Source: Candidatus Levybacteria bacterium RIFCSPLOWO2_01_FULL_39_10 (GTDB taxonomy: Bacteria; Patescibacteriota; Microgenomatia; Levybacterales; UBA12049). Taken from it: 37,647 nt of DNA. Under the pieces are notes generated by a model. It was not told the DNA's origin, did not search any database, and saw only the letters and a program-made list of their open reading frames with translations. Position numbers and translations under genes: made by a program. The number at the start of each line of letters is the position of its first letter. Positions within the stretch are counted from its first letter, which is position 1. The stretch is taken from the NCBI GenBank assembly GCA_001782515.1, contig MFOV01000008.1, forward strand, positions 1 through 37,647, in the 5' to 3' direction. Shown here one piece after another: positions 1 through 37,647 of this stretch.

Positions 1-265
1 AAGAGTACTTACTTAAACAAAAAGTGTCCACGATCTAGTTACCTTGTACGCCCTATTAAATTTGCGAGCAAGTTATTTAATAGGGTCAACCCCGTTAGAA
101 TCCAATTCATTGAAAAGTTTCTAACGGGGCCAGTTTTGCTAATAACTTATAAATCTGTGGGTCAAATCTTAAAAAATAATCTTGATAATATACTCTCGCA
201 GGTATGGGTGCGCTTCTTGTAACAAAAAAGGCAACTTATTCTGAGCTGAAACAAAAAAAGCTAAT

Positions 266-610
266 TTAGTCCTTTGGTGAAACTTCTTTCATTCTTCTAT
301 ACTTGTAGATACAGCTTCCATCTTCTCTTCTTACGATCATCAATTCAAGCTCATGGGCTTCTATCATTTGAGCAGCATATCGTTTTACCTCTTTTAGGCT
401 TAAGCCATGCACATTTGGTCTATTGGGAAATCTTAGCTCTGCATCACTTAAAACAATATCAGCTGGTGAAAACCAATCAGACCCTCCAGTCTGGGCAACT
501 CTTCTTTCCAGATTATCAATCGCTCGATTAATATAATCCCTATTTATAAGGTCTCTTTCATGAAATTGCTCTTTACTTCTTAATGGTTCAGTTTCTCTTA
601 TAAGTGTCAT
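266..610 (-). CDS. hypothetical protein (114 aa)
   Basis: ATG-started ORF with TTGACA-17-TAGAAT promoter 11 nt upstream; no recognisable motif; antisense ORF 274..531 judged spurious. Confidence 0.55.
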   Translation of the reverse strand: MTLIRETEPLRSKEQFHERDLINRDYINRAIDNLERRVAQTGGSDWFSPADIVLSDAELRFPNRPNVHGLSLKEVKRYAAQMIEAHELELMIVRREDGSCIYKYRRMKEVSPKD

Positions 611-621
611 AATTGTGAAGA

Positions 622-650
622 ATTCTACTGCGATAATACAAACTTGTCAA
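622..650 (-). promoter_or_regulatory. sigma70-like promoter for 266..610
   Basis: minus strand TTGACA (645-650), 17-nt spacer, TAGAAT (622-627); ATG 11 nt downstream, no SD. Confidence 0.45.
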
Positions 651-810
651 TCATTTGTGAGCCTGTCCTTAAATAATGAAAGGTCATCAATCAGCCGTCC
701 AAGCCATAGTGTTCTTAAAATAATTATCTGACTGATTTATTTTAATAGGATCGTGTCCGAGTTGTTGGCTTGAAAATTCAATATTTGCCATATTATTTAA
801 AAATATTTGG

Positions 811-1188
811 TTATATTTTAGTTTTCAGCGCTAATTCTCTGGTATTTTTAATCCGGGTTTCCTGCATTTCTTTTACAATACCAATCATTCTACTACGCTC
901 CCTGGAAGTTGCCGTAATTTTAATATAAAGAGTGCTACATGACCTTTGTAGATCATTTTCATTGCTGCTATAAATATCAAATTCTTCTATAGTAGTTACT
1001 CGCGATGAACCGCCCATAAGTCCCCTGGCAATCCTAAAATCCTTCATATCTTCAGAAGAAACATATCCAAATGCTTCCTCCTGTGTATCAATTTTTTCTT
1101 CAACACATTTTTCCTTTTGTCTATATATCCTTAATCTTTCAATAAATCCCATACTATTAATAATTGTAATAATTGTACTCCGGTTCAA
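811..1188 (-). CDS. hypothetical protein (start uncertain: TTG 1188 or ATG 1152)
   Basis: Long ORF; track start is TTG; in-frame ATG at 1152; no motif recognised. Confidence 0.45.
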   Translation of the reverse strand: MNRSTIITIINSMGFIERLRIYRQKEKCVEEKIDTQEEAFGYVSSEDMKDFRIARGLMGGSSRVTTIEEFDIYSSNENDLQRSCSTLYIKITATSRERSRMIGIVKEMQETRIKNTRELALKTKI

Positions 1189-1302
1189 AAATTAAATTAA
1201 GCGGCATTAATACTACTCCTACCGCTATAAGTTCTTTCATAGTTTGGGTTGGATAAAAAGAATAGTAACTTGGTAATTGGAAGTTCTAAAAATTTTTAAA
1301 TA

Positions 1303-1740
1303 TTAAGACATAGGGGGTGGTGAGACCAATAGCACACCTTTAAGAAGAAAATTTCTTTCAATTTCTGTCATTTCGTAGTAGCGCTCGGCAATTTCTCTAT
1401 TGCCGCCCCACATATCATCATTCCAATTCAAAGCAAGATAATGAAATTCTGTAAATGTTCCGCCATACACCCATCCTTTTACGAAAAGTGGATTTTCAAG
1501 CACCATTTTTTTAAGAGCATCGGGATTTATGTTTGGAACAGTTGCTACGACTTCTTCGATATTCTCATTTAGTCTTTCCATAAATTCATCAGTAGGTTCA
1601 AACTTATCAGGATCAATTAGGGGGTGTGCTTCCTGAAGCAGTCCTATATACTTAGCAGATAGTTGTGCCTCAGGATCAGCTAGTTCCTCAGGCGTTGGCT
1701 CTCTACCATACCCAACTCTTGTTGCCTCTACTCTTACCAT
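1303..1740 (-). CDS. hypothetical protein (145 aa)
   Basis: ATG ORF; TTGACA-16-TAATAT promoter ends 6 nt before the ATG (leaderless geometry). Confidence 0.55.
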   Translation of the reverse strand: MVRVEATRVGYGREPTPEELADPEAQLSAKYIGLLQEAHPLIDPDKFEPTDEFMERLNENIEEVVATVPNINPDALKKMVLENPLFVKGWVYGGTFTEFHYLALNWNDDMWGGNREIAERYYEMTEIERNFLLKGVLLVSPPPMS

Positions 1741-1746
1741 GAAAGT

Positions 1747-1774
1747 ATATTACCATTTATTCCTATCGTGTCAA
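1747..1774 (-). promoter_or_regulatory. sigma70-like promoter, leaderless, for 1303..1740
   Basis: minus strand TTGACA (1769-1774), 16 nt, TAATAT (1747-1752), 6 nt to ATG; the -35 lies inside the repeated motif TAGCGGGGTTGAC. Confidence 0.5.
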
Positions 1775-1834
1775 CCCCGCTAGGGATATTTCGAACTTTA
1801 ACCGGGTCAACCCCGCTAAATAAGAGTGTGGAAC

Positions 1835-2641
1835 TTAATATATAATGTTGAGGCCGTCTATATCACCCTGTTCGGGTGATATTTTTTTAATTTCTCCTTT
1901 TGATCCGTAACCAAACATTGTATTTTCCACATATGGACTGTCATATTCATCATCCAGCCCAAACCAGTGACCTAATTCATGGATCATAATATTTTCAGCA
2001 TTATAATAACCTGTTGAACATGTAAGATTCCAGGAAATCCTGTTATTCATAATAGTGTCAACTTCTGCAACAATTCCCGTTGCAGTGTAATACCATATGT
2101 AAGTAGCACCAAGCGTACTTCTATTTGTCCTGCCCCAGGCAATAATATTTTGAGAATCAAATCTGCTTCTTGAAACAGAAGTCAGCCCATCATAGGCCAG
2201 GTTTGGTTTTGCTGAAGTTGTACCATCAAGTGTAATTGCGGCTGTCCATTTGTTAAAACTAGTTGATACAAATGTTGGGACACTGCTTCTGACTGATGAA
2301 GGAGCACTTGATTGGTTTAATTTGTATTTTACGGGGGCACTTGTTGTGAGTTTCCATCCTGCTCCTCCAACAACAGCACCTGATCTGCTATCTTCGCAAA
2401 TTAAAGATGTTGCCTGTTGCGTATGATTGCCAGCTTTTGGCCCATGAACAAATACTCTTACTCTTAAGTCCTGTCTTCCGCGAATTGCAAAATCACCTGA
2501 AATTTCTGGAATATTTGAAATATCAACAATTTTATCAATCGATTTTAGATTTAATAAATTTGGAATGCTTGCACTGGCAGAAGCAGCAAGTAAGGTTGCT
2601 ATAAAAGCAAAAACAAAGGTTATGCTTAAAAATTTCTTCAT
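1835..2641 (-). CDS. secreted zinc metalloprotease, metzincin-like (HExxHxxGxxD, snapalysin-type third ligand)
   Basis: N-terminal signal peptide MKKFLSITFVFAFIATLLAASASA; motif HELGHWFGLDD followed by a possible Met-turn NTMFGY. Confidence 0.7.
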   Translation of the reverse strand: MKKFLSITFVFAFIATLLAASASASIPNLLNLKSIDKIVDISNIPEISGDFAIRGRQDLRVRVFVHGPKAGNHTQQATSLICEDSRSGAVVGGAGWKLTTSAPVKYKLNQSSAPSSVRSSVPTFVSTSFNKWTAAITLDGTTSAKPNLAYDGLTSVSRSRFDSQNIIAWGRTNRSTLGATYIWYYTATGIVAEVDTIMNNRISWNLTCSTGYYNAENIMIHELGHWFGLDDEYDSPYVENTMFGYGSKGEIKKISPEQGDIDGLNIIY

Positions 2642-2769
2642 TAAATGAATAGTAAGCTATAAAAACAGTAATTGTCAAGTTTTCGAATGAACTTAAGTTT
2701 TCGTCCATAACTGCTTGGCTTGATTCTAATGGTTCATGACCAATTTGCTCGACAGATCCTTTGACATAA

Positions 2770-3183
2770 TTAGTAGTCTACTTCAATTTCCATTGCCCGA
2801 CTTTCCTCGGCAAGTCTTTTTTTATCCCAGATGTATTTATTTATCTTTCCTATGAGAACTCCTATTTTTTTATATACCTCCGAACCTTCATCAAAATTAT
2901 GAACAAAAACAAATCCTTCCCCGCGCGCTGGAATTCTCGCTCTAACAACCGCGGACATTTCAACATCTTCCGTAGGTGTTCTATTTTGACTACTTTGCTG
3001 CGAAAGTCCAATTTCATATTGGATAGTATCCGAAAATCCTTTTATAGTTAGCTCTGTTGCAAACGCAATTACCAAAGGGTCATTTTCGGAAAGATCAGCT
3101 TCCCGCCAATTATCAAATGGAACTGATTCTAACTGGTTTATTAGTCTAAGCTGATCATTTGGTGAATCCTCTTTTCTTTCCAT
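2770..3183 (-). CDS. hypothetical protein (137 aa from ATG 3183)
   Basis: Track ORF starts at TTG 3279 and would overlap the divergent gene and its promoter; in-frame ATG at 3183 (MERKEDS...) preferred. Confidence 0.5.
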   Translation of the reverse strand: MERKEDSPNDQLRLINQLESVPFDNWREADLSENDPLVIAFATELTIKGFSDTIQYEIGLSQQSSQNRTPTEDVEMSAVVRARIPARGEGFVFVHNFDEGSEVYKKIGVLIGKINKYIWDKKRLAEESRAMEIEVDY

Positions 3184-3237
3184 TGTTCTTGCAATAATCC
3201 TATATTTTCGCAAAAAAAACAACCCCGATACAAAAAT

Positions 3238-3266
3238 TTGACAAATTAAAATTATTATTTCATTAT
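3238..3266 (+). promoter_or_regulatory. sigma70-like promoter, leaderless, for 3273..4043
   Basis: TTGACA (3238-3243), 17 nt, CATTAT (3261-3266), 6 nt to ATG. Confidence 0.45.
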
Positions 3267-3272
3267 TTATGT

Positions 3273-4043
3273 ATGGCAAGAAGTTCTAAAAAGAACAACA
3301 GAAATTTGGCAATATTGTTATTTATCGGAGCTGCAATTTTTGCTACAGTTGCTCTAGCGAGTCAGAAAACATCCTGGTTTAACTTTGCAAAAGGGCCCGC
3401 TGATACGCCTGCGCTCACGAATCTAAACTCTGCAGGGGATATAGTCACCACAACTAATCCAGACGGCACCATGGGCCCTGCCACATTTTCGAAGAACGCA
3501 TCAAATGCTCTTCCTTCTTACTTAAAAGGCACTCTATTTTTTAATGTATCAAGTGAGGAAGGAAACGTTTTGGGAGCAAATTCAAATAAAACAAGTGCAG
3601 TTTCGGACTTTGTAAATTTATTTATAGTTATTAAAAAGATTGAGGTGCATATTGCACAGCAGGGTGATCCCAAAACTAACACAAAACCTCAGAGACTTAG
3701 CAGATGGGAAACTTTGGATCTTGCAACACCAATTAGCGTTGATCTTTTAAAACTCGCAGATGAGGATAGTCCGGTTCTAGTTGCAGTATCCAAGCTTGCT
3801 GCAGGACGATATACCCAAGTCAGACTCTACATTGATGAGGCATTTGGAGAACTTGCAAATGAGGATGTAGTACAATTTAAAATTCCCGGAAAAAATGGCA
3901 TTGTTAAAGTTGTAAAGTCATTTAAAATCGACGCAGGCGGGCAAACTACTCTTACCATGGAATTTGACCCCCTAAAATCTATCAAAAAATCAGGAAACGA
4001 TTATATCTTAAAGCCTGTTATCGGAAAAATGCAGGTAGAATAA
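3273..4043 (+). CDS. secreted/membrane-anchored DUF4382-like protein
   Basis: N-terminal hydrophobic anchor; C-terminal pattern AAGRYTQVRLYI...KIPGKNGIVKVV...TLTMEFDPLKSI...YILKPVI resembles the DUF4382 family as I remember it. Confidence 0.6.
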   Translation: MARSSKKNNRNLAILLFIGAAIFATVALASQKTSWFNFAKGPADTPALTNLNSAGDIVTTTNPDGTMGPATFSKNASNALPSYLKGTLFFNVSSEEGNVLGANSNKTSAVSDFVNLFIVIKKIEVHIAQQGDPKTNTKPQRLSRWETLDLATPISVDLLKLADEDSPVLVAVSKLAAGRYTQVRLYIDEAFGELANEDVVQFKIPGKNGIVKVVKSFKIDAGGQTTLTMEFDPLKSIKKSGNDYILKPVIGKMQVE

Positions 4044-4055
4044 CCTTAACTCCAC

Positions 4056-4084
4056 AAAAAAACAGCCCCGATTCTTCAAGGCTG
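4056..4084 (-). terminator. rho-independent terminator (conserved module copy 1) for 4111..4718 operon
   Basis: minus-strand RNA CAGCCUUG-AAGAAU-CGGGGCUG followed by U7; G-U pairs form only in the minus-strand transcript. Confidence 0.6.
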
Positions 4085-4110
4085 TAAAACAAAAATTTGT
4101 TTTAAGATAT

Positions 4111-4521
4111 TTAATTAAATTTTCTAAATTCTATATCGAATTGATTTGCAAATCCCCTAAAAGTTATTTCTGCCTTCAAAAAAAGATCATTTCTTCCCAA
4201 TATACATTTAAAAGGAGCTACCCCTTCTACAATATTTATATCTATCATAAATGGATTAAACTCTATCTCTGTTTCTAAATTCTTAAAAGTCCGGTAATAG
4301 AATTCTCCTGAGGTAGTATAACCTGTTTCTCGTTTTAATTTATTCCAATCAATATGAAGAGCATCTGCTATAACCGTGGAAATCAGCCCTGAGTCAGCTC
4401 CGGAATCTACAAGAGCGAAAGTATCAAAATTATATTTCCCATTTATAAAAGTTACTGGTATCACAGGAGCAAGTGTGGTGACTGATCCCGGCAATAAGCT
4501 ATAATCGTAGGTATACTTCAT
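4111..4521 (-). CDS. retropepsin-like (clan AA) aspartic protease
   Basis: Catalytic motif ALVDSGADSGLIS (D-S-G-A) and downstream ILGRNDLF, typical of retropepsin-type proteases; ATGA overlap with the upstream gene. Confidence 0.7.
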   Translation of the reverse strand: MKYTYDYSLLPGSVTTLAPVIPVTFINGKYNFDTFALVDSGADSGLISTVIADALHIDWNKLKRETGYTTSGEFYYRTFKNLETEIEFNPFMIDINIVEGVAPFKCILGRNDLFLKAEITFRGFANQFDIEFRKFN

Positions 4522-4718
4522 CCAACAAAATTAGAATAACTTTCTCCAGAAGGAAAATAGTAAACTTTTTGTTTTCCTTTTTTACTTTCAACTCTTTTCA
4601 TCAAAACATCTAGGGTTTTTGCGTGACCTAATACCTTCTTATAATCAGAAGATACTGCAACCCAGCCTTTACCATAACCTTTCAGTAATTTAGTAAAATC
4701 TATTCCCATTCTCTTCAT
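4518..4718 (-). CDS. small DUF5678-like protein, translationally coupled to the protease
   Basis: 66 aa; GKGWVAVSSDYKKVLGHAKTLDVLMKRV resembles the DUF5678 pattern (GkWVAi...kvv); stop overlaps the protease ATG (ATGA at 4518-4521). Confidence 0.55.
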   Translation of the reverse strand: MKRMGIDFTKLLKGYGKGWVAVSSDYKKVLGHAKTLDVLMKRVESKKGKQKVYYFPSGESYSNFVG

Positions 4719-4766
4719 AAGTCCATTATACTAGCATATTTCAATAGTTAGTCAAGTTTTTTCCAC

Positions 4767-4795
4767 AAAAAAACAACCCAGGAATCCGAGGCTGG
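4767..4795 (-). terminator. terminator module copy 2 (degenerate) for 4801..5262
   Basis: CCACAAAAAAACAACCCAGGAATCCGAGGCTGG; minus-strand hairpin then U7, 6 nt after the stop codon. Confidence 0.45.
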
Positions 4796-4800
4796 AAAAA

Positions 4801-5262
4801 TTAGCTATTTGCGGGCTCTTTTTCTTTTGGTGCGGATTTAAGCTGATGGTATTCTTCTTCGCTTATTTCAATATATACTTGCATATCCTTCATGCCGATA
4901 CTCTCCAATGTTCTTTTTTTTCTCATGCGTACATTATTCCCTTCACCCCTATCTACACTAACTAGCATAGCAAGACCCATAGGTTTACCATCTTGAAAAA
5001 ACTCTATCCCTCCAGCGAGGTTATAAACATCGTGATATTCATCTCCAAACCTAACGCCTTGTGGCGGGATAAAAACAACTGAATCTTCTTTATACCCTGG
5101 TTCCCCTTTTATGCCTGAGGATCCATCAACAATCCTAGGTACTCTTCCTTCAAGGACTAATCTCTCCACGCTGCCCGGAGCAAGAAGTTCTTCACGACTT
5201 CTGTCTTGTTCTTTTTCCCAAAGCATTCTATCTAAATTGCGAACTTCCGAAGGTGCTGCCAT
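4801..5262 (-). CDS. hypothetical protein, paralog A of 7083..7493
   Basis: First 41 aa nearly identical to 7083..7493 (MAAPSEVRNLDRMLWEKEQDRSREELLAPGSVERLVLEGRV); own promoter. Confidence 0.65.
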   Translation of the reverse strand: MAAPSEVRNLDRMLWEKEQDRSREELLAPGSVERLVLEGRVPRIVDGSSGIKGEPGYKEDSVVFIPPQGVRFGDEYHDVYNLAGGIEFFQDGKPMGLAMLVSVDRGEGNNVRMRKKRTLESIGMKDMQVYIEISEEEYHQLKSAPKEKEPANS

Positions 5263-5271
5263 AACTTTGTT

Positions 5272-5299
5272 ATTATAGTATAGTTGGCTGCAAAGTCAA
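5272..5299 (-). promoter_or_regulatory. sigma70-like promoter, leaderless, for 4801..5262
   Basis: minus strand TTGACT (5294-5299), 16 nt, TATAAT (5272-5277), 9 nt to ATG. Confidence 0.55.
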
Positions 5300-5321
5300 C
5301 CTATTCGTAACCTTCCCCCAC

Positions 5322-5480
5322 AAAAAAACAGTCGCCGACCTAGTCACCGACTCGGAAGAGTCTTCTCAGAACCCGAGGTTCACCGAACCGGAGGTCTGAC
5401 TCGGAGAGGAAGGTTTTCTCCTAACCGGAGGTTATCTGAACCGGAGGTCTGACCCGGTAGGCCCCGGAATCCGAGGCAAC
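5322..5480. repeat. degenerate repeat block (module copy 3 plus four GAACCGGAGGTCT-like units); left direct repeat of the Doc module
   Basis: AAAAAAACAGTCGCCGACCTAG at 5322-5343 and TCTGACCCGGTAGGCCCCGG at 5447-5466 recur at 6104-6125 and 6132-6151; units at 5369, 5385, 5423, 5438. Confidence 0.7.
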
Positions 5481-5506
5481 AGAAATAAAACCAGACTTTG
5501 CTATTA

Positions 5507-5535
5507 TTGAAGTAAAATTTTTAAACTGTTATAAT
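5507..5535 (+). promoter_or_regulatory. sigma70-like promoter for the small-ORF/Doc operon
   Basis: TTGAAG (5507-5512), 17 nt, TATAAT (5530-5535), 6 nt to ATG 5542. Confidence 0.55.
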
Positions 5536-5541
5536 TTCTGT

Positions 5542-5667
5542 ATGACAAAAAATAATATAAAAAACTACGAAAATAAAAATCCCAAAAAGGCAAAATTAAT
5601 AAAGAAAACCATAAACAAAGGGGTTAAGCAATATGAGGAAACCTTCCGAAGACTTGCAGGAACCTAA
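5542..5667 (+). CDS. small Lys-rich ORF (41 aa), candidate antitoxin of Doc
   Basis: MTKNNIKNYENKNPKKAKLIKKTINKGVKQYEETFRRLAGT; begins 6 nt after the -10; overlaps the Doc start by 35 nt in another frame; position matches the usual antitoxin-first order; no homology recognised. Confidence 0.35.
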   Translation: MTKNNIKNYENKNPKKAKLIKKTINKGVKQYEETFRRLAGT

Positions 5668-6088
5668 TTGGATTGAAATAGAAGATTTTGAGTATATCTG
5701 CTTCAACTTAACTCGAAAACTATTAACGTTTAACGAACCAATTCCAGATTATTCAACAAGAGATCGCTCATCGCTTGAATCTTCTCTTAGCGCACCTAAA
5801 AATACTTATTTTAACCAAGAAGGATCTTCCCTACCTGATTTGGCAAGCGTATTGTTTTACTCGATTATCAAAAATCATCCGTTTGTAAACGGAAATAAAA
5901 GAATTGCTGTAATGAGTGTTTTAATATTTTTTGCAATTAATAATAAATGGGTAAATATTCCTCCTGATATACTTTATAATCTTGCAAAAATTGTTGCAGA
6001 ATCTTCACCTTCGCTTAGGAAACACAATCTTAAGAGATCAGCTGATCTCTTTAACAAGTATTTGGTAGATTATAAGGAAGCTAAATAA
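5633..6088 (+). CDS. doc: Doc (death-on-curing) / Fic-fold family toxin
   Basis: Doc-type motif HPFVNGNKRIAV (HxFx[DN]GNKR) in KNHPFVNGNKRIAVMSVLIFFAINNKW; size 151 aa. Confidence 0.8.
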   Translation: MRKPSEDLQEPNWIEIEDFEYICFNLTRKLLTFNEPIPDYSTRDRSSLESSLSAPKNTYFNQEGSSLPDLASVLFYSIIKNHPFVNGNKRIAVMSVLIFFAINNKWVNIPPDILYNLAKIVAESSPSLRKHNLKRSADLFNKYLVDYKEAK

Positions 6089-6103
6089 ATCAAGCATTCC
6101 CAG

Positions 6104-6164
6104 AAAAAAACAGTCGCCGACCTAGAAGGTTTCTGACCCGGTAGGCCCCGGTCTCCCGAGGCTG
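6104..6164. repeat. module copy 4; right direct repeat of the Doc module and terminator-like hairpin for 6190..6501
   Basis: AAAAAAACAGTCGCCGACCTAG...TCTGACCCGGTAGGCCCCGGTCTCCCGAGGCTG; minus-strand stem GCCUCGG-GAGA-CCGGGGC. Confidence 0.6.
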
Positions 6165-6189
6165 AAAAAATATTATTTTTAATCTTTGC

Positions 6190-6501
6190 CTATTCTACCC
6201 GTCCTGCTAATTGACCTTCTTGTGCTAAAAATCCTCTGACTATAGTAGTGGCTACATTCATAACGCTTGCTCTTCGTGTAGCATCAGGAATCTCACCAAA
6301 AGCTTGTTTTACTGCTATTGCTCCAAGCAAAACGCTTCCTTCTCCTATTTCTCTTAATTCTTCTTCTGAAAATTGTGCCCCGCGTCCTTCAAAAGTAAAA
6401 TCAATCCAAGGCTCTTGTCCTGGCATCATATGAAATTCTACTTGCACGCCTGAAGTGTCTTCAACTCCCCTTCTTTGTTCTGCTACTCCCTCCGTCCTCA
6501 T
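6190..6501 (-). CDS. hypothetical protein (103 aa from ATG 6501)
   Basis: Track start GTG 6510 lies inside the SD GGAGGTGA; ATG at 6501 sits 8 nt after GGAGG; antisense ORF 6248..6433 judged spurious. Confidence 0.55.
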   Translation of the reverse strand: MRTEGVAEQRRGVEDTSGVQVEFHMMPGQEPWIDFTFEGRGAQFSEEELREIGEGSVLLGAIAVKQAFGEIPDATRRASVMNVATTIVRGFLAQEGQLAGRVE

Positions 6502-6557
6502 AATTATCACCTCCTCAAATATTTGCCGGTATTATATCAAACTATATCAACCTTTAC

Positions 6558-6624
6558 CACAAAACAGCCCCGGTCTCCCGAGGCTGTCCCCGACTCGGAG
6601 AGAAAAAAATAAAATTAGTTTTTA
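6558..6624. repeat. module copy 5 (not downstream of any gene on either strand)
   Basis: CCACAAAACAGCCCCGGTCTCCCGAGGCTGTCCCCGACTCGGAGAGAAAAAAATAAAATTAGTTTTTATT. Confidence 0.6.
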
Positions 6625-6652
6625 TTGACATTTCAGTCTAAATTAGTATAAT
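6625..6652 (+). promoter_or_regulatory. sigma70-like promoter, leaderless, for 6660..6995
   Basis: TTGACA (6625-6630), 16 nt, TATAAT (6647-6652), 7 nt to ATG. Confidence 0.6.
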
Positions 6653-6659
6653 TCTATCC

Positions 6660-6995
6660 ATGAGTCCTGAGAGAGGTAGATTTTTAAAAAGAATTTTAGG
6701 GAAAGAAAATCCTCCTGAACTTAGTTGGAACGACAGGCCTGTTTCTATAACCCGCTATGAAAGGACTGAAGATGTACCTATTGCTTATACAGTTATGGGC
6801 GCGTTTTTTGGAGGGATTGCGCCAGATGGTTTATTTGTAAATTATGCACAGGATGGTATTTCAATTGTTGACACAAGAAAAGCTCTCGGAATGGAAATTG
6901 AGGAAGAAACAGACCAAGAATTTGTAACAAGAGTTCTTGATAATAGAGAAAACGATGAAGAAGCAGAAGGTGGAAAAATTTTCTTTGTAGGATAA
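6660..6995 (+). CDS. hypothetical protein (111 aa)
   Basis: ATG ORF directly behind a consensus promoter; no motif recognised. Confidence 0.55.
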   Translation: MSPERGRFLKRILGKENPPELSWNDRPVSITRYERTEDVPIAYTVMGAFFGGIAPDGLFVNYAQDGISIVDTRKALGMEIEEETDQEFVTRVLDNRENDEEAEGGKIFFVG

Positions 6996-7031
6996 TTCGC
7001 CTCTCCCAATTAGATTTACAATGATTCCCAC

Positions 7032-7058
7032 AAAAAACAGCCCCGAAATCCGAGGCTT
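7032..7058 (-). terminator. terminator module copy 6 for 7083..7493
   Basis: minus-strand AGCCUCGG-AUUU-CGGGGCU then U6. Confidence 0.6.
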
Positions 7059-7082
7059 TAAAAATTAGCTATTTGTGGGCTC

Positions 7083-7493
7083 TTACTCTTTTGGTGCGGA
7101 TTTAAGCTGATGCAACTCTTCCTCATCTATTCCAATATACAAAGGTGCATCTAAATCTAACATACCAATTCTTTCTAGTGTTTTATTTGTTCTCATAAGT
7201 ATATTTTCGCCCTCACCTCTATCAACTCTAAGAAAGCTGGCAAATCCCATAGATTTATCATCTCGAAAAAATTCCACTTTATCAACAGAAGTATAAACAT
7301 GATATGAGTCCCCAATCCTAACACCTTGTGGCGGGATAAAAACTGATAAGAAATCATCGACAACGAAAAGTACTCTTCCTTCAAGGACTAGTATCTCCAC
7401 ATTACCCGGAGCAAGAAGTTCTTCACGACTTCTGTCTTGTTCTTTTTTCCAAAGCATTCTATCTAAATTGCGAACTTCCGAAGGTACAGCCAT
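7083..7493 (-). CDS. hypothetical protein, paralog B of 4801..5262
   Basis: N-terminus MAVPSEVRNLDRMLWKKEQDRSREELLAPGNVEILVLEGRV; lacks about 17 aa present in paralog A and stops 6 codons earlier; 3' flank and promoter are also conserved. Confidence 0.65.
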   Translation of the reverse strand: MAVPSEVRNLDRMLWKKEQDRSREELLAPGNVEILVLEGRVLFVVDDFLSVFIPPQGVRIGDSYHVYTSVDKVEFFRDDKSMGFASFLRVDRGEGENILMRTNKTLERIGMLDLDAPLYIGIDEEELHQLKSAPKE

Positions 7494-7502
7494 AACAGCG
7501 TA

Positions 7503-7530
7503 ATTATATTATAGTTAGCCGCAATGTCAA
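7503..7530 (-). promoter_or_regulatory. sigma70-like promoter, leaderless, for 7083..7493
   Basis: minus strand TTGACA (7525-7530), 16 nt, TATAAT (7503-7508), 9 nt to ATG; same geometry as the paralog A promoter. Confidence 0.55.
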
Positions 7531-7552
7531 TCCACTCGCAAGGCTTTAGGAT

Positions 7553-7581
7553 AAAAAAACAGCCCCGGTCTCCCAAGGCTG
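7553..7581 (-). terminator. terminator module copy 7 for 7683..7985
   Basis: minus-strand CAGCCUUGG-GAGA-CCGGGGCUG then U7. Confidence 0.65.
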
Positions 7582-7682
7582 CTTCCAGCTCAGAGAGCTT
7601 CTAGCTCGGTGAGAAAAAACAAAATTAGTTTTTAAAATTAATAAAAGGGGTTGAAATACTACTGCATTCTTTATGGGTATAT

Positions 7683-7985
7683 TCAGTCACTTATAAATAA
7701 GCTGTGGAAAAGAAGAAAAAGAATAGTAATTATGCCTATAATAACTGATAAATAAACAAAAGGTGAAGATTCGCTATGTTTTCTAATAGCAATAATACTA
7801 AATGCAAAAGCTGCGATATTTGCAAGAAACACCAATACAACTACATCCCACCAACGATCATTAAAAGACAGAATTCCAAGCATATTAACCAAAATTATAC
7901 TAGTAGTAATTACTATCAGGAAAAAAACATTTAATGCTATTGACCATCTTCCTAAGCGGGTTTTTGGCAGCAAATTTGATCCCAT
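7683..7985 (-). CDS. small integral membrane protein (about 3 TM helices)
   Basis: Hydrophobic stretches ALNVFFLIVITTSIILVNMLGIL, VVVLVFLANIAAFAFSIIAI, LSVIIGIITILFLLF; track start is TTG 7994, ATG 7985 preferred. Confidence 0.55.
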   Translation of the reverse strand: MGSNLLPKTRLGRWSIALNVFFLIVITTSIILVNMLGILSFNDRWWDVVVLVFLANIAAFAFSIIAIRKHSESSPFVYLSVIIGIITILFLLFHSLFISD

Positions 7986-8003
7986 ATATTTCAATCATAC
8001 CAG

Positions 8004-8032
8004 AAAAAAACAGCCCCGAAAACCCGAGGCTG
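8004..8032 (-). terminator. terminator module copy 8 for 8072..8992
   Basis: minus-strand CAGCCUCGG-GUUUU-CGGGGCUG then U7, preceded by the AT-rich hairpin AAAAAC..GTTTTT. Confidence 0.7.
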
Positions 8033-8071
8033 TCAAAAAACAAAAATTAGTTTTTATTTATTTTGTGCTTT

Positions 8072-8992
8072 TTATCTAGTAGTTAAACGGAAGATTTGAA
8101 ACTCTGTTTCTATTTCTTCCCCATATACATCAATAATCCCAACTCCTACCTCAGCTTTTTGATTTATATCCGGCGATAATAATGGGAGCACATACTCTAA
8201 TTCTACTTTTTCTTTACTATCTTCTGTGTCTATATAATCGATATTTAAATTTAATCTTATTGCGTTACTGCTATCAAGAAGGGTACTTCCTTTTATAACA
8301 ATCGGTGTACCTGGTTTTATTTGCTGTCTGTCTCCATCGGAAAGGTGTTCAACAAATCTATTTTTACTCTCCGAAGAATATCCGACCTCACATGTTACAG
8401 TATTATAATTTGATTCCGCAATTATACACCTCCATAATTTATTATGGACAATAACAATATTCCCTTTGTTTTCATTTTTAGGTACAACTCTAAGTTCGAA
8501 GTCGAAATTTACACCCGGCTGTGCAATTTTATAGAATAAATTAGGATTGTCATATTTTCTGCTCACAACTATTTTAATTATCCTTGGGTTATCTTCGTTT
8601 TTTTTGAAGGCTGACCAACCTACCCAATCTTCTTCATTAAAAGTACTGCAGTAAGCTGGAGCATTTCTACATTCATCATTCAATCCAAGCACTTCTGGAT
8701 TTACAGCTGAAATTATATCCTCTTTTTTTCCTTTTTGAGTACTAGTTGCAGGGTTTTTTATAGGATTAAACTTTACCTTATAGACCAAAACTGGCTCATC
8801 ATTATCTTTAACTATCTCTATAAAATTTAACTTAATAGCCAAAAAGCACATGGCTATAAATAAAAAAATTAAAATGGCTAATTTTCTATGTAAATTAAAC
8901 CAATTTTTGATACTTTCAACTTTTTGTTCATAGATTCTACCGAATATAAATTTAAAGATTTTATGTAAAGTATCCATCTCATAAAAGCGCAT
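8072..8992 (-). CDS. membrane-anchored hypothetical protein
   Basis: One TM segment (LAILIFLFIAMCFLAIKL) then a roughly 240-aa extracytoplasmic part; the track TTG start at 9040 is the TTG of a TTGACA -35 box, so ATG 8992 (or 8977) is preferred. Confidence 0.5.
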   Translation of the reverse strand: MRFYEMDTLHKIFKFIFGRIYEQKVESIKNWFNLHRKLAILIFLFIAMCFLAIKLNFIEIVKDNDEPVLVYKVKFNPIKNPATSTQKGKKEDIISAVNPEVLGLNDECRNAPAYCSTFNEEDWVGWSAFKKNEDNPRIIKIVVSRKYDNPNLFYKIAQPGVNFDFELRVVPKNENKGNIVIVHNKLWRCIIAESNYNTVTCEVGYSSESKNRFVEHLSDGDRQQIKPGTPIVIKGSTLLDSSNAIRLNLNIDYIDTEDSKEKVELEYVLPLLSPDINQKAEVGVGIIDVYGEEIETEFQIFRLTTR

Positions 8993-9010
8993 AATGCTGC
9001 GCCTGAAAAT

Positions 9011-9040
9011 AGAATAGAACTTAAGATTACCTATTGTCAA
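9011..9040 (-). promoter_or_regulatory. candidate promoter for 8072..8992
   Basis: minus strand TTGACA (9035-9040), 18 nt, TATTCT (9011-9016). Confidence 0.35.
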
Positions 9041-9091
9041 TAACTTACTATTTACATATTCTAGTAATACTGGTAATAAAAGATCTTCCTC

Positions 9092-9121
9092 AAAAAAAAC
9101 AGCCCCGAGTCCCCGAGGCTG
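9092..9121 (-). terminator. terminator module copy 9 for 9159..9923
   Basis: minus-strand CAGCCUCGG-GGAC-UCGGGGCUG then U8. Confidence 0.7.
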
Positions 9122-9158
9122 CCTAAAAACAAAAAATTGTTTTTATTCAGATTAGAAA

Positions 9159-9923
9159 TTAATCTCTCTTTCCTGCGTTTTCGTTACTAACTACGTAACT
9201 AACACACGCTCCTTGATTCTTAAAAGTTGGATTATTGAATGTTTTCCACCCATCTTTCTTACACTCGTCTTTATTAGTTGGCGGCCCAACTAAAACTGGA
9301 TCAAACGTGTGAAGGTCTGAATTTACCAACACATTATCCACGAGAACCGTCTGCTCCACGTCACCAAACATCCAGCTAGAATCAACCACCAAGCTGATTC
9401 TAAGAACATTAAGTCCGGCAGTTAACGTTACTGCATCGGCATAGGTGTCATAAAAAGTACCGCCCACTTGACCTGTATCCCACACTGGATTTGGATCTGT
9501 AACTAGGTTGCCACTTGGAACCCAGGTGTTAGGCGTACATCCTGTGTAATTTGGACTAGGTCCAAGATACACAAAAACATTCGCGTCACCTGCGCTCACG
9601 ACTCCATCATTATCAAAGTCGATCCTAACTTGAAATCTCGGAGAACCTCCACCACAGTCATCATCGGTAACATTAAAATCAGTGCTTAACGTGGTTAGAT
9701 CAGCAAGAGTTGTTATACCTGCTGGTACATCAAAGCGCACACCACCCCAACCTGGGGACACGGTTGCGTCCGATCTAATTTGTGCAGCATTGCCTGGGTT
9801 TCCTCCTGCTACTATACTGGCATCACCAAAAAGAGTATAAGCGGCAAAAGCAGATACTGCTGAAAGTCCAAGTACTGTGGCAACTGCAACTACGGAAACT
9901 ACCAATTTTTTAATATTTGTCAT
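9159..9923 (-). CDS. secreted protein with Cys-containing C-terminal motif
   Basis: Signal peptide MTNIKKLVVSVVAVATVLGLSAVSAFA; C-terminal CKKDGWKTF...FKNQGACVSYV; strong SD GGAGGTGA 5 nt before the ATG. Confidence 0.7.
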   Translation of the reverse strand: MTNIKKLVVSVVAVATVLGLSAVSAFAAYTLFGDASIVAGGNPGNAAQIRSDATVSPGWGGVRFDVPAGITTLADLTTLSTDFNVTDDDCGGGSPRFQVRIDFDNDGVVSAGDANVFVYLGPSPNYTGCTPNTWVPSGNLVTDPNPVWDTGQVGGTFYDTYADAVTLTAGLNVLRISLVVDSSWMFGDVEQTVLVDNVLVNSDLHTFDPVLVGPPTNKDECKKDGWKTFNNPTFKNQGACVSYVVSNENAGKRD

Positions 9924-9929
9924 TTATTT

Positions 9930-10030
9930 CACCTCCTCCCTGTTGGATAGTCCCATTAGATGGCGGATTATCTTATCTAACGGGACATCCAACGGGACCA
10001 CGTGAGATGTGTAAACTATCTCACAGTGGC
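9930..10030 (-). promoter_or_regulatory. two-hairpin leader RNA motif, copy A (expanded hairpin 2)
   Basis: minus strand CACU-GUGAGAU-AGUUUACAC-AUCUCAC-GUGGUC-[long hairpin CCCGUUGGAU..AUCCAACAGGG]-AGGAGGUG; begins right after the GIY-YIG stop and ends in the SD of 9159..9923. Confidence 0.6.
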
Positions 10031-10288
10031 CTATTTTTTCTTTAAATCATTTCTAATTCTATTTTTCATATATCTTTTACCCCAACTTGTTTTTAAATAT
10101 ATTTCTCTATGCAAAGCGTCCGACTTATTCCGACATCCTTCAAAATATACTATCTCAAAAGGTCTCCTTGCCTTTGTCGAAATTACTTCACCTGCATTAT
10201 GTTTTTTTAACCTTTTTTCAAGATTATCGGTATATCCTGTGTAGAATTTTCCGTCTTTAATACTTTTTAAAACATAAACATAAAACAT
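10031..10288 (-). CDS. GIY-YIG nuclease family protein (small, UPF0213-like)
   Basis: MFYVYVLKS...GKFYTGYTDNLEKRLKKHN...; track start TTG 10294 replaced by ATG 10288, which gives the typical MFYVY start. Confidence 0.85.
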   Translation of the reverse strand: MFYVYVLKSIKDGKFYTGYTDNLEKRLKKHNAGEVISTKARRPFEIVYFEGCRNKSDALHREIYLKTSWGKRYMKNRIRNDLKKK

Positions 10289-10296
10289 TTCCAAAA

Positions 10297-10331
10297 GGTA
10301 AATTCTAAATACTAATATCTAAATTCTAACT
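10297..10331. repeat. heptamer module (5 x 7 nt)
   Basis: ggtaaat tctaaat actaata tctaaat tctaact; CTA recurs at 10305, 10312, 10319, 10326; 9 nt upstream of the GIY-YIG ATG. Confidence 0.8.
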
Positions 10332-10446
10332 TGAATATAAGTTGGTTTGCGGATTTAAAACATGCTAGGAGTTCTGGAGAATATTGTGGGGATTTTCCTA
10401 CTGTGGCAGTATTACTATTATCCTCGGAGTTAAAACAATAGAGCAT
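10312..10446 (-). CDS. possible leaderless small ORF (44 aa)
   Basis: ATG 8 nt after the -10 of the promoter at 10455-10484; MLYCFNSEDNSNTATVGKSPQYSPELLACFKSANQLIFKLEFRY; its 3' end runs into the heptamer module; no homology recognised. Confidence 0.25.
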   Translation of the reverse strand: MLYCFNSEDNSNTATVGKSPQYSPELLACFKSANQLIFKLEFRY

Positions 10447-10454
10447 GGATGTTT

Positions 10455-10484
10455 ATAATAGTAACTTATATAGGACTTTGTCAA
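10455..10484 (-). promoter_or_regulatory. sigma70-like promoter upstream of small ORF / GIY-YIG gene
   Basis: minus strand TTGACA (10479-10484), 18 nt, TATTAT (10455-10460). Confidence 0.45.
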
Positions 10485-10535
10485 CCCTTTAATTTGAATC
10501 ATGAAGCAAGAATCATGAATCATGGGTAAGTTAAT

Positions 10536-10889
10536 CTAACGGGGTGATTTTGATCTAAAGATTGAGGCGAGGACGTCAAAGTGAGATACCTTCTCAGCAA
10601 ATTTTATAGCTCTTTTTATATCTCCGTTTTCGTAAGATGCTTCTGTTGCGGTTTTGGATGCTTGCTTTGCTTTTTCAAAACTATCAGTAACTTTTTGAAT
10701 ATCATCTACGTACTCGGCGTATGCAGACGTTGCAATTGAGACTCTCCGAAGACTTTCCTCATATCTTTCACCATTGTATTCTTTTGTAAAACGCACCCTA
10801 TTAAACATCTGATATGATTCTTGAAGGACGCAACTTGCTTCGCTTTGAAGCTGACCAGGGTTTAATCTTTCAAGTTCAACGTTTTGCAT
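10536..10889 (-). CDS. hypothetical protein (117 aa from ATG 10889)
   Basis: Track start TTG 10898; ATG at 10889 (MQNVELERLN...); helical, no motif recognised. Confidence 0.5.
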   Translation of the reverse strand: MQNVELERLNPGQLQSEASCVLQESYQMFNRVRFTKEYNGERYEESLRRVSIATSAYAEYVDDIQKVTDSFEKAKQASKTATEASYENGDIKRAIKFAEKVSHFDVLASIFRSKSPR

Positions 10890-10930
10890 AGTAGGCAATT
10901 CTAGTACCGTGGTAAATCTTTGTCAATTTT

Positions 10931-10939
10931 TGATATAAT
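10931..10939 (+). promoter_or_regulatory. extended -10 promoter (TGATATAAT), leaderless, for 10948..11256
   Basis: TGnTATAAT at 10931-10939, 8 nt before the ATG. Confidence 0.4.
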
Positions 10940-10947
10940 TCCCTGCT

Positions 10948-11256
10948 ATGGAAAGAGATAAAATAGGAATTCAAATAAACGAAAAAGCAGTTGCAGAGTT
11001 TGAAGTAAAAGGAAATAGGATTGTTTCTCCCCGTCGAGTGATTCAAGAAACAATGGGTTTCCCGCTGGTAAACGATAGATTAAAGTTATTTCTTGATGAG
11101 CGAACTGACCTTGTTGTTAGAAGTGGAAGACTAACTGGTGTGAGAGCAAAAGATGCAAGGCGTGTTATTGAAACTGTTAATAGTGATCCTTGGGCTGCTT
11201 TGCCACTTGCTCCAAAGCAAACTCAAAAATTTGTCGCAGATATTCTTAGTCCTTAA
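10948..11256 (+). CDS. hypothetical protein (102 aa)
   Basis: ATG ORF; converges on and overlaps the cysS 3' end by 11 nt. Confidence 0.5.
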   Translation: MERDKIGIQINEKAVAEFEVKGNRIVSPRRVIQETMGFPLVNDRLKLFLDERTDLVVRSGRLTGVRAKDARRVIETVNSDPWAALPLAPKQTQKFVADILSP

Positions 11257-12592
11257 TTTTTTTAATTTTAGTGCCTGTAGGAGTATCCTCAACTGTAAAG
11301 CCTTTTTCTTCTATTTGAACACGGATTTTATCCGCTTCACTAAAGTCGCCGCTTTTCCTAAACTGTTCCCTTTTTTGAATTAACGAACGAACTTCATCCG
11401 GAACTTCCACTTTTTCCGGTTTAAACTCTGCCAAACCAAGTCCCAAAATTTCATCAAATTTTAAAAGGCTTTTCTTTTTAGCGCTTCCCGGATAATCTGA
11501 GCGAACCATTTCCCAAACAACAGACAACGCCTCGGGCATATTCAAATCATCACTTACCGCGTCCTTAAATCTTTGCTCAAACTCGGCACATCCCACTTTT
11601 GCCTCTCCCCAGGAAGCAAGTTCCCCCCGGAGTCTTTCAAGCGCATTTTCAGCTCCCCGCAGTGCCTCCCATGTAAAATTCATCTCCTGACGGTAGTGAG
11701 TCTGTAAATATAAATAGCGAAGAGAAAGGGGTTCAATGCCGTTGTCTTCAATGTCTGAAAGTGTGTAAAAATTGCCAAGACTTTTACTCATTTTCTGCCC
11801 TTCAACCAGAATGTGTGCGCCGTGCACAAAATAATTTACAAATTTCTTGCCGGTTTTGCCCTCAGACTGGGCAATTTCATTCTCATGGTGCGGGAAAATA
11901 AGATCAACCCCTCCTGCGTGAATATCAAATGTTTCACCCAGAGATTCCTGACTCATAACCGAGCACTCAATATGCCAGCCCGGTCTTCCCCACCCCCATG
12001 GCGAATCATAACCAAACTCTTCCCTTCCCTCCGCCTTCCAAAGAGCAAAATCCTGAACGTCATCTTTTGTATATTCATCAGACAGTATCCTTGTTCCAGA
12101 TTTTAGATTTGAAACATCAATCCCCGACAGCTTTCCATATGAGTCAAACTTAGAAATATCAAAGTAAATAGACCCGTCTTCTTCTTTATATGCCAGTCCT
12201 TTTTCGAGCAAAACCTGAATATAGTCAATCATCTTTTGTATATACTCTGTAGCATGTGGCATTTTATCTTTATCCTTTATATTTAGTTTTTTTATATCTT
12301 CAAGGAAATATTTTTCGTACTCGGCTGTTAAGTTTGACACTTTAACATTTTGCTCTTTGGCTTTTTTAATAATTTTGTCATCAATATCAGTTATGTTTTG
12401 GATAGAGGTAACGCTGTAGCCGTTGAGCTCAAGTACTCGTTCAAGTAAATCCGATAATAAAAAAGTTCGAAGATTTCCAATGTGCATATAGTCATATACA
12501 GTCGGTCCACAAGTGTAGATTCCAACTTTTCTTTCATGGATTGGTTTAAACTCCTCAACTTTCCGCGATAATGTATTGTAAAGTTTTAACAT
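11246..12592 (-). CDS. cysS: cysteine--tRNA ligase
   Basis: Class I signatures HIGN (YMHIGNLRTF) and KMSKS (QKMSKSLGN); WHIECS zinc/cysteine-binding region; 448 aa. Confidence 0.95.
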   Translation of the reverse strand: MLKLYNTLSRKVEEFKPIHERKVGIYTCGPTVYDYMHIGNLRTFLLSDLLERVLELNGYSVTSIQNITDIDDKIIKKAKEQNVKVSNLTAEYEKYFLEDIKKLNIKDKDKMPHATEYIQKMIDYIQVLLEKGLAYKEEDGSIYFDISKFDSYGKLSGIDVSNLKSGTRILSDEYTKDDVQDFALWKAEGREEFGYDSPWGWGRPGWHIECSVMSQESLGETFDIHAGGVDLIFPHHENEIAQSEGKTGKKFVNYFVHGAHILVEGQKMSKSLGNFYTLSDIEDNGIEPLSLRYLYLQTHYRQEMNFTWEALRGAENALERLRGELASWGEAKVGCAEFEQRFKDAVSDDLNMPEALSVVWEMVRSDYPGSAKKKSLLKFDEILGLGLAEFKPEKVEVPDEVRSLIQKREQFRKSGDFSEADKIRVQIEEKGFTVEDTPTGTKIKKIKD

Positions 12593-12593
12593 A

Positions 12594-12628
12594 CTAATTA
12601 AATTCTAATATCTAATTTCTAATCAAGG
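12594..12628. repeat. heptamer module directly upstream of the cysS ATG
   Basis: ctaatta aattcta atatcta atttcta atcaagg; three clean ttctaat-type units plus degenerate flanks; starts 2 nt from the start codon. Confidence 0.7.
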
Positions 12629-12650
12629 ACTCTATTTTTCGATTTTAAAT

Positions 12651-12674
12651 TATTGTTCGAGCGAAGTCGAGAAC
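12651..12674. repeat. 24-nt perfect direct repeat, left copy, flanking GIY-YIG gene
   Basis: TATTGTTCGAGCGAAGTCGAGAAC, identical to 12996-13019. Confidence 0.9.
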
Positions 12675-12691
12675 AAGAATTTAACATAAAC

Positions 12692-12961
12692 TTACCATTC
12701 TTTCTTCCAATCGCCTTTTATAAGTTTTTCTTTCTTTTTTCTGCTCCAATCTTTAATTTGAATTTCTCTTTTTCTTGCAGTTTCTAAATCCTCATGTTCT
12801 TCCAAATACGCAAGTTTTCTAACTCCATGTTTCGCTGTGTACTTGCTTCCAAATTTTGATAAATGTTGCTCAAATCTAATTTCTGGCTTCCAAGTTATTC
12901 CTGTATAGTAAGTCCCATCTAAGCATTCTAAAATATAAACAAACCATTTCCATTTTCTCAT
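12692..12961 (-). CDS. GIY-YIG nuclease family protein (small)
   Basis: WFVYILECLDGTYYTGITWKPEIRFEQH...; 89 aa. Confidence 0.8.
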   Translation of the reverse strand: MRKWKWFVYILECLDGTYYTGITWKPEIRFEQHLSKFGSKYTAKHGVRKLAYLEEHEDLETARKREIQIKDWSRKKKEKLIKGDWKKEW

Positions 12962-12995
12962 GATACTTCTCCACGCGCTACGCTTGGTCGAAGAA

Positions 12996-13076
12996 TATTG
13001 TTCGAGCGAAGTCGAGAACTCATGATGCTTTCTTCTCGACTCTCCTTCGACAAACTCAGGATCGCTCGAAGAATAA
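12996..13076. repeat. 24-nt direct repeat, right copy, forming the 5' arm of a long imperfect hairpin
   Basis: TTCGAGCGA (13001-13009) pairs with TCGCTCGAA (13062-13070); GTCGAGAA (13011-13018) pairs with TTCTCGAC (13033-13040). Confidence 0.8.
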
Positions 13077-13090
13077 ATTAGGTTAATTAT

Positions 13091-13690
13091 CTACCCGCTG
13101 ACGCCGGGTAGTTTTTCTGCTGTTCCTTGTTTTACGTTTACCGGAAGCTCGGGCGGTTTTTCGCGCTTTGTTTCAAGTTCTTCCATCTTCTCTTCCTCTT
13201 CCTCTCTTTCCACTTTTTCCTTCGCCCTTTCTTCCTGTTTGGCAGGAGCATTAAATGTGGGATCATAGTACTGCTCTTTGTGAAGTTCTTGTCTTATTTT
13301 TGTTTTCTTTGCTTCCTCCTCGGGATCTACTTCCGGTTTTAAACTAGGAATCCCAAACATGTCTTTAATTGTGCCCGGTTTTTGATTGTCTGATGGCTGA
13401 TTGCTGATGGCTGATTGCTGACTATTCTTAGGCCCGTATAAATTTTGAAGAAACTCCTGAGCCTCCTCGTCCGTCATTTGCTGATTTTGAGTCTGAATAG
13501 CTTGATTTTGTTCATTTGTCCCCTGATCTAAGTTTTGATCACTGTTCGAACTTGAATCCGAACCGGTAAGCTGTCCTGCAGCAGATTTCCCAAAATCAGA
13601 CGCTCCTTTTTTTACACCTTTAGAACTGCTTTGAACAATACTCTGCCCTTTTTCGATTACTTCTTCTGAAAAATGTCCAAAACCTTTCAT
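13091..13690 (-). CDS. low-complexity acidic/Gln-rich hypothetical protein
   Basis: 199-aa ORF rich in S, Q, E and K; contains an in-frame heptamer module; antisense ORF 13127..13342 judged spurious. Confidence 0.5.
   Translation of the reverse strand: MKGFGHFSEEVIEKGQSIVQSSSKGVKKGASDFGKSAAGQLTGSDSSSNSDQNLDQGTNEQNQAIQTQNQQMTDEEAQEFLQNLYGPKNSQQSAISNQPSDNQKPGTIKDMFGIPSLKPEVDPEEEAKKTKIRQELHKEQYYDPTFNAPAKQEERAKEKVEREEEEEKMEELETKREKPPELPVNVKQGTAEKLPGVSG
13391..13425. repeat. heptamer module inside a CDS
   Basis: tgatggc tgattgc tgatggc tgattgc tgactat; encodes SQQSAISNQPS. Confidence 0.8.
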
Positions 13691-13715
13691 ATTTTTATAT
13701 TTAAATTTGCTTAAA

Positions 13716-13750
13716 ACTTTTAACTTTTCACTCTGAACTTTTAACTATAT
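13716..13750. repeat. heptamer module, ACTTTTA family, intergenic copy
   Basis: actttta acttttc actctga actttta actatat; overlaps the recR stop codon; same family as 22098-22132 and 32455-32489. Confidence 0.8.
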
Positions 13751-14401
13751 CTCTATCCTTCCTTCCATGGCCCGTTGCAAAGTTATCTCATCAGCATATT
13801 CCAAATCCGCGCCTATCGGCAAACCTCTCCCGATCCTTGTTACTTTTAGCTTTTCGCCCTGCCTGCCGGCAGGCAGGTTTTGCTTGTCCGCCGGAGCCTT
13901 GGCGGAGGCGGAAGCTTTTAGCTGTTTATCAATATACATTGCAGTTGCTTCACCCTCCATTGTCGGATTTGTCGCAAGTATAATTTCCGTGACACTTCCT
14001 TCACCTTTTACTCTATCAAGGAGTTGCTTAATATATATTTCATCCGGTCCTATGTTATTCAAAGGATCAATCCGGCCGTGCAGGACATGATAAACGCCTT
14101 TATATTTTCCGCTTTTTTCAAGTGCCAAAACATCCAGCGGCTCCTCAACCACACAAATTACACCCTGATCGCGCTCGGGATCTGAACAAATTTCGCATGG
14201 ATCAGTCTCTCCTACAGTAAAACAATTTGAACAAATTATTGTTCCGGTTTTTAAGTTTTGGAGACTTTGGGCAAACTTATCGAGTTCGTATTGCGGTACG
14301 TGTAAAAGATAAAAAGTAAGCCTTTGGGCGGTTTTTGGCCCAATGCCCGGTAATTTTTCAAATGATTCGGTCAATGCCTGTACTGCTTTTGGAATCTTCA
14401 T
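13745..14401 (-). CDS. recR: recombination protein RecR
   Basis: LPGIGPKTAQRLTFYLL helix-hairpin-helix, C4 zinc finger CSNC...CEIC, Toprim region, C-terminal TRIGRGLPIGADLEYAD; ATG 14401 preferred over track TTG 14419; carries a roughly 20-aa low-complexity insertion. Confidence 0.92.
   Translation of the reverse strand: MKIPKAVQALTESFEKLPGIGPKTAQRLTFYLLHVPQYELDKFAQSLQNLKTGTIICSNCFTVGETDPCEICSDPERDQGVICVVEEPLDVLALEKSGKYKGVYHVLHGRIDPLNNIGPDEIYIKQLLDRVKGEGSVTEIILATNPTMEGEATAMYIDKQLKASASAKAPADKQNLPAGRQGEKLKVTRIGRGLPIGADLEYADEITLQRAMEGRIEI
13858..13915. repeat. palindrome-containing insertion inside recR
   Basis: 20-nt perfect palindrome CCTGCCTGCCGGCAGGCAGG (13858-13877), then TTTTGCTTGTCCGCCG (13878-13893), which is identical to 35058-35073. 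Confidence 0.8.
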
Positions 14402-14410
14402 GATTCTAGT

Positions 14411-14480
14411 TATTAGCAATTAGCATTTAGCCATTAGTTAATAAAACTAAAAGCTAGTTGCTAGTGGCTAGTTGCTCCTT
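14411..14480. repeat. heptamer modules between recR and prs (about 10 phased units)
   Basis: tattagc aattagc atttagc cattagt taataaa actaaaa gctagtt gctagtg gctagtt gctcctt; the last units encode the Prs C-terminus ATSH-stop. Confidence 0.8.
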
Positions 14481-15405
14481 TCAATTCTTCTGCTATCATA
14501 TCTGCAACACTTATTATCTCAAGTTTTCCAAATTTTCGATTTTCTGGTATCTCAATTGTATCTGTAACAATCACTTTTTTAATATTTGAATTTTGTATTT
14601 CTTGGGGAGCATCTCCTGCAAAAACTCCATGGGTAGACATAGCATAAACCTCCTCTGCCCCATTCTCCGTTAAAAGATCTGCTGAGGCAATTAAAGTTTT
14701 GCCTGTTGAAATAACATCATCGACAATTACTGCTGTTTTTTTAACGCCTCCTGTAAACTTGAGCGACTTAATATCCCCTGTTACAAGGTCTCTGTCTTTT
14801 TCAACTGTAACATATGGCACTCCGCCAAGCTCTTCTGAAATTTTTTTAATTCGTGCAATGCCTCCCATGTCAGGACTTACTAAAACAAGCTCGTGATTTA
14901 TGATTGATGATTTATGATTGATGATTTCGTGAGGGGTGGCGAGCGAATTTATTTTTTTTGCAAATAAGGGAATGGCTGAAAGTTCCCTCACTTCTTTTTT
15001 GAAAAGCTCGGATATTTTGACCGAATGAAACTCAAATGAAATAAATCTATCAACTCCAAGACTTTCCAAAATCTTAATTATAACCTCAAGCGAAACGCCT
15101 TCACCTGATCTAAACACATGGTCCTGTCTTTGATACCCAAGATAAGGGATTACAAGTGTAACTCGCCGTGCTCCTGATCTTTTAAGAGAATCGAGGATGA
15201 AAAAAAGCTCCATGTAGTATAAGTTGGGAGATATTCCCGTAGACTGTACCACCACAACATCCTGATCTAATACATCACTTATTACCCTGACTCTGTTTTC
15301 GTTGTCGGGAAAAGTATGAATTTCAATTTGGCCCAAGTCGTAACCTTTGTGATCGGCGATTTTTTGAGCCAAACTTTTATTTGAGCTTCCTGAAAAAATT
15401 AACAT
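14461..15405 (-). CDS. prs: ribose-phosphate pyrophosphokinase
   Basis: PRPP-binding loop VIVDDVISTGKTL; overall Prs layout; 314 aa; start overlaps the ybaB stop (TAATG). Confidence 0.92.
   Translation of the reverse strand: MLIFSGSSNKSLAQKIADHKGYDLGQIEIHTFPDNENRVRVISDVLDQDVVVVQSTGISPNLYYMELFFILDSLKRSGARRVTLVIPYLGYQRQDHVFRSGEGVSLEVIIKILESLGVDRFISFEFHSVKISELFKKEVRELSAIPLFAKKINSLATPHEIINHKSSIINHELVLVSPDMGGIARIKKISEELGGVPYVTVEKDRDLVTGDIKSLKFTGGVKKTAVIVDDVISTGKTLIASADLLTENGAEEVYAMSTHGVFAGDAPQEIQNSNIKKVIVTDTIEIPENRKFGKLEIISVADMIAEELKGATSH
14894..14928. repeat. heptamer module inside prs
   Basis: tgattta tgattga tgattta tgattga tgatttc; encodes EIINHKSSIINH. Confidence 0.85.
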
Positions 15406-15686
15406 TAACTACCACCTAAAAGCCCTGATAGCCCTCCTTGCATTCCTGCAAGTTTTTTAGCAGCTATTTCCTGGGATTTTTTAATAGCTTCATTTACCGC
15501 ATCTTTAATGTCGCTATCTGACCTATCATTAGTCTTAAGTTCCTGAATTTTTTGATCTCCTGAGATTTTTATTTCAACTCCGTGTTTTTCAACGTCAATT
15601 ATCTCTGCTGCAAGAAGCCGCTGAATCTGCATAGCCTGATCGCGCATCTTTTTTAATTCTCCAATTTGTCCAAAAGGATTTCTCAT
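15405..15686 (-). CDS. ybaB: YbaB/EbfC family nucleoid-associated protein
   Basis: Size, conserved position after dnaX and helical N-terminus MRNPFGQIGELKKMRDQAMQIQ; track GTG 15695 lies inside the SD GGAGGTGA, so ATG 15686 is preferred. Confidence 0.8.
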   Translation of the reverse strand: MRNPFGQIGELKKMRDQAMQIQRLLAAEIIDVEKHGVEIKISGDQKIQELKTNDRSDSDIKDAVNEAIKKSQEIAAKKLAGMQGGLSGLLGGS

Positions 15687-15692
15687 AAAATT

Positions 15693-15763
15693 CACCTCCC
15701 CCTGTTGGATAACCTTCGATATCCAACGGGGTCACGTTGGATGCGCTAGCTATCCAACAGTGA
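15693..15763 (-). promoter_or_regulatory. two-hairpin leader RNA motif, copy B (dnaX-ybaB intercistronic)
   Basis: minus strand CACU-GUUGGAU-AGCUAGCGC-AUCCAAC-GUGACC-CCGUUGGAUA-UCGAAGGU-UAUCCAACAGG-GGGAGGUG; abuts the dnaX stop and ends in the ybaB SD. Confidence 0.65.
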
Positions 15764-17143
15764 CTAATTTTTTAATTTTATCTCAACTTTTATTTTTTCG
15801 CCTGTTATCTCACTCGCAAACCTTTCAATCAAAGCTTGCGCATTTTCACTACTTAATCTATCTTTATGAAACTTGTAACCTGTTGAAAGGGTAAGTTTGT
15901 TTTTATCGAATTTTTCAATCTTACATCCTCGCAATAACCCTGCAACTGTGACATTTTCTTTTTTAATTTTTTCTATCAGCTCTTCTAATATCTTATCATC
16001 TTTATTCTCACCAACGCTTGGGTTTTTCAAACTTAAACTCGGATTCTGGGAAATGTTCGTCTGATTATCCGAATCACTGATACTCCGATTCTCTGAGTTT
16101 TCTGAGTTTTCTGAGTTTTCCGAAAAGCACCACTCAACTATTGCAAGCTCAAGTGGAAGCTGCGGAATTACGGAATATTTTACTTCCATATGAGATTTTG
16201 ATAAAAGAAGAATAAGATCCCTTGTTTCATTTGTTTTTCCTAATCCTTGCCTTGCTTCATTTATAAGTCTTTGGTGGAGTTCTTCAATAAGATTCTGGGT
16301 AAACAGCTTAAAATCAATGCCAGCGTTTGATAGATCATTGACGGTTTCGATTGCCGCATTTACGTCTTTTTCCGAAAGCGCGCTGACAAGCTCCTCTGTT
16401 GCCAAGTTTAAAGTTTTTGTTTTGTATCTTTTCTCAACTGTAATTAAACTAATACTTGATGATGTTGATAGTTCTTCAAGAATTTTTGCGCCGTCTCTAA
16501 AACTTCCGTCTGACAATTTTGCAATCTGAATTAAAGCTTCCTTATCCGCTTTTATTTTTTCTCCTTTTACAATTTGCTGAAATGAGGAAACGAGCTCCTC
16601 ATTTGTTGCTTTTGAAAAAGACAAATGAAAACAGCGAGACTTAATCGTCTCAGGAACTTTCTGAGATTCTGTTGTGCATAAAATAAAATACGCATGGGAC
16701 GGCGGCTCTTCAAGTGTTTTTAAAAGTGCGTTGAATGCTTCAGTTGTCAGCATATGCACCTCGTCAATTATATAGATTTTTTTCTTTGACTGAACAGGTG
16801 AGAGTCTTATCTTCTCCCTCAAATCCCTTATCTCATCAATTCCGCGATTTGAAGCAGCATCAATCTCAATCACATCAAGATTTGTGCCATTTCCAATTGA
16901 TAAGCAAGGAAAGCATTTGTTACAAGGCTCAATATCCCTGCCGCGCCTATTAGTGCAATTTATTGCTTTTGCTATAAGACGCGCGGTTGATGTTTTTCCA
17001 AGACCCCGGCCGCCTGTAAACAAAAATGCGTGGGGAATTTTGTCAGGAATATTCCCTTTTAGCGCGTTTTCAAGCTTTTCCCGCGCCGAAACGCAGTCAA
17101 GCTCTGAAAATTTCTTCGGTCGGTATTTTAAATAAAAAACCAT
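15764..17143 (-). CDS. dnaX: DNA polymerase III subunit gamma/tau
   Basis: Walker A GGRGLGKTSTARL, zinc module CNKCFPC, Walker B IYIIDEVHML, sensor motifs; contains a SENSENSENSEN repeat insertion. Confidence 0.93.
   Translation of the reverse strand: MVFYLKYRPKKFSELDCVSAREKLENALKGNIPDKIPHAFLFTGGRGLGKTSTARLIAKAINCTNRRGRDIEPCNKCFPCLSIGNGTNLDVIEIDAASNRGIDEIRDLREKIRLSPVQSKKKIYIIDEVHMLTTEAFNALLKTLEEPPSHAYFILCTTESQKVPETIKSRCFHLSFSKATNEELVSSFQQIVKGEKIKADKEALIQIAKLSDGSFRDGAKILEELSTSSSISLITVEKRYKTKTLNLATEELVSALSEKDVNAAIETVNDLSNAGIDFKLFTQNLIEELHQRLINEARQGLGKTNETRDLILLLSKSHMEVKYSVIPQLPLELAIVEWCFSENSENSENSENRSISDSDNQTNISQNPSLSLKNPSVGENKDDKILEELIEKIKKENVTVAGLLRGCKIEKFDKNKLTLSTGYKFHKDRLSSENAQALIERFASEITGEKIKVEIKLKN
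16093..16119. repeat. 9-nt tandem repeat (3 units) inside dnaX
   Basis: ctgagtttt x3; encodes (SEN)n; total length resembles the heptamer modules. Confidence 0.85.
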
Positions 17144-17155
17144 GGTCGCATTGCT

Positions 17156-17190
17156 CCAATTTCTAATTACTAATTTCTAAATACTAAGAC
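17156..17190. repeat. heptamer module upstream of dnaX
   Basis: ccaattt ctaatta ctaattt ctaaata ctaagac; 12 nt upstream of the dnaX ATG. Confidence 0.8.
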
Positions 17191-17298
17191 GCGGGAAGCT
17201 ATAAAATTTTCGCAACGTACGTCAGCGACGAAGAGTTTATGGATAAACAAAATTTATTCGCGCAGGCAGTAAGAAAATTTTAAAGCGACCTTAAGCGT
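17188..17298. repeat. 110-nt repeat element with inverted termini, copy 1
   Basis: About 88 percent identical to 18335-18447 by eye; ends GACGC..AAAATTTTCG and GAAAATTTT..GCGTC are inverted complements. Confidence 0.8.
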
Positions 17299-17691
17299 CT
17301 ATTCTTCATGGTGCAGTCCGAGTAAATGGCCCATGCCATGAACAATCAGCTGATCAATCTTGTCATCCACCAGCATCTCGTCTCTTGCCGCCTCCTCAAT
17401 TACCTTAGGGTACGATATCACAATATCCCCAAGCCTCAGTTTGTCAGTCGGAGGACGGGAACTTGCGCCGTCTGAAAGCGAAAAAGTGAGAATGTTTCTT
17501 GTTTTATCCTCTCCCTTGTATTTTAGGGAAAGTTCCCTCATTTTCCTGTCTCCGACTACTGCAACTGATACCTCAACCGGTGATTTCACTCCCTCCTTTG
17601 ATAATGTTGAGCCGACTGCTGATCTTATTCTTTTTCTGTTAACTTTATAACGGGACTCCACAAAAATCAGAACATTAATACTGTTTTCCAT
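17299..17691 (-). CDS. ybeY: rRNA maturation RNase YbeY
   Basis: Metal-binding motif HGMGHLLGLHH (HxxxHxxGxxH); 130 aa; follows rpsU with a 3-nt gap. Confidence 0.9.
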   Translation of the reverse strand: MENSINVLIFVESRYKVNRKRIRSAVGSTLSKEGVKSPVEVSVAVVGDRKMRELSLKYKGEDKTRNILTFSLSDGASSRPPTDKLRLGDIVISYPKVIEEAARDEMLVDDKIDQLIVHGMGHLLGLHHEE

Positions 17692-17694
17692 ATA

Positions 17695-17877
17695 TTAAAA
17701 ACTTGCTCTTTTGACGCGTCTTGCCTCCTCTGCTTTTGCTTTTCTGGCAAGAGAGGGCTTAAGGTAAAATTCTCGCCTTTTTGCTTCCTGAATAATTCCC
17801 TCATTTATTACTTTTTTTGTAAATTTGCGAATAAGCGAATCATCACTGTCTCCGGGCATTTTTTTAACAACTACCAT
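17695..17877 (-). CDS. rpsU: 30S ribosomal protein S21
   Basis: 60-aa basic protein; SLIRKFTKKV...EAKRREFYLKPSLARKAK pattern typical of S21. Confidence 0.88.
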   Translation of the reverse strand: MVVVKKMPGDSDDSLIRKFTKKVINEGIIQEAKRREFYLKPSLARKAKAEEARRVKRASF

Positions 17878-17888
17878 AATTTAGAAAA

Positions 17889-17960
17889 CACCTCCCCCTG
17901 TTGGATAATCTTCGATATCCAACGGGGTCACGTTGGATGCATTAGCTATCCAACAGTGAC
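17889..17960 (-). promoter_or_regulatory. two-hairpin leader RNA motif, copy C (upstream of rpsU)
   Basis: 69 of 72 nt identical to copy B; all three differences fall in hairpin loops. Confidence 0.65.
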
Positions 17961-17973
17961 CAATTTTTTTACT

Positions 17974-18294
17974 TTATATTTCATGTTTACTCCATGGCCC
18001 CATTAAATGAATATGCAAGTGGCTTATGATTTGTGCTCCCCCGCCATTTATTCCAATCCTGTAACCTTTTTTCTCAAGACCAGTCTCTTTTATCATTTTT
18101 TTCAAAATTTTTGTCATTTTTGCAAGCGAGTCTTCATCAACATCTAAAAAATCCCGGATGTGTTTTTTTGAGACTATCAAAAGATGCGTTGGTCTTATGG
18201 GATTAATATCCGGAAAAACCATAACGTCTTTATCTTCATAGGTAAACTCTTTTGGAATTTCCCCATCTCTGATTTTACAAAAAATACAATCCAT
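17974..18294 (-). CDS. HIT family protein (histidine triad hydrolase)
   Basis: CIFCKI N-terminus and HIT motif HLHIHLMG; ATG 18294 preferred over track TTG 18303. Confidence 0.88.
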   Translation of the reverse strand: MDCIFCKIRDGEIPKEFTYEDKDVMVFPDINPIRPTHLLIVSKKHIRDFLDVDEDSLAKMTKILKKMIKETGLEKKGYRIGINGGGAQIISHLHIHLMGPWSKHEI

Positions 18295-18300
18295 ATTTGG

Positions 18301-18335
18301 CAATTAGCTACTAGCATCTAGCTTCTAGCATTTAG
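18301..18335. repeat. heptamer module upstream of the HIT gene
   Basis: caattag ctactag catctag cttctag catttag; TAG recurs every 7 nt at 18305, 18312, 18319, 18326, 18333. Confidence 0.85.
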
Positions 18336-18447
18336 TGCAGGGAGCTTGTGAAATTTTCGAAGCGTACGTCAGCGACGAAGAGTTTATGGACAGACTAAAC
18401 TTTATTCGCGCAGGCAGTAAGAAAATTTTATAAGCGACCTTGAGCAC
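18335..18447. repeat. 110-nt repeat element with inverted termini, copy 2
   Basis: Shares AAATTTTCG.AGCGTACGTCAGCGACGAAGAGTTTATGGA...TTTATTCGCGCAGGCAGTAAGAAAATTTTA.AAGCGACCTT with copy 1. Confidence 0.8.
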
Positions 18448-18450
18448 TTG

Positions 18451-19332
18451 CTACTTCTTAAGCACTGCTATTATATCATCAAGCTTCAGCTTTGTTGGCC
18501 TCATTGTTGGATTCTTAGTCGTTCCGTTGAGAAGCATTTTACGACTAACATGTAAAAACCACGTTGCCTCAGGATCCATTTTTTTAAGCTGCTCGTATGT
18601 TTGTGTAAGGTCTGTGTCTGATTTTGGATTTGCTTTAATCCTTACATACCCTTTTCTCGGATCGCGTCTTACAACAACTGAGGCCCCCATCATTTGTCCT
18701 AGTTTTATTACGTCGTCATTCACTGTTTCAACACCAAGACCCTCCCCCCATTTACTTTCAAATTTAATACCTATTTCCTTTATTTCCTTTTCAGCCCAAA
18801 TTCTATTTTCAAACTCATGAACAAGTGCATCAAGCGCCTGGAAAATAAAATCCGTGTAAAATTGGTCAGAGTCTGGTTTTTGAAGCTTCAGCCCGTCTAA
18901 AATATTAACTAGAGAAAAGTCATGATAATAAGCGAGGGGATCTGGTCTATACAACTCCTTGAAATGATCAATGTCAACTACCACTCCGACAATTCTTCTG
19001 ACAGCTTCAAGTTTTTCATCTTTTAATTCTTTTTTATTGTGGATTAATGCAAAATCCAGCGCTCTTGTTGCACCGCAAACATTCTCGTCCGGTGTTTGGT
19101 GGTGGTCTAAGGGTCCCATTCCGGTGTCAACGTGGATTACCTCATCTTCTCCGTACATCTCAATTGTGTTTTCAAAATCCGAATCAGGCACCGCCTTTTT
19201 ATCTTTATAACGGTTGCCCGCGGGAACGAATTTTATTTCAGCCTCATCCCAGCCTGGTAAAAACCGCTTTAATATCCAAGCGGATGAGATTGCGTCGATA
19301 TCCGGCAGTGAATGAGTTACAATAATTTTCAT
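18451..19332 (-). CDS. DHH-superfamily phosphoesterase-like protein
   Basis: N-terminal THSLPDIDAISSA (DxD) and GPLDHHQ (DHH motif); no clear DHHA1 GGGH motif seen; antisense ORFs judged spurious. Confidence 0.5.
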   Translation of the reverse strand: MKIIVTHSLPDIDAISSAWILKRFLPGWDEAEIKFVPAGNRYKDKKAVPDSDFENTIEMYGEDEVIHVDTGMGPLDHHQTPDENVCGATRALDFALIHNKKELKDEKLEAVRRIVGVVVDIDHFKELYRPDPLAYYHDFSLVNILDGLKLQKPDSDQFYTDFIFQALDALVHEFENRIWAEKEIKEIGIKFESKWGEGLGVETVNDDVIKLGQMMGASVVVRRDPRKGYVRIKANPKSDTDLTQTYEQLKKMDPEATWFLHVSRKMLLNGTTKNPTMRPTKLKLDDIIAVLKK

Positions 19333-19422
19333 AGATAGAATAGATAGACTAGTATACTTGTTTTTCCGAAAGATTTAAAGTTTTTCCCTTGACAAGGAAT
19401 TAAATTAATATAAACTAAGGGT

Positions 19423-19908
19423 ATGGATCCAAAACTGTCCGGGCTTGATCCCAAGCTTCAGGATGCGTATAACCGTGTTATGAGCGGTCCAACTGCTCAG
19501 ACAACAACAACTCCCCCAGGCGCTCAAACAGAGGCAGTAACTGCACCAGCAGGAACAACTCCTGCGCCAGCTGTTGGACCTTCGCCGATGTCAGTAAATC
19601 CTCAACCAAATACAACACTGGGCTACACAGGATTTGACACATCATCAAGCCCTGCTCAGTCGTACTCAAGTGCTGCATCCTACGCAACACCATCGGTTGC
19701 CCCTCCATCTTCGATGGGCTCATCAACTGTTTCATTTAATGCAGGAGGCTCTACATCATCCCAGCCCCAGGGAACGACAGCTGTAAAGAAAAAAGGGTCA
19801 GGACTTATGCCTGTTCTTGTCGGAATACTTATTATTTTTCTTCTGGCAGGATATACCTTTGTGTGGATTTATATTTTTGGAGTCGAGCTACCCTTCATTA
19901 ATTTTTGA
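19423..19908 (+). CDS. Pro/Thr/Ser-rich protein with C-terminal TM anchor
   Basis: Low-complexity P/T/S/A region followed by LMPVLVGILIIFLLAGYTFVWIYIF; overlaps the proS 3' end by 21 nt. Confidence 0.5.
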   Translation: MDPKLSGLDPKLQDAYNRVMSGPTAQTTTTPPGAQTEAVTAPAGTTPAPAVGPSPMSVNPQPNTTLGYTGFDTSSSPAQSYSSAASYATPSVAPPSSMGSSTVSFNAGGSTSSQPQGTTAVKKKGSGLMPVLVGILIIFLLAGYTFVWIYIFGVELPFINF

Positions 19909-21156
19909 AATAACTTGAGAAGCTTCCAATAGCTCTTCTTTTCCTTCTTCTCTTTTTTTTAGCTCGATTTTATCTCCTGACTTTTCCGAAACCACCAGCC
20001 TATATGGAAATCCCAAAAGATCTGCATTTGCAAATTTTTCTCCTGCAGATGTGTCTCTATCATCCCAAAGAACCTCAATGTTGTTTTCGTTCAGCGTTTC
20101 ATAAACTTTCTGTGCTTCTGTGTTTATAGACTTCCCATCCAAACTGATTAAGTAAACCTGAAAAGGTGCGACGCTTTTTGGCCAAATTATGCCGCGCTCA
20201 TCATGGAACACTTCAACAAGTGCGCCTATCACTCTTGTTGGACCGATTCCATAGCTTGCAAACCAAATAGGTTTTTGCTCTCCCCCCTCATCTGTATAAA
20301 AAACTTTCTGGGCTTCAGAATATTTTGTTCCTAGAGGAAAAATATTTCCGACCTCTATTGCTCTTGCTGACTTTATCAAACACCCATCGCTACACCCCGG
20401 ACATTTATTGTCAGGTAAACCTTTATATATTTCTTTATTTTGCGCAAACTTGCACTCGCATTTGTCTTTGCGGTCACAGAATAAAATCTCATCCTCACCC
20501 ACATCTGACACTATCTGAAACTCGTGACTTTTTTTGTCCGTAAACACTCCGCCTGCTGCTTCAACCACTTTAACTTCAGGAAATCCAATTCGCTTAAAAA
20601 CTCTTATATATGCATCTTTTATTTTATTGTAATAATCCGCCATATCCGCCTCTGTTGCGTGTGCAGAATACAAATCTTTCATAAAAAATTCACGGGTTCG
20701 CAAAATTCCGGACTTAGCTCTCGGTTCATTTCTGAATTTAGTTGAGAAGTGATAGACAGCAACAGGAAGATCTTTATAGGACTTAACAAATTTGGATAGA
20801 AGATTCATTACAATTTCCTCGTGAGTAAATGAAAGCCCATACTCTCTCCTGTGCACGTCTTTGAACTGGTACATTATTTTTTGGACCTCAGGGTCAGACC
20901 ATCGGCCTGTCTGATCCCAGATTTCTCGAGGATGCAAAAGAGGCATAAGAAGTTCTTGTGCGCCCTCTGCATTTAATTCTTCTCTTATTATATTTTTTAT
21001 ATTTTCAACTACCCGAAACCCAAGCGGAAGAAGTGTGTAGCTTCCTGCCATAAGCTGATCAATAAATCCACCTTTTGTAAGAAGTATTGCATTTGTTGAT
21101 AAATCCTCTTTAAATTCCTGCTTCCTTGCCTTGGGAAAAAATGTGCTGTACCTCAT
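19888..21156 (-). CDS. proS: proline--tRNA ligase (no full INS editing domain; short Cys-rich insert)
   Basis: Class II motif 2 FRNEPRAKSGILRTREFFMKDLYSAH and motif 3 GIGPTRVIGALVE; anticodon-binding C-terminus; 422 aa. Confidence 0.9.
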   Translation of the reverse strand: MRYSTFFPKARKQEFKEDLSTNAILLTKGGFIDQLMAGSYTLLPLGFRVVENIKNIIREELNAEGAQELLMPLLHPREIWDQTGRWSDPEVQKIMYQFKDVHRREYGLSFTHEEIVMNLLSKFVKSYKDLPVAVYHFSTKFRNEPRAKSGILRTREFFMKDLYSAHATEADMADYYNKIKDAYIRVFKRIGFPEVKVVEAAGGVFTDKKSHEFQIVSDVGEDEILFCDRKDKCECKFAQNKEIYKGLPDNKCPGCSDGCLIKSARAIEVGNIFPLGTKYSEAQKVFYTDEGGEQKPIWFASYGIGPTRVIGALVEVFHDERGIIWPKSVAPFQVYLISLDGKSINTEAQKVYETLNENNIEVLWDDRDTSAGEKFANADLLGFPYRLVVSEKSGDKIELKKREEGKEELLEASQVISKINEG

Positions 21157-21299
21157 TTATAAATATGAACTAAACGCTAATAGCTAGCCTGCCCGTAAAG
21201 CCTTGCTTGCATGGCGGGCGGGTGGCTAATTGCTAAATTCGAGTATAGCATAATTTGAAATTTAGGAGTATAATTCCATATTTGTTATGACTCCCAATT

Positions 21300-21329
21300 C
21301 ACACCCTCCGGGTGATCTAGGTTCACACC
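21300..21329. repeat. 30-nt repeat CACACCCTCCGGGTG..GGTTCACACC, copy 1 (spans the gnd stop)
   Basis: Matches 31819-31848 with 4 mismatches; core palindrome CACCC-TCC-GGGTG. Confidence 0.7.
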
Positions 21330-22246
21330 TTTTCTTTTTTTACCTCGTGGCCGCCGAATTCCCGACGAAGTGCAGAGACAAGTTTTGCGGTTGTTGAGTT
21401 TCTGATTTTTTCGTCTGTTTTGGACCGCTTTCGAAAATTTAGTGCTTGTTGGATGTTTTCAACCATTACTCCCTCTTCTTCTGCTGTCTTGACAGTCCAA
21501 TCGCCTTCGCCTGACGCATCAATCTCTCCTATCAAACTTTGATAATCGCCGCGATCCAGAGCATCGCGCATTCTGTCCAGCAAGAATCCAGAAACAATTG
21601 TTCCTTTTTGGAAAATACCTGCAATTTTAGGAAGATCAAACTTGTAATCTGATTTTTCCAATACCTCAAACCCCTCGGATAAACTCTGCATGAGCCCATA
21701 CTCAATACCGTTATGAACCATTTTTATAAAATGCCCTGCACCGCCCTGTCCAAAATATTCATGGCCCCCGTTAGGTTTTGACAGAGAATCTAAAACCGGA
21801 ATTATGTGTTCGTACGCGGATTTCGATCCTCCCACCATAAAAGGATATCCGTTTTTTGATGCAAGAATTCCGCCAGACGTTCCGATGCCTAAATATCGAA
21901 CGCCTATTTTTTCGAATTTCTCATATCGTCTTTCGGTATCGCGATAATTTGAATTTCCTCCGTCAATTATGATGTCGTCTTTTTCTACATACTTTCGAAT
22001 TTCTGTTAAAACTTCATCAACCGCAGTATGCGTCACCATAATCCAAATGATTCTGGGCTTATCCAAACCTTGAACCAGTTGTTTAAGCGATTCACAAACT
22101 TTTAACTTTTCACTTTTAACTTTTAACTTAAGCTCCTCCGAAGAAGCTCTTGACCTATTCCAAACATGAACTTCAAACCTGTCTTTTAAAAGTTTTGGAA
22201 CCATCCCCGATCCTATTTTCCCAAGCCCCACAAATCCTATTTGCAT
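21323..22246 (-). CDS. gnd: 6-phosphogluconate dehydrogenase (decarboxylating), short form
   Basis: NAD(P)-binding GFVGLGKIGSGM, GTSGG and HFIKMVHNGIEYG motifs; 307 aa; contains an in-frame heptamer module. Confidence 0.88.
   Translation of the reverse strand: MQIGFVGLGKIGSGMVPKLLKDRFEVHVWNRSRASSEELKLKVKSEKLKVCESLKQLVQGLDKPRIIWIMVTHTAVDEVLTEIRKYVEKDDIIIDGGNSNYRDTERRYEKFEKIGVRYLGIGTSGGILASKNGYPFMVGGSKSAYEHIIPVLDSLSKPNGGHEYFGQGGAGHFIKMVHNGIEYGLMQSLSEGFEVLEKSDYKFDLPKIAGIFQKGTIVSGFLLDRMRDALDRGDYQSLIGEIDASGEGDWTVKTAEEEGVMVENIQQALNFRKRSKTDEKIRNSTTAKLVSALRREFGGHEVKKEKV
22098..22132. repeat. heptamer module, ACTTTTA family, inside gnd
   Basis: actttta acttttc actttta actttta acttaag; encodes LKLKVKSEKLKV. 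Confidence 0.85.
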
Positions 22247-22269
22247 AATAACTTAGTCTACCAACTTTA

Positions 22270-22298
22270 TTGTTGTTTTAAAAGTGAAATGTTAAACT
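22270..22298 (+). promoter_or_regulatory. candidate leaderless promoter for 22305..22982
   Basis: TTGTTG (22270-22275), 17 nt, TAAACT (22293-22298), 6 nt to ATG. Confidence 0.3.
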
Positions 22299-22304
22299 AA
22301 GGCT

Positions 22305-22982
22305 ATGAAATTTAATCTAGATGATGCTGTTGAAAAAATAAAAAATAATAAAGACTTTCTAAAACTTAAGAAAATTATCGAAAATAACGCAGGCCATGAT
22401 CATGAACCAGTGTATGATCACAGTATAAAAACGTTTGAGATAGCAAATCGGTTAGTAAAAGGTGACTTTATTTTAAATGCTGAAGCGAAAAATATGTTTG
22501 AAAGTTATATAAGACAAGAGGTTGGGGGGATAAAGAAATTAGATTTATTTAAATTCACCGCGCTAATCCACGATATTGGGAAAGTTATCGTTTTCGATGA
22601 TGGTGGAAAGAAAAGAAGTTTGAATATAACTTCTTCTGATGGAATAACATCATCCCCACAACACGGATATTGGGGTTCAAGAATAGTTAAGAACATAACA
22701 AAAGAAGTAGGTTTACCATACGAGGTTATTTCCTATATTGAAAACGTAATTAGACTTCATCTTGCAACAATCGAACATTGGGAAACGGAACATAATATGA
22801 GTGTGGACGAAATTATTTGGGACTCTAAAATAAAATTAGAAAATCTGCACGTTGATGTGCTTTTCAATTTATATTCTGATCTTTATTCTCAGTCTCGTTT
22901 CAAGCCAAAAGAAAAGATTATGATTGAAATCTTTAATAATCCAAATTTTTATAATCCCTTGAAATATTCAATTACTGATTAG
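22305..22982 (+). CDS. HD domain-containing protein
   Basis: H...HD signature: DHSIKTFEIANRL and ALIHDIGK; 225 aa. Confidence 0.7.
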   Translation: MKFNLDDAVEKIKNNKDFLKLKKIIENNAGHDHEPVYDHSIKTFEIANRLVKGDFILNAEAKNMFESYIRQEVGGIKKLDLFKFTALIHDIGKVIVFDDGGKKRSLNITSSDGITSSPQHGYWGSRIVKNITKEVGLPYEVISYIENVIRLHLATIEHWETEHNMSVDEIIWDSKIKLENLHVDVLFNLYSDLYSQSRFKPKEKIMIEIFNNPNFYNPLKYSITD

Positions 22983-23305
22983 ACAACCTCCGCGCCGGTT
23001 TCTACCTCTGAAGTTGGTTCAAGAAGAACTGTTTTGTCCTCGACATCAATTGCCAAGATCATTCCCTGTGATTCCTCGCCTCTTATTTTTCTATATTCCA
23101 AATTTACAACAAAAGGAAAAGTTCTTCCAATTAAATCTTCGGGAGAAAAACTCTCGGCAATTCCTGATATGATTTGGCGTTTAAAATCACCAAAATCAAC
23201 CTGGAGTTTTAGGAGCTTATCGGCTCCGTCGACCCTCTCGCACTCAAGAACCTTCCCCATCCTGATTTCTACCTGTTTGAATTGTTCAAAGGTAACTTTG
23301 CTCAT
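22979..23305 (-). CDS. tRNA-binding domain protein (CsaA / MetRS C-terminal-like)
   Basis: FEQFKQVEIRMGKVLECERVDGADKLLKLQVDFGD...ISGIA...NLEYRKIRGEESQGMILA, the typical OB-fold tRNA-binding pattern. Confidence 0.85.
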   Translation of the reverse strand: MSKVTFEQFKQVEIRMGKVLECERVDGADKLLKLQVDFGDFKRQIISGIAESFSPEDLIGRTFPFVVNLEYRKIRGEESQGMILAIDVEDKTVLLEPTSEVETGAEVV

Positions 23306-23340
23306 AAAACTCTAAATTCTAATATCTAAATCCTAAATAA
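23306..23340. repeat. heptamer module, left flank of the four-helix-bundle gene
   Basis: aaaactc taaattc taatatc taaatcc taaataa; starts directly after the ATG of 22979..23305. Confidence 0.8.
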
Positions 23341-23342
23341 AT

Positions 23343-23704
23343 TCAAATTTTCGAATTCTCCAAAATCTTACCAAATATTTTTCTTAATTGTACGACTTCA
23401 TCTAAAAGTTCTCGTTTTGCGTCATTAAGGCCATTGCTTACATCAATCAAGTTAAGCCAATATTGTGTTTCCTTAGCTTCCTTTCTGCAAATCATAATTC
23501 TCATCAAAAAATCTTTTTTACTTAATGCTTCGTTTGCTTCGACATAATTAGCACCAACTGAACCACTAGATCTTACTAATTGTTTTCCGTCTTCAAAGTT
23601 GGAAACGCTTTTCGGCAGTTTTTTACAAAGTCTCTCGTTTCTTTAGCGAATTTCAAAGTCCTATCTTCTAAATCATATTGTTTTGAATTTTGAGTTTTGA
23701 TCAT
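23343..23704 (-). pseudogene. four-helix-bundle protein (23S rRNA IVS-type) gene with a 1-nt frameshift
   Basis: Frame 1 reads MIKTQNSKQYDLEDRTLKFAKETRDFVKN.. and stops. The shifted frame continues KKLPKSVSNFEDGKQLVRSSGSVGANYVEANEALSKKDFLMRIMICRKEAKETQYWLNLID..., the family signature. The shift is at a 6-nt A run (plus-strand T run 23629-23634); span is 362 nt, which is 3n-1. Confidence 0.8.
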
Positions 23705-23738
23705 TATTTAGAATTTAGTGCTTAGTATTTAGGATTTA
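23704..23738. repeat. heptamer module, right flank of the four-helix-bundle gene, inverted relative to 23306-23340
   Basis: ttattta gaattta gtgctta gtattta ggattta; its reverse complement resembles the left-flank units; overlaps the zwf stop. Confidence 0.8.
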
Positions 23739-25184
23739 TAGCCATCGGCGATTGTCTTTTTCTATAAGCTCTATTCCCTCTTTTGGTCCCCAACTTTCAC
23801 CTTTATAAACAGGCAAATTTTTATCATTTTGCCATTCTTTTAAGACGCTGTCCAAAAGACTCCAGGAATTTTGAATTTCATCCGATCTTGTAAAAAGTGT
23901 CTGGTCTCCTGAAAAAATATCAAGAAGAACCTTTTCATATGCATCAAGACCAACTGTTCCGAAATCATTCTTGTAATCAAAACGCATTCCAACTGTTCCA
24001 AGACTAAGAGTCGGACCAGGACGCTTGGCAATTACCCGAAGTGAGATTCCCTCGTTTGGTTGAATCCTAAATGTCAGAACATTCCCCACCTCAGGACAGC
24101 CGTATTCTTTAAAAAGGATATGGCAAGTTTGAATAAAAACAACTGAGATTGAAATATCATCTCTTTGCATATTTTTGCCGGCTCTAATATAAAAAGGCAC
24201 CCCGGAAAATCTCTCGGTTTCAACTAAAAGTTTCATTGCAGTATAAGTTTCGGTTTGGGAGGCGGGCATGACATTTGCGTCATTTAAATATCCCTCGTAT
24301 TGTCCTCGAACTGCACGGGAATCAGAAAGTTTTACAGCTCCTGTTACTTTTGCTCTTTCTTCTCTTACATCTTCTTTAGTAAAACTTTTTGGCTGCTCCA
24401 TGACAACAGCAGATATTAGCTGCATAATGTGATTTTGTACGACATCTCGCAATATTCCTACTCCGTCAAAAAAACTTCCGCGGTTTCCTATTCCCTCTTT
24501 TTCTGCCCAGGTAATTTGCACGTGGTCTATAAATTTATTATTCCAGACAGGCTCAAAAATACTGTTAGCAAACCGAAATGCTAAAATATTCTGTACTGTT
24601 TCTTTGCCTAGATAATGATCTACTCTAAATATCTGCTCTTCCGCAAATGAACCTGATAATTTTTCCTCCAATGCTTTTGAGTGCTGGAAGTCTTTTCCAA
24701 AAGGTTTCTCAATTATCACCTTGGTGGGACTGTGGCCTTCGTGTCCGCAACTATCAGAAAGCTTAGTTGAAACCATATTATCTAGGATTTCAGAATAATT
24801 TTTAGGGGGAGTCGCTAAGTAAAAAAACCGAGTTAAACATGTTCCCATTTTCTCATCAATTGAATTTAGTTTTTCTATTAAATCCTGGTATCCTTTTTCT
24901 TCTTCAAAAGTGCCCCTAAGATACATTATGTGTTTGGAAAAACTATCCCATTCTTCTTTTTCTTCAAGCTCTTCGAACGATTTTTTAAATTCGCCTTCCG
25001 AATATTCACGCCTGGAAAATCCTAATATATAAAATTCGTCAGGAAGCATTTTTTTGTTATATAAAGAAAGAAGTCCCGGAATCAGTCTTGTATGAGCAAG
25101 ATCTCCTGTTGCTCCAAAAATAACTAAAACGAAAGGGTTTTTAAGATCGGGAAATACCTTTGGGCCACCATCCATAACAATCAT
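23736..25184 (-). CDS. zwf: glucose-6-phosphate 1-dehydrogenase
   Basis: IFGATGDLA NADP site, EKPFG, active-site RVDHYLGKE; 482 aa. Confidence 0.95.
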   Translation of the reverse strand: MIVMDGGPKVFPDLKNPFVLVIFGATGDLAHTRLIPGLLSLYNKKMLPDEFYILGFSRREYSEGEFKKSFEELEEKEEWDSFSKHIMYLRGTFEEEKGYQDLIEKLNSIDEKMGTCLTRFFYLATPPKNYSEILDNMVSTKLSDSCGHEGHSPTKVIIEKPFGKDFQHSKALEEKLSGSFAEEQIFRVDHYLGKETVQNILAFRFANSIFEPVWNNKFIDHVQITWAEKEGIGNRGSFFDGVGILRDVVQNHIMQLISAVVMEQPKSFTKEDVREERAKVTGAVKLSDSRAVRGQYEGYLNDANVMPASQTETYTAMKLLVETERFSGVPFYIRAGKNMQRDDISISVVFIQTCHILFKEYGCPEVGNVLTFRIQPNEGISLRVIAKRPGPTLSLGTVGMRFDYKNDFGTVGLDAYEKVLLDIFSGDQTLFTRSDEIQNSWSLLDSVLKEWQNDKNLPVYKGESWGPKEGIELIEKDNRRWL

Positions 25185-25225
25185 TATATGTACTTGAATA
25201 AATTATTTCAAAGACAAAAAGTGTC

Positions 25226-25254
25226 TTGACAAAAAAATATACCACTAATATACT
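25226..25254 (+). promoter_or_regulatory. sigma70-like promoter, leaderless, for 25264..25689
   Basis: TTGACA (25226-25231), 17 nt, TATACT (25249-25254), 9 nt to ATG. Confidence 0.55.
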
Positions 25255-25263
25255 CTTCAGGAA

Positions 25264-25689
25264 ATGGCAATGGTCGAACAAGAATATTCTCATGCTGTGC
25301 CCCAGGAAACAGTTGAGTCAAGTTTGGATGATCAAATTTTAGGAATTCGAAGTGCTGTACTTGGTTATCTTTCATTTAATGGCGCTGATAATCAATTCAA
25401 CATAGAATACCGAGGAGAAAATGAAAATATTTGGCTTCTTAATATCAGACCAAATGATCCAAGCCAAGATTTTGCACAAATATCATTGGGAGCGCCTGTA
25501 AAAAAAGACGGAAAGCTTTTTGCAGTTATTCATTTTCCGGCTACTCTCAAAAACTCTGGTAAGGATGATTCGGATAATGATTTTGGTCCTATCGCTTTAG
25601 AGGGGCTGGATGCAATTGGGCCAATTAAAAAAGCGCTGTCTCCTATATATGAAGGCCGGCCAAAAATTCGCGTTAATGATCCCGCTTAA
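25264..25689 (+). CDS. hypothetical protein (141 aa)
   Basis: ATG ORF behind a good promoter; no motif recognised. Confidence 0.5.
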   Translation: MAMVEQEYSHAVPQETVESSLDDQILGIRSAVLGYLSFNGADNQFNIEYRGENENIWLLNIRPNDPSQDFAQISLGAPVKKDGKLFAVIHFPATLKNSGKDDSDNDFGPIALEGLDAIGPIKKALSPIYEGRPKIRVNDPA

Positions 25690-26471
25690 ATAATCTGGTC
25701 TGTAATGAGGATTGTTTTTTGAGCAACCTCAGGCTTTTTGTAAAACCTTGCTGGAACATTCGATACATCATCTTGCCCTGAGCCTGTCGAAGGATCAAAC
25801 ATTAACTTTAGCGCTTCCCTTTTCTCTCTTCCCAAAACGAGTATTAATATAAGATCAAGAAGAGAAAGTGCATGGAAATTCATGGTAATTCTCTGCCCAT
25901 ATCCTTCAAGTTCGTAAAAATCAACAAAACCGCTCTGATCCTCCATCATTTTTTTTACGATATTTTCAGAGCTTTGAGTTTTTAGCTTTGAGTTTTTAGC
26001 TCGGGCAGGAATGCCCGCCGTGTGTCCATCATCACCAATTCCTAAAATTCCGACACTTTTTGGAAAATACTCAAAAATAAATCTGAGGGCTTCATCATAT
26101 TCTTTTGTGGTCTGTTCGATATTTTTATCTTGGAGAATTGGATAAAAACGTACATTTTTATTTTCAAAATAAGAAAGAAGTCCAGTTGATCTTATCATCA
26201 GCTCGTTACTGTTTCTCTTATCTTTTGTGGAGTACCTCTCATCAATCAGCCCAACTGCACCTGCTTTTAATGTTTTATCTCCCGCTAATTTTTCATAAAG
26301 CCTCTTAGGGGTTGTTCCGCCTGATAAGAAAAGTGCTGTTTTCTGATCTGAATATTTATTAAGAATTTCTGATAATATCTCGTTTGCTTTTTGAAAAGTT
26401 GGCAATTGCACTACAACAATTCCTTCTTTTTCTGTGAATTGATTAAGCCCTAAAAGATGGGACCTTTGCAT
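25686..26471 (-). CDS. pgl: 6-phosphogluconolactonase
   Basis: LSGGTTP and GIGDDGHTAG motifs of the 6PGL/NagB family; adjacent to zwf and gnd; contains an in-frame heptamer module. Confidence 0.82.
   Translation of the reverse strand: MQRSHLLGLNQFTEKEGIVVVQLPTFQKANEILSEILNKYSDQKTALFLSGGTTPKRLYEKLAGDKTLKAGAVGLIDERYSTKDKRNSNELMIRSTGLLSYFENKNVRFYPILQDKNIEQTTKEYDEALRFIFEYFPKSVGILGIGDDGHTAGIPARAKNSKLKTQSSENIVKKMMEDQSGFVDFYELEGYGQRITMNFHALSLLDLILILVLGREKREALKLMFDPSTGSGQDDVSNVPARFYKKPEVAQKTILITDQII
25969..26003. repeat. heptamer module inside pgl
   Basis: gagcttt gagtttt tagcttt gagtttt tagctcg; encodes AKNSKLKTQSS. Confidence 0.85.
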
Positions 26472-26675
26472 TTGGAGCTAGTATATCAGATTTTCCGCTA
26501 TTTTAGAGGCTTTTAATCTTTGGATTTGAACCTTAAAGCACAGGAGTTAAAGCAGTATCAGAATCTTCTTTCACCCCTCCTCTGATTTTTGCATTGTCAT
26601 ATTTTGATTATAACAGCATTTTGTAAAGTTATTATTAAATTCTTATCAAGATTAAATTCTTTATATGTCCTATAG

Positions 26676-26704
26676 TTGACTTGCATGGAGTATTTTTGTA
26701 TAAT
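26676..26704 (+). promoter_or_regulatory. near-consensus sigma70 promoter of the two-gene GHKL operon
   Basis: TTGACT (26676-26681), 17 nt, TATAAT (26699-26704); ATG 14 nt downstream, no SD. Confidence 0.65.
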
Positions 26705-26718
26705 TCGCGCACCAAAAT

Positions 26719-28476
26719 ATGGTAAAAGAAATTGAACAATTAAGGCAAATTCAGAATCAACGTGACATCTTTTCTTCTCTTGCAGATAAAAGAGAAAAGC
26801 AGCATTCTCAGCTCGGACAAAATCTCGGTCAAGTGGGTATTGAGCGTGATATTAGAATTGGTCAGGTAATGGAAAGAACGCTAAACCGCTGGCAAAGACT
26901 ATCTGAACAAACCGAAGCTCTCGACCAGAAGCTAAATGAGGAGAGCGTTAAAGTGAATGATCAGGTTCAAAAATTAAGAGAATTATCAGAAAGAAATCCA
27001 GTTATCGTTCCGATTGTTACGAGATATGAAGAAGAACTTGTCTCATTAGGTTTTAGAAATATTCCTGAAGTCAAACAAGCCAAACCTGAAAAACCAATTG
27101 AACCCCAACAAACCGAGGAAGTGAAACCTGTAAGGAAAAAAACAGTTGTTGGGAAAAAACCAGATAAAGTGGTAACAAAAGCTGTAAAAGGTGAAGAAGT
27201 CGAACTTCTTTCCGGACAGGAGGTTGTTATAAGTGGAAAGCTTAAATCTGAACTTTTAAAGGCAGTTGATGAAGGAATGTCATCCCCGGAAGGTCTCGCG
27301 GTTAGGATATACGGCGAAGATACACCAGCTAAAAGAAAGGCTTTAAACAAATTAATGAATGCTTTAAATAAGGATCTTTCAGATTTTAGACTCAGGGTAA
27401 TAAATCAGGTCCCACCAAGAGCACGGTTTCAGGGTGTTCAGGCCCGATACAATCTGAGAAGTATCGATGAGCCTCAGCTGCAAATAGCTCCTTGGGCAGA
27501 AGTTATTGAAGCTACGTTACCTAAAGAGCCTGAAGAAATTTTAGCAGAAGGAAGAAGAATTCGAATAGTACCTAAAGAAGAAATAGAAGAGCTTATGAAG
27601 GCGGAAAAACCTTCTGAAAGAAGAGGTTATATAAAAGATTCAGTAATTCTTGGTTTTTATGAGAGGAAACCAAGAAACGTAACACTTCCTAATGGACAAG
27701 TAATTGAAACTGATTCTGCCTGGCCTTATTACTTAGCTCAATTCATTGCAGATGGAACAAATAGTGTTGGTGAAATGGCTGAAAAAGTCTATGGAGAAGA
27801 CAATAAAAAAAATCGAGGAAGAGTAAATGCCGCAATTGCTGCAGCAAATAGAACAATTAAAAACAGTGGGTATAAATTTGCAAATATTACTAGTAGATCT
27901 GATAGCAATAGAGGAATACAATCAAAGTTTGAGTGGCATGACCCAAGTGGCAATGCGGTAATATTAAGGAAACATGAAGTAGTTTTACCTCCAAAAGTTC
28001 CAGATACAATAGCTGAGGTAATAGAAATCCCCTATACCCCATCAGAAGATGAAATAAGATCTGATGAGGAGACAAGGATAGTCATAGCACTAACCTCCAT
28101 GCTTAAAAATAGTTCAGTTATAGATTTTGCAGTACTGCAAAGACTTCTAAGGACCGAGGATAGAATTAAGACGCTACATAGGCAGAGAATGTATAGGCCG
28201 TATCAGGCAGACGAGTTAAGATCTCTGTTTGCCTCTGGGTTAAAAAAATTACAAGAAGAATCGCTCTCGCCCGTTTTAAGAAAATCTTGGACAGAAAATG
28301 ACGAGAAAGCATGGGTCAATATTCAGACACTTGTTGCAAGACTAGCAGGCGGTAACTTTGAAGAATTTATCAAAGAGATACAAAGACTGATAAATAGAGC
28401 GACAAGAGGATTTTATGAGCCTCATGATGGGAAGGCTGTTGAATGGATAAAGCTCCCACCGGGAAACGGAGAATAA
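26719..28476 (+). CDS. coiled-coil protein with two OmpR/PhoB-like winged-helix repeats (585 aa), partner of the GHKL ATPase
   Basis: N-terminal heptad-like coiled coil (aa 1-110), K/P/E-rich linker, gapless internal repeat aa 161-247 versus 321-406 (VELLSGQ/VTLPNGQ, RIYGED/KVYGED, KRKALNKLMNALNKDL/NRGRVNAAIAAANRTI) with a Trans_reg_C-like pattern, then a helical C-terminal domain. Confidence 0.75.
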   Translation: MVKEIEQLRQIQNQRDIFSSLADKREKQHSQLGQNLGQVGIERDIRIGQVMERTLNRWQRLSEQTEALDQKLNEESVKVNDQVQKLRELSERNPVIVPIVTRYEEELVSLGFRNIPEVKQAKPEKPIEPQQTEEVKPVRKKTVVGKKPDKVVTKAVKGEEVELLSGQEVVISGKLKSELLKAVDEGMSSPEGLAVRIYGEDTPAKRKALNKLMNALNKDLSDFRLRVINQVPPRARFQGVQARYNLRSIDEPQLQIAPWAEVIEATLPKEPEEILAEGRRIRIVPKEEIEELMKAEKPSERRGYIKDSVILGFYERKPRNVTLPNGQVIETDSAWPYYLAQFIADGTNSVGEMAEKVYGEDNKKNRGRVNAAIAAANRTIKNSGYKFANITSRSDSNRGIQSKFEWHDPSGNAVILRKHEVVLPPKVPDTIAEVIEIPYTPSEDEIRSDEETRIVIALTSMLKNSSVIDFAVLQRLLRTEDRIKTLHRQRMYRPYQADELRSLFASGLKKLQEESLSPVLRKSWTENDEKAWVNIQTLVARLAGGNFEEFIKEIQRLINRATRGFYEPHDGKAVEWIKLPPGNGE

Positions 28477-28477
28477 G

Positions 28478-30016
28478 ATGAGCCCAGAAAGAACAGCACA
28501 TCAAGGACAGCCACATGATTTAGTAATAAGAGAAGAAATTTCAACTCGTGCAATTGAAGCTCTTATGGCAAATTACAGAGATTCTCAGCAGGCGATTTTG
28601 GATCTTGTTGATAATGCAGTTGATAATAGAATCGAGGGCAAGCCATCTACAATAAGAATCAGGGTCTCAAAAGACGAAATAACAATTACAAATACAGGTG
28701 GCAAAGGTCTTAATTCAGAGGGATTAACAAATTATTTTAAGTGGGGTCATTCTGAAAAAACAGATGCTGAAATTGGTCAATTCGGTGTTGGCGGAAAAGC
28801 TGCAATGGGATTTTTAGGAAGGGGCATGGAAATAACTTGTTCTGCAGACGGTTCAGACACTGAATACCATGTTGAGGATATATCCTGGGAATCAAGATCT
28901 GAAGGATCGCTCAAAGAATTTACGCCGGAAGTTAAAAGAGCAGAATCTGAGGATGGTTATTTTAGAGTAAAAGTAACTGGTCTTAAGAGAGTAATAAATT
29001 CACAAGCGCTCGCAACAAAAATTGGTGATATTTATAGACCATTGCTTCTAGACAGATCAATAATAGCAACGGTAAATGGAAAACCTGTTGAACCAGTTAG
29101 CGTAAACTATGTTGAGGGTAATCCAGAACTAAAATCACAGAAGTATAAACTGGGTACGCGGTTTGGCGATGAAATCGAAGCGGAATTTGGAATACTCCAG
29201 CCAAATCAACGGGTTAAACCAGGAATCAGATGTTATTATAGGGGAAGGCTTATTGAAAGCGAACAATTTTTTGGTCACCCAGGACCTGCGCAGCTTGCCG
29301 GAAGCTCCCGCCTCATTGGCGAAGTACATTTAGACAATGTACCTGTAATACCAAATAAATCATCATTTATTCACAGTAGTTTGGAGTGGGAACAAGCATC
29401 AAGAGCAATACATAATGCCTTGAATCCATGGATGGAGAAAATAGAAAAATTAAGACCAGATTCAAGTGTTAACGTTGAAAGATATGAAAAAGATCTTGCA
29501 AGAAATGCTAAAAGAATTATAGAACATGTTCTTTCAGAATCTGGAATTATCACAAAAGCACTGCTTCCGGGCGGATCGATTGGACGTTTGCCTGCCGAAG
29601 ATCAAGAATCACCGAGACCAAATCCAAAAGGAACACATAAATCTCCAAAATCAATTGAGGGCAGAACTGCCCCTAAACTTCAAGCGCGAGGAGAAACAAA
29701 AAGATGGGGCGCAATGCATCAGGTGGATATAGTTTCTATGGGAAATGATCAAATCAGATCTGTTGTAATAGATGATGAAAAAACAAGAAGAAAGATTTTA
29801 ATAATCAACTCTGATTATCCACTGTACAAAGCGAATAAAAAATTGGGACCTGAGGCTCAAGAACTTTATATGGCTGAAACAATAGCTGCAGAAATATGCA
29901 GATTAGTTACAAAAGATAGATCAGTGGAGGATTATATTGAGATGGTTAACGAAATTATGGGAGATTGCGGAAGAATTATTGGTAGTAGAATAACACGAAG
30001 AAACGCAAGAAATTAA
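28478..30016 (+). CDS. GHKL (Bergerat-fold) ATPase, MORC / HATPase_c_3-like (512 aa)
   Basis: N box AILDLVDNAVDN (aa 39-50), G1-like TNTGGKGL (aa 71-78, non-canonical), G2 IGQFGVGGKAAMGFLG (aa 99-114), then MORC-like IYRPLL...VNGKPVEP and YYRGRLI segments; ATG is 1 nt after the stop of the upstream gene. Confidence 0.8.
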   Translation: MSPERTAHQGQPHDLVIREEISTRAIEALMANYRDSQQAILDLVDNAVDNRIEGKPSTIRIRVSKDEITITNTGGKGLNSEGLTNYFKWGHSEKTDAEIGQFGVGGKAAMGFLGRGMEITCSADGSDTEYHVEDISWESRSEGSLKEFTPEVKRAESEDGYFRVKVTGLKRVINSQALATKIGDIYRPLLLDRSIIATVNGKPVEPVSVNYVEGNPELKSQKYKLGTRFGDEIEAEFGILQPNQRVKPGIRCYYRGRLIESEQFFGHPGPAQLAGSSRLIGEVHLDNVPVIPNKSSFIHSSLEWEQASRAIHNALNPWMEKIEKLRPDSSVNVERYEKDLARNAKRIIEHVLSESGIITKALLPGGSIGRLPAEDQESPRPNPKGTHKSPKSIEGRTAPKLQARGETKRWGAMHQVDIVSMGNDQIRSVVIDDEKTRRKILIINSDYPLYKANKKLGPEAQELYMAETIAAEICRLVTKDRSVEDYIEMVNEIMGDCGRIIGSRITRRNARN

Positions 30017-30017
30017 T

Positions 30018-31127
30018 TTATGGAAGAATTGATTCTCCTGATATTATTCTTAAAATATCTTTGTAAGAAATAAAGGCAAGAAAACTTAGGAGTAAAAATA
30101 TTCCAATCATGTGAGCATATGCTTCAAATTTTGGACTGACTTTTCGCCCAGTTACAGCCTCAATCATAATAAACAGCAATCGTCCGCCATCAAGTGCCGG
30201 AATCGGAAGAATATTAAGAACCGCAAGCGAGAGACTTAACATATAAACAAGCGCCAAAACCGCGTTTGGTCCAACTTGGACGAATTCCCCCGTAAGCTGT
30301 GCCATACCAATCGGACCTGCAACCCCTTCAGGTAATGTGAGTTTTGTAATAAGCGTTACCATCATGTCTTTAAAAGCAAATACAACTCGGGCGCTGTCCT
30401 CTCCTGCCTGCTTAAATCCATAAAATAAACTCTTCGGGAACGGATATTTCGCAACTTCGATGTTTTGAGAGATTGCGATTCCCATCGGCCCTTGATCTTT
30501 TGGAAATTCTTTTCTTGGCGTAACATTAATTATCTTAAGACTTCCTTCTCTTTGGACAACTATTGTTATTTCTTGTCCCAGATTTTTGCGGGTCTCAGAA
30601 ACTAGAGTTTCGGAATCAGTAATTTTAGTGCCGTTGATTTCTCGTATTAAATCGTCTTTTTTAAGCCCTGATATTTGGGCGGGAGTGTTAGCAACAATTT
30701 CTGTTACTCTAATATCCTGCCCGGGCGTTGGTATTCCCTCAAACGTCAAAAGATATGTTGCAATTACAACTGCCAGGAGAAAATTCATTACAACTCCGGC
30801 AACAACAACAATTGCCCTTTGGTATTTTGGTCGTGCAAAAAAAGCTCTATCCAAATCAGCTGATGGCTTATGGCTAATGGCTAATGGCTTAATTTTGCCT
30901 CCGCCTGCCTCATCTTCACCATAAAGCTTTACAAATCCGCCTATGGGAAGTGCATTTATCGAATAAATTGTTTCTCCCTTTTTTTTGCTCCAAATTCTGG
31001 GCGGGAAGCCAAAGCCGAATTCCTCAATTTTTATTCCGAATTTTCGAGCTGTCAGATAGTGACCAAGTTCGTGAATTAAAACAAGAATTGTAAGAATTAC
31101 TAAAAAGGTAAAGATGGTAAGTAGCAT
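30018..31127 (-). CDS. rseP: RIP metalloprotease RseP (site-2 protease, M50)
   Basis: HELGHY zinc motif in the first TM helix, PDZ domain, C-terminal NILPIPALDGG motif; contains a heptamer module. Confidence 0.92.
   Translation of the reverse strand: MLLTIFTFLVILTILVLIHELGHYLTARKFGIKIEEFGFGFPPRIWSKKKGETIYSINALPIGGFVKLYGEDEAGGGKIKPLAISHKPSADLDRAFFARPKYQRAIVVVAGVVMNFLLAVVIATYLLTFEGIPTPGQDIRVTEIVANTPAQISGLKKDDLIREINGTKITDSETLVSETRKNLGQEITIVVQREGSLKIINVTPRKEFPKDQGPMGIAISQNIEVAKYPFPKSLFYGFKQAGEDSARVVFAFKDMMVTLITKLTLPEGVAGPIGMAQLTGEFVQVGPNAVLALVYMLSLSLAVLNILPIPALDGGRLLFIMIEAVTGRKVSPKFEAYAHMIGIFLLLSFLAFISYKDILRIISGESILP
30855..30889. repeat. heptamer module inside rseP
   Basis: atcagct gatggct tatggct aatggct aatggct; encodes KPLAISHKPSAD. 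Confidence 0.85.
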
Positions 31128-31133
31128 ATTTTC

Positions 31134-31252
31134 TAGACGATAGATTGTAGAAGGTAGATAGTAGAATCTTGAAGATAGAAGATTGAAGATCGATTCTATC
31201 TTCTACCGTCAACCCTCAAGCTACTATCATCTATTTTCTACCATCCATTGTC
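31134..31252. repeat. 17-unit phased heptamer array with mirror (inverted) halves
   Basis: tagacga tagattg tagaagg tagatag tagaatc ttgaaga tagaaga ttgaaga tcgattc | tatcttc taccgtc aaccctc aagctac tatcatc tattttc taccatc cattgtc; the right half is the reverse-complement type (..TCTA/..TCAA) of the left TAGA/TTGA units. Confidence 0.85.
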
Positions 31253-31256
31253 AAGT

Positions 31257-31808
31257 TTATATCTGCATGAGTTCTTCTTCTTTTTTCTTTCCGAGCGCGT
31301 CTATTTCGGCTATAAATTCGTCGGTTGCTTTTTGCACTTCTTTTTCAAGACGCTTACTCTCATCTTCAGATAAATTCTCTTTTTTAATATCAGCCATTGC
31401 TTCATGTCTTACTTGGCGAATCATTATATGGCCGTTTTCCAGTTTTTGATGCATCATATGAATCAGCTCTTGTCTTCTTTCTTCTGAAAGCGGAGGAATT
31501 GTAATTCTGATAACTTGTCCGTCTGAGGCGGGATTTAGTCCAGCTCCTCCCTCCATAATTCCTCGCCTTATCTCTTCAATTATTGACTGGTCAAAAGGAG
31601 TTAAAACTAAAGTTTGAGGATCTTGGGCAACAACTGTTGCAACTTCCATAACCCTTAGTTTTACTGTTCCGTTATAAACTGAAACTTGGATATTTTCAAC
31701 AAGCGAAGGGGCTGCTTTGCCCGTTCGGATTGTGGCAATATCAGAACGAAGAACTTCAACTGCCTTTCTCATTTTTTCACGAGTATCTGCTATTAAATTC
31801 GGATCCAT
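31257..31808 (-). CDS. frr: ribosome recycling factor
   Basis: Typical RRF pattern ..IRTGKAAPSLVENIQV..., GLNPASDGQVIRITIPPLSEERRQEL; 183 aa. Confidence 0.93.
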   Translation of the reverse strand: MDPNLIADTREKMRKAVEVLRSDIATIRTGKAAPSLVENIQVSVYNGTVKLRVMEVATVVAQDPQTLVLTPFDQSIIEEIRRGIMEGGAGLNPASDGQVIRITIPPLSEERRQELIHMMHQKLENGHIMIRQVRHEAMADIKKENLSEDESKRLEKEVQKATDEFIAEIDALGKKKEEELMQI

Positions 31809-31818
31809 CTTCTTTTCT

Positions 31819-31848
31819 TACACCCTCCGGGTGTCATAGGTTCACACC
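31819..31848. repeat. 30-nt repeat CACCCTCCGGGTG..GGTTCACACC, copy 2 (11 nt upstream of the frr ATG)
   Basis: tacaccctccgggtgtcataggttcacacc; the minus strand carries GGAGGGUG next to its complement CACCC. Confidence 0.7.
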
Positions 31849-31870
31849 CTTTCTTAAAAACTTTTAATCA

Positions 31871-32317
31871 TTAAAGTTCAAGTCTACTAAACTCACGAAC
31901 AACTATGTTCTCACCTAGTTTACCTATAGTTTGCTTAATTAATTGTTCGATTGTTAATGAACTATCGCGAATGTACTCTTGTCTTAGAAGTCCGTCAACA
32001 TCTTTTGGATTCATTGCTGAAACTTGAAGCGCTATTTCATGAGCCAGATTTTTGAATTCAGTTGTTCTTGCAACAAAATCAGTTTCACAAGTCACTATCA
32101 CCAAAACCCCTACTTTTCTCTGATGAACATAGCTTTCAACTATTCCCTGAAGCGTTTCGCGGTCTTGTTTTTTCTCAGCTTTTTCTATTCCTTTTTTCTT
32201 CAAAAACTCAAGCGCTTTACTGTAATTACCTTTTGCCTCATCAAGAACCTCTCTGCAATCCGCTATACTTGCGCTTGTTTCTTCTCTTAATTTTTTAATC
32301 TGGTCAATATCTGCCAT
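31871..32317 (-). CDS. tsf: elongation factor Ts (short form)
   Basis: N-terminal UBA-like IKKLREETSASIADCREVLDEA..., core TCETDFVART; 148 aa. Confidence 0.9.
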   Translation of the reverse strand: MADIDQIKKLREETSASIADCREVLDEAKGNYSKALEFLKKKGIEKAEKKQDRETLQGIVESYVHQRKVGVLVIVTCETDFVARTTEFKNLAHEIALQVSAMNPKDVDGLLRQEYIRDSSLTIEQLIKQTIGKLGENIVVREFSRLEL

Positions 32318-32356
32318 AATTCAAGTTTATAATTAAAAATTTAAAATTAAAAGTTT

Positions 32357-33193
32357 TTAATCTTTATTTTTGCTATTTGATTTTGGCTTATCGGTTGCTT
32401 TAATTTTACTATTGACCTTTGGTTTTTTTGAATTATCTGTTTTAGTTTCTTCTAATTTTTCACTTTTAACTTTTAACTTTAAACTATTTTTCCCCTCTAT
32501 CCATGCATCCATTATATAACCAATTATCAATTCGAGTGAGCCTGCGGCATCATCATTTGCGGGAATAGGATAGTCGATCAAAGTCGGGTCTGCATTGGTG
32601 TCGGTTATTGCAACTGTTGGAACGCCTGTTCTAATAGCTTCCTTAACTGCAATATCTTCAAGCCGGGAGTCAATGATGAATAAGAGGTCCGGCTTTTTAT
32701 TTAAAGCGTAAACTCCGCCGTACAATTTCTCAAGTTTATCTTTTTCTTTCTGCCACATTCTAACTTCTCGCTTTGTATATCCTTTTTGCTTCTGAGGATC
32801 GCTCAAATTTTCATTAAGTTCTTCCATTTTTTTAAAATTCTTAGAAACTTCAGCAAAATTTGTGAGAAGCCCTCCGACCCACCTGCTGGTTACGAAATAT
32901 ATACCTGGGTCTTCCTTTACTTCTTTTTTTGCTTTTTCAGCTGAGTTTTTTATAATATCGCTTGATTGTCTTTTTGTGCCGACTATAACTAAAGTGCTAT
33001 TTGGGGTCTGGGCAACTTTTTTAACGTACTTTCCTGCTTCCTCAAGTCCTTCTTTTGTTTTTGCAAGATCAATTATATGAATACCGTCCCTTGCTTCATA
33101 TATATAGTCACGGGCCTTAGGATTAGAACGCACAACCTGATGTCCAAAATGACAACCTGCTTCAAGAAGCTCTTCAAGTGAAATTGTGCGCAT
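32357..33193 (-). CDS. rpsB: 30S ribosomal protein S2 with Lys-rich C-terminal tail
   Basis: LLEAGCHFGHQ, IVGTKRQ, RWVGGLLTNF and AITDTNADP motifs; C-terminal tail contains a heptamer module. Confidence 0.95.
   Translation of the reverse strand: MRTISLEELLEAGCHFGHQVVRSNPKARDYIYEARDGIHIIDLAKTKEGLEEAGKYVKKVAQTPNSTLVIVGTKRQSSDIIKNSAEKAKKEVKEDPGIYFVTSRWVGGLLTNFAEVSKNFKKMEELNENLSDPQKQKGYTKREVRMWQKEKDKLEKLYGGVYALNKKPDLLFIIDSRLEDIAVKEAIRTGVPTVAITDTNADPTLIDYPIPANDDAAGSLELIIGYIMDAWIEGKNSLKLKVKSEKLEETKTDNSKKPKVNSKIKATDKPKSNSKNKD
32455..32489. repeat. heptamer module, ACTTTTA family, inside rpsB
   Basis: atttttc actttta actttta actttaa actattt; encodes LKLKVKSEKL, the same decapeptide as in gnd. Confidence 0.85.
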
Positions 33194-33297
33194 ATATTAT
33201 GTCCCTTATCCCGTCTCGACTCGAGCCGAGGCGGACCGCCATTCAAACGAGGATTTAAAATCTCAGAGACAATTGTTTGAATGTGTGTGATCGGGCT
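33194..33297 (-). promoter_or_regulatory. structured 5' leader of the rpsB-tsf operon
   Basis: minus strand: 9-bp perfect stem CAUUCAAAC...GUUUGAAUG, then a GC-rich region with the CUCGG-CUCGAG-UCGAG hairpin, then the AUG; about 100 nt between the -10 and the start. Confidence 0.5.
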
Positions 33298-33327
33298 ATT
33301 ATACAACAAGCATGGGTAAATTTTCAA
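33298..33327 (-). promoter_or_regulatory. sigma70-like promoter of rpsB
   Basis: minus strand TTGAAA (33322-33327), 18 nt, TATAAT (33298-33303). Confidence 0.55.
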
Positions 33328-33537
33328 TTATCTAAACTCTGGTCTAATATTTTGCCCCTTATTCATTGCAGTCCTTCCGAATCTAATTATTCTGTCTCTG
33401 TTTCTTCTCATAAAATTTATCCAATAAGGAGTTGCTTTTTGATCTGGGTTATCCAATATATTTCTTATAATTCTCTCTCTTCTTTTAGCAATTCTTGTTC
33501 CTTCTTCTCGTCCGATTCTTTCAACATCATTTGGCAA
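33328..33537 (-). CDS. hypothetical basic protein (69 aa, TTG start), possibly the 3' part of a TAA-interrupted gene
   Basis: The ORF is in the same frame as 33568..33720, separated by a single TAA plus 10 sense codons. Confidence 0.35.
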   Translation of the reverse strand: MPNDVERIGREEGTRIAKRRERIIRNILDNPDQKATPYWINFMRRNRDRIIRFGRTAMNKGQNIRPEFR

Positions 33538-33567
33538 AACATCGACTAGAGACGAATCAAAGACGGT

Positions 33568-33720
33568 TTACGACGAGGCATTACCTTTTGATAGCTCTCC
33601 CCAGCTTAGGGTTTGATCATAATCATCAAGCATTTCCCTAGTTTCCCGATCGGTATACTGAAGTCTTCTTAGTCTCACTGTTGCCCTTTCCCTTCTGGGC
33701 GCTTCTATGCTGTATGACAT
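33568..33720 (-). CDS. hypothetical small protein (50 aa)
   Basis: ATG 12 nt downstream of the glyA stop; MSYSIEAPRRERATVRLRRLQYTDRETREMLDDYDQTLSWGELSKGNASS. Confidence 0.35.
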   Translation of the reverse strand: MSYSIEAPRRERATVRLRRLQYTDRETREMLDDYDQTLSWGELSKGNASS

Positions 33721-33732
33721 ATAATCTGAGCT

Positions 33733-35055
33733 TTAATAAATCGGAAATTTCTTGGTAAAGTTTTTTACTTCTTTGGCAATCAAAAGTAGGTTTTCGTTTT
33801 TTGCAGTTTTTTCTTTGAAAGTAACCCAGGATTTTTTGCGCTCTTCTTTATCTTTCGGAAGTTTTGTTCCTGATACTTCGTTAATGACCTGGTTAATCCA
33901 AAAAGCTATTTTTTTCATTTCCCGCTCGCGCATTCCCCGCGTTGTAATAGCCGGAGTTCCGAGCCTAATTCCTGATGGGTAAAACGGCGGCATGGGATCA
34001 TTCGGCACTGCATTTTTGTTAACTACTACTCCCGCAATTTCCAAAGCGTAAGCGGCTTGAGCCCCATTTATTTTTTTATTTGTCAGATCAATAAGTATCA
34101 GGTGGTTATCTGATCCGCCGCTTATTAAATCAAAATCGTAATTCTTAAGTTCAGGTGCAAGCGCGCGAGAATTGACAACAATCTGTTTTGCATATCGTCT
34201 GAACATTGCCCCTCCTGCCTCTTTTAAAGCAACTGCAATTGCGGCTGTTTGGTTGTCGTGCGGCCCTCCCTGAAGTCCTGGAAAAACTGCTTTGTCAATT
34301 TTCCCCGGCAAATCCTCGTCTTTGTTGAGACCCTTTTTTGTAACCATGATGATTGCACCCCGAGGACCCCTGAGAGTTTTATGAGTTGTTGTCATAATAA
34401 TATCAGCATATGGCACAGGACTCGGATGGACTCCGCCGACAACCAGTCCTGCAATGTGTGAAATATCGGCGAGAAGATACGCGTTAACCGCTTTTGCAAT
34501 TTCTGCGAATTTCTTAAAATCAATAATTCTAGGATATGCTGTTGCTCCGCATACAATTATTTTGGGCTTCTCACGCATTGCAATTTTTTTAATAGCACTG
34601 TAATCCAAGAATCCGTCGGGAGAAAGCGAGTACTCCGCAGTTTTAAAATATTTTCCGGATATTGAAACCTGTGCGCCGTGTGTTAAGTGTCCGCCGAACG
34701 CGAGGGATAATCCCATAATTTTATCTTTTAAAGGCTCAAGAAGCGCAAAATAAACAGCAAGATTTGCAGGAGACCCCGAGTAAGGCTGGACATTGGCAAA
34801 AGGCACATCGAAAAGTTTTTTTGCGCGCTCTTCAGCGAGTATTTCAACCGAATCAATGTAGCGATTCCCCTGATAATATCTTTTTTTAGGATATCCTTCT
34901 GAGTATTTGTTGTTAAGAGAAGTCCCCAAAGCTTCCAAAACTGCAGGAGATGCGTAATTTTCTGAGGGAATCATCTCAAGCACTTGTTGTTGTCTTTCAG
35001 TTTCTTTCTCGATCAATTTGTAAATCTGCTGATCAGTAATCTTAAGATTTCTCAT
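33733..35055 (-). CDS. glyA: serine hydroxymethyltransferase
   Basis: SGSPANLAVY, GGHLTHG and PLP-lysine motif TTTHKTLRGPRG; 440 aa. Confidence 0.96.
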   Translation of the reverse strand: MRNLKITDQQIYKLIEKETERQQQVLEMIPSENYASPAVLEALGTSLNNKYSEGYPKKRYYQGNRYIDSVEILAEERAKKLFDVPFANVQPYSGSPANLAVYFALLEPLKDKIMGLSLAFGGHLTHGAQVSISGKYFKTAEYSLSPDGFLDYSAIKKIAMREKPKIIVCGATAYPRIIDFKKFAEIAKAVNAYLLADISHIAGLVVGGVHPSPVPYADIIMTTTHKTLRGPRGAIIMVTKKGLNKDEDLPGKIDKAVFPGLQGGPHDNQTAAIAVALKEAGGAMFRRYAKQIVVNSRALAPELKNYDFDLISGGSDNHLILIDLTNKKINGAQAAYALEIAGVVVNKNAVPNDPMPPFYPSGIRLGTPAITTRGMREREMKKIAFWINQVINEVSGTKLPKDKEERKKSWVTFKEKTAKNENLLLIAKEVKNFTKKFPIY

Positions 35056-35160
35056 AATTTTGCTTGTCCGCCGCAGTTTTTAGCGAAGGAGGAAGGTTCA
35101 TTGTTTTCAAAAAGTATATTAAATCGATTATGGCTTTGCAACAGCCAAATTCAGCCTCAA

Positions 35161-35189
35161 TTGCTATTTATCCCACTTTAGCCTATAAT
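35161..35189 (+). promoter_or_regulatory. sigma70-like promoter for 35202..36291 operon
   Basis: TTGCTA (35161-35166), 17 nt, TATAAT (35184-35189), 12 nt to ATG. Confidence 0.55.
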
Positions 35190-35201
35190 TCTTAGCTCAA
35201 T

Positions 35202-35990
35202 ATGGTAGAAACACTTAGGCATACAGAAAAAACAGAAGCAGTAAGCTCGCCTGAAATTAAACCTGAATACGAATTGGTTAATGTAGGTACCATAGCAATA
35301 TTCGGCGAAGAAGGAGCTGGAAAATCAAATCTCTCAGAAGTACTTGCAAAAGCTTTAAATGCCAGGCTTTTACAAGGCGGTCAAATTGTACGAGAAGCAA
35401 CAGGTGGCACCCACGGGACAATTGGTTATCAGGAAAGACCTATTAGTGTTGATAAAAATTTTGACCAGCAGCAGATTGATATGATGCGCGAAGCAACCCC
35501 TGAAAATTCTCTCATAAATGAGTCAAGACTCTCAGGGCTTATGATAAGAATTAATCCTGATATAAAAGCTGTTGCAATTTGTGTAACTGCTCCTGCCAGA
35601 AAACGAATGTCTAGAATCAGGAAAAGAGCTTTAGAAGAATGGGAAACTAAAAAAGCACAAACATTTGAAGATTTTACAAACGATAAATTGTCTCAAGAAG
35701 AATTTGAATCTGAGGCTCAAAAATTGATAGATGAAAGAGGACAGCTTACTATAGCAAAGATCCACAAGGAAGAGAAAGAAAGAAGAGTGAAAGATATCTG
35801 GCAGTGGACCGAGGCTTGGCCTGTGCTTGAAGGCAAAGACCCGCTCAACCCCGGAACAGTTTTAAACGGTGAAAAATTATATGATTTTACTGTAAGTACA
35901 GGAAAAAGAACAAAAGCCGAGACTTTAGAATTTGTTATAAATAAATTGATTGAACTAGGATTTCTTAGGAAGATTCAATATGGCAGTTGA
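35202..35990 (+). CDS. P-loop kinase-like protein (cytidylate kinase-like N-terminal half, long helical C-terminal extension)
   Basis: Walker A IAIFGEEGAGKSNLSEVLAKAL; later AICVTAPARKRMSRIRKR resembles the Cmk lid region. Confidence 0.45.
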   Translation: MVETLRHTEKTEAVSSPEIKPEYELVNVGTIAIFGEEGAGKSNLSEVLAKALNARLLQGGQIVREATGGTHGTIGYQERPISVDKNFDQQQIDMMREATPENSLINESRLSGLMIRINPDIKAVAICVTAPARKRMSRIRKRALEEWETKKAQTFEDFTNDKLSQEEFESEAQKLIDERGQLTIAKIHKEEKERRVKDIWQWTEAWPVLEGKDPLNPGTVLNGEKLYDFTVSTGKRTKAETLEFVINKLIELGFLRKIQYGS

Positions 35991-36291
35991 AAGATTAACA
36001 GAACAAACAGTAGATGTAAAAAGAGAAGCATTTGGTCCAGGGTTTGCCGGTGAGTGGGCATATCAGACAATACTTGGAGGGGCTACTTGCGAAACTTATA
36101 TTGATGGGGGTAAGAACAAATGCGGAAAGAAAGCTTTGGGCACTGTTGATGTTGATATTGCGGGAAACCTTGATTTATTTCCCTACTGTACAGAAGACCA
36201 TGCTGTAAAACTCACCAGTCAGTTAGTTGGAGAAATCGAAAATAATGGCAATCACACAATGCCTTTTAGAAACGGATTTGAAAGGGCTTAA
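35980..36291 (+). CDS. hypothetical Cys-containing protein (103 aa)
   Basis: Overlaps the upstream gene by 11 nt; C-x10-C ... C-x3-H spacing (CETYIDGGKNKC...YCTEDH) could bind metal. Confidence 0.45.
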   Translation: MAVERLTEQTVDVKREAFGPGFAGEWAYQTILGGATCETYIDGGKNKCGKKALGTVDVDIAGNLDLFPYCTEDHAVKLTSQLVGEIENNGNHTMPFRNGFERA

Positions 36292-36786
36292 TTATTTTTC
36301 TAAATCAATAAATCTGTATTTATATCCTCCTGATTTTCCTTTTGTCTCATTTAAAACTTTTCCAAACATTGAGTAATCCGGGAAAAAAGTGTCAGCGCCG
36401 AATTCTCCCTCTACAATTGTAAGGTAAAGTTTATCAACAACTCCTTTGTCAAGAGCTTCTGCAAAAACCTGTCCACCGCCGAAAATAAATATTTCATCTG
36501 ATCCGGGAAGATTCTGCGCTTGAGTTATTGCCTCGTCCAAAGACAAAACTGTAATGTCAGATTGGTAATTTAAGTCTTTAAGGCTTAACGGGTTACTAGT
36601 AATTACAATATGGATTCTGTCTGGAAGTTTTCTTCCGAGCGACTCAAAGGTGTTTCTGCCCATTATAATTGGGTGGCCAATAGTTAAACTCTTAACCCTC
36701 TCAAAATCTTCCGGAATTTTAAAAAGAAGTTCGTTATCGTGTCCTATTCCCCGCTTCTGGTCCATCGCAGCAACAATACTTATCAT
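36292..36786 (-). CDS. folA: dihydrofolate reductase
   Basis: ISIVAAMDQKRGIG, IIMGRNTFESLGRKLPDR, IFIFGGGQVF; 164 aa. Confidence 0.93.
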   Translation of the reverse strand: MISIVAAMDQKRGIGHDNELLFKIPEDFERVKSLTIGHPIIMGRNTFESLGRKLPDRIHIVITSNPLSLKDLNYQSDITVLSLDEAITQAQNLPGSDEIFIFGGGQVFAEALDKGVVDKLYLTIVEGEFGADTFFPDYSMFGKVLNETKGKSGGYKYRFIDLEK

Positions 36787-37247
36787 AATTTTTTAAAATA
36801 CGTTTTCAATTTATCTGAATACGGGATTCTTTCTTCTTTTGTCGGCCATTTTGTTTTCTCATGGTTTTGATAAAGTCTGTCATTTTCATATCTTGGAAAA
36901 ACGTGAAGATGATAGTGCCAAACATCTTGGTTTCCGGCAGGCTCATTATGCTGTCTTACTGATGTTCCATCCGACTTATAAACTTTTTTGAATGCGACCG
37001 CTACTTTTTTTGAAAAATTATGGATTACTTCCAAATGCTTTTCATCAATATCATATAAATTCTCAAAATGTTTGTTGGGAATAATAATTACATGCCCTGG
37101 ATTTGTCATCCACCACTTACCTGCAATAAAAGCTGTAATTAAATCTTCTCGATAAAAGATATCATCCGGATTTGTCTTACCGGTATCTTCACCCTTTGCG
37201 AGCTTACAAAGCGGGCAATCATAATTTTTAGGGGCATGGTTATACAT
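36783..37247 (-). CDS. HIT family protein
   Basis: CPLCKL N-terminus and HIT motif HYHLHVFPR; ATGA overlap with folA. Confidence 0.85.
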   Translation of the reverse strand: MYNHAPKNYDCPLCKLAKGEDTGKTNPDDIFYREDLITAFIAGKWWMTNPGHVIIIPNKHFENLYDIDEKHLEVIHNFSKKVAVAFKKVYKSDGTSVRQHNEPAGNQDVWHYHLHVFPRYENDRLYQNHEKTKWPTKEERIPYSDKLKTYFKKL

Positions 37248-37248
37248 T

Positions 37249-37647
37249 TTATTTATTCTTGCCGTTTTTCTTTTCGTAATATCCGCCGGCGATTGTGAAG
37301 GGAGCTTTTATTATCGGAAGCGGATTATAATTTTCCAAAACTACCATATCCGGTTTAAAATCAGCTAAACTATTAAGTTTTCCAACAATTTTAACTTTGG
37401 GAAAAGGACGGGGTTTTCTTTTGATTTGCTCGCGCGTTTGCTCAAAATGATTTTCGTAAATATGTATATCTCCATAAACATGGATGAATTTCCCAGGTTT
37501 GAGTCCCAGAATTTTTGCAAGAATTACTGCAAGGAGAGAATAGCTGGCAATATTAAAAGGAACTCCGAGGAAATAATCACAGCTCCTCTGATACAAGAGC
37601 AAATCAAGTTTTCCCGCCCGGTTGCTTACTTGGTACATATTGTGGCA
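37249..37647 (-). CDS. thyA: thymidylate synthase (ThyA), 3' part; 5' end lies beyond the window
   Basis: ..CHNMYQ...LLLYQRSCDYFLGVPFNIASYSLL..GDIHIYENH; the frame stays open to the window edge. Confidence 0.93.
   Translation of the reverse strand, partial: CHNMYQVSNRAGKLDLLLYQRSCDYFLGVPFNIASYSLLAVILAKILGLKPGKFIHVYGDIHIYENHFEQTREQIKRKPRPFPKVKIVGKLNSLADFKPDMVVLENYNPLPIIKAPFTIAGGYYEKKNGKNK

What the first reader, a model, noticed from the sequence alone, without database searches (positions are those of the whole stretch)
9930..17960. Conserved two-hairpin RNA motif ending in the Shine-Dalgarno of three unrelated genes, with compensatory substitutions
Three minus-strand copies (9930-10030, 15693-15763, 17889-17960) start right after the stop of the upstream gene. 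They end in GGAGGUG, which serves as the SD of a secreted protein, ybaB and rpsU. The common architecture is CACU, hairpin 1 (7-bp stem, 9-nt loop), GUGRYC, hairpin 2, then GGAGG. Copies B and C differ at 3 positions, all in loops. Copy A changes hairpin 1 from GUUGGAU/AUCCAAC to GUGAGAU/AUCUCAC. That is two compensatory base-pair changes that keep a perfect 7-bp stem. Copy A also extends hairpin 2 by a nested 11-bp helix. In B and C all four arms are mutually complementary. A mutually exclusive fold therefore exists: arm 1 with arm 4 (10 perfect bp, CUGUUGGAUA/UAUCCAACAG) enclosing arm 2 with arm 3 (8 bp). The G run next to the SD is part of the hairpin 2 stem. The motif could be a processing or stability element for intercistronic junctions, or a translational switch. 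I do not recognise it as a known leader.
Basis: seen in the sequence. Interest (0 to 1): 0.62.

Follow-up and report, generated by a model that had tools for sequence, protein, structure and literature searches.

The report
Mobile double-hairpin repeat at ribosome-binding sites
The three "RNA leaders" are real, strongly co-varying double hairpins, but the evidence points to copies of a small inserted DNA repeat, tied to a tiny GIY-YIG nuclease gene, that sits exactly in front of strong ribosome-binding sites in a few ultra-small (Patescibacteria) bacteria, not to a conserved regulatory RNA.

Summary
There are three copies in the window and five in the 0.92-Mb genome. I collected 71 non-redundant copies from Patescibacteria genomes and metagenomes. 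About 96-98% of stem cells pair, and 18 of 22 pairs show changes on both sides. Rfam has no match.

The interpretation as a conserved leader or switch is only partly supported.
- The element is in 16 of 245 genomes of the order and in 2 of 16 genomes of its own genus.
- In congeners the dnaX-ybaB junction is "stop codon + GGAGGTGATTTT + ATG", either with nothing between or with unrelated hairpins. The Shine-Dalgarno (SD) sequence is therefore native there and the element is an insertion.
- The seven closest homologues of the 87-aa GIY-YIG gene beside copy A are each followed by this element.
- G·U pairs (21) are no commoner than A·C (16), so pairing is kept equally on both strands.
- Hairpin 2 is the mirror image of hairpin 1, so the element looks alike on both strands.
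- The alternative fold exists in only 3 of 32 copies.

Best reading: a REPIN- or NTS-like palindromic repeat partnered with an Ssn-like nuclease, which lands at or is kept at full-length SDs.

The parts
15689..15767 (-). Copy B of the double-hairpin element, between the dnaX stop codon and ybaB. H1 is about 15731-15764 and H2 about 15700-15730. The native SD GGAGGTGA is at 15692-15699 and the ybaB ATG at 15684-15686.
   Evidence: Sequence. Fold (-34.3 kcal/mol, z -5.1). CM R1/R2 give 94.7/86.9 bits. Empty orthologous sites in congeners.
17885..17963 (-). Copy C, between the HIT-family gene and rpsU. H1 is about 17927-17960 and H2 about 17896-17926. The SD GGAGGTG is at 17889-17895 and the rpsU ATG at 17875-17877. 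It is 96% identical to copy B.
   Evidence: The rpsU leaders of 13 congeners lack it.
9926..10033 (-). Copy A, between the GIY-YIG ORF and a 254-aa secreted protein. H1 is about 9997-10030, with the compensated stem GTGAGAT/ATCTCAC. H2 is about 9938-9996. The SD GGAGGTGA is at 9929-9936 and the ATG at 9921-9923.
9951..9985 (-). Nested hairpin TCCCGTTAGAT...ATCTAATGGGA inside the loop of H2 of copy A. It belongs to a second, single-hairpin repeat family (CCCGTTAGAT..ATCTAACGGGA) that has about 10 loci in this genome.
   Evidence: genome-wide scan of hairpin modules; fold.
10034..10294 (-). Single-domain GIY-YIG nuclease gene of 87 aa. Its stop codon overlaps the first bases of copy A. It is the founder of the subclade that is always followed by this element.
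   Evidence: Pfam PF01541, E 1.8e-17. PDB relatives are UPF0213 proteins 1zg2 and 1ywl. All seven homologues at 61-100% identity in the order lie 0-40 nt upstream of an element copy.
10455..10484 (-). Promoter-like site (TTGACA-18-TATTAT, 11 of 12 matches) upstream of the GIY-YIG gene. It would transcribe the GIY-YIG gene, copy A and the secreted-protein gene as one unit. No promoter-like site lies directly before copies B or C.
   Evidence: This is a consensus match only, not evidence of function.

Best explanation
The motif is a small (about 65-95 bp) palindromic DNA repeat made of two hairpin modules in inverted orientation, comparable to a REPIN/BIME doublet or the Neisseria NTS repeats.

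It belongs with a dedicated subclade of about 90-aa single-domain GIY-YIG (Ssn-like) nucleases found in some Woesebacteria-type Patescibacteria.

It is not ancestral to the genes it precedes. It has been inserted, alone or as a [GIY-YIG gene + double hairpin] unit, immediately 5' of a full-length Shine-Dalgarno sequence (GGRGGTGA) and always in the same orientation.

Shown here:
- insertion polymorphism;
- physical linkage to the nuclease gene;
- strict adjacency to the SD and strict orientation;
- covariation;
- symmetry between the two strands.

Inferred:
- The hairpins are kept because folded single-stranded DNA is what the partner nuclease, or the spreading process, recognises. Each strand presents one hairpin of the form 7 bp-A-G with the invariant TAG.
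- The asymmetric SD, or its complement TCACCTCC, is the landing site or the only place where copies survive.
- Because the copies lie in 5' leaders they are transcribed. Any effect on mRNA stability or translation would be a by-product or a later co-option.
For: 1. Empty sites. The dnaX-ybaB junction in congeners G007, G008, G009 and G012 reads stop + GGAGGTGA(T/A)TTT + ATG with 0-6 nt between. Other congeners carry unrelated hairpins at the same spot. rpsU in 13 congeners keeps AGGAGGTGTTT or GGGGGTGTTT without the element. At the C27 locus, G013 lacks both the GIY-YIG gene and the element.
2. Patchiness with several copies per genome. The element is in 16 of 245 genomes and 9 of 103 genera, with 1-6 sense copies each. 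B and C are 96% identical in unrelated contexts 2.2 kb apart.
3. Nuclease linkage. The 7 best homologues of the copy-A GIY-YIG (61-100% identity, 6 genomes, 5 genera) are all followed by the element. The next one (59%) is followed by a single CCCATTAGAT..ATCTAACGGG hairpin. In the larger set, 12 of 64 copies have a GIY-YIG tail upstream.
4. Placement. 69 of 71 non-redundant copies are followed by a start codon and ORF in the sense orientation, and 64 of 69 by GGRGGTG. In the 32-copy alignment the SD lies 0-4 nt from the foot of H2 in all but 1-2 copies. Only 37 gene starts in this genome have GGAGGTG.
5. DNA-level symmetry. H1 has its bulges on the 5' arm (N, A) and H2 on the 3' arm (U, N), so the reverse complement of H2 has the shape of H1. 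G·U 21 against A·C 16, p=0.51. Both strands fold equally well.
6. Modularity. H1-only and H2-type single hairpins exist, as do nested insertions and one copy (L135) with an H1-type module in the SD-proximal position.
7. Precedent. Ssn nucleases are 94-aa single-domain GIY-YIG enzymes. They cut ssDNA next to hairpin repeats that flank their own genes and do not act on dsDNA or RNA (PMC11893778).
Against: - No biochemical evidence here that this GIY-YIG binds or cuts the hairpins.
- Only 6 of 16 element-positive genomes carry the linked subclade.
- The hairpins flank the nuclease gene on its 3' side only, not on both sides.
- I could not define a target-site duplication or exact element ends.
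- At the C27 locus the spacing suggests the SD may have arrived with the element and was not there beforehand. 'Target' and 'cargo' are therefore not cleanly separated.
- Total orientation bias, placement before small and probably highly expressed genes (S21, YbaB, HU, L7/L12, SSB, RRM), and recurrence before rpsU in 4 genomes of 3 genera would also fit selection for an RNA function.
- Palindromes can keep pairing through hairpin-templated repair, so covariation does not itself show recognition by a protein.
Confidence: 0.6

Rival explanations
1. It is a cis-acting RNA leader, for example a 5' stabiliser, a processing module or a translational enhancer. In this reading two stable coaxial hairpins placed just 5' of an exposed, full-length SD protect or insulate mRNAs of highly expressed small proteins. 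The module spreads by duplication or recombination because it is useful. The GIY-YIG genes merely home beside it.
For: - 69 of 71 copies are in sense orientation directly before SD + start.
- Downstream genes are enriched for short, abundant proteins: S21 x4, YbaB x3, HU, L7/L12, SSB, RRM, peroxiredoxins. The median downstream ORF is 107 aa.
- The H2 foot covaries (CCC/GGG against UCC/GGA) while GGAGGTG stays free.
- Several copies lie just downstream of promoter-like boxes or terminators, so they would sit at the mRNA 5' end.
- Other unrelated hairpin families also sit right before GGAGGTGA in this genome.
- From established knowledge: a 5' stem-loop plus a strong RBS stabilises mRNAs (B. subtilis aprE leader, B. 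thuringiensis cryIIIA STAB-SD, E. coli ompA 5' UTR).
Against: - It is absent from the same genes in 13-14 of 15 congeners, whose SDs work without it.
- There is no G·U excess over A·C.
- The mirror arrangement of the bulges is a DNA dyad, not an RNA symmetry.
- Loops are unconserved, while the exact 7-bp stems and the TAG/CTA bulges are conserved on both strands.
- A stabiliser would not need a 0-4 nt junction with the SD.
- There is tight linkage to one nuclease subclade.
- No transcript data are available.
Confidence: 0.2
2. The element is the homing or recognition site of a free-standing GIY-YIG homing endonuclease gene. In this reading the repeat exists for another reason. The nuclease gene copies itself next to repeat copies by break repair and plays no part in spreading the repeat.
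For: - The GIY-YIG gene is always on the same (5') side and in the same orientation, at a variable distance of 0-40 nt.
- Most copies (52 of 64) have no nuclease gene.
- Other GIY-YIG paralogues in this genome sit beside tRNA genes with duplicated tRNA ends, as homing elements do.
Against: - At the one orthologous comparison available (C27 locus), the gene and the hairpins are present together (G000, G002) or absent together (G013). I found no orthologous site with the hairpins alone in one genome and gene + hairpins in another.
- This reading does not explain how the repeat itself reached empty SD sites.
Confidence: 0.15
3. It is a double operator on duplex DNA, that is, two palindromes bound by a dimeric transcription factor that controls the downstream genes.
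For: Each hairpin is a palindrome with a fixed 7-bp half-site length. The element lies between promoter or stop codon and the start codon.
Against: - More than ten different, mutually compensated half-site sequences occur, often within one genome. A sequence-reading factor would not tolerate this.
- The asymmetric single-base bulges have no meaning in duplex DNA.
- Insertion polymorphism.
- In this window the copies are intercistronic with no promoter-like site beside B or C.
Confidence: 0.03

Closest known systems
Ssn nucleases with NTS/SRM hairpin repeats (Chenal et al. 2025, Nat Commun, PMC11893778)
   Same: Both involve a single-domain GIY-YIG protein of about 90 aa whose gene is physically associated with a short hairpin-forming repeat. 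The repeat is dispersed in several copies next to genes. The hairpin plus oriented non-palindromic flanks matters there; here it is the bulges and the GYCAC head. The authors themselves liken NTS-ssnA-NTS to an insertion sequence.
   Different: - None of 38 copies matches the published SRM consensus.
- The stems here are AT-rich 7-mers with bulges, not GC-rich.
- The unit is a fixed doublet of two inverted modules.
- There are 1-6 copies per genome, not hundreds.
- The repeat lies only 3' of the nuclease gene.
- Copies sit exactly at SDs.
- Assignment of the protein to cd10448 could not be tested, and its PDB relatives are labelled UPF0213.
- No activity data exist.
REPINs/BIMEs with RAYT (REP-associated tyrosine transposases)
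   Same: Both have two short palindromic modules in inverted orientation forming a non-autonomous doublet. Both are dispersed in intergenic, transcribed spacers and are linked to a single-copy-type nuclease or transposase gene flanked by the repeat. In both, hairpin recognition is thought to occur on ssDNA.
   Different: - The partner here is a GIY-YIG nuclease, not a Y1 HUH enzyme.
- PF01797 is missing from 6 of 16 positive genomes, including G132, the genome with most copies, and G052 and G060.
- The two modules usually have different stem sequences, so the doublet does not fold into one long hairpin (3 of 32 copies only).
- REPs usually lie after genes, whereas these lie before SDs.
Bacterial MITEs in transcribed spacers (Neisseria Correia/NEMIS, ERIC, RUP)
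   Same: Both are small gene-less inserts with inverted-repeat architecture. Both show insertion polymorphism between relatives and are co-transcribed with neighbouring genes, where they can alter mRNA processing or expression.
   Different: - There are no long terminal inverted repeats of common sequence.
- No target-site duplication was identified.
- No DDE transposase relative is known.
- Orientation and position relative to the SD are strict.
5' mRNA stabilisers (aprE leader stem-loop + RBS; cryIIIA STAB-SD; ompA 5' UTR). This comparison rests on my own knowledge, not on a tool result.
   Same: Stable hairpins lie directly upstream of a strong, accessible SD at or near the 5' end of a message. 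This is what the element would work like if it has an RNA role.
   Different: Those are single-gene, vertically inherited leaders without conserved bulge nucleotides. They have no linkage to a nuclease gene, no symmetry between strands and no presence/absence polymorphism.

Membership tests
Ssn nuclease / SRM (NTS-like) repeat system | Partner protein is a single-domain GIY-YIG of about 94 aa | tested here: met
   The protein is 87 aa. PF01541 covers residues 3-71 and there is no other domain. The closest PDB chains are about 100-aa UPF0213 GIY-YIG proteins.
Ssn nuclease / SRM (NTS-like) repeat system | [quoted passage not shown] | not testable with these tools
   No CDD library is available. 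NCBIfam gives only a sub-threshold group I intron endonuclease hit. The PDB hits are named UPF0213, which may be a neighbouring subfamily.
Ssn nuclease / SRM (NTS-like) repeat system | Repeat matches the SRM consensus HGTCWYN(0-2)YYVSBRHN(0-5)WNVSBRGN(0-2)RNCYNB | tested here: not met
   0 of 38 copies match on either strand. Only the head GTCAC of copies B and C resembles GTCWY.
Ssn nuclease / SRM (NTS-like) repeat system | Nuclease gene is flanked by its own repeat | tested here: met
   All 7 closest homologues have the element 0-40 nt downstream. No copy lies upstream of the gene, so flanking is one-sided.
Ssn nuclease / SRM (NTS-like) repeat system | Site-specific cleavage of ssDNA, not dsDNA or RNA, next to the hairpin | not testable with these tools
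   This needs purified protein and oligonucleotide substrates.
REP/REPIN with RAYT | Y1 (HUH) transposase gene present and linked to the repeat | tested here: not met
   PF01797 is found in 10 of 16 positive genomes but is absent from G132, G052, G060, G126, G150 and G151. It was not found next to any element copy inspected.
REP/REPIN with RAYT | Two REPs in inverted orientation that together form one long hairpin | tested here: not met
   The inverted module architecture is present. However, H1 and H2 stems are identical in only 3 of 32 copies, so the outer fold is usually impossible.
Classical MITE | Terminal inverted repeats of shared sequence plus a target-site duplication | tested here: not met
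   Comparison of filled and empty sites at ybaB shows no duplication. The 5' flank is not conserved beyond G[CT]CAC.
Classical MITE | Presence/absence polymorphism at orthologous sites | tested here: met
Curated cis-regulatory RNA (Rfam family, riboswitch or ribosomal-protein leader) | Match to a described covariance model | tested here: not met
   There was no hit at gathering thresholds over the whole window. Only chance-level hits with E above 2 appeared in permissive mode over 15600-18100.
Curated cis-regulatory RNA (Rfam family, riboswitch or ribosomal-protein leader) | Conserved association with one gene or pathway across relatives, and strand-specific (G·U-tolerant) covariation | tested here: not met
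   More than 25 unrelated downstream families were found. The element is absent from the same genes in congeners. G·U 21 against A·C 16.
IS200/IS605-derived PATE | Both end hairpins in the same orientation on one strand, with TnpA in the genome | tested here: not met
   The hairpins are mirror-oriented. TnpA-like genes are absent from 6 of 16 positive genomes.

The most novel reading that the evidence does not exclude
The [about 90-aa GIY-YIG gene + double hairpin] is an autonomous mobile unit of a kind not yet described, and the solo double hairpins are its non-autonomous derivatives. In this reading the nuclease recognises one bulged hairpin (7 bp-A-G) on each strand. It directs integration specifically to the Shine-Dalgarno sequence GGAGGTGA, or its complement TCACCTCC. 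The element therefore rides in the leaders of the best-translated genes without breaking them.
Probability: 0.3. Interest if true: 0.8.

Novelty: new variant of a known kind. Interest (0 to 1): 0.5.

Why it matters
The finding shows that excellent covariation statistics do not by themselves identify a structured RNA. Palindromic DNA repeats kept at the DNA level give the same signal, and the G·U against A·C count plus empty-site comparisons tell the two apart.

If the main reading is right, streamlined Patescibacteria genomes of under 1 Mb carry an active population of nuclease-linked hairpin repeats. These repeats specifically occupy ribosome-binding sites of highly expressed genes. That would extend the recently discovered Ssn/NTS principle (GIY-YIG ssDNA nucleases with their own hairpin repeats) to a new phylum, a new repeat architecture and a new, very precise genomic niche.

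The linked nucleases would also be candidates for new sequence- and structure-specific ssDNA cutters.

Tried and rejected
- Rfam at gathering and permissive thresholds gave nothing.
- Integron attC idea: GTTGGAT/ATCCAAC fit the GTTRRRY/RYYYAAC core sites. I dropped it because other copies use ATGAAGT, GTGAGAT and similar stems, and because the architecture is two short hairpins, not one attC.
- Riboswitch or guanidine-II-like tandem hairpins: loops are not conserved and the downstream genes are unrelated.
- RNase III or dimeric RNA-binder symmetry: the bulges lie on the same discontinuous strand. That is a mirror arrangement, not a dyad, in RNA, so I rejected this by geometric reasoning.
- IS200/IS605 TnpA or RAYT as mobiliser: no correlation with element presence.
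- Published SRM regular expression: 0 of 38 matches.
- Phage origin: 0 matches in viral contigs.
- Search for a target-site duplication or a second repeat upstream of the GIY-YIG genes: none seen.
- My automatic H2/SD parser on metagenome hits under-called features. I replaced it with CM-based calling.
- The leftmost-match SD tally was uninformative and was redone.

Full report
**1. Observation**

The three minus-strand copies are present as described. My extents are 9926-10033 (A), 15689-15767 (B) and 17885-17963 (C). The palindrome GTTGGAT-N(5-15)-ATCCAAC occurs four times in the window against 0.00 expected from shuffles.

B and C differ at three positions outside the 7-bp stems. A carries the doubly compensated stem GTGAGAT/ATCTCAC and a nested extra helix in hairpin 2. 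Each copy begins 0-10 nt after the upstream stop codon. The upstream genes are a GIY-YIG gene, dnaX and a HIT-family gene. Each copy ends in GGAGGTG, 5-11 nt before the ATG of a secreted protein, ybaB or rpsU.

The folds are far more stable than shuffles on both strands. Sense z-scores are -4.7 to -6.7 and antisense z-scores are -6.4 to -7.1.

**2. Refined anatomy**

- H1 is a 5-bp lower stem (GYCAC/GTGRC), one bulged base on the 5' arm, a 7-bp stem, a bulged A, then G-C and a variable apical stem-loop.
- H2 follows with no linker. It is CCC (or UCC), a 7-bp stem and an apical stem-loop. On the 3' arm it has C-U-A with a bulged U, the 7-bp arm, usually one bulged base, and GGG (or GGA).
- GGAGGTGA comes next.

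The reverse complement of H2 therefore has the same shape as H1. The invariant TAG occurs once on each strand (alignments). This is a dyad of duplex DNA. In a coaxially stacked RNA it would be a mirror arrangement, with all bulges on the discontinuous strand, which no dimeric RNA binder would explain.

**3. More copies and covariation**

The 0.92-Mb, 37.6% GC genome holds two further copies: C27:15109-15198 and C14:64849-64918, the latter cut by the contig end.

Covariance model R1, built from 4 copies, found the element in 7 of 61 relatives. R2, built from 15 copies, found it in 16 of 245 genomes and 9 of 103 genera of the order, with 1-6 sense copies per genome.

On 32 copies:
- 97.7% of cells pair;
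- 18 of 22 pairs have changes on both sides;
- 0 of 500 shuffles reach the observed values;
- slid controls pair in 28-42% of cells.

An exact-pattern scan of all GTDB species representatives hit only Patescibacteria-type MAGs. These are labelled Woesebacteria or Levyibacteriota. Two low-GC MAGs are labelled 'uncultured Gammaproteobacteria'. Viral contigs gave nothing. A metagenome scan added 50 contigs. Rfam has no match.

**4. It is an insertion**

*dnaX-ybaB junction.* Four of 15 congeners read stop codon + GGAGGTGA(T/A)TTT + ATG with 0-6 nt between: G007, G008, G009 and G012. The others carry at least four unrelated hairpin inserts at the same spot. Only this genome has the double hairpin there.

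*rpsU.* Thirteen congeners keep AGGAGGTGTTT or GGGGGTGTTT followed by an A/T-rich spacer of about 8 nt (mostly ATTTAATT) and the ATG, behind a promoter-like box and different hairpins. None has this element. For these two genes the long SD is therefore native, and the element lies just 5' of it.

*C27 locus.* The congener G013 has the same flanking genes but neither the GIY-YIG gene nor the element. G002 has both.

*B and C.* They are 96% identical although their flanks are unrelated. This indicates recent intragenomic copying.

*Recurrence.* The element precedes rpsU in four genomes of three genera and ybaB in two genomes, each time with different stem sequences. Congeners of those genomes lack it. 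This points to recurrent arrival at the same kind of site.

**5. Placement**

Among 71 non-redundant full-length copies, 69 are followed in the sense orientation by a start codon and ORF. GGRGGTG follows in 64 of 69. In the 32-copy alignment the SD lies 0-4 nt from the foot of H2 in all but 1-2 copies.

In this genome only 37 gene starts have GGAGGTG. Five of them carry this element, and at least seven more carry other hairpin families directly before the SD.

Downstream genes are unrelated to each other and mostly short (median 107 aa). They include S21, YbaB, HU, L7/L12, SSB, an RRM protein, LemA, camelysin-like secreted proteins, DUF378, DUF1761 and peroxiredoxins.

**6. Link to a nuclease**

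The gene whose stop codon overlaps copy A is an 87-aa single-domain GIY-YIG protein. Its PDB relatives are UPF0213 proteins.

GIY-YIG homologues are nearly universal in the order (213 of 245 genomes). The seven closest ones (61-100% identity; G000 twice, G002, G150, G052, G132, G040) are each followed within 0-40 nt by the double hairpin. The next closest (59%) is followed by a single CCCATTAGAT..ATCTAACGGG hairpin. In the larger set, 12 of 64 copies have a GIY-YIG C-terminus upstream.

The genome has at least 12 GIY-YIG paralogues. Some lie inside hairpins of the CCCGTTAAAGAT/ATCTTTAACGGG type and some lie beside tRNA genes with duplicated tRNA ends. About ten gene-less CCCGTTAGAT..ATCTAACGGGA hairpins lie at start codons, and one is nested in H2 of copy A.

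Y1 transposase genes do not track the element.

**7. RNA or DNA?**

Evidence against selection on one RNA strand:
- Over 1508 stem cells in 69 copies, 1443 are Watson-Crick. G·U pairs number 21 and A·C/C·A number 16 (p=0.51).
It is nearly isoenergetic only in B, at -33.3 against -34.3 kcal/mol.
- Loops are free to vary, while stem length and bulge nucleotides are fixed on both strands.

These points, together with the insertion polymorphism and the nuclease linkage, favour a DNA-level element.

A secondary role in the mRNA is possible, because the SD is left unpaired next to a stable helix and the genes are likely to be highly expressed. No promoter-like site lies directly before B or C. A strong one lies upstream of the GIY-YIG gene of copy A.

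**8. Comparison with known systems**

The nearest described system is Ssn/NTS. SsnA is a 94-aa single-domain GIY-YIG enzyme that cuts ssDNA beside a hairpin repeat flanking its own gene. It does not act on dsDNA or RNA (PMC11893778).

The present repeat fails the published SRM consensus (0 of 38). It is a fixed doublet of inverted modules, is low in copy number, lies only 3' of the nuclease gene, and sits at SDs. REPIN/RAYT and BIMEs share the inverted-doublet logic but use a different enzyme. Correia-type MITEs share the transcribed-spacer niche but have true terminal repeats and duplications.

I therefore file it as a new variant of the 'nuclease-linked palindromic repeat' kind, not as a member of the SRM family.

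**9. Earlier notes of this scan**

After I had found the GIY-YIG link independently, a word search returned notes on other genomes. They describe the same double hairpin before lemA as an inserted element tied to GIY-YIG genes. They also describe single TCTAACGGGA hairpins as start-codon elements. These notes agree with my results but are not independent evidence. I tested their main claims here: insertion, nuclease linkage, and Ssn as the closest known system.

**10. Verdict**

- Observation: confirmed.
- Best explanation: a GIY-YIG-partnered, SD-adjacent palindromic repeat, confidence 0.6.
- Rivals: RNA leader 0.2; nuclease homing beside a pre-existing repeat 0.15; duplex operator 0.03.
- Interest: 0.5.

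Noticed in passing
own genome C4:4805, C12:50565, C17:19031, C19:1818, C27:10510, C27:14282, C3:19650, C11:23072; nested copy at window 9951-9985: A second repeat family of single hairpins, CCCGTTAGAT...ATCTAACGGG(A). Some members sit on start codons so that the final A of the element plus the following TG rebuild an ATG (for example C4:4805 and C12:50565). One GIY-YIG gene (C17:61486-61731) lies between arms of this type.
   Followed up: partly
own genome C12:25754, C14:18474, C15:60950, C14:54944, C4:27898, C17:54854 (positions; minus-strand entries are counted on the reverse complement): Other, unrelated GC-rich hairpin families (for example GGCCGC..GGCCTCTGGCCCGGAG) also end directly at GGAGGTGA + start codon. 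A sizeable share of the genome's 37 full-length SDs therefore has some hairpin module immediately upstream.
   Followed up: no
L072-L084 (dnaX-ybaB junction of congeners): The same intercistronic junction carries at least four different hairpin inserts in different species of the genus. In G003 and G010 an SD-like GAGGAGG lies before the insert and AGGCGGTGA after it, which looks like a duplicated ribosome-binding site.
   Followed up: partly
own genome C25:36479-36718, C28:4650-4877, C17:40121-40348: GIY-YIG paralogues are inserted next to tRNA genes, with a duplicated piece of the tRNA on the other side of the ORF. The 0.92-Mb genome has at least 12 GIY-YIG paralogues.
   Followed up: no
L135 (metagenome contig Ga0209542_10272140): One copy has an H1-type module (CCAC...GTGG lower stem) in the SD-proximal, mirrored position, behind a GIY-YIG gene and a different first hairpin. 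This shows that the modules are interchangeable.
   Followed up: partly
L021 (G052:C40) and L106: An H1-only partial copy ending in GTGATC lies 12-27 nt upstream of a full element, in one case directly after the GIY-YIG stop codon. H1-only copies also occur alone (L104, L138, L143, L158, L161).
   Followed up: no
L057-L070 (rpsU leaders of congeners): A conserved promoter-like box (CTTGTT.../TTGTCA ... TGGAGTACAAT) and several different structured inserts lie between it and the rpsU SD. The rpsU leader is a hot spot for hairpin modules in this genus.
   Followed up: no
L102, L110 (CAYREZ010000007.1, CAZBTH010000013.1): Two MAG contigs labelled 'uncultured Gammaproteobacteria' carry canonical copies and have 36-42% GC. 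The taxonomic labels are probably wrong.
   Followed up: no

Follow-up and report, generated by a model that had tools for sequence, protein, structure and literature searches.

Heptamer tandem arrays near start and stop codons in a Levybacteria locus and its relatives

Heptamer repeats described in other bacteria

Arrays of TAACTGA repeats are known from marine Beggiatoaceae, some cyanobacteria and Bacteroidetes (MacGregor 2015, PMC4679880). Two to six heptamers mostly precede a start codon by a few nucleotides, few of these spacers have a Shine-Dalgarno (SD) site, the stop codon of the preceding ORF is overlapped by some arrays, and copies in the opposite orientation are tolerated within ORFs at protein ends. 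Read forward, the repeat provides stops in all frames, and the genes concerned are housekeeping genes including ribosomal protein operons. The arrays described below resembled the TAACTGA repeats in these respects, and the function is putative in both. However, the TAACTGA system uses one fixed word, related heptamers being rarely repeated, whereas dozens of words occurred here and turned over at one site. Our arrays furthermore belong to a different phylum (Patescibacteria-like) and also formed inverted pairs that fold.

Several heptamer words within one genome, as found here, also characterize the STRR sequences of Calothrix and Nostoc (as cited in PMC4692102) and the repeats of Nostoc PCC7120. 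Cyanobacterial arrays can reach far greater lengths (8 to >20 units), each word recurs at many genome sites, and G-rich types form quadruplexes. The present arrays, in contrast, were capped near 31-35 nt and were A/T-rich. In Nostoc PCC7120, arrays likewise lie within 30-100 nt of starts or overlap them, examples being (TTTTGAA)3 upstream of recF and (GACYAAT)8, which lies on the start of recO (bioRxiv 10.1101/2022.06.06.494920); TTTTGAA forms an array in our window, too (23681-23700). Heptamers outnumber every other class of long simple-sequence repeats (SSRs) with 5-11-nt units (Mrazek et al. 2007, summarized in PMC4679880 and PMC4692102). In these summaries the SSRs match ours in that heptamers are in excess while other unit lengths stay close to expectation, in being mostly intergenic and phylogenetically scattered, and in the proposal of slippage. 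The coding SSRs reported there have units of a multiple of 3, whereas 44% of our heptamer arrays lay in long ORFs, and the summaries mention no preference for co-directional spacers, closeness to starts or stops, or length mode.

Our literature search yielded no paper on such heptamer arrays in Patescibacteria. An earlier note on this DNA had drawn the comparison with cyanobacterial heptamer repeats, which was upheld. Its remark that no description was known from CPR-like genomes agrees with this search; the architecture as such, with heptamers close to starts, few SD sites, overlap with upstream stops and copies within ORFs, had already appeared in PMC4679880 (Beggiatoaceae, cyanobacteria, Bacteroidetes) and in the bioRxiv study above (Nostoc).

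Period-7 arrays in the window

The window, a 37,647-nt stretch (contig MFOV01000008.1) of Candidatus Levybacteria bacterium RIFCSPLOWO2_01_FULL_39_10, contained 13-14 period-7 arrays, compared with 0.1-0.2 expected from Markov or dinucleotide shuffles. The 15 closest loci (187 kb) held 67 versus 1.0 expected. Period-7 tandem arrays were 60-100 times commoner than in shuffled sequence, an excess that the earlier note had left to be checked. Apart from 14 (2 x 7) and one 9-mer, no other period was enriched in the window, and no period-7 arrays were found in fourteen unrelated loci or in many AT-rich distant RecR loci. The source organism is an ultra-small groundwater bacterium, and arrays are present in its relatives as well.

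Direct reading of the letters revealed phased 7-nt periodicity at all seven sites listed in the note. TRF reported period 7 at 10299-10329, 12604-12623, 14412-14437, 14453-14476, 17158-17187, 18311-18335 and 23705-23738, and a lag-7 scan picked up 23311-23338. Positions 12096-18031 were gap-free and 99.9-100% identical in eight assemblies from other ENA, JGI and Logan samples. The heptamer arrays are genuine and non-random, and not an assembly artefact.

About ten further arrays came to light (Table 1), some of them beyond the range first described (30859-30889, 31148-31190, 32326-32356 and 32449-32485). Five were in frame inside ORFs; calling the arrays intergenic had been an overstatement. 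The same applies to the idea that each block has its own word: five blocks are variants of a single degenerate family, WTTAGAW, and the motif YTAG is common to all eight. The 13-mer TTAGATATTAGAA occurred exactly at 12594 and 23306 and in the related loci L040 and L050, and with one mismatch at 10297. On the mRNA strand, UAG or UAA recurred exactly every 7 nt, 4-5 times in succession, in most of the listed arrays.

Table 1. Heptamer arrays of the window and their gene context
Position	Strand	Repeat unit	Detection	Context
10297..10331	(-)	ATTTAGA x ~4.5 (mRNA sense)	TRF + direct reading	stops ~8 nt short of ATG of GIY-YIG gene (10031-10288)
10495..10524	(-)	TGAATCA x 4.3 (+ strand)	TRF + lag-7 scan	begins 11 nt past stop of 117-aa ORF (10536-10889)
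12594..12628	(-)	TTAGAAA/TTAGATA/TTAGAAT	TRF + direct reading	abuts cysS ATG (12592), ~1 nt away; no SD site
13383..13421	(-)	TGATTGC/TGATGGC (heptamer/14-mer)	TRF	in frame in 199-aa ORF
13715..13746	(-)	GTTAAAA (mRNA sense)	TRF	starts on recR stop codon, ends ~24 nt before ATG of 199-aa ORF
14411..14437	(-)	GCTAATN (mRNA sense)	TRF + direct reading	ends 10 nt before recR ATG (14401)
14453..14480	(-)	GCNACTA (mRNA sense)	TRF + direct reading	supplies last codons and TAG stop of prs
14894..14926	(-)		TRF	in frame within prs; codes for EIINHKSSIINH
17156..17190	(-)	TTAGWAW	TRF + direct reading	followed by GGAG, then dnaX ATG (17143) at 12 nt
18301..18335	(-)	CTAGNNG	TRF + direct reading	ends 6 nt before HIT gene ATG (18294)
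22097..22129	(-)	AACTTTT x 4.7 (+ strand)	TRF	in frame near N-terminus of 6PGDH-like gene; codes for LKLKVKSEKLKV
23306..23340	(-)	ATTTAGA	lag-7 scan + direct reading	abuts ATG of tRNA-binding-domain gene (23305), 0-4 nt away
23681..23738	(-)	TTTTGAA x 2.9 and TATTTAG x 4.9 (+ strand), adjoining	TRF	second array starts on TAA stop of G6PD gene
30859..30889	(-)	GCTAATG x 4.4 (+ strand)	TRF	in frame in M50 protease gene; TAG to AAG in one unit keeps frame open
31148..31190	(-)	TTCTATC, degenerate (mRNA sense)	TRF + lag-7 scan	ends (TRF) 20 nt upstream of M50 protease ATG (31127); weaker 7-nt periodicity continues nearer to it
32326..32356	(-)		TRF + lag-7 scan	fills 39-nt spacer from rpsB stop to tsf ATG
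32449..32485	(-)	CTTTTAA x 5.3 (+ strand)	TRF	in frame in rpsB C-terminal tail

Word turnover and the origin of the arrays

More than 60 different words were counted in 96 arrays. Across 83 related loci, arrays recurred before the same genes (dnaX, recR, cysS and HIT) with differing words. An array preceded dnaX in the window, L010, L037, L038 and L108, with a weaker one in L011 (13/21 at lag 7), and recR in the window, L010, L011, L034, L038, L040 and more distant loci; at both genes it was still present at ~45-55% protein identity. The dnaX-site words differed among loci (ATTAGNA, CTAGNNG, TTCGAAT, CAATTNN), and the units of the window (TTAGAAA) and L038 (TTCGAAT) were related and stood in the same register beside a conserved TTGGAGC. 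Arrays with differing words also preceded cysS and HIT in several loci; at HIT, L010 had a word of the window's family (CTAGNNG), L011 and L038 a different one. TTAGA-type words turned up again in L010, L037 and L053; L090 and L094 had them at a 9-nt period. Before recR, periods 8 and 9 stood in place of 7 in L033, L090 and L094. Prs and DnaX carried in-frame insertions relative to their orthologues. Array 14894..14926 encodes part of a 13-residue insertion, HEIINHKSSIINH, in an interdomain loop, which is missing from Prs of L011, Kaiserbacteria and Bacillus. Assembly L030, from the same population, lacked exactly 14 nt (two units) of array 13383..13421, splitting the 199-aa ORF.

The blocks are heptanucleotide SSRs of the STRR or long-SSR kind, and the multitude of words, the two-unit indel, the insertions in Prs and DnaX and the related same-register units at dnaX point to strand slippage as their most likely origin. 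At replication or repair, slippage would multiply a local 7-mer and keep its copies alike, anywhere in the genome but with a limit of about 31-35 nt; arrays in ORFs would be by-products that kept the frame in tolerant loops or protein tails. Array length had a sharp peak at ~31 nt, whether the arrays were coding or not, and this equal mode inside ORFs points to mutation dynamics rather than leader function. A shared generating process in place of one mobile sequence, as first proposed, is thus borne out by the words, the ORF arrays and the indel between assemblies.

The proposed link to selfish genes, in which small mobile elements would have the arrays as their termini, targets or leftover scars, fared worse. 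Arrays do adjoin a GIY-YIG gene (the array at 10297) and a ~95-nt repeated element before dnaX and HIT, and in L040 two 31-nt arrays 6 kb apart are exact reverse complements. Most arrays, however, adjoin no repeated element, words differ between sites flanking one element, and the GIY-YIG gene at 12692-12961 is flanked by its own 22-nt direct repeats, not by heptamer arrays. Moreover, cysS has an array in L010, where no GIY-YIG gene lies between hyp199 and cysS, and in L053. The mobile-element reading is already largely refuted, and we give it hardly any weight; an insertion-site or terminus role is likewise not supported.

Placement between genes and possible roles

Start codons in the relatives were taken from the ORFs, except where N-terminal conservation had served as a check. 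More than half of the arrays (56%) fell within the 16% of bases outside long ORFs; the other 44% lay inside, essential genes included. Among 32 arrays with positional freedom, 16 were located within 15 nt of a start (5.0 expected; 0 of 20,000 simulations as high), confirming the suspected bias toward starts, and seven within 5 nt of a stop (1.8 expected, P = 0.0016). About one in four spacer-placed arrays was stop-proximal. Proximity to an ATG held for the blocks first listed (~8, 1, 10, 12, 6 and 0-4 nt) except 23704-23738, which begins on the G6PD stop and is therefore stop-proximal, not start-proximal. Spacer arrays were found almost only between co-directional genes in the 83 loci. Co-directional spacers held 30 in 19.4 kb; divergent spacers held one in 4.66 kb (~5 expected) and convergent spacers none in 3.95 kb (~4 expected), both being small samples. 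Arrays in long spacers clustered directly at the start or stop codon instead of being scattered. SD-like motifs accompanied 3/25 array-led versus 57/172 other starts (P = 0.036). No arrays preceded ybaB or rpsU, both with an SD site (0/13), nor prs, ybeY or the DHH-like gene in the related loci; the array-free genes were translationally coupled, SD-led or promoter-adjacent.

With a probability of about 0.5, our favored reading is that arrays made by slippage function as intercistronic leaders poor in SD sites. The mRNA-leader part of the role suggested in the earlier note agrees with the leader position and the near restriction to co-directional genes; the translation part we infer. Arrays persist in this groundwater Patescibacteria clade mainly in co-directional spacers, either right before starts that usually lack an SD site or on or just after stops. 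There they would constitute the A/U-rich 5' leader of internal cistrons and would probably let ribosomes enter or re-initiate independently of an SD site. The TAG/TAA content of the arrays in this genome shuts every reading frame immediately before the start; such all-frame stops are no general feature, as L038 and L078 have several start-proximal arrays with none. Against this reading, folding of single arrays did not differ from shuffles, and initiation regions led by an array showed no lower degree of structure than the others of the window (mean z 0.14 vs 0.21). Arrays 14411-14437 and 14453-14480 are inverted partners with a predicted hairpin fold of -20.8 kcal/mol (z -2.8).

A serious rival to the leader reading is a purely neutral origin, in which a strong lineage-specific heptamer-slippage bias fills DNA that is free to vary, including the unconstrained stretch before SD-less starts and after stops, without a role of its own. 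Persistence at given gene starts could merely reflect that these are the only unconstrained spacers. This would fit the arrays within essential genes, the free turnover of words at one site, the replacement of period 7 before recR, the shared 31-nt mode, leaders without special folding property, the ORF disrupted in one assembly and the heptamer SSR excess that summaries of Mrazek 2007 (PMC4679880, PMC4692102) put down to polymerase slippage. Yet convergent spacers should then be least constrained and contained no array, divergent spacers were nearly devoid of them, arrays in long spacers hugged the codons, and their presence at dnaX and recR survived considerable protein divergence. We consider an entirely neutral origin possible but doubtful.

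Bacillus HutP binds UAG triplets 4 nt apart, Bacillus TRAP binds 11 G/UAG triplets 2-3 nt apart, and cold-shock proteins bind about 7 nt per monomer. The 7-nt UAG period on the mRNA strand is reminiscent of the HutP and TRAP sites, and the arrays might be mRNA binding sites for a protein reading this register (HutP-like with UAG + 4-nt spacer, cold-shock proteins or ribosomal protein S1) that controls the downstream cistron post-transcriptionally. The recurrent 13-mer, the TTAGA-type words and the intercistronic, start-proximal location are in line with such a protein, and S1, Csp or CsrA was proposed by MacGregor for TAACTGA repeats (PMC4679880). However, the words at orthologous sites, notably dnaX, differ too much for one sequence-specific binder, UAG is not kept there and is absent altogether from many arrays, and stop-proximal and ORF arrays are frequent. 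HutP sites are followed by a terminator, none of which is present here, and unlike HutP and TRAP sites the arrays precede many unrelated housekeeping genes. We regard a dedicated RNA-binding protein as unlikely.

Action at the DNA level, as promoter-like sequences or repeated operator sites, appears more improbable still. The TTTTGAT heptads of the cholera toxin promoter are repeated operator sites. In the window, TAGAAT serves as the -10 hexamer of a real-looking promoter (TTGACA-17-TAGAAT), and the ATTTAGA arrays put this hexamer 9-10 nt upstream of the start codons (ATG) of cysS and the tRNA-binding gene, a geometry resembling leaderless-type promoters elsewhere in the window. In Nostoc, the recO promoter responded differently to LexA and NtcA once heptamer repeats had been deleted (bioRxiv 10.1101/2022.06.06.494920). 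Nevertheless, a promoter scan reported no array, a -35 element at the right spacing is absent, most words (CTAGNNG, AAAAGTT, TTCGAAT) lack -10 character, and arrays are nearly absent from divergent spacers, where promoters lie.

The arrays are a further example of the repeat class known from cyanobacteria and giant sulfur bacteria, with a still putative function. Under the leader reading, three types of start site would coexist in this genome: promoter-adjacent (leaderless-like) starts, starts with a strong SD behind a structured element, and array-led starts.

Period-7 arrays in the window and in related loci

Direct reading of both strands revealed phased 7-nt units at all seven sites listed in the earlier note, and TRF returned about 19 period-7 rows in the window. 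A lag-p self-match scan gave 13–14 period-7 arrays (tandem runs of one 7-nt word) versus 0.1–0.2 in Markov or dinucleotide-preserving shuffles, which upheld the proposed excess over shuffled sequence; the other periods from 2 to 21 were not enriched in the window, except for 14 (2 × 7) and one 9-mer. With tandem units in the 5–11-nt range and lengths beyond what composition predicts, the arrays are heptamer long SSRs (LSSRs), and the feature is real and statistically robust. The window also exists as contig k141_1156583 of ENA assembly ERZ4903072, its region 12096–18031 recurred gap-free with 99.9–100% identity in eight other assemblies (ENA, JGI and Logan samples), and the rest is represented in further assemblies. 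Since the eight assemblies come from other samples, an assembly artefact was ruled out. The genetic code is standard, as called genes in the window end on TAA, TAG and TGA alike.

Two limits set by the earlier note did not hold. Arrays were also found outside 10297–23738 (see table), and they are not confined to spacers, as five lie in frame within long ORFs, namely the 199-aa ORF, prs, the 6PGDH-like gene, the M50 protease gene and rpsB. Nor does each block have its own word: of the eight blocks listed, five fall into a single degenerate family, WTTAGAW when read on one strand, and YTAG is common to all eight.

A Prs-based scan of species-representative genomes yielded at least three relatives, one of them labelled Patescibacteria; the closest named relative (locus L012) is a Patescibacteria MAG, with which gene content and groundwater sources agree. 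Among the related loci, L010 contained eight period-7 arrays in 15.5 kb and L011 three in 20.9 kb, while none of 14 unrelated loci had any. A RecR-based metagenome scan added 80 loci, including the array-dense L038 (16 in 18.8 kb), L040 (7), L050 (6) and L078 (5). Many RecR loci were free of period-7 arrays, among them nine distant ones at 32–35% GC; AT-richness alone therefore does not make arrays and was rejected as their cause. In the 15 closest loci (187 kb) we counted 67 period-7 arrays versus 1.0 expected, along with seven of period 8 and ten of period 9. The 732 kb surveyed comprised 96 arrays, whose consensus words were mostly A/T-rich and numbered more than 60. The copy number per array peaked at 4–5.

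Coordinates of arrays, genes and further repeated elements (positions in the window unless a related locus is named)
Feature	Position	Remark
Arrays beyond 10297–23738	30859–30889, 31148–31190, 32326–32356, 32449–32485	
Array with unit-number variant	13383–13421	
Array on prs 3′ end	14453–14480	provides last codons and stop codon of prs
Array at G6PD gene end	23704–23738	first unit is the G6PD stop codon
Inverted array pairs in one spacer	14399–14482; L038 4148–4291	
31-nt array pair	L040 13620–13650, 19739–19769	TAATGGAAAATAGAGAATGGAAAATGGAATA and exact reverse complement, 6 kb apart
Paired inverted arrays	L057 2083–2214	CGTGACA / GTCACGN
Paired inverted arrays	L064 264–365	CGACCGN / GGTCNGT
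Promoter-adjacent genes	1835–2641(−), 4801–5262(−), 6660–6995(+), 7083–7493(−), 10536–10889(−), 10948–11256(+), 19423–19908(+)	
90-nt element (about)	15687–15790(−), 17878–17985(−)	copies 93% identical; directly before the GGAGGTG SD of ybaB and rpsU
95-nt element (about)	17204–17296, 18351–18445	copies 91.6% identical; between upstream stop and heptamer array, before dnaX and HIT
GIY-YIG region	12640–13030	gene 12692–12961 flanked by 22-nt direct repeat GTTCTCGACTTCGCTCGAACAATA
161-nt repeat	5139–5299, 7370–7530	90% identical; spans promoter and 5′ end of two small genes
53-nt unit repeat	5354–5457	1.9 copies; top-scoring tandem repeat (TRF score 145); spacer from gene 4801–5262 to Fic-domain gene
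Perfect 9-nt repeat in dnaX	16092–16120	TCTGAGTTT × 3.2; encodes SENSENSENSEN in variable linker; L010 reads SSESSESSE there

Probable slippage, word turnover and array length

In assembly L030, which represents the same population, exactly 14 nt corresponding to two units were missing at window position 13390. The deletion splits the 199-aa ORF, and four other assemblies spanning the site carry the window allele, so that unit-number variation as expected of LSSRs was seen in one case. Arrays also account for lineage-specific in-frame insertions in Prs and DnaX. The in-frame array of prs codes for part of a 13-residue insertion in an interdomain loop that is missing from the Prs of L011, Kaiserbacteria and Bacillus, and L010 Prs has a different insertion of 32 residues at the same point. 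At the orthologous site ahead of dnaX, the units of the window (TTAGAAA) and of L038 (TTCGAAT) share the same register beside a conserved TTGGAGC, which is what homogenisation inside an inherited array would give. From these patterns we infer that slippage makes and homogenises the arrays, in agreement with the published view, as relayed from Mrazek 2007 in PMC4679880 and PMC4692102, that in many bacteria no long SSR class is as over-represented as heptamers and that polymerase slippage may be the cause.

The length near 35 nt noted earlier proved real. According to both TRF and an independent maximal-segment scan, the length distribution is not geometric, with a second mode at 30–33 nt and almost nothing above 35 nt. 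This mode was absent for every other period and appeared inside and outside ORFs alike; the latter observation suggests that the 31-nt mode stems from whatever generates or destabilises the arrays and not from a leader function. Slippage biased towards expansion may be responsible, its ceiling being set once misaligned homology is about 25 nt long. Phase-variation contingency loci are SSRs that lie in the promoter or the 5′ coding part of genes for surface or virulence factors and act as on/off switches through their unit number. Here, a single frame-disrupting unit-number variant was found, in a hypothetical gene; most arrays adjoin housekeeping genes (dnaX, recR, cysS, tsf) and are invariant among 6–9 assemblies.

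Placement at gene boundaries and types of gene start

Across the clade, 56% of arrays fall outside long ORFs, in sequence that makes up 16% of the bases, and 44% in long ORFs. Of the 32 arrays whose spacer allows a positional freedom of 40 nt or more, 16 end no more than 15 nt from a start codon (expected 5.0 ± 2.0; a count of 16 did not arise in any of 20,000 random placements), where starts in relatives are the first start after a stop in ORF calls, with N-terminal conservation checked for dnaX (MVFY...), recR (MKIPK...), HIT and cysS. Seven are no more than 5 nt away from a stop codon versus 1.8 expected (P = 0.0016). Co-directional spacers held 30 arrays in 19.4 kb, convergent spacers none in 3.95 kb and divergent spacers one in 4.66 kb, the last two being small samples. 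Spacer types and start/stop counts together place the arrays between cistrons and against gene boundaries. The claim that blocks stand directly upstream of start codons was thus borne out as a bias, but it fails for the array at 23704–23738, which begins on a stop codon and is therefore stop-proximal. These counts also bear on the main rival of the leader reading proposed below, which we regard as the less probable of the two, namely that neutral arrays simply fill the sole unconstrained stretches: the arrays in coding sequence and the length mode speak for it, their lack in convergent spacers and their packing against start codons in long spacers against it.

The same gene starts were found to hold arrays in different loci. 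Before dnaX, a start-proximal array is present in the window (ATTAGNA), L010 (CTAGNNG), L037 (AATTAGA), L038 (TTCGAAT) and L108 (CAATTNN), and a weaker one in L011 (CTAnnnG; 13/21 at lag 7). Arrays precede recR in the window, L010, L011, L034, L038, L040 and several distant loci, with the tandem period changed to 8 in L033 and to 9 in L090 and L094. The recR-site arrays of these three loci are of the GAACAATT type (period 8) or the CGATTAGAA and TAATTAGNN types (period 9), and the 9-mers retain a TTAGA core. The pattern for cysS and HIT was the same as for dnaX and recR. By comparison, ybaB and rpsU had an array at 0 of 13 starts and kept their strong GGAGGTG site, and no array was seen upstream of prs, ybeY or the DHH-like gene in the loci compared.

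SD-like motifs accompany 3 of 25 array-led starts versus 57 of 172 other starts (P = 0.036), and the called genes of the window show three start types: promoter-adjacent, strong SD and array-led. In the first, leaderless-like type, a near-consensus TTGACA-17-TATAAT (or TAGAAT) promoter, of which many window genes have one, ends 7–9 nt before the ATG. As the −10 hexamer is so close and no SD site is present, this suggests that leaderless mRNAs may be frequent in the organism. Two of these genes, 4801–5262 and 7083–7493, are probably paralogues.

The strong-SD type includes two cases behind a structured element, the 90-nt element of ybaB and rpsU. Its copies form two strong hairpins (−34 and −36 kcal/mol, z −5.2 and −5.9), the second of which pairs with the G-run at the 5′ edge of the SD site. 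The element had no Rfam match, and a related ATCCAACAGGGAGGAGGTG tail occurs before gene 9159–9923. The 95-nt element has an A/U-rich long-range stem (z −2.1 and −1.3), and its 3′ part TTCGAAAATTTCACAAGCTCCCT is also found before dnaX in L010.

Several functions of the arrays were rejected. Folding of positions −40 to +20 at all 52 called starts of the window gave a mean z of 0.14 for array-led starts versus 0.21 for the rest, and single arrays fold like shuffles (z near 0); low structure thus does not distinguish them, and the idea of an unstructured leader was dropped. Inverted array pairs within one spacer form long hairpins (z about −2.8). The 31-nt pair of L040 resembles terminal inverted repeats bounding a segment. 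Further inverted pairs in the distant RecR loci L057 and L064, with GC contents in the range 50–65%, show that such pairs are not limited to the AT-rich clade. The TAG/TAA arrays of the window provide stops in all frames, but several start-proximal arrays of L038 and L078 contain no stop at all, which excludes a stop barrier as the general function and leaves all-frame stops as a local side effect only. Pairing of UUAGAAA with the 3′ tail of 16S rRNA was considered and would leave the other words unexplained; no rRNA gene was found in the window or loci. Rfam at gathering thresholds and ARAGORN returned nothing, which disposed of a known RNA family or a tRNA-linked element. That the arrays are promoter elements is very improbable, since a consensus scan flagged none of them and promoter-like sites were not enriched overall (42 vs 40.7).

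The earlier note had also tied the arrays to selfish genes. Comparison of orthologous spacers lent this no support and the association was rejected, and it likewise left the least probable reading of all, that the arrays are ends or scars of mobile elements, with little in its favour. At the GIY-YIG position, L010 has no such gene between the 199-aa ORF and cysS, which suggests that the gene of the window may be a recent insertion; L011 has about 670 nt there instead.

Relation to known heptamer systems and proposed role

The closest description is that of the TAACTGA repeats of Beggiatoaceae, cyanobacteria and Bacteroidetes, which occur in 2–6 copies a few nt before starts with few SD sites, overlap upstream stops and have copies also in ORFs, all with a single fixed word (PMC4679880). 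The present arrays share the copy number, start proximity and rarity of SD sites, the overlap with upstream stops (prs, G6PD) and the copies at tolerant positions in ORFs (Prs loop insertion), but none has the TAACTGA unit. In Nostoc PCC7120, several heptamer words lie within 30–100 nt of start codons, for example (GACYAAT)8 across the recO start and (TTTTGAA)3 before recF; when the recO repeats were deleted, the promoter response to LexA and NtcA changed, and no binding protein is known (bioRxiv 10.1101/2022.06.06.494920). Another case are the G-rich heptamers of Xanthomonas and Nostoc (PMC4692102). The several word families in non-coding DNA of the window are reminiscent of STRRs, yet 44% of the clade's arrays lie in long ORFs, and the closest named relative belongs to Patescibacteria and not to the heterocystous cyanobacteria. 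None of what we take to be the STRR1–3 words occurs among the consensus words. The arrays thus behave like STRR and TAACTGA systems but differ in word and taxon, so they are not members of either. A literature search found no published description of such arrays in Patescibacteria.

HutP sites consist of UAG triplets with 4-nt spacers in two sets and overlap a terminator upstream of the operon. The window arrays have UAG at period 7, but no terminator follows, they abut starts, and UAG is not conserved at orthologous sites. A protein reading the 7-nt register (HutP-like, Csp or S1) is suggested by this exact UAG period and by the recurrence of TTAGA-type words in several lineages; the diversity of words at orthologous sites speaks against one sequence-specific binder, and we hold this explanation to be quite unlikely.

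The arrays are heptamer SSRs that are lineage-wide, word-variable, length-capped, intercistronic, close to starts or stops and persistent at particular starts. As the best explanation we propose, with a probability of about one half, that they are made by slippage and serve as SD-independent intercistronic leaders. Slippage would generate and homogenise heptamer SSRs across the lineage, the arrays would form the A/U-rich leader of SD-poor internal cistrons, and these leaders would probably allow translation to initiate or re-initiate independently of SD sites. The case for SSRs and slippage is far firmer than that for translation, for which a leader interpretation, drawn from sequence comparison, is plausible. 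More speculatively, and improbable in our estimate, the arrays may be intercistronic elements for SD-independent initiation (or mRNA processing) that are under selection and form a class defined by its periodicity, in which the 7-nt register and A/U-richness rather than the word would be read by the ribosome (S1) or a heptamer-footprint protein.

Among the longer simple repeats of bacteria, heptamers are over-represented the most, and reports from three phyla describe them as clustered at start codons. This clade is a compact, AT-rich system with short spacers, well suited to comparison, in which arrays recur, with changing words, at the same gene starts of deeply diverged loci. The restriction to co-directional spacers, the gene-specific persistence with word turnover and the 31-nt mode are new details, and the patterns separate the part of mutation (period, length, coding insertions) from a possibly selected part (position). 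A real leader role would bear on the translation of internal cistrons in organisms with few SD sites; otherwise, the clade is a clean natural example of 7-nt slippage with a bias so strong that repeats are written into essential genes. Should the periodicity-defined class exist, it would also underlie the unexplained heptamer repeats near starts in cyanobacteria, Beggiatoaceae and Bacteroidetes, and would add to SD sites and leaderless starts a third general means of marking internal cistrons in bacteria whose SD use is weak.

Follow-up and report, generated by a model that had tools for sequence, protein, structure and literature searches.

Period-7 repeats in the window and in related genomes

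In the stretch of DNA analysed here (37,647 nucleotides, hereafter the window), gnd and rpsB encode an identical decapeptide, and heptamer repeats lie both inside genes and between them. The question raised by this locus is whether such repeats arise at the level of DNA or of protein, and whether the shared peptide marks a single spreading element. The source is a groundwater bacterium of the candidate phylum Levyibacteriota (CPR).

In a strict scan (at least 17 of 21 matches at lag p, with p from 2 to 21), eight regions were found at p = 7, eight at p = 14, one at p = 9 and none at any other lag, with a mean of 0.04 in 50 dinucleotide shuffles. A looser threshold gave 15 arrays at period 7 and none at periods 5, 6, 8, and 11. 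Such counts greatly exceed chance, and the pattern is period-7-specific. The arrays are short and rather uniform (median 31 nt, 90th percentile 38 nt) and their units are very diverse, with ~40 different units across 17 loci and many seen only once. Non-coding DNA is ~8-fold denser in arrays (nine in 5.6 kb) than genes (six in 32 kb). The repeat scan and Pfam matches (RecR, Prs, DnaX, short-form 6PGDH, Pgl, M50/RseP, and S2) bore out the positions and host genes given in a preliminary description; no Pfam match was obtained for the 199-aa ORF holding the array at 13383-13425.

The same period-7 enrichment was found in Levyibacteriota relatives and in almost no non-relatives from the same zwf search. 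Across 727 kb of module-carrying contigs there were 4.3 arrays per 10 kb at period 7 vs. at most 0.7 at other periods; the modules of the window's prs, rseP, pgl, and 199-aa ORF were not found in these array-rich contigs. The arrays are dispensable, since two relatives (L011 and L012) have none over 21 kb of syntenic DNA. We concluded that the arrays are heptanucleotide tandem repeats of the STRR or long simple-sequence repeat class, here in a CPR genome.

Arrays at gene boundaries

The boundary arrays described in this section are on the minus strand, except for the zwf pair, which carries no strand. Arrays of the TTAGAAT/TTAGATA/TTAGTAT type adjoin the start codons of four genes. A TTAGAAA/TTAGTAA-type array (17155-17187, family D8), closed in all six frames, lies 12 nt upstream of the dnaX start, and three relatives (L001, L007, and L008) likewise have a heptamer array just upstream of dnaX; relatives also keep one just upstream of proS. 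The ATTAGAA-type array at 12593-12624 (family D8), also closed in six frames, adjoins the start codon at 12592. TTAGAAT/TTAGATA/TTAGTAT units (10299-10329, families D8 and I2) lie 5 nt upstream of the start at 10294, and TTAGGAT/TTAGATA/TTAGAAT units (23307-23336, family D8) 2 nt upstream of the start at 23305.

Immediately past the zwf stop (23736) two arrays lie side by side (23680-23738): one of AAAACTC type (23680-23701) and one of TTAGAAT type in inverted orientation (23705-23738, family I2). The prs-recR spacer also holds two (14411-14476), both closed in all six frames: a GCTAAAT-type array over the recR start (14411-14437) and an AGCAACT-type array over the prs stop (14452-14476). An ATGCTAG/AAGCTAG-type array (18305-18335), closed in six frames, lies 8 nt upstream of the start of a HIT-family gene (18303). 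Degenerate TTCTATC-type units (31148-31193) are found upstream of the rseP start (31127), AAAATTT/AAAATTA-type units (32323-32361) fill the rpsB-tsf spacer, and an intergenic TGAATCA-type array (10495-10524) lies downstream of the ORF at 10536-10898.

Arrays in loops, linkers, and tails of proteins

All coding arrays are on the minus strand. Alternating AATCATC/AATCATA units at 14894-14928 lie inside prs (14461-15405) and encode EIINHKSSIINH, (E)IINHKSSIINH. This module adds 13 aa relative to both B. subtilis 1dkr and the modal length (74 of 120 homologues), and is predicted to be coil (pLDDT <50). Two relatives (L205 and L206) have nearly the same module DNA; the module is found at the same site, with nearly identical DNA, in orthologues of 50-55% identity. 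Inside pgl (25686-26471), a period-14 array made of two alternating heptamers (GCTAAAA ACTCAAA, 2.3 copies; 25969-26003; peptide RAKNSKLKTQSS) follows just past the DGHTAG motif; it adds ~11 aa relative to L011 and L012, and the insert of L001 at this position is longer and different. We concluded that the prs and pgl modules are true loop insertions.

The AGCCATN array at 30855-30892 in rseP (30018-31127; peptide KPLAISHKPSAD, KPLAISHKPSA) is within the loop after the GGFVKLYGEDE motif. This loop differs in length by 0 to ~20 aa among orthologues and exceeds that of Aquifex 9j82 by 15 aa. A related unit, alternating CAGCAAT/CAGCCAT, makes up the array at 13383-13425 in the 199-aa low-complexity ORF (13091-13690; peptide NSQQSAISNQPSDNQ, QQSAISNQPS), and the homologue in L007 has no such segment. 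The arrays of prs, pgl, rseP, rpsB, and the 199-aa ORF are insertions in disordered loops or tails. The tandem repeat in the variable linker of dnaX (15764-17143) is of another kind: three copies of the 9-nt unit AAAACTCAG (16092-16120), encoding ENSENSENSE and adding 8 aa relative to orthologues, form an ordinary codon-multiple repeat and not a heptamer array.

The AAAAGTT family in gnd, rpsB, and the spacer downstream of recR

Three arrays of the AAAAGTT family, all on the minus strand, are present in the window. The array in gnd (21323-22246) runs from 22096 to 22132 (AGTTAAA twice, AGTGAAA, AGTTAAA, AGTT) and encodes LKLKVKSEKLKV, KLKVKSEKLKV. That of rpsB (32357-33193) at 32449-32489 encodes KNSLKLKVKSEKLEE, SLKLKVKSEKLEE, and opens the variable C-terminal tail: the S2 domain of Pfam stops at aa 234, and aa 235-249 belong to the array. 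Among orthologues the tail varies; at this position L001 has KLKIKSQK, which is related. As previously described, LKLKVKSEKL is common to both proteins (aa 39-48 of gnd, aa 238-247 of rpsB), and one identical 23-mer, AAGTTAAAAGTTAAAAGTGAAAA, encodes it in both. The third, non-coding copy (13715-13750, family D9) lies between the recR stop and the start of the next gene (13690). Its reported overlap with the recR stop was confirmed, the first unit sharing the AG of the TAG codon (13745-13747); it has the 18-mer AGTGAAAAGTTAAAAGTT in common with gnd.

In gnd the module is not an addition. It aligns without gaps to PDB 6vpb, exceeds the modal orthologue by only 2 aa, and is predicted to supply a half-helix, a turn, and a strand to the Rossmann fold with pLDDT 90-93; the array thus replaces a native-length helix-turn-strand. 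The earlier view of the coding modules as insertions therefore holds for prs and pgl and fails for gnd. Nor are the segments lineage-specific as first supposed: the gnd module is shared with orthologues that are 58-75% identical, and that of prs, as given above, recurs at 50-55%. Gnd segment lengths of 37, 44, and 51, plus 39 and 46, are in steps of 7 aa (21 nt).

In six gnd genes, none of which was chosen by its DNA, codon identity at identical residues was 0.92 in the module vs. 0.49 elsewhere; the best of 265 other 11-codon gnd windows reached 72%. The window and L005 have 42 identical nt in gnd, yet synonymous differences are present in the flanks. A small set of array types keeps reappearing in separate clades of gnd, and the nearest Gnd relative always carries another type. 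The codon identity, together with the non-coding copy, the diversity of units, and the higher density in non-coding DNA, supports the DNA-level origin proposed earlier.

Stop codons restrict the coding arrays

The numbers 7 and 3 have no common factor, so that TAA turns up in each sense frame of an array made purely of AGTTAAA. With AAAAGTT and AAAAGTG units, stops are avoided only in the order T-(T/G)-G-T-(T/G), which reads KLKVKSEKLKV. The stop filter forces both unit pattern and frame, and unrelated proteins therefore share the same peptide. By this frame logic, the shared decapeptide needs neither peptide-level selection nor a single mobile element, and it is no proof that one element has spread, as the preliminary description had argued. 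One or two of six frames are open in the arrays of gnd, rseP, and rpsB and one in each of those in prs and pgl; all three sense frames are open in the array at 13383-13425. No sense frame is open in the non-coding array at 13715-13750, and five of the nine intergenic arrays are shut in all six frames. A reading-frame filter on coding copies, part of the preliminary description, is supported.

The exact 23-mer in metagenomes

Among the matches listed, the exact 23-mer was found in over 120 metagenome contigs, surrounded by unrelated sequence; some of the contigs have 58-66% G+C. The counts are lower bounds (at least 123 copies) and the matches were selected by the 23-mer itself. Among these 123 listed copies, 66 are in the sense frame of ORFs of at least 100 aa and 48 are outside any such ORF. 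The 60 longest host ORFs (at least 150 aa) among the matches listed correspond to 97 Pfam families, in further support of a DNA-level origin. The left edge is sharp in 59 of the 66 in-ORF copies listed and the modal total length is 33 nt; the right edge varies, with total lengths of 23-42 nt. The antisense frame of the 23-mer, TFNFSLLTFN, is also open, and among the listed copies in long ORFs the sense frame was used 66 times vs. nine for the antisense. This excess shows that protein-level selection acts as a filter. The earlier remark that the pattern does not look like protein-level selection is right in that none is needed to account for the peptide, and incomplete in that selection filters the copies.

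Origin of the arrays

We favor the view, with a probability of roughly 0.6, that heptamer arrays are a genome-wide, DNA-level trait of the Candidatus Levyibacteriota lineage, made and kept by a slippage-type process. A period-7-specific process, probably slipped-strand mispairing together with short-patch conversion within and between arrays, would make and keep short arrays of ~3-5 units (21-38 nt) from many A-rich units, most of them at gene boundaries. Inside genes, the survivors would be those arrays that keep the frame, are free of stops, and encode a tolerable peptide. Since 7 and 3 share no factor, an array runs through all three codon phases every 21 nt, which gives a peptide period of 7 aa and usually one open frame. 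An excess of heptamers in bacteria, and polymerase slippage as its explanation, were proposed by Mrazek et al. (2007), as related in PMC4679880 and PMC4692102. Several points count against slippage. A single 7-nt step breaks the frame, so arrays in essential genes cannot grow unit by unit, and neither the insertion in prs (+39 nt) nor that in pgl (+33 nt) is a multiple of 21. Variation in unit number, to which the preliminary description had looked, was absent among strain-level variants of gnd, prs, rseP, and pgl, and the arrays are not visibly unstable now. The recurrence of a few array types in separate gnd clades would not be predicted by random slippage. The exact 23-mer is also present in contigs with 58-66% G+C, where one would not expect an A/T-rich seed. 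Conservation of the nucleotides could alternatively be explained if the sequence had a function of its own.

In an alternative explanation, the repeats would be discrete modules of very small size that move or are copied and pasted, among them one of ~33 nt (AAGTTAAAAGTTAAAAGTGAAAAGTTAAAAGTT) and similar ones of other unit families. Such modules would enter genes and spacers by templated insertion or patching (short-patch gene conversion or template switching) and spread within and between CPR genomes, like Rickettsia palindromic elements or cyanobacterial small dispersed repeats. The listed 23-mer matches with their unrelated flanks, many sense-frame copies, varied Pfam hosts, sharp left edge and modal length point in this direction, as do the matches in G+C-rich contigs, the failure of module type to track Gnd phylogeny, and the identity tract of only 42 nt between the window and L005. 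The pgl insertion of ~11 aa has a counterpart in IF2 of L138, which we take to be of the same size relative to E. coli IF2. On the other hand, identity over the 23-mer is a consequence of searching with it, the T-T-G-T-T unit pattern is forced by the stop filter, and the right edge varies. No target-site duplication above the shuffled expectation, inverted ends, or hairpin was found (predicted folding energy 0), and no candidate enzyme gene is evident in the window. With ~40 unit types, many occurring once, and four of the window's coding modules absent from the 727 kb, we consider such a module unlikely. Functional cis elements under nucleotide-level selection, whose coding copies would be kept for that function, appear more doubtful still. 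They might be sites for a cold-shock or S1-like single-strand binder in 7-nt steps, 5'-leader or promoter elements, or uptake-type signals. Conservation at synonymous sites is much higher in the gnd and prs modules than elsewhere in these genes, one array type adjoins four start codons, arrays upstream of dnaX and proS are kept in relatives, and both a translational role and cold-shock-protein binding have been proposed for the TAACTGA repeats of Beggiatoaceae (PMC4679880). Against this, the diversity of units does not fit one binding specificity, a scan for sigma-70-type promoters was unenriched (38 sites vs. 39.9 expected), coding copies sit at arbitrary positions in many unrelated genes, and the arrays are dispensable in L011 and L012.

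Two further explanations are already disfavored. Selection for, or convergence on, KLKVKSEKLKV and other peptides, with DNA periodicity as a side effect of codon usage, is very improbable. The peptide is an amphipathic helix-turn-strand that fits the Gnd Rossmann fold at high confidence, and sense copies far exceed antisense ones, but a non-coding copy is present at 13715-13750, and 48 of the 123 listed copies are outside any ORF of at least 100 aa. Within the module, position decides between AAG and AAA for lysine, and TTA, AGT, and GAA do not vary, whereas the flanks use all synonyms; codon identity is 0.92 vs. 0.49 elsewhere, and selection on peptides cannot give rise to a period of 7 in DNA. 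Chimeric joins caused by repeats, or collapsed sequence, in metagenome assemblies are scarcely credible as a source of the arrays. Short database fragments of rseP (P0135), prs (P0127), and pgl (P0139) do break or diverge at or near the array, but independent sources (NCBI, JGI, ENA, Logan) have 8-12 contigs with exact copies of the complete proteins, and the flanks are collinear with orthologues, so the arrays are not chimeras. Both flanks of each array come from the same gene, ORFs are intact, synteny with relatives is kept, and the same modules are present in many independent assemblies. The original observation is confirmed, and its interpretation is only partly supported.

Comparison with known repeat systems

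The STRR (short tandemly repeated repetitive) heptanucleotide sequences of heterocystous cyanobacteria, which Mazel and colleagues are said to have described in 1990, and long simple-sequence repeats resemble the present arrays in being tandem 7-nt direct repeats at many loci, of several unit families, mostly intergenic, and with a period-7-specific enrichment. Unlike STRR, the arrays are found in a CPR/Patescibacteria host and are short and rather even in size, several lie in frame within essential housekeeping genes, and coding copies are conserved in nucleotides across orthologues of ~60% identity. Rickettsia palindromic elements, reportedly ~100-150 bp, palindromic, and regarded as mobile (Ogata and colleagues, 2000), likewise put repeated DNA in frame into conserved genes, adding surface peptides while function is kept. 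In contrast, the modules here are ~21-38 nt and tandem-periodic, have neither hairpin nor target duplication, and in gnd replace native structure. The small dispersed repeats (SDR) of Nostoc punctiforme (Elhai and colleagues, 2008, a work cited in PMC3116915) are reportedly 21-27 nt long, have a conserved hairpin, and lie as insertions within heptamer arrays; they too are tiny (<40 nt) dispersed repeats in array-rich genomes, whereas the dispersed unit here is the unstructured array itself. DNA uptake sequences of Neisseriaceae and Pasteurellaceae are short motifs conserved in nucleotides in coding regions. They share the restriction to tolerated frames and peptides and the occurrence at gene ends, sometimes as inverted pairs, but here there is no evidence of uptake bias, many units replace the single motif, and the density is much lower (three AAAAGTT-type copies in 37.6 kb).

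A general excess of heptamers among long simple-sequence repeats has been noted (Mrazek et al., 2007, as excerpted in PMC4679880 and PMC4692102). TAACTGA direct repeats occur in marine Beggiatoaceae, some Cyanobacteria, and Bacteroidetes (MacGregor, 2015, PMC4679880). They are similar in forming arrays of 2-6 heptamers directly upstream of start codons with occasional copies in ORFs, in unit stop codons that limit frames and orientations, and in a unit common to distant lineages; they differ in having one dominant unit where dozens are present here (PMC4679880), and coding copies are prominent here, in genes for conserved enzymes and a ribosomal protein. Borg tandem repeats create amino-acid repeats, and their in-ORF units are always divisible by three and locus-unique (Schoelmerich et al., 2023, PMC9879509). 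In both systems in-ORF repeats never break the frame and add disordered K/E-rich segments (PMC9879509), but the 7-nt unit keeps the frame here only through total length and stop avoidance, and many genes have the same array; the 9-nt repeat of dnaX is the only one of Borg type. In this Levyibacteriota bacterium, the in-frame arrays of essential genes behave as DNA-level elements merely tolerated by the proteins.

Period-7 arrays and their host genes

Heptamer modules inside conserved genes had been reported in the preliminary description of this contig, and they were borne out by TRF and direct reading, with translated segments that match those originally listed. Period-7 arrays lie at 13383-13425 (in a 199-aa ORF at 13091-13690 without a Pfam match), 13715-13750 (in the spacer after recR), 14894-14928 (prs), 22096-22132 (gnd), 25969-26003 (pgl), 30855-30892 (rseP) and 32449-32489 (rpsB), and a 9-nt unit is repeated three times at 16092-16120 (dnaX). 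Pfam confirmed the host genes, identifying RecR, Prs, DnaX, a short-form 6-phosphogluconate dehydrogenase, Pgl, an M50/RseP protease and ribosomal protein S2. By TRF and direct reading the arrays have ∼4-5 units each, often two alternating heptamers that give a period of 14. Of the seven coding arrays, six have a unit of 7 or 14 nt, and the dnaX repeat is the sole codon-multiple one.

Across the window, TRF detected ∼20 head-to-tail 7-nt direct repeats with at least ∼3 copies, and our own lag scan detected 15. At a strict threshold of 17 matches in 21 at a given lag, the window contains eight regions at lag 7, eight at lag 14, one at lag 9 and none at the other lags from 2 to 21; dinucleotide shuffles gave an expectation of 0.04 regions at period 7 versus the eight observed. 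With a looser threshold, lag 7 gave 15 arrays in the window, and lags 5, 6, 8, and 11 gave no array at all. Non-coding DNA makes up 15% of the window, yet it holds nine of the 15 arrays; most arrays are located at gene boundaries, and several directly abut start codons. Rfam (at the gathering threshold) and a tRNA scan found no known RNA genes in the window, and thus the arrays are not parts of such genes.

Reading frame and the common decapeptide

The decapeptide that gnd and rpsB were said to have in common is present in both: amino acids 39-48 of Gnd and 238-247 of the rpsB product read LKLKVKSEKL. The underlying AAAAGTT modules contain an identical 23-mer, AAGTTAAAAGTTAAAAGTGAAAA, and gnd has an 18-mer in common with the spacer after recR. 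Since 7 and 3 are coprime, an array traverses all three codon phases in every 21 nt and encodes a peptide with a 7-aa period; for the same reason, any stop codon in the unit shuts every frame of a pure array. The AGTTAAA unit contains TAA, and its two common variants differ in the fourth base (T or G). Read in the frame AAG TTA AAA GTT..., the sole stop-free arrangement of variants is T-(T/G)-G-T-(T/G), which reads KLKVKSEKLKV. Two of the six frames of the AAAAGTT array are open (this one and the antisense TFNFSLLTFN), the prs, pgl, rseP, and rpsB arrays have one or two open frames each, and no frame at all is open in five of the nine intergenic arrays. That the peptide is identical, down to the common variant unit, thus results from the DNA plus a reading-frame filter, and it does not prove that the copies share common descent.

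Inserted and native segments

The modules had been proposed to be insertions, with orthologue alignment as the refuting test. When this test was run, the proposal stood for prs and pgl, where the modules are added segments, and failed for gnd, where the module is a native folded segment. The prs module adds 13 aa relative to B. subtilis Prs. The short form was found in 74 of 120 prs homologues and assorted inserts at the module site in the other 46, which marks the site as a hot spot; in the AlphaFold model (mean pLDDT 88.8) the module is a coil with pLDDT below 50. The pgl module adds ∼11 aa relative to L011 and L012, two loci retrieved with the window's zwf; the alignment of pgl to PDB entries stops at the array and is hence uninformative. 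In rseP the array falls within a loop whose length differs by as much as 20 aa among orthologues and exceeds that of Aquifex RseP by 15 aa, and the rpsB array opens the variable tail directly after the S2 domain. The gnd module aligns without gaps to PDB 6vpb and is just 2 aa above the modal length of 120 homologues. In the gnd model (mean pLDDT 93.7) its residues have pLDDT values of 90-93 and build the latter half of helix 33-43, a turn, and strand 48-50 in the Rossmann fold; here, a native, folded segment is encoded by a heptamer array.

Conservation of the gnd and prs modules as DNA

LKLK(V/I)KSEKLK(V/I) was found at one Gnd position in six database proteins including that of the window, with 58-75% identity for the others. 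In a neighbor-joining tree, which is only rough, the nearest relative of each bearer has another array type at this site; on the same tree, LKLKVKSEKLKV was rejected as the marker of one Gnd clade, as the nearest relatives of its bearers show a different loop type. Other types at the site include FKIQNSKFKIESQKLKV and LRIKNQELRIAG, and a reading of the DNA of four zwf-retrieved loci (L001, L006, L010, and L013) suggests that such segments are also heptamer-coded. Between species, the lengths of the gnd segment form the series 37/44/51 and 39/46, i.e., 7-aa or 21-nt steps.

In six gnd genes, which were chosen without regard to DNA, codons at identical residues are the same in 92% of pairs within the module versus 49% elsewhere, and the best of 265 other 11-codon gnd windows reached 72%. 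Lysine AAG or AAA is set by position in the module and TTA, AGT, and GAA are invariant, while the gnd flanks use all synonyms for Arg, Leu, Ser, and Pro. Codon bias alone was rejected as the source of the uniform codons, because AAG/AAA choice is position-fixed and Leu, Ser, and Val codons are free elsewhere in these genes. The gnd genes of the window and of locus L005 are identical over 42 nt, with synonymous differences on both sides. The prs module DNA, AATCATAAATC(A/G)TCAATCATAAATC, is near-identical in orthologues of 50-55% identity. With the gnd module also found in orthologues of 58-75% identity, the segments cannot be regarded as private to one lineage, as first supposed. Strain-level variants in clusters of at least 90% identity showed no array variation, neither unit-number polymorphism nor length change.

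Distribution among relatives and in metagenomes

The best relatives found with the window's zwf are Candidatus Levyibacteriota metagenome-assembled genomes (57-77% identity), among which the order of ribosomal, replication, and pentose-phosphate genes is conserved. Period-7 enrichment is also seen in these Levyibacteriota relatives, to varying extent; no period-7 array was found in 21 kb of L011 and L012, and nearly all non-Levyibacteriota loci from the zwf search are without them. About 40 distinct heptamer units occur across 17 loci; what marks the lineage is the period itself, rather than the copying of a single sequence. A few period-7 arrays were seen in four Chitinophagaceae/Ferruginibacter loci of the Bacteroidota (L042, L048, L053, and L073), consistent with published heptamer repeats in Bacteroidetes.

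The exact 23-mer of the AAAAGTT module is present in more than 120 metagenome contigs of 31-66% G+C with unrelated flanks, among the matches listed. Among these 123 copies, 66 are in the KLKVKSEK frame within ORFs of at least 100 aa, nine are in the antisense frame, and 48 lie outside any ORF of at least 100 aa. The 60 host ORFs of at least 150 aa among the matches listed hit 97 Pfam families, and the hosts include class I aminoacyl-tRNA synthetases, group 1 glycosyltransferases, SecA, IF2/LepA-type GTPases, TrmD, L4, and Gnd. The left edge of the module is sharp and the right edge variable in the matches listed, with a modal length of 33 nt. Part of the uniformity of these copies is owed to the search pattern and the stop filter. 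No target-site duplication above shuffled expectation was detected at 65 in-ORF junction pairs, and no inverted ends or hairpins were detected in the module sequences (predicted folding energy 0 to -1.8 kcal/mol).

In 727 kb of related contigs bearing the AAAAGTT module, period 7 reached 4.3 arrays per 10 kb and other periods at most 0.7; these contigs hold 188 further period-7 arrays of many units (median 31 nt). The modules of prs, rseP, pgl, and the 199-aa ORF, and seven intergenic arrays, had no match at up to two mismatches per 21 nt in these contigs or in the loci of 16 relatives, except for the common TTCAAAA and TTAGAAA types. Wide dispersal as an exact string is thus not a feature of most arrays.

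Other repeated elements in the window

Arrays of TTAGAAT, TTAGATA, or TTAGTAT type (10299-10329, 12593-12624, 17155-17187, and 23307-23336) are positioned 1-15 nt upstream of four start codons, and an inverted TTAGAAT-type copy lies at 23705-23738. Each unit holds TAG and a TAGAAT-like hexamer, and an obvious Shine-Dalgarno sequence is seen in few genes here. A leader role or a -10 element is possible. A sigma-70 promoter scan of 10-26 kb gave 38 sites versus 39.9 expected and no support for these arrays as promoters; the scan demands a -35 box, and a -10-only role is compatible with its result. A ∼90-nt repeat (17193-17282 and 18340-18430, 83-97% identical) is found just upstream, in gene orientation, of two heptamer arrays that differ from each other and precede dnaX and the HIT-family gene, so that the conserved element, the array, and the start codon follow one another. 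On the minus strand, a 96-nt sequence is repeated at 15686-15781 and 17882-17977 with 91% identity, and its fold contains two strong hairpins (GTTGGAT...ATCCAAC, -34.3 kcal/mol, z = -4.8). The end of one copy holds the ybaB ribosome-binding site and start, and the other precedes a 60-aa ORF (17695-17877) that by eye looks like ribosomal protein S21. The 96-nt repeat has no Rfam match and may be an undescribed structured leader.

In recR (minus strand, 13840-13900) there is a 17-aa insert, ASASAKAPADKQNLPAGRQGE, absent from the orthologues of three zwf-retrieved loci (L007, L008, and L015); its DNA contains a perfect 20-nt G+C-rich palindrome, CCTGCCTGCCGGCAGGCAGG, at 13858-13877. Related peptides (FAKASADKQNL) occur in P0105, a homologue of Gnd, and in the L001 pgl, and the prs hot spot has the G+C-rich-looking inserts ARGPVS and RRGSPALTTPR. 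The recR-type inserts look as though they belong to another family of dispersed in-frame elements, unrelated to the heptamer arrays. In the more distant relatives L040 and L015, a longer peptide is common to the gnd and rseP hot-spot loops (in L040, for instance, the gnd copy reads YQVSSIKEDKKIHDTKYKLP and the rseP copy KYQVASIKKDKKIHDTKYKLHN), which points to another dispersed in-frame module in other genomes of the phylum; L013 has it in rseP only.

Positions 1-10000 of the window contain no heptamer arrays. A terminator-like hairpin, AAAAAAACAGCCCCG...CGAGGCTG, recurs ∼8 times in this region, which also carries a duplicated gene segment (4761-5310 versus 7025-7541, ∼85% identical) and TTGACA-17-TATAAT boxes that end ∼7-10 nt ahead of ATG, a spacing that suggests leaderless transcripts. 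At 26719-30016, between pgl and rseP, the series of housekeeping genes on the minus strand is broken by two large ORFs on the plus strand, one of 585 aa (no Pfam match) and one of 512 aa with a GHKL/HATPase_c_3 domain, and the GC skew changes sign. These features suggest an inserted island, possibly a defence system.

Discussion

Bacterial heptamer tandem repeats have been known for 35 years, and to our knowledge neither their mechanism nor their role has ever been established. The best-supported reading of our data is that the arrays are STRR-like heptanucleotide repeats, produced and kept uniform at the DNA level. Like STRRs and long simple-sequence repeats, they have a 7-nt unit in excess over both chance and neighboring periods, at many loci, in several unit families, and mainly between genes. 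Heptamer arrays have been described in cyanobacteria, Xanthomonas, Burkholderia, Beggiatoaceae, and Bacteroidetes, with occasional intragenic copies (PMC4679880, PMC4692102). In a literature search conducted mostly outside subscription journals, we found no link of heptamer arrays to the Candidate Phyla Radiation (CPR), and no report of nucleotide-level conservation of in-frame arrays or of an array replacing folded native structure.

The arrays were also compared with other known systems. Phase-variable contingency loci are switched on or off by repeat number, through frameshift or promoter spacing, and are typically surface or restriction-modification genes; the arrays here are not such loci, because their hosts are essential housekeeping genes, the arrays are invariant among variants of at least 90% identity, and gene function would be lost with any 7-nt change. 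Rickettsia palindromic elements (RPE) are ∼100-150 bp palindromic hairpins, whereas the present modules are 21-38 nt with a folding energy of 0 to -1.8 kcal/mol; the RPE trait of an added in-frame segment absent from orthologues fits prs (+13 aa) and pgl (+11 aa) but not gnd, which is gap-free and folded. MITEs and other miniature transposable elements have terminal inverted repeats and target-site duplications, and the modules have neither. The Nostoc SDR is a 21-27-nt unit with a conserved hairpin that is inserted into heptamer arrays, whereas our arrays are unstructured and without foreign insert. Borg-type amino-acid tandem repeats have ORF units divisible by three, for which dnaX (9 nt) alone qualifies. 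DNA uptake sequences cause the competence machinery to take up motif-bearing DNA preferentially, and a single such motif reaches very high density in the genome; for this uncultured organism the comparison covered 37.6 kb, in which the diversity of units speaks against one motif.

A slippage-type origin of the bacterial heptamer excess was proposed by Mrazek and colleagues, as summarized in PMC4679880 and PMC4692102. Such dynamics fit as the source of the arrays, given the 21-nt steps, the unit diversity, and the non-coding bias. Slippage alone, however, leaves four facts unexplained, i.e., insertion lengths other than multiples of 21 nt, a limited set of array types that reappears in separate clades, letter-perfect conservation, and the module in high-G+C contigs. 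Either short-patch templated copying from one array to another, which would amount to a very small mobile module, or a function residing in the sequence may therefore be involved. It is rather unlikely, in our estimate, that the A-rich heptamer arrays form a new ultra-small (∼33 nt) non-palindromic class in CPR, either self-spreading or a selected cis element. In that case short-patch templated repair would copy them into hundreds of essential genes, overwriting native segments as well as inserting, and a DNA- or RNA-level function or drive would keep them letter for letter, e.g., as the target of a protein reading single strands 7 nt at a time, or as an uptake-type signal. Under the STRR-like reading, arrays arising in genes would pass a strict frame and stop filter and a looser filter of peptide tolerance.

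Practical consequences follow. Array segments inflate apparent "CPR-specific insertions" in protein alignments and can seed spurious local similarity among unrelated proteins. Arrays can also break short-read assemblies. Three short database fragments from the clusters of the window's proteins, P0135 (rseP), P0127 (prs), and P0139 (pgl), end or diverge at or near arrays, for pgl near STGSGQDD; repeats of this sort seem to cause breaks or false joins when short reads are assembled.

One arithmetic rule (7 and 3 coprime, plus stop codons) explains identical peptides in unrelated proteins. An in-frame array can replace a folded, native-length part of an enzyme, beyond decorating loops. Synonymous sites within the arrays are conserved among orthologues of ∼60% identity, and one 23-33-nt string is found in frame in proteins of ∼100 families, so that an old question, whether such repeats are a by-product of slippage, a selfish element, or a functional signal, is now directly testable.

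Follow-up and report, generated by a model that had tools for sequence, protein, structure and literature searches.

The window, the whole 37,647-nt stretch of DNA that was analysed, carries two plus-strand genes encoding a predicted winged-helix adaptor and a MORC-type ATPase, and this pair has long resided in the chromosomes of a small group of Microgenomates-type CPR bacteria as a two-gene module that is vertically retained, with strict pairing and translational coupling. We put at about even the chance that the pair acts as a DNA clamp, driven by ATP and guided by a sequence-specific adaptor, with a part in regulation or silencing rather than in restriction-type defence. The layout of the locus is as an earlier note on this DNA had described it, and all sequence-level statements of that note hold (Table 1). 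A single nucleotide separates the gene 1 stop from the gene 2 ATG, and the Shine-Dalgarno sequence of gene 2 lies within the last gene 1 codons, 6 nt before the ATG, which indicates translational coupling. A spacer of 247 nt lies between the pair and the pgl start, the gene 2 stop (30016) is 1 nt from the rseP stop (30018), and no plus-strand terminator-like site is found 3′ of gene 2. The neighbours named as zwf, pgl, rseP (M50 and PDZ domains), frr, tsf and rpsB have these identities by Pfam. The pair is on the plus strand as stated, but it is not the sole plus-strand exception, since the ORF at 25264–25689 has the same orientation.

Table 1. Features of the two-gene locus, with coordinates in the window
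Feature	Position	Strand	Evidence
Conserved element CCTATAGTTGAC	26669..26680	+	CTATAG core abutting/overlapping −35 box
Sigma-70-type promoter TTGACT-17-TATAAT	26676..26704	+	11/12 positions match
Gene 1 (adaptor protein, 585 aa)	26719..28476	+	ORF
N-terminal helical hairpin, gene 1 aa 1–110	26719..27048	+	AF2, Foldseek, conservation
OmpR/PhoB-type winged-helix repeat 1, gene 1 aa 161–244	27199..27450	+	Internal repeat, HMM, Trans_reg_C, hhalign
OmpR/PhoB-type winged-helix repeat 2, gene 1 aa 321–404	27679..27930	+	As repeat 1, plus AF2
All-helical C-terminal domain, gene 1 aa 433–578 (about 145 aa)	28015..28452	+	HMM, conservation among partners
GGAG Shine-Dalgarno of gene 2	28468..28471	+	Sequence
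Gene 2 (MORC-type GHKL+S5 ATPase, 512 aa)	28478..30016	+	ORF, Pfam, AF2, Foldseek, PDB profile search
Bergerat-fold ATP-binding domain, gene 2 aa about 17–170	28526..28987	+	MORC4/MORC3 alignment, 223-member counts
S5-fold transducer, gene 2 aa about 175–300	29000..29377	+	MORC3/MORC4 alignment, Morc6_S5
C-terminal alpha/beta domain, gene 2 aa about 415–511	29720..30010	+	AF2, conservation in A1

The assignment of gene 2 to the GHKL ATPases of MORC type, S5 domain included, draws support from several sources. Pfam HATPase_c_3 matches it with 36.7 bits (cut-off 25) and Morc6_S5 matches 10 of 49 family members, with weak matches to HATPase_c; the top Foldseek matches of its AF2 model (pLDDT 85.4, pTM 0.79) are MORC4, MORC3, SMCHD1, MORC2 and TRAP1. 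TRAP1 and Hsp90 structures rank high in the Foldseek comparison (E about 10−14), which could be taken to suggest an Hsp90-like chaperone with gene 1 as its co-chaperone or client, but these alignments have an rmsd above 20 Å over stretched lengths, and the family profile finds no Hsp90 at E≤0.01 among PDB sequences, where it matches MORC4/3/2 and SMCHD1 only. The Pfam families matched are HATPase_c_3 and Morc6_S5, the partner is predicted to bind DNA, and we regard a chaperone as highly improbable.

The three GHKL boxes reported for gene 2 (DLVDNAVDN, TNTGGKGL and GQFGVGGKAAMG) are all found, and its key ATP-binding residues are D42, N46, T73, G75, G77, G100, G103, G105 and K107. The conserved residues map to MORC2 Glu35, Asn39, Gly70/72, Gly98/101/103, Lys105 and Lys427, and the roles given to the gene 2 positions follow those published with the MORC2 structure (PMC5811534). 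N46, G75 and G77 of the GGxG motif, G100, G103, G105, K107 and K294 are invariant in 223/223 family members, so that the residues predicted to handle Mg and phosphate and to activate water are kept throughout the family. The suspicion that two catalytic positions are atypical proves correct: the motif I acid is Asp42 in the window protein (E or D in all 223 members), and motif II lacks its Asp, the alignment to MORC4/MORC3 placing T73 at that position, which is variable (Q, E, R, H, V, I or T). As the equivalent MORC2 residue, Asp68, hydrogen-bonds adenine N6 (PMC5811534), its absence from all 223 members means that ATP binding is not to be taken for granted. The protein might on this account be an impaired scaffold (pseudo-ATPase), or a user of a nucleotide other than ATP, within a static DNA-bridging complex, and the general base being Asp rather than Glu would fit such a view. 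The invariance of every Mg2+-, phosphate- and water-handling residue, together with an acid always present at position 42, is however not expected of a dead enzyme, although it is compatible with a changed base specificity, and this reading, in either version, seems to us improbable. Within the transducer the invariant N293-K294 aligns with the ‘NKQDF’ segment of MORC3/MORC4. Two long helices (302–355) follow, and then a disordered linker bearing a conserved motif, EGxTAPxLxA...KRWGA, ahead of the C-terminal alpha/beta domain, which is well modelled (AF2 pLDDT about 90 for residues 415–505) and has no Pfam match in 49 members.

The whole gene 1 protein has no match in Pfam, NCBIfam, PHROG, PADLOC or PDB sequences, a search of 1.84 billion proteins places 94 representative clusters in its family, and its AF2 model is poor overall (pLDDT 50). 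The N-terminus is modelled as helices 2–38, 45–92 and 94–109 (pLDDT about 72), with Foldseek matches to coiled-coil hairpins that are all weak, and the segment is kept in P0089 and in part of the representatives; of the coiled coil proposed earlier, a helical hairpin is predicted by the model and a coiled coil is probable. The internal duplication is as clean as had been claimed: the best self-diagonal lies at an offset of exactly 160 without gaps, with a BLOSUM62 score of 77 against 36.6±5.2 (maximum 51) in one hundred shuffles, and BLASTP aligns the two repeats at 23 % identity (E-value 2×10−7). An iterated repeat HMM set the repeat boundaries. That these repeats are winged helices of the OmpR/PhoB type, another suggestion of the earlier note, is supported by matches of Trans_reg_C to 3 of 19 repeat units (best 1.5×10−7) and to 23 of 67 family members (best E-value 1.3×10−14), by the in-register hhalign alignment of the repeat profile with a confirmed Trans_reg_C domain, and by the beta-beta-alpha-alpha-alpha-beta-beta topology of repeat 2 in the AF2 model (pLDDT 70–78). 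A further conserved domain at the C-terminus, which the earlier note had missed, has no relatives in the PDB or Pfam.

A HATPase-superfamily gene beside an OmpR/PhoB-type gene mimics the layout of a histidine kinase and its response regulator, and the pair might accordingly be a signalling device in which a GHKL kinase or nucleotide sensor acts on an OmpR-type transcription factor by modifying or gating it. The weak HATPase_c matches and the existence of HEF_HK, a kinase-like family derived from paraMORCs (PMC8011034), lend this some colour, and the altered adenine pocket could reflect a sensing role. By Pfam, nevertheless, neither the two proteins nor their families have a HisKA/DHp, HEF_HK, receiver or Response_reg_2 domain, the S5 transducer with its invariant Lys is typical of dimerising ATPases and not of kinases, and the structural and profile neighbours of gene 2 are MORCs; we consider signalling of this kind very unlikely.

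The C-terminal domain is the sole part of gene 1 conserved among all upstream partners of the ATPase and is the hallmark by which such a partner is recognised. A gene with this domain lies directly upstream of the ATPase in 19/19 non-redundant CPR-type loci, at orthologous junctions the two genes overlap by up to 4 nt or lie up to 6 nt apart, and nearby paralogues without the domain never occupy the −1 position. The domain HMM finds nothing at Chloroflexota-type loci, and about 135 Chloroflexota/Dormibacterota relatives, which stand alone, lack the domain; the Chloroflexota-type relatives work without such a partner, which is thus not intrinsic to ATPase activity. The family is sporadic, with only about five CPR-type matches among 185,579 species representatives, and this is as much in keeping with an accessory function as with a regulatory one. 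The description of the pair as inserted between pgl and rseP is not supported, since the pair-rseP-frr-tsf-rpsB block is kept in five diverged genomes (present in L012, L090/L091, L177 and L178, with pgl also upstream in L178). Across the syntenic genomes rpsB and rseP are only 50–67 % identical, the divergence of the ATPase is about equal to that of its housekeeping neighbours, and a search for insertion scars and tRNA genes found none.

These loci also bear on the possibility of a nuclease-free defence or xenogeneic-silencing module, in which phage, plasmid or transposon DNA would be recognised by fast-evolving winged-helix arrays, leaving the MORC-like ATPase to compact or occlude it or to set off abortive effects. 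Most prokaryotic MORC and paraMORC proteins are tied to R-M-like systems (PMC2292703), and paraMORC3 now counts as a Shedu defence nuclease (PMC12137116); the sporadic distribution would suit such a role, as would the winged-helix repeats, which vary widely in number and sequence within the gene 1 family and show local paralogue expansion. Some Chloroflexota-type relatives adjoin PIN or Fic toxins, and one a C5 methylase. The lack of a nuclease, helicase or methylase was nonetheless rightly noted, none being present at the pair or recurrent at family loci, and the CPR-type loci have no third recurrent gene. PADLOC matches the pair to no known system; the only model touched is TmtA, weakly, by 13 of 49 family members (best E-value 5.5×10−7) and over about 66 residues of a 1538-position profile, corresponding to the GHKL motif. 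Housekeeping genes surround the CPR loci, whose synteny over diverged genomes is unlike the turnover of defence islands, and no member of the family turned up on phages, plasmids or IMG/VR contigs. We think such a module rather unlikely.

Regulation by a DNA clamp can be considered together with the promoter of the pair. The claim of a near-consensus promoter of its own is sound, this being the top promoter-like site in 26300–30300. The −10 box ends 14 nt from the gene 1 ATG and no Shine-Dalgarno sequence precedes gene 1, so the mRNA would be near-leaderless; orthologues have the same promoter architecture. The block CCYATAGTTGAC-N17-TATAAT is invariant in five orthologous promoters, the flanks not being conserved, and the CCTATAGTTGAC element, a candidate operator or promoter extension, has a single occurrence in the window. 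Partner genes are enriched for the CCTATAG core in their upstream DNA, with 6 occurrences in 1,820 nt where 0.14 would be expected (P about 10−8). As the CTATAG motif does not keep to one place with respect to the promoter but takes two, it may belong to the promoter rather than be an operator.

A mechanism for the clamp can be drawn by analogy with MORC, MutL and GyrB, and DNA clamping or silencing by the pair is plausible. The adaptor, probably self-associating through its N-terminal hairpin, would bind specific DNA sites through its two winged helices, the CTATAG-containing element at its own promoter being a candidate site that would imply autoregulation. It would then recruit the ATPase, with its family-specific C-terminal domain most likely the docking domain, and nucleotide-driven dimerisation of the ATPase N-termini would close a clamp or loop on DNA, resulting in local compaction, occlusion or transcriptional silencing without DNA cleavage. 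We infer in this way the physical interaction of the two proteins, the clamping and the target sites, and a biological role in regulating genes or organising the chromosome rather than in silencing foreign DNA.

Several known systems resemble parts of the pair. OmpR/PhoB two-component systems share the adjoining HATPase-superfamily and Trans_reg_C genes, and HEF_HK proteins an N-terminal HATPase_c_3 domain (PMC8011034), but the pair lacks the DHp/HisKA, HEF_HK, receiver and Response_reg_2 domains of these systems and its partner has two or three tandem winged helices and a novel C-terminal domain. Shedu type I-D/paraMORC3 (such as VcSduA; PMC12137116) and Tiamat TmtA also have an N-terminal GHKL ATPase domain, although Shedu needs a DUF4263 PD-(D/E)xK nuclease that is absent from the pair. 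The prokaryotic MORC and paraMORC1–5 families defined by Iyer, Abhiman and Aravind in 2008 (PMC2292703) consist, like gene 2, of bacterial GHKL+S5 proteins whose C-terminal extensions are specific to the family, and some paraMORCs are stand-alone genes, as are the Chloroflexota-type relatives. What defines those families is a context with SFII helicases, methylases and nucleases of the restriction-fold, HNH or HKD kinds, or a fused nuclease or TIR domain (PMC2292703), and the pair differs in context, none of these being present with it or recurrent at family loci. A tandem OmpR-type winged-helix partner is not mentioned in that paper, where the term ‘winged’ does not occur and ‘HTH’ occurs once, in a figure legend. 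Eukaryotic MORC2/3/4 and SMCHD1, the best structural and only PDB sequence-profile matches of gene 2, share with it an N-terminal GHKL domain and, next to this, an S5-fold transducer, and MORCs and gene 2 have in common motif I, the G1 glycines, a G2 box with Lys and the transducer Lys. Gene 2 differs from MORC/SMCHD1 in the absence of a CW zinc finger, chromodomain and SMC hinge, in its unrelated C-terminal alpha/beta domain and in the missing motif II Asp. MORC2 works as a dimerising, ATP-dependent machine that compacts DNA, and gene 2 probably shares with MORCs a nucleotide-driven N-terminal dimerisation on DNA (PMC5811534, PMC12216690), although DNA targeting would here come from a separate winged-helix gene and not from histone-reading domains.

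Gene 2, the second of two plus-strand genes lying between pgl and rseP, encodes a MORC-like GHKL ATPase, as the earlier note had proposed from its motifs; its product scores 36.7 bits with Pfam HATPase_c_3, whose gathering score is 25. The AlphaFold2 model, built from 48 homologues in our alignment A1 (mean pLDDT 85.4, pTM 0.79), comprises a GHKL domain with what is predicted to be the Bergerat fold of the superfamily, an S5-like domain, two long helices (residues 302-355), a disordered linker and an alpha/beta domain (residues 415-511). When the PDB was searched with this model using Foldseek, MORC4, MORC3, TRAP1, SMCHD1 and MORC2 led the ranking (E-value 4e-15 for MORC4, and a probability of 1.00 for many GHKL structures), with alignments of about 380-400 columns that span the GHKL and S5 domains. 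The profile of the gene 2 family, run against all PDB sequences, finds only MORC4 (1.8e-13), MORC3, SMCHD1 and MORC2 at E <= 0.01. The S5-fold transducer, with its conserved lysine, lies right behind the GHKL domain as in MORC proteins, and Pfam recognizes Morc6_S5 in 10 of 49 family members. TRAP1 and Hsp90 can be aligned with the model only at an rmsd above 20 Å, which makes an Hsp90-like chaperone scarcely credible. Among viral structures Foldseek returned generic GHKL proteins only (rIIA, topoisomerase II, Hsp90) and nothing specific. Neither CW nor any further Pfam domain is present in gene 2 or the 49 family members, and despite the long helices the C-terminal domain is unrelated to the accessory domains of eukaryotic MORC proteins. 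We note that the linker bears a conserved motif, EGxTAPxLxA...KRWGA, whose residues T397, P399, A403 and R409 hardly vary; it might act as a docking peptide or contact the DNA.

The catalytic residues were mapped by aligning gene 2 to MORC4 and MORC3, with roles taken from the MORC2 structure (PMC5811534), and were counted over 223 non-redundant family members. All the mapped positions (see the table) are invariant or nearly so, save positions 42 and 73. Motif I reads D42-L-V-D-N46-A-V-D49 and aligns with 'AELIDNAYD' of MORC3 and MORC4; N46 is invariant, and position 42 is Glu or Asp in 222 members, the other having an alignment gap. The pattern E/D-x-x-x-N-x-x-D, with a Mg-binding Asn and a general-base acid, is thus present. 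Asp occupies position 42 in 35 of the 88 CPR-type proteins (close relatives of gene 2 with an upstream partner), and Glu in 134 of the 135 others. In motif II, G75 and G77 are invariant, but position 73 is Thr in the window protein and Asp in none of the 223, so that D-x-G-x-G lacks the Asp that contacts adenine N6 in MORC2 (PMC5811534). In the predicted ATP lid G100, G103, G105, G106 and K107 are invariant or nearly so, giving G-x-x-G-x-G and a lysine, and N293-K294, aligned to 'NKQDF' of MORC proteins, is invariant. Both atypical positions to which the earlier note drew attention are therefore real, but by these counts the Asp at position 42 is a lineage variant that keeps the acid, and the missing Asp at position 73 a trait of the entire family. 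This Asp-less position would suit an altered nucleotide or a pseudo-enzyme scaffold, a reading that overlaps the clamp model set out below; since all the other catalytic positions are kept, we consider it improbable. The phosphate, Mg and water apparatus of a MORC-type engine is intact.

Features of the window and of related loci, with catalytic positions of gene 2 (L numbers, loci of homologues in other genomes; the pair, gene 1 and gene 2; percentages, identity to the window proteins)
Feature	Location	Strand	Detail
Gene 1	window 26719-28476	+	ORF, 585 aa
Gene 2	window 28478-30016	+	ORF, 512 aa
Disordered linker of gene 2	window 29540-29720		aa about 356-414
General base	D42		MORC2 Glu35
Mg2+	N46		MORC2 Asn39
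Adenine N6 contact	T73		MORC2 Asp68
G1 box	G75, G77		MORC2 Gly70, Gly72
G2 box	G100, G103, G105		MORC2 Gly98, Gly101, Gly103
Alpha-phosphate	K107		MORC2 Lys105
Transducer, gamma-phosphate	K294		MORC2 Lys427
Promoter	window 26676-26704		TTGACT-17-TATAAT
(A)ACTATAGG / CCTATAG	window 26669-26680; L090 722; L012 8030; L178 about 2537; L177		one mismatch in L177
(A)ACTATAGG / CCTATAG, further sites	L010 5665; L099 809; L003 3503 and 5447; L007 4712; L001 3254
Direct repeat	window 26634-26661		ATTAAATTCTT, two copies
Gene preceding the pentose-phosphate cluster	window 19888-21156
Pentose-phosphate cluster	window 21323-26471		gnd, HD-domain gene, zwf, 141-aa ORF, pgl
Putative ORF	window 25264-25689	+	141 aa
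tsf	window 31871-32317	-	148 aa
Gene order, L012 (Levybacteria)	pair, rseP, frr, tsf, rpsB		ATPase 52%, rseP 50.5%, frr 57%, tsf 60%, rpsB 51%
Gene order, L090/L091	pair, rseP, 214-aa gene, frr, tsf, rpsB		ATPase 57%, gene 1 35%, rseP 67%, frr 84%
Gene order, L177	pair, one extra gene, rseP, frr, tsf, rpsB		ATPase 52%
Gene order, L178	pgl, msrB, pair, one extra gene, rseP; frr farther downstream		ATPase 55%

Gene 1 at full length matches nothing in Pfam, NCBIfam, PHROGs, PADLOC or the PDB sequences. The internal duplication reported for it holds up well, with the top self-diagonal at offset 160 scoring 77 versus 36.6 +/- 5.2 (maximum 51) in shuffles and the repeats aligning by BLASTP at E 2e-7; when an HMM of the repeat pair was iterated over related loci, partner proteins from other genomes proved to have between one and three copies. 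The assignment of the repeats to OmpR/PhoB-type winged helices is supported by Trans_reg_C matches of homologues, hhalign and the modelled topology. Pfam Trans_reg_C does not match the window protein itself, but it is found in 3 of 19 homologous repeat units taken alone (best 1.5e-7) and in 23 of 67 gene 1 family members (best 1.3e-14), and hhalign places the repeat profile in register with the Pfam-confirmed Trans_reg_C of a response regulator (E 0.0038). The AF2 model of gene 1 is poor (pLDDT 50, from a 2-row alignment), and a Foldseek search with it gave nothing meaningful (best E 0.9). Within it repeat 2 (pLDDT 70-78) is modelled as E319-322, E328-331, H335-344, H350-358, H363-383, E386-389 and E403-407, a beta-beta-alpha-alpha-alpha-beta-beta order that fits the N-terminal strands, three helices and C-terminal hairpin wing of a winged helix; repeat 1 is modelled less well, and residues 2-109 form an N-terminal helical hairpin with moderate confidence (pLDDT about 72). 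Two other readings were discarded: a Topo VI-A/Spo11-like protein, for want of a Toprim domain and given winged helices of the Trans_reg_C type, and, on the same grounds, tandem winged helices of the SMC 'kite' kind (ScpB/MukE-like).

The only part of gene 1 conserved across all partner proteins is an all-helical C-terminal domain of about 145 residues (433-578), which the earlier note had overlooked. Neither Pfam nor the PDB offers a relative of it, and its profile recovers only designed helical proteins from the PDB sequences, which is uninformative. An exhaustive HMMER search of 1.84 billion proteins yielded only 94 representative clusters of the gene 1 family, nearly all with the conserved domain at the C-terminus and with lengths of about 370 to 1048 aa. 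HisKA, HEF_HK, Response_reg and Response_reg_2 are matched neither by the two window proteins nor by 49 gene 2 and 67 gene 1 family members, and unorthodox kinase-like signalling is for this reason a decidedly remote prospect.

Gene 2 has 87 word-indexed homologues, a set from which the window ATPase itself is missing because its 90% cluster is represented by a 264-aa fragment; 104 relatives were found with one genome per species and 402 in a metagenome scan. Two classes can be told apart among them. Members of the CPR class share at least 37% identity with the window protein and come from Levybacteria, Curtissbacteria, Daviesbacteria and other MAGs, but number only about five species representatives. 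Here the pairing is strict: a gene encoding the C-terminal domain lies directly upstream of the ATPase gene in all 19 non-redundant loci, and the two genes overlap by up to 4 nt or lie up to 6 nt apart. The partner family itself is the only recurrent neighbour in 15 non-redundant CPR loci, which thus show no third component, in line with the absence of any nuclease, helicase or methylase claimed for the window. The Chloroflexota-type class is much larger, about 30% identical over the full length, and derives from Chloroflexota, Dormibacterota, Limnocylindria and one spore-former-like contig. The iterated HMM of the C-terminal domain matches nothing at these loci, and neither all-against-all clustering nor Pfam analysis of the neighbours reveals a conserved partner; the neighbours are a mixture of ABC transporters, housekeeping genes, response regulators, PIN/Fic toxins and a single C5 methylase. 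Among 148 neighbours at 38 such loci there is one methylase, and neither a nuclease nor a helicase recurs.

Several individual loci deserve comment. Eight CPR loci carry extra paralogues with the winged-helix and N-terminal parts and without the C-terminal domain, and these are never directly upstream of the ATPase gene. At L008 (5586-8004) the partner is divided into overlapping ORFs of 698 and 117 aa, the second encoding the C-terminal domain, a sign of a frameshift, a pseudogene or a misassembly. The Curtissbacteria MAG MFBU01 (L010 and L020) carries both family types, one a partnered CPR-type ATPase that shares 55% identity with the window protein, the other a stand-alone Chloroflexota-type copy (31%) with a C5 cytosine methylase gene about 0.5 kb upstream on the opposite strand. 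P0086 (L175/L176, 744-4035) is a very divergent relative, 25% identical, at the PPIase/nrdR/RNR position also occupied at L001, L007 and L096; a 530-aa gene overlaps the start of its gene, and the HMM detects no C-terminal domain there, so that the partner is either too diverged to detect or has been replaced. Y1_Tnp genes (IS200/IS605-type or RAYT-like) lie a few kb from the pair at L002, L007, L009 and L175, and a PIN toxin pair lies just upstream at L009.

The layout of the window locus is largely as the earlier note described it. One base separates gene 1 from gene 2, and one base the gene 2 stop from that of the convergent rseP; a spacer of 247 nt lies between gene 1 and the divergent pgl. 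Pfam verifies the core neighbours zwf, pgl, rseP (M50/PDZ), frr, tsf and rpsB, with gnd and glyA farther out, and no plus-strand terminator-like site is found 3' of gene 2. GC and AT skew switch sign across 26.5-30 kb, as expected for plus-strand coding amid minus-strand genes. A putative ORF between zwf and pgl overlaps the pgl 3' end by 4 nt and has no Pfam match. The short tsf is matched by EF_TS at profile positions 1-76 of 204 and thus encodes a truncated EF-Ts; its orthologues at L012, L090 and L177 are of similar size (149-150 aa).

The insertion of the pair between pgl and rseP that the earlier note supposed is not borne out. Four other genomes retain the block formed by the pair, rseP, frr, tsf and rpsB (see the table); in Curtissbacteria rseP is upstream of the pair instead, and the further synteny classes (PPIase/nrdR/RNR, rnc, rplA|rplJ and BipA) are all housekeeping. 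There are no direct or inverted repeats flanking the pair beyond chance, and no tRNA genes or Rfam families were found there. The gene 2 family is absent from the phage collection, with only four weak partial matches in IMG/VR and one among plasmids, on a haloarchaeal megaplasmid. Together the synteny, the lack of such elements and the lack of phage or plasmid carriage argue that the pair is probably an old chromosomal resident of the clade, sporadic across the wider group, and no recent island. L012 does not have the oxidative pentose-phosphate cluster that lies upstream of the pair in the window, but it shares the gene preceding that cluster and the pair-rseP block, and relative to L012 the variable segment is therefore the cluster and not the pair.

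The promoter proposed for the pair is the top site of the region and agrees with the consensus at 11 of 12 positions. The gene 1 ATG is 14 nt past the -10 box and has no Shine-Dalgarno sequence (window 26699-26721), and its mRNA is thus predicted to be near-leaderless; the same layout is seen at L090 (17 nt), L178 (14 nt) and L008 (11 nt). Gene 2 has GGAG 6 nt 5' of its ATG, within the final gene 1 codons (window 28468-28480). The block CCYATAGTTGAC-N17-TATAAT-x-C is invariant in five orthologous promoters whose flanks are otherwise unconserved, and the window has exactly one copy of the 12-mer. Upstream of partner genes, 14 stretches of 130 nt carry 6 copies of CCTATAG on the two strands together, where the remainder of the same loci predicts 0.14 (P about 1e-8); of its 13 intergenic copies in 223 kb, 11 precede ATPase-cluster genes. 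It either abuts the -35 box or appears as TAnACTATAGGGC 12-15 nt before the ATG, and so marks the promoters of partner genes and their paralogues. The conserved block and this enrichment show that the promoter is under selection, and the element could be an operator for the winged-helix protein or the sign of a special promoter class. The direct repeat upstream of the -35 box (spacing 17 nt) was dismissed, as its 9 near-matches in the window versus 5.4 expected are not significant.

The established features of this system are a MORC-type engine, a DNA-binding partner dedicated to it and bearing a private C-terminal domain, strict gene coupling, the lack of a nuclease or helicase, stable chromosomal residence and a conserved promoter element. 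To a mechanism drawn from the precedents of MORC2, MutL and GyrB (PMC5811534, PMC12216690, PMC2292703) we would give about an even chance: the partner would bind specific DNA and recruit the ATPase through the gene 1 C-terminal domain, nucleotide-dependent N-terminal dimerization of the ATPase would clamp or loop the DNA, and local compaction or repression, autoregulation included, would result. Nuclease-free defence or xenogeneic silencing is an unlikely alternative in view of the housekeeping contexts and the want of a recurrent nuclease or helicase; as the earlier note had suggested checking, PADLOC-DB v2.0.0 leaves gene 1 unmatched and gives gene 2 only a motif-level TmtA match (E 6e-4, residues 40-105), with TmtA N-terminal motif matches only in the rest of the gene 2 family.

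The adaptor-directed clamp has a bolder form, possible though doubtful, in which the pair does in bacteria what transcription-factor-recruited MORC silencing does elsewhere: a nuclease-free GHKL clamp would be loaded by a sequence-specific tandem winged-helix adaptor onto chosen sites, which it would compact or silence, with the adenine-binding Asp lost and the nucleotide or its binding mode maybe non-canonical. If so, bacteria have ATP-dependent MORC-type chromatin control independent of restriction-modification, which sits in reduced CPR genomes and has stand-alone relatives widespread in soil Chloroflexota and Dormibacterota. To our knowledge, bacterial MORC and paraMORC ATPases have been treated almost only by comparative genomics and tied to restriction-like systems with nucleases and helicases, and how eukaryotic MORC proteins find their targets is still being worked out. 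The pair would be a minimal two-protein version, open to reconstitution in vitro, in which targeting (a tandem OmpR-type winged-helix adaptor with a private, putative docking domain) and engine (a GHKL+S5 clamp) are on separate genes. It also defines a sizeable uncharacterized GHKL family, with about 400 relatives from one metagenome scan and a CPR subfamily, which breaks the supposedly universal D-x-G-x-G of the Bergerat fold, yet keeps the other catalytic residues, and is thus a natural test case for nucleotide recognition in this fold. As a regulator or silencer the pair would add an ATP-dependent layer to the chromatin biology of CPR bacteria, whose regulatory repertoire is poorly known; should it turn out to be an ordinary accessory operon, establishing that would cost little.

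A literature search found no report in which a GHKL/MORC protein has a tandem Trans_reg_C protein as its partner. The pair is not Shedu, as DUF4263 is absent, nor Tiamat, the TmtA match being at motif level only, and with no DHp or receiver domain it is not a two-component system. Prokaryotic MORC and paraMORC proteins linked to restriction-modification are marked by neighbouring or fused SFII helicases, nucleases (RE, HNH, HKD, DUF4263) and DNA methylases (PMC2292703), a context that the pair does not have, paraMORC1-5 being compared by description only (PMC2292703). Unlike eukaryotic MORC proteins, gene 2 does without the accessory CW zinc finger and C-terminal coiled coil; it would work like a MORC engine and agrees with the GHKL+S5 definition of that family in everything except the motif II Asp. 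The module is real and coherent, consists of familiar kinds of protein and is experimentally approachable.
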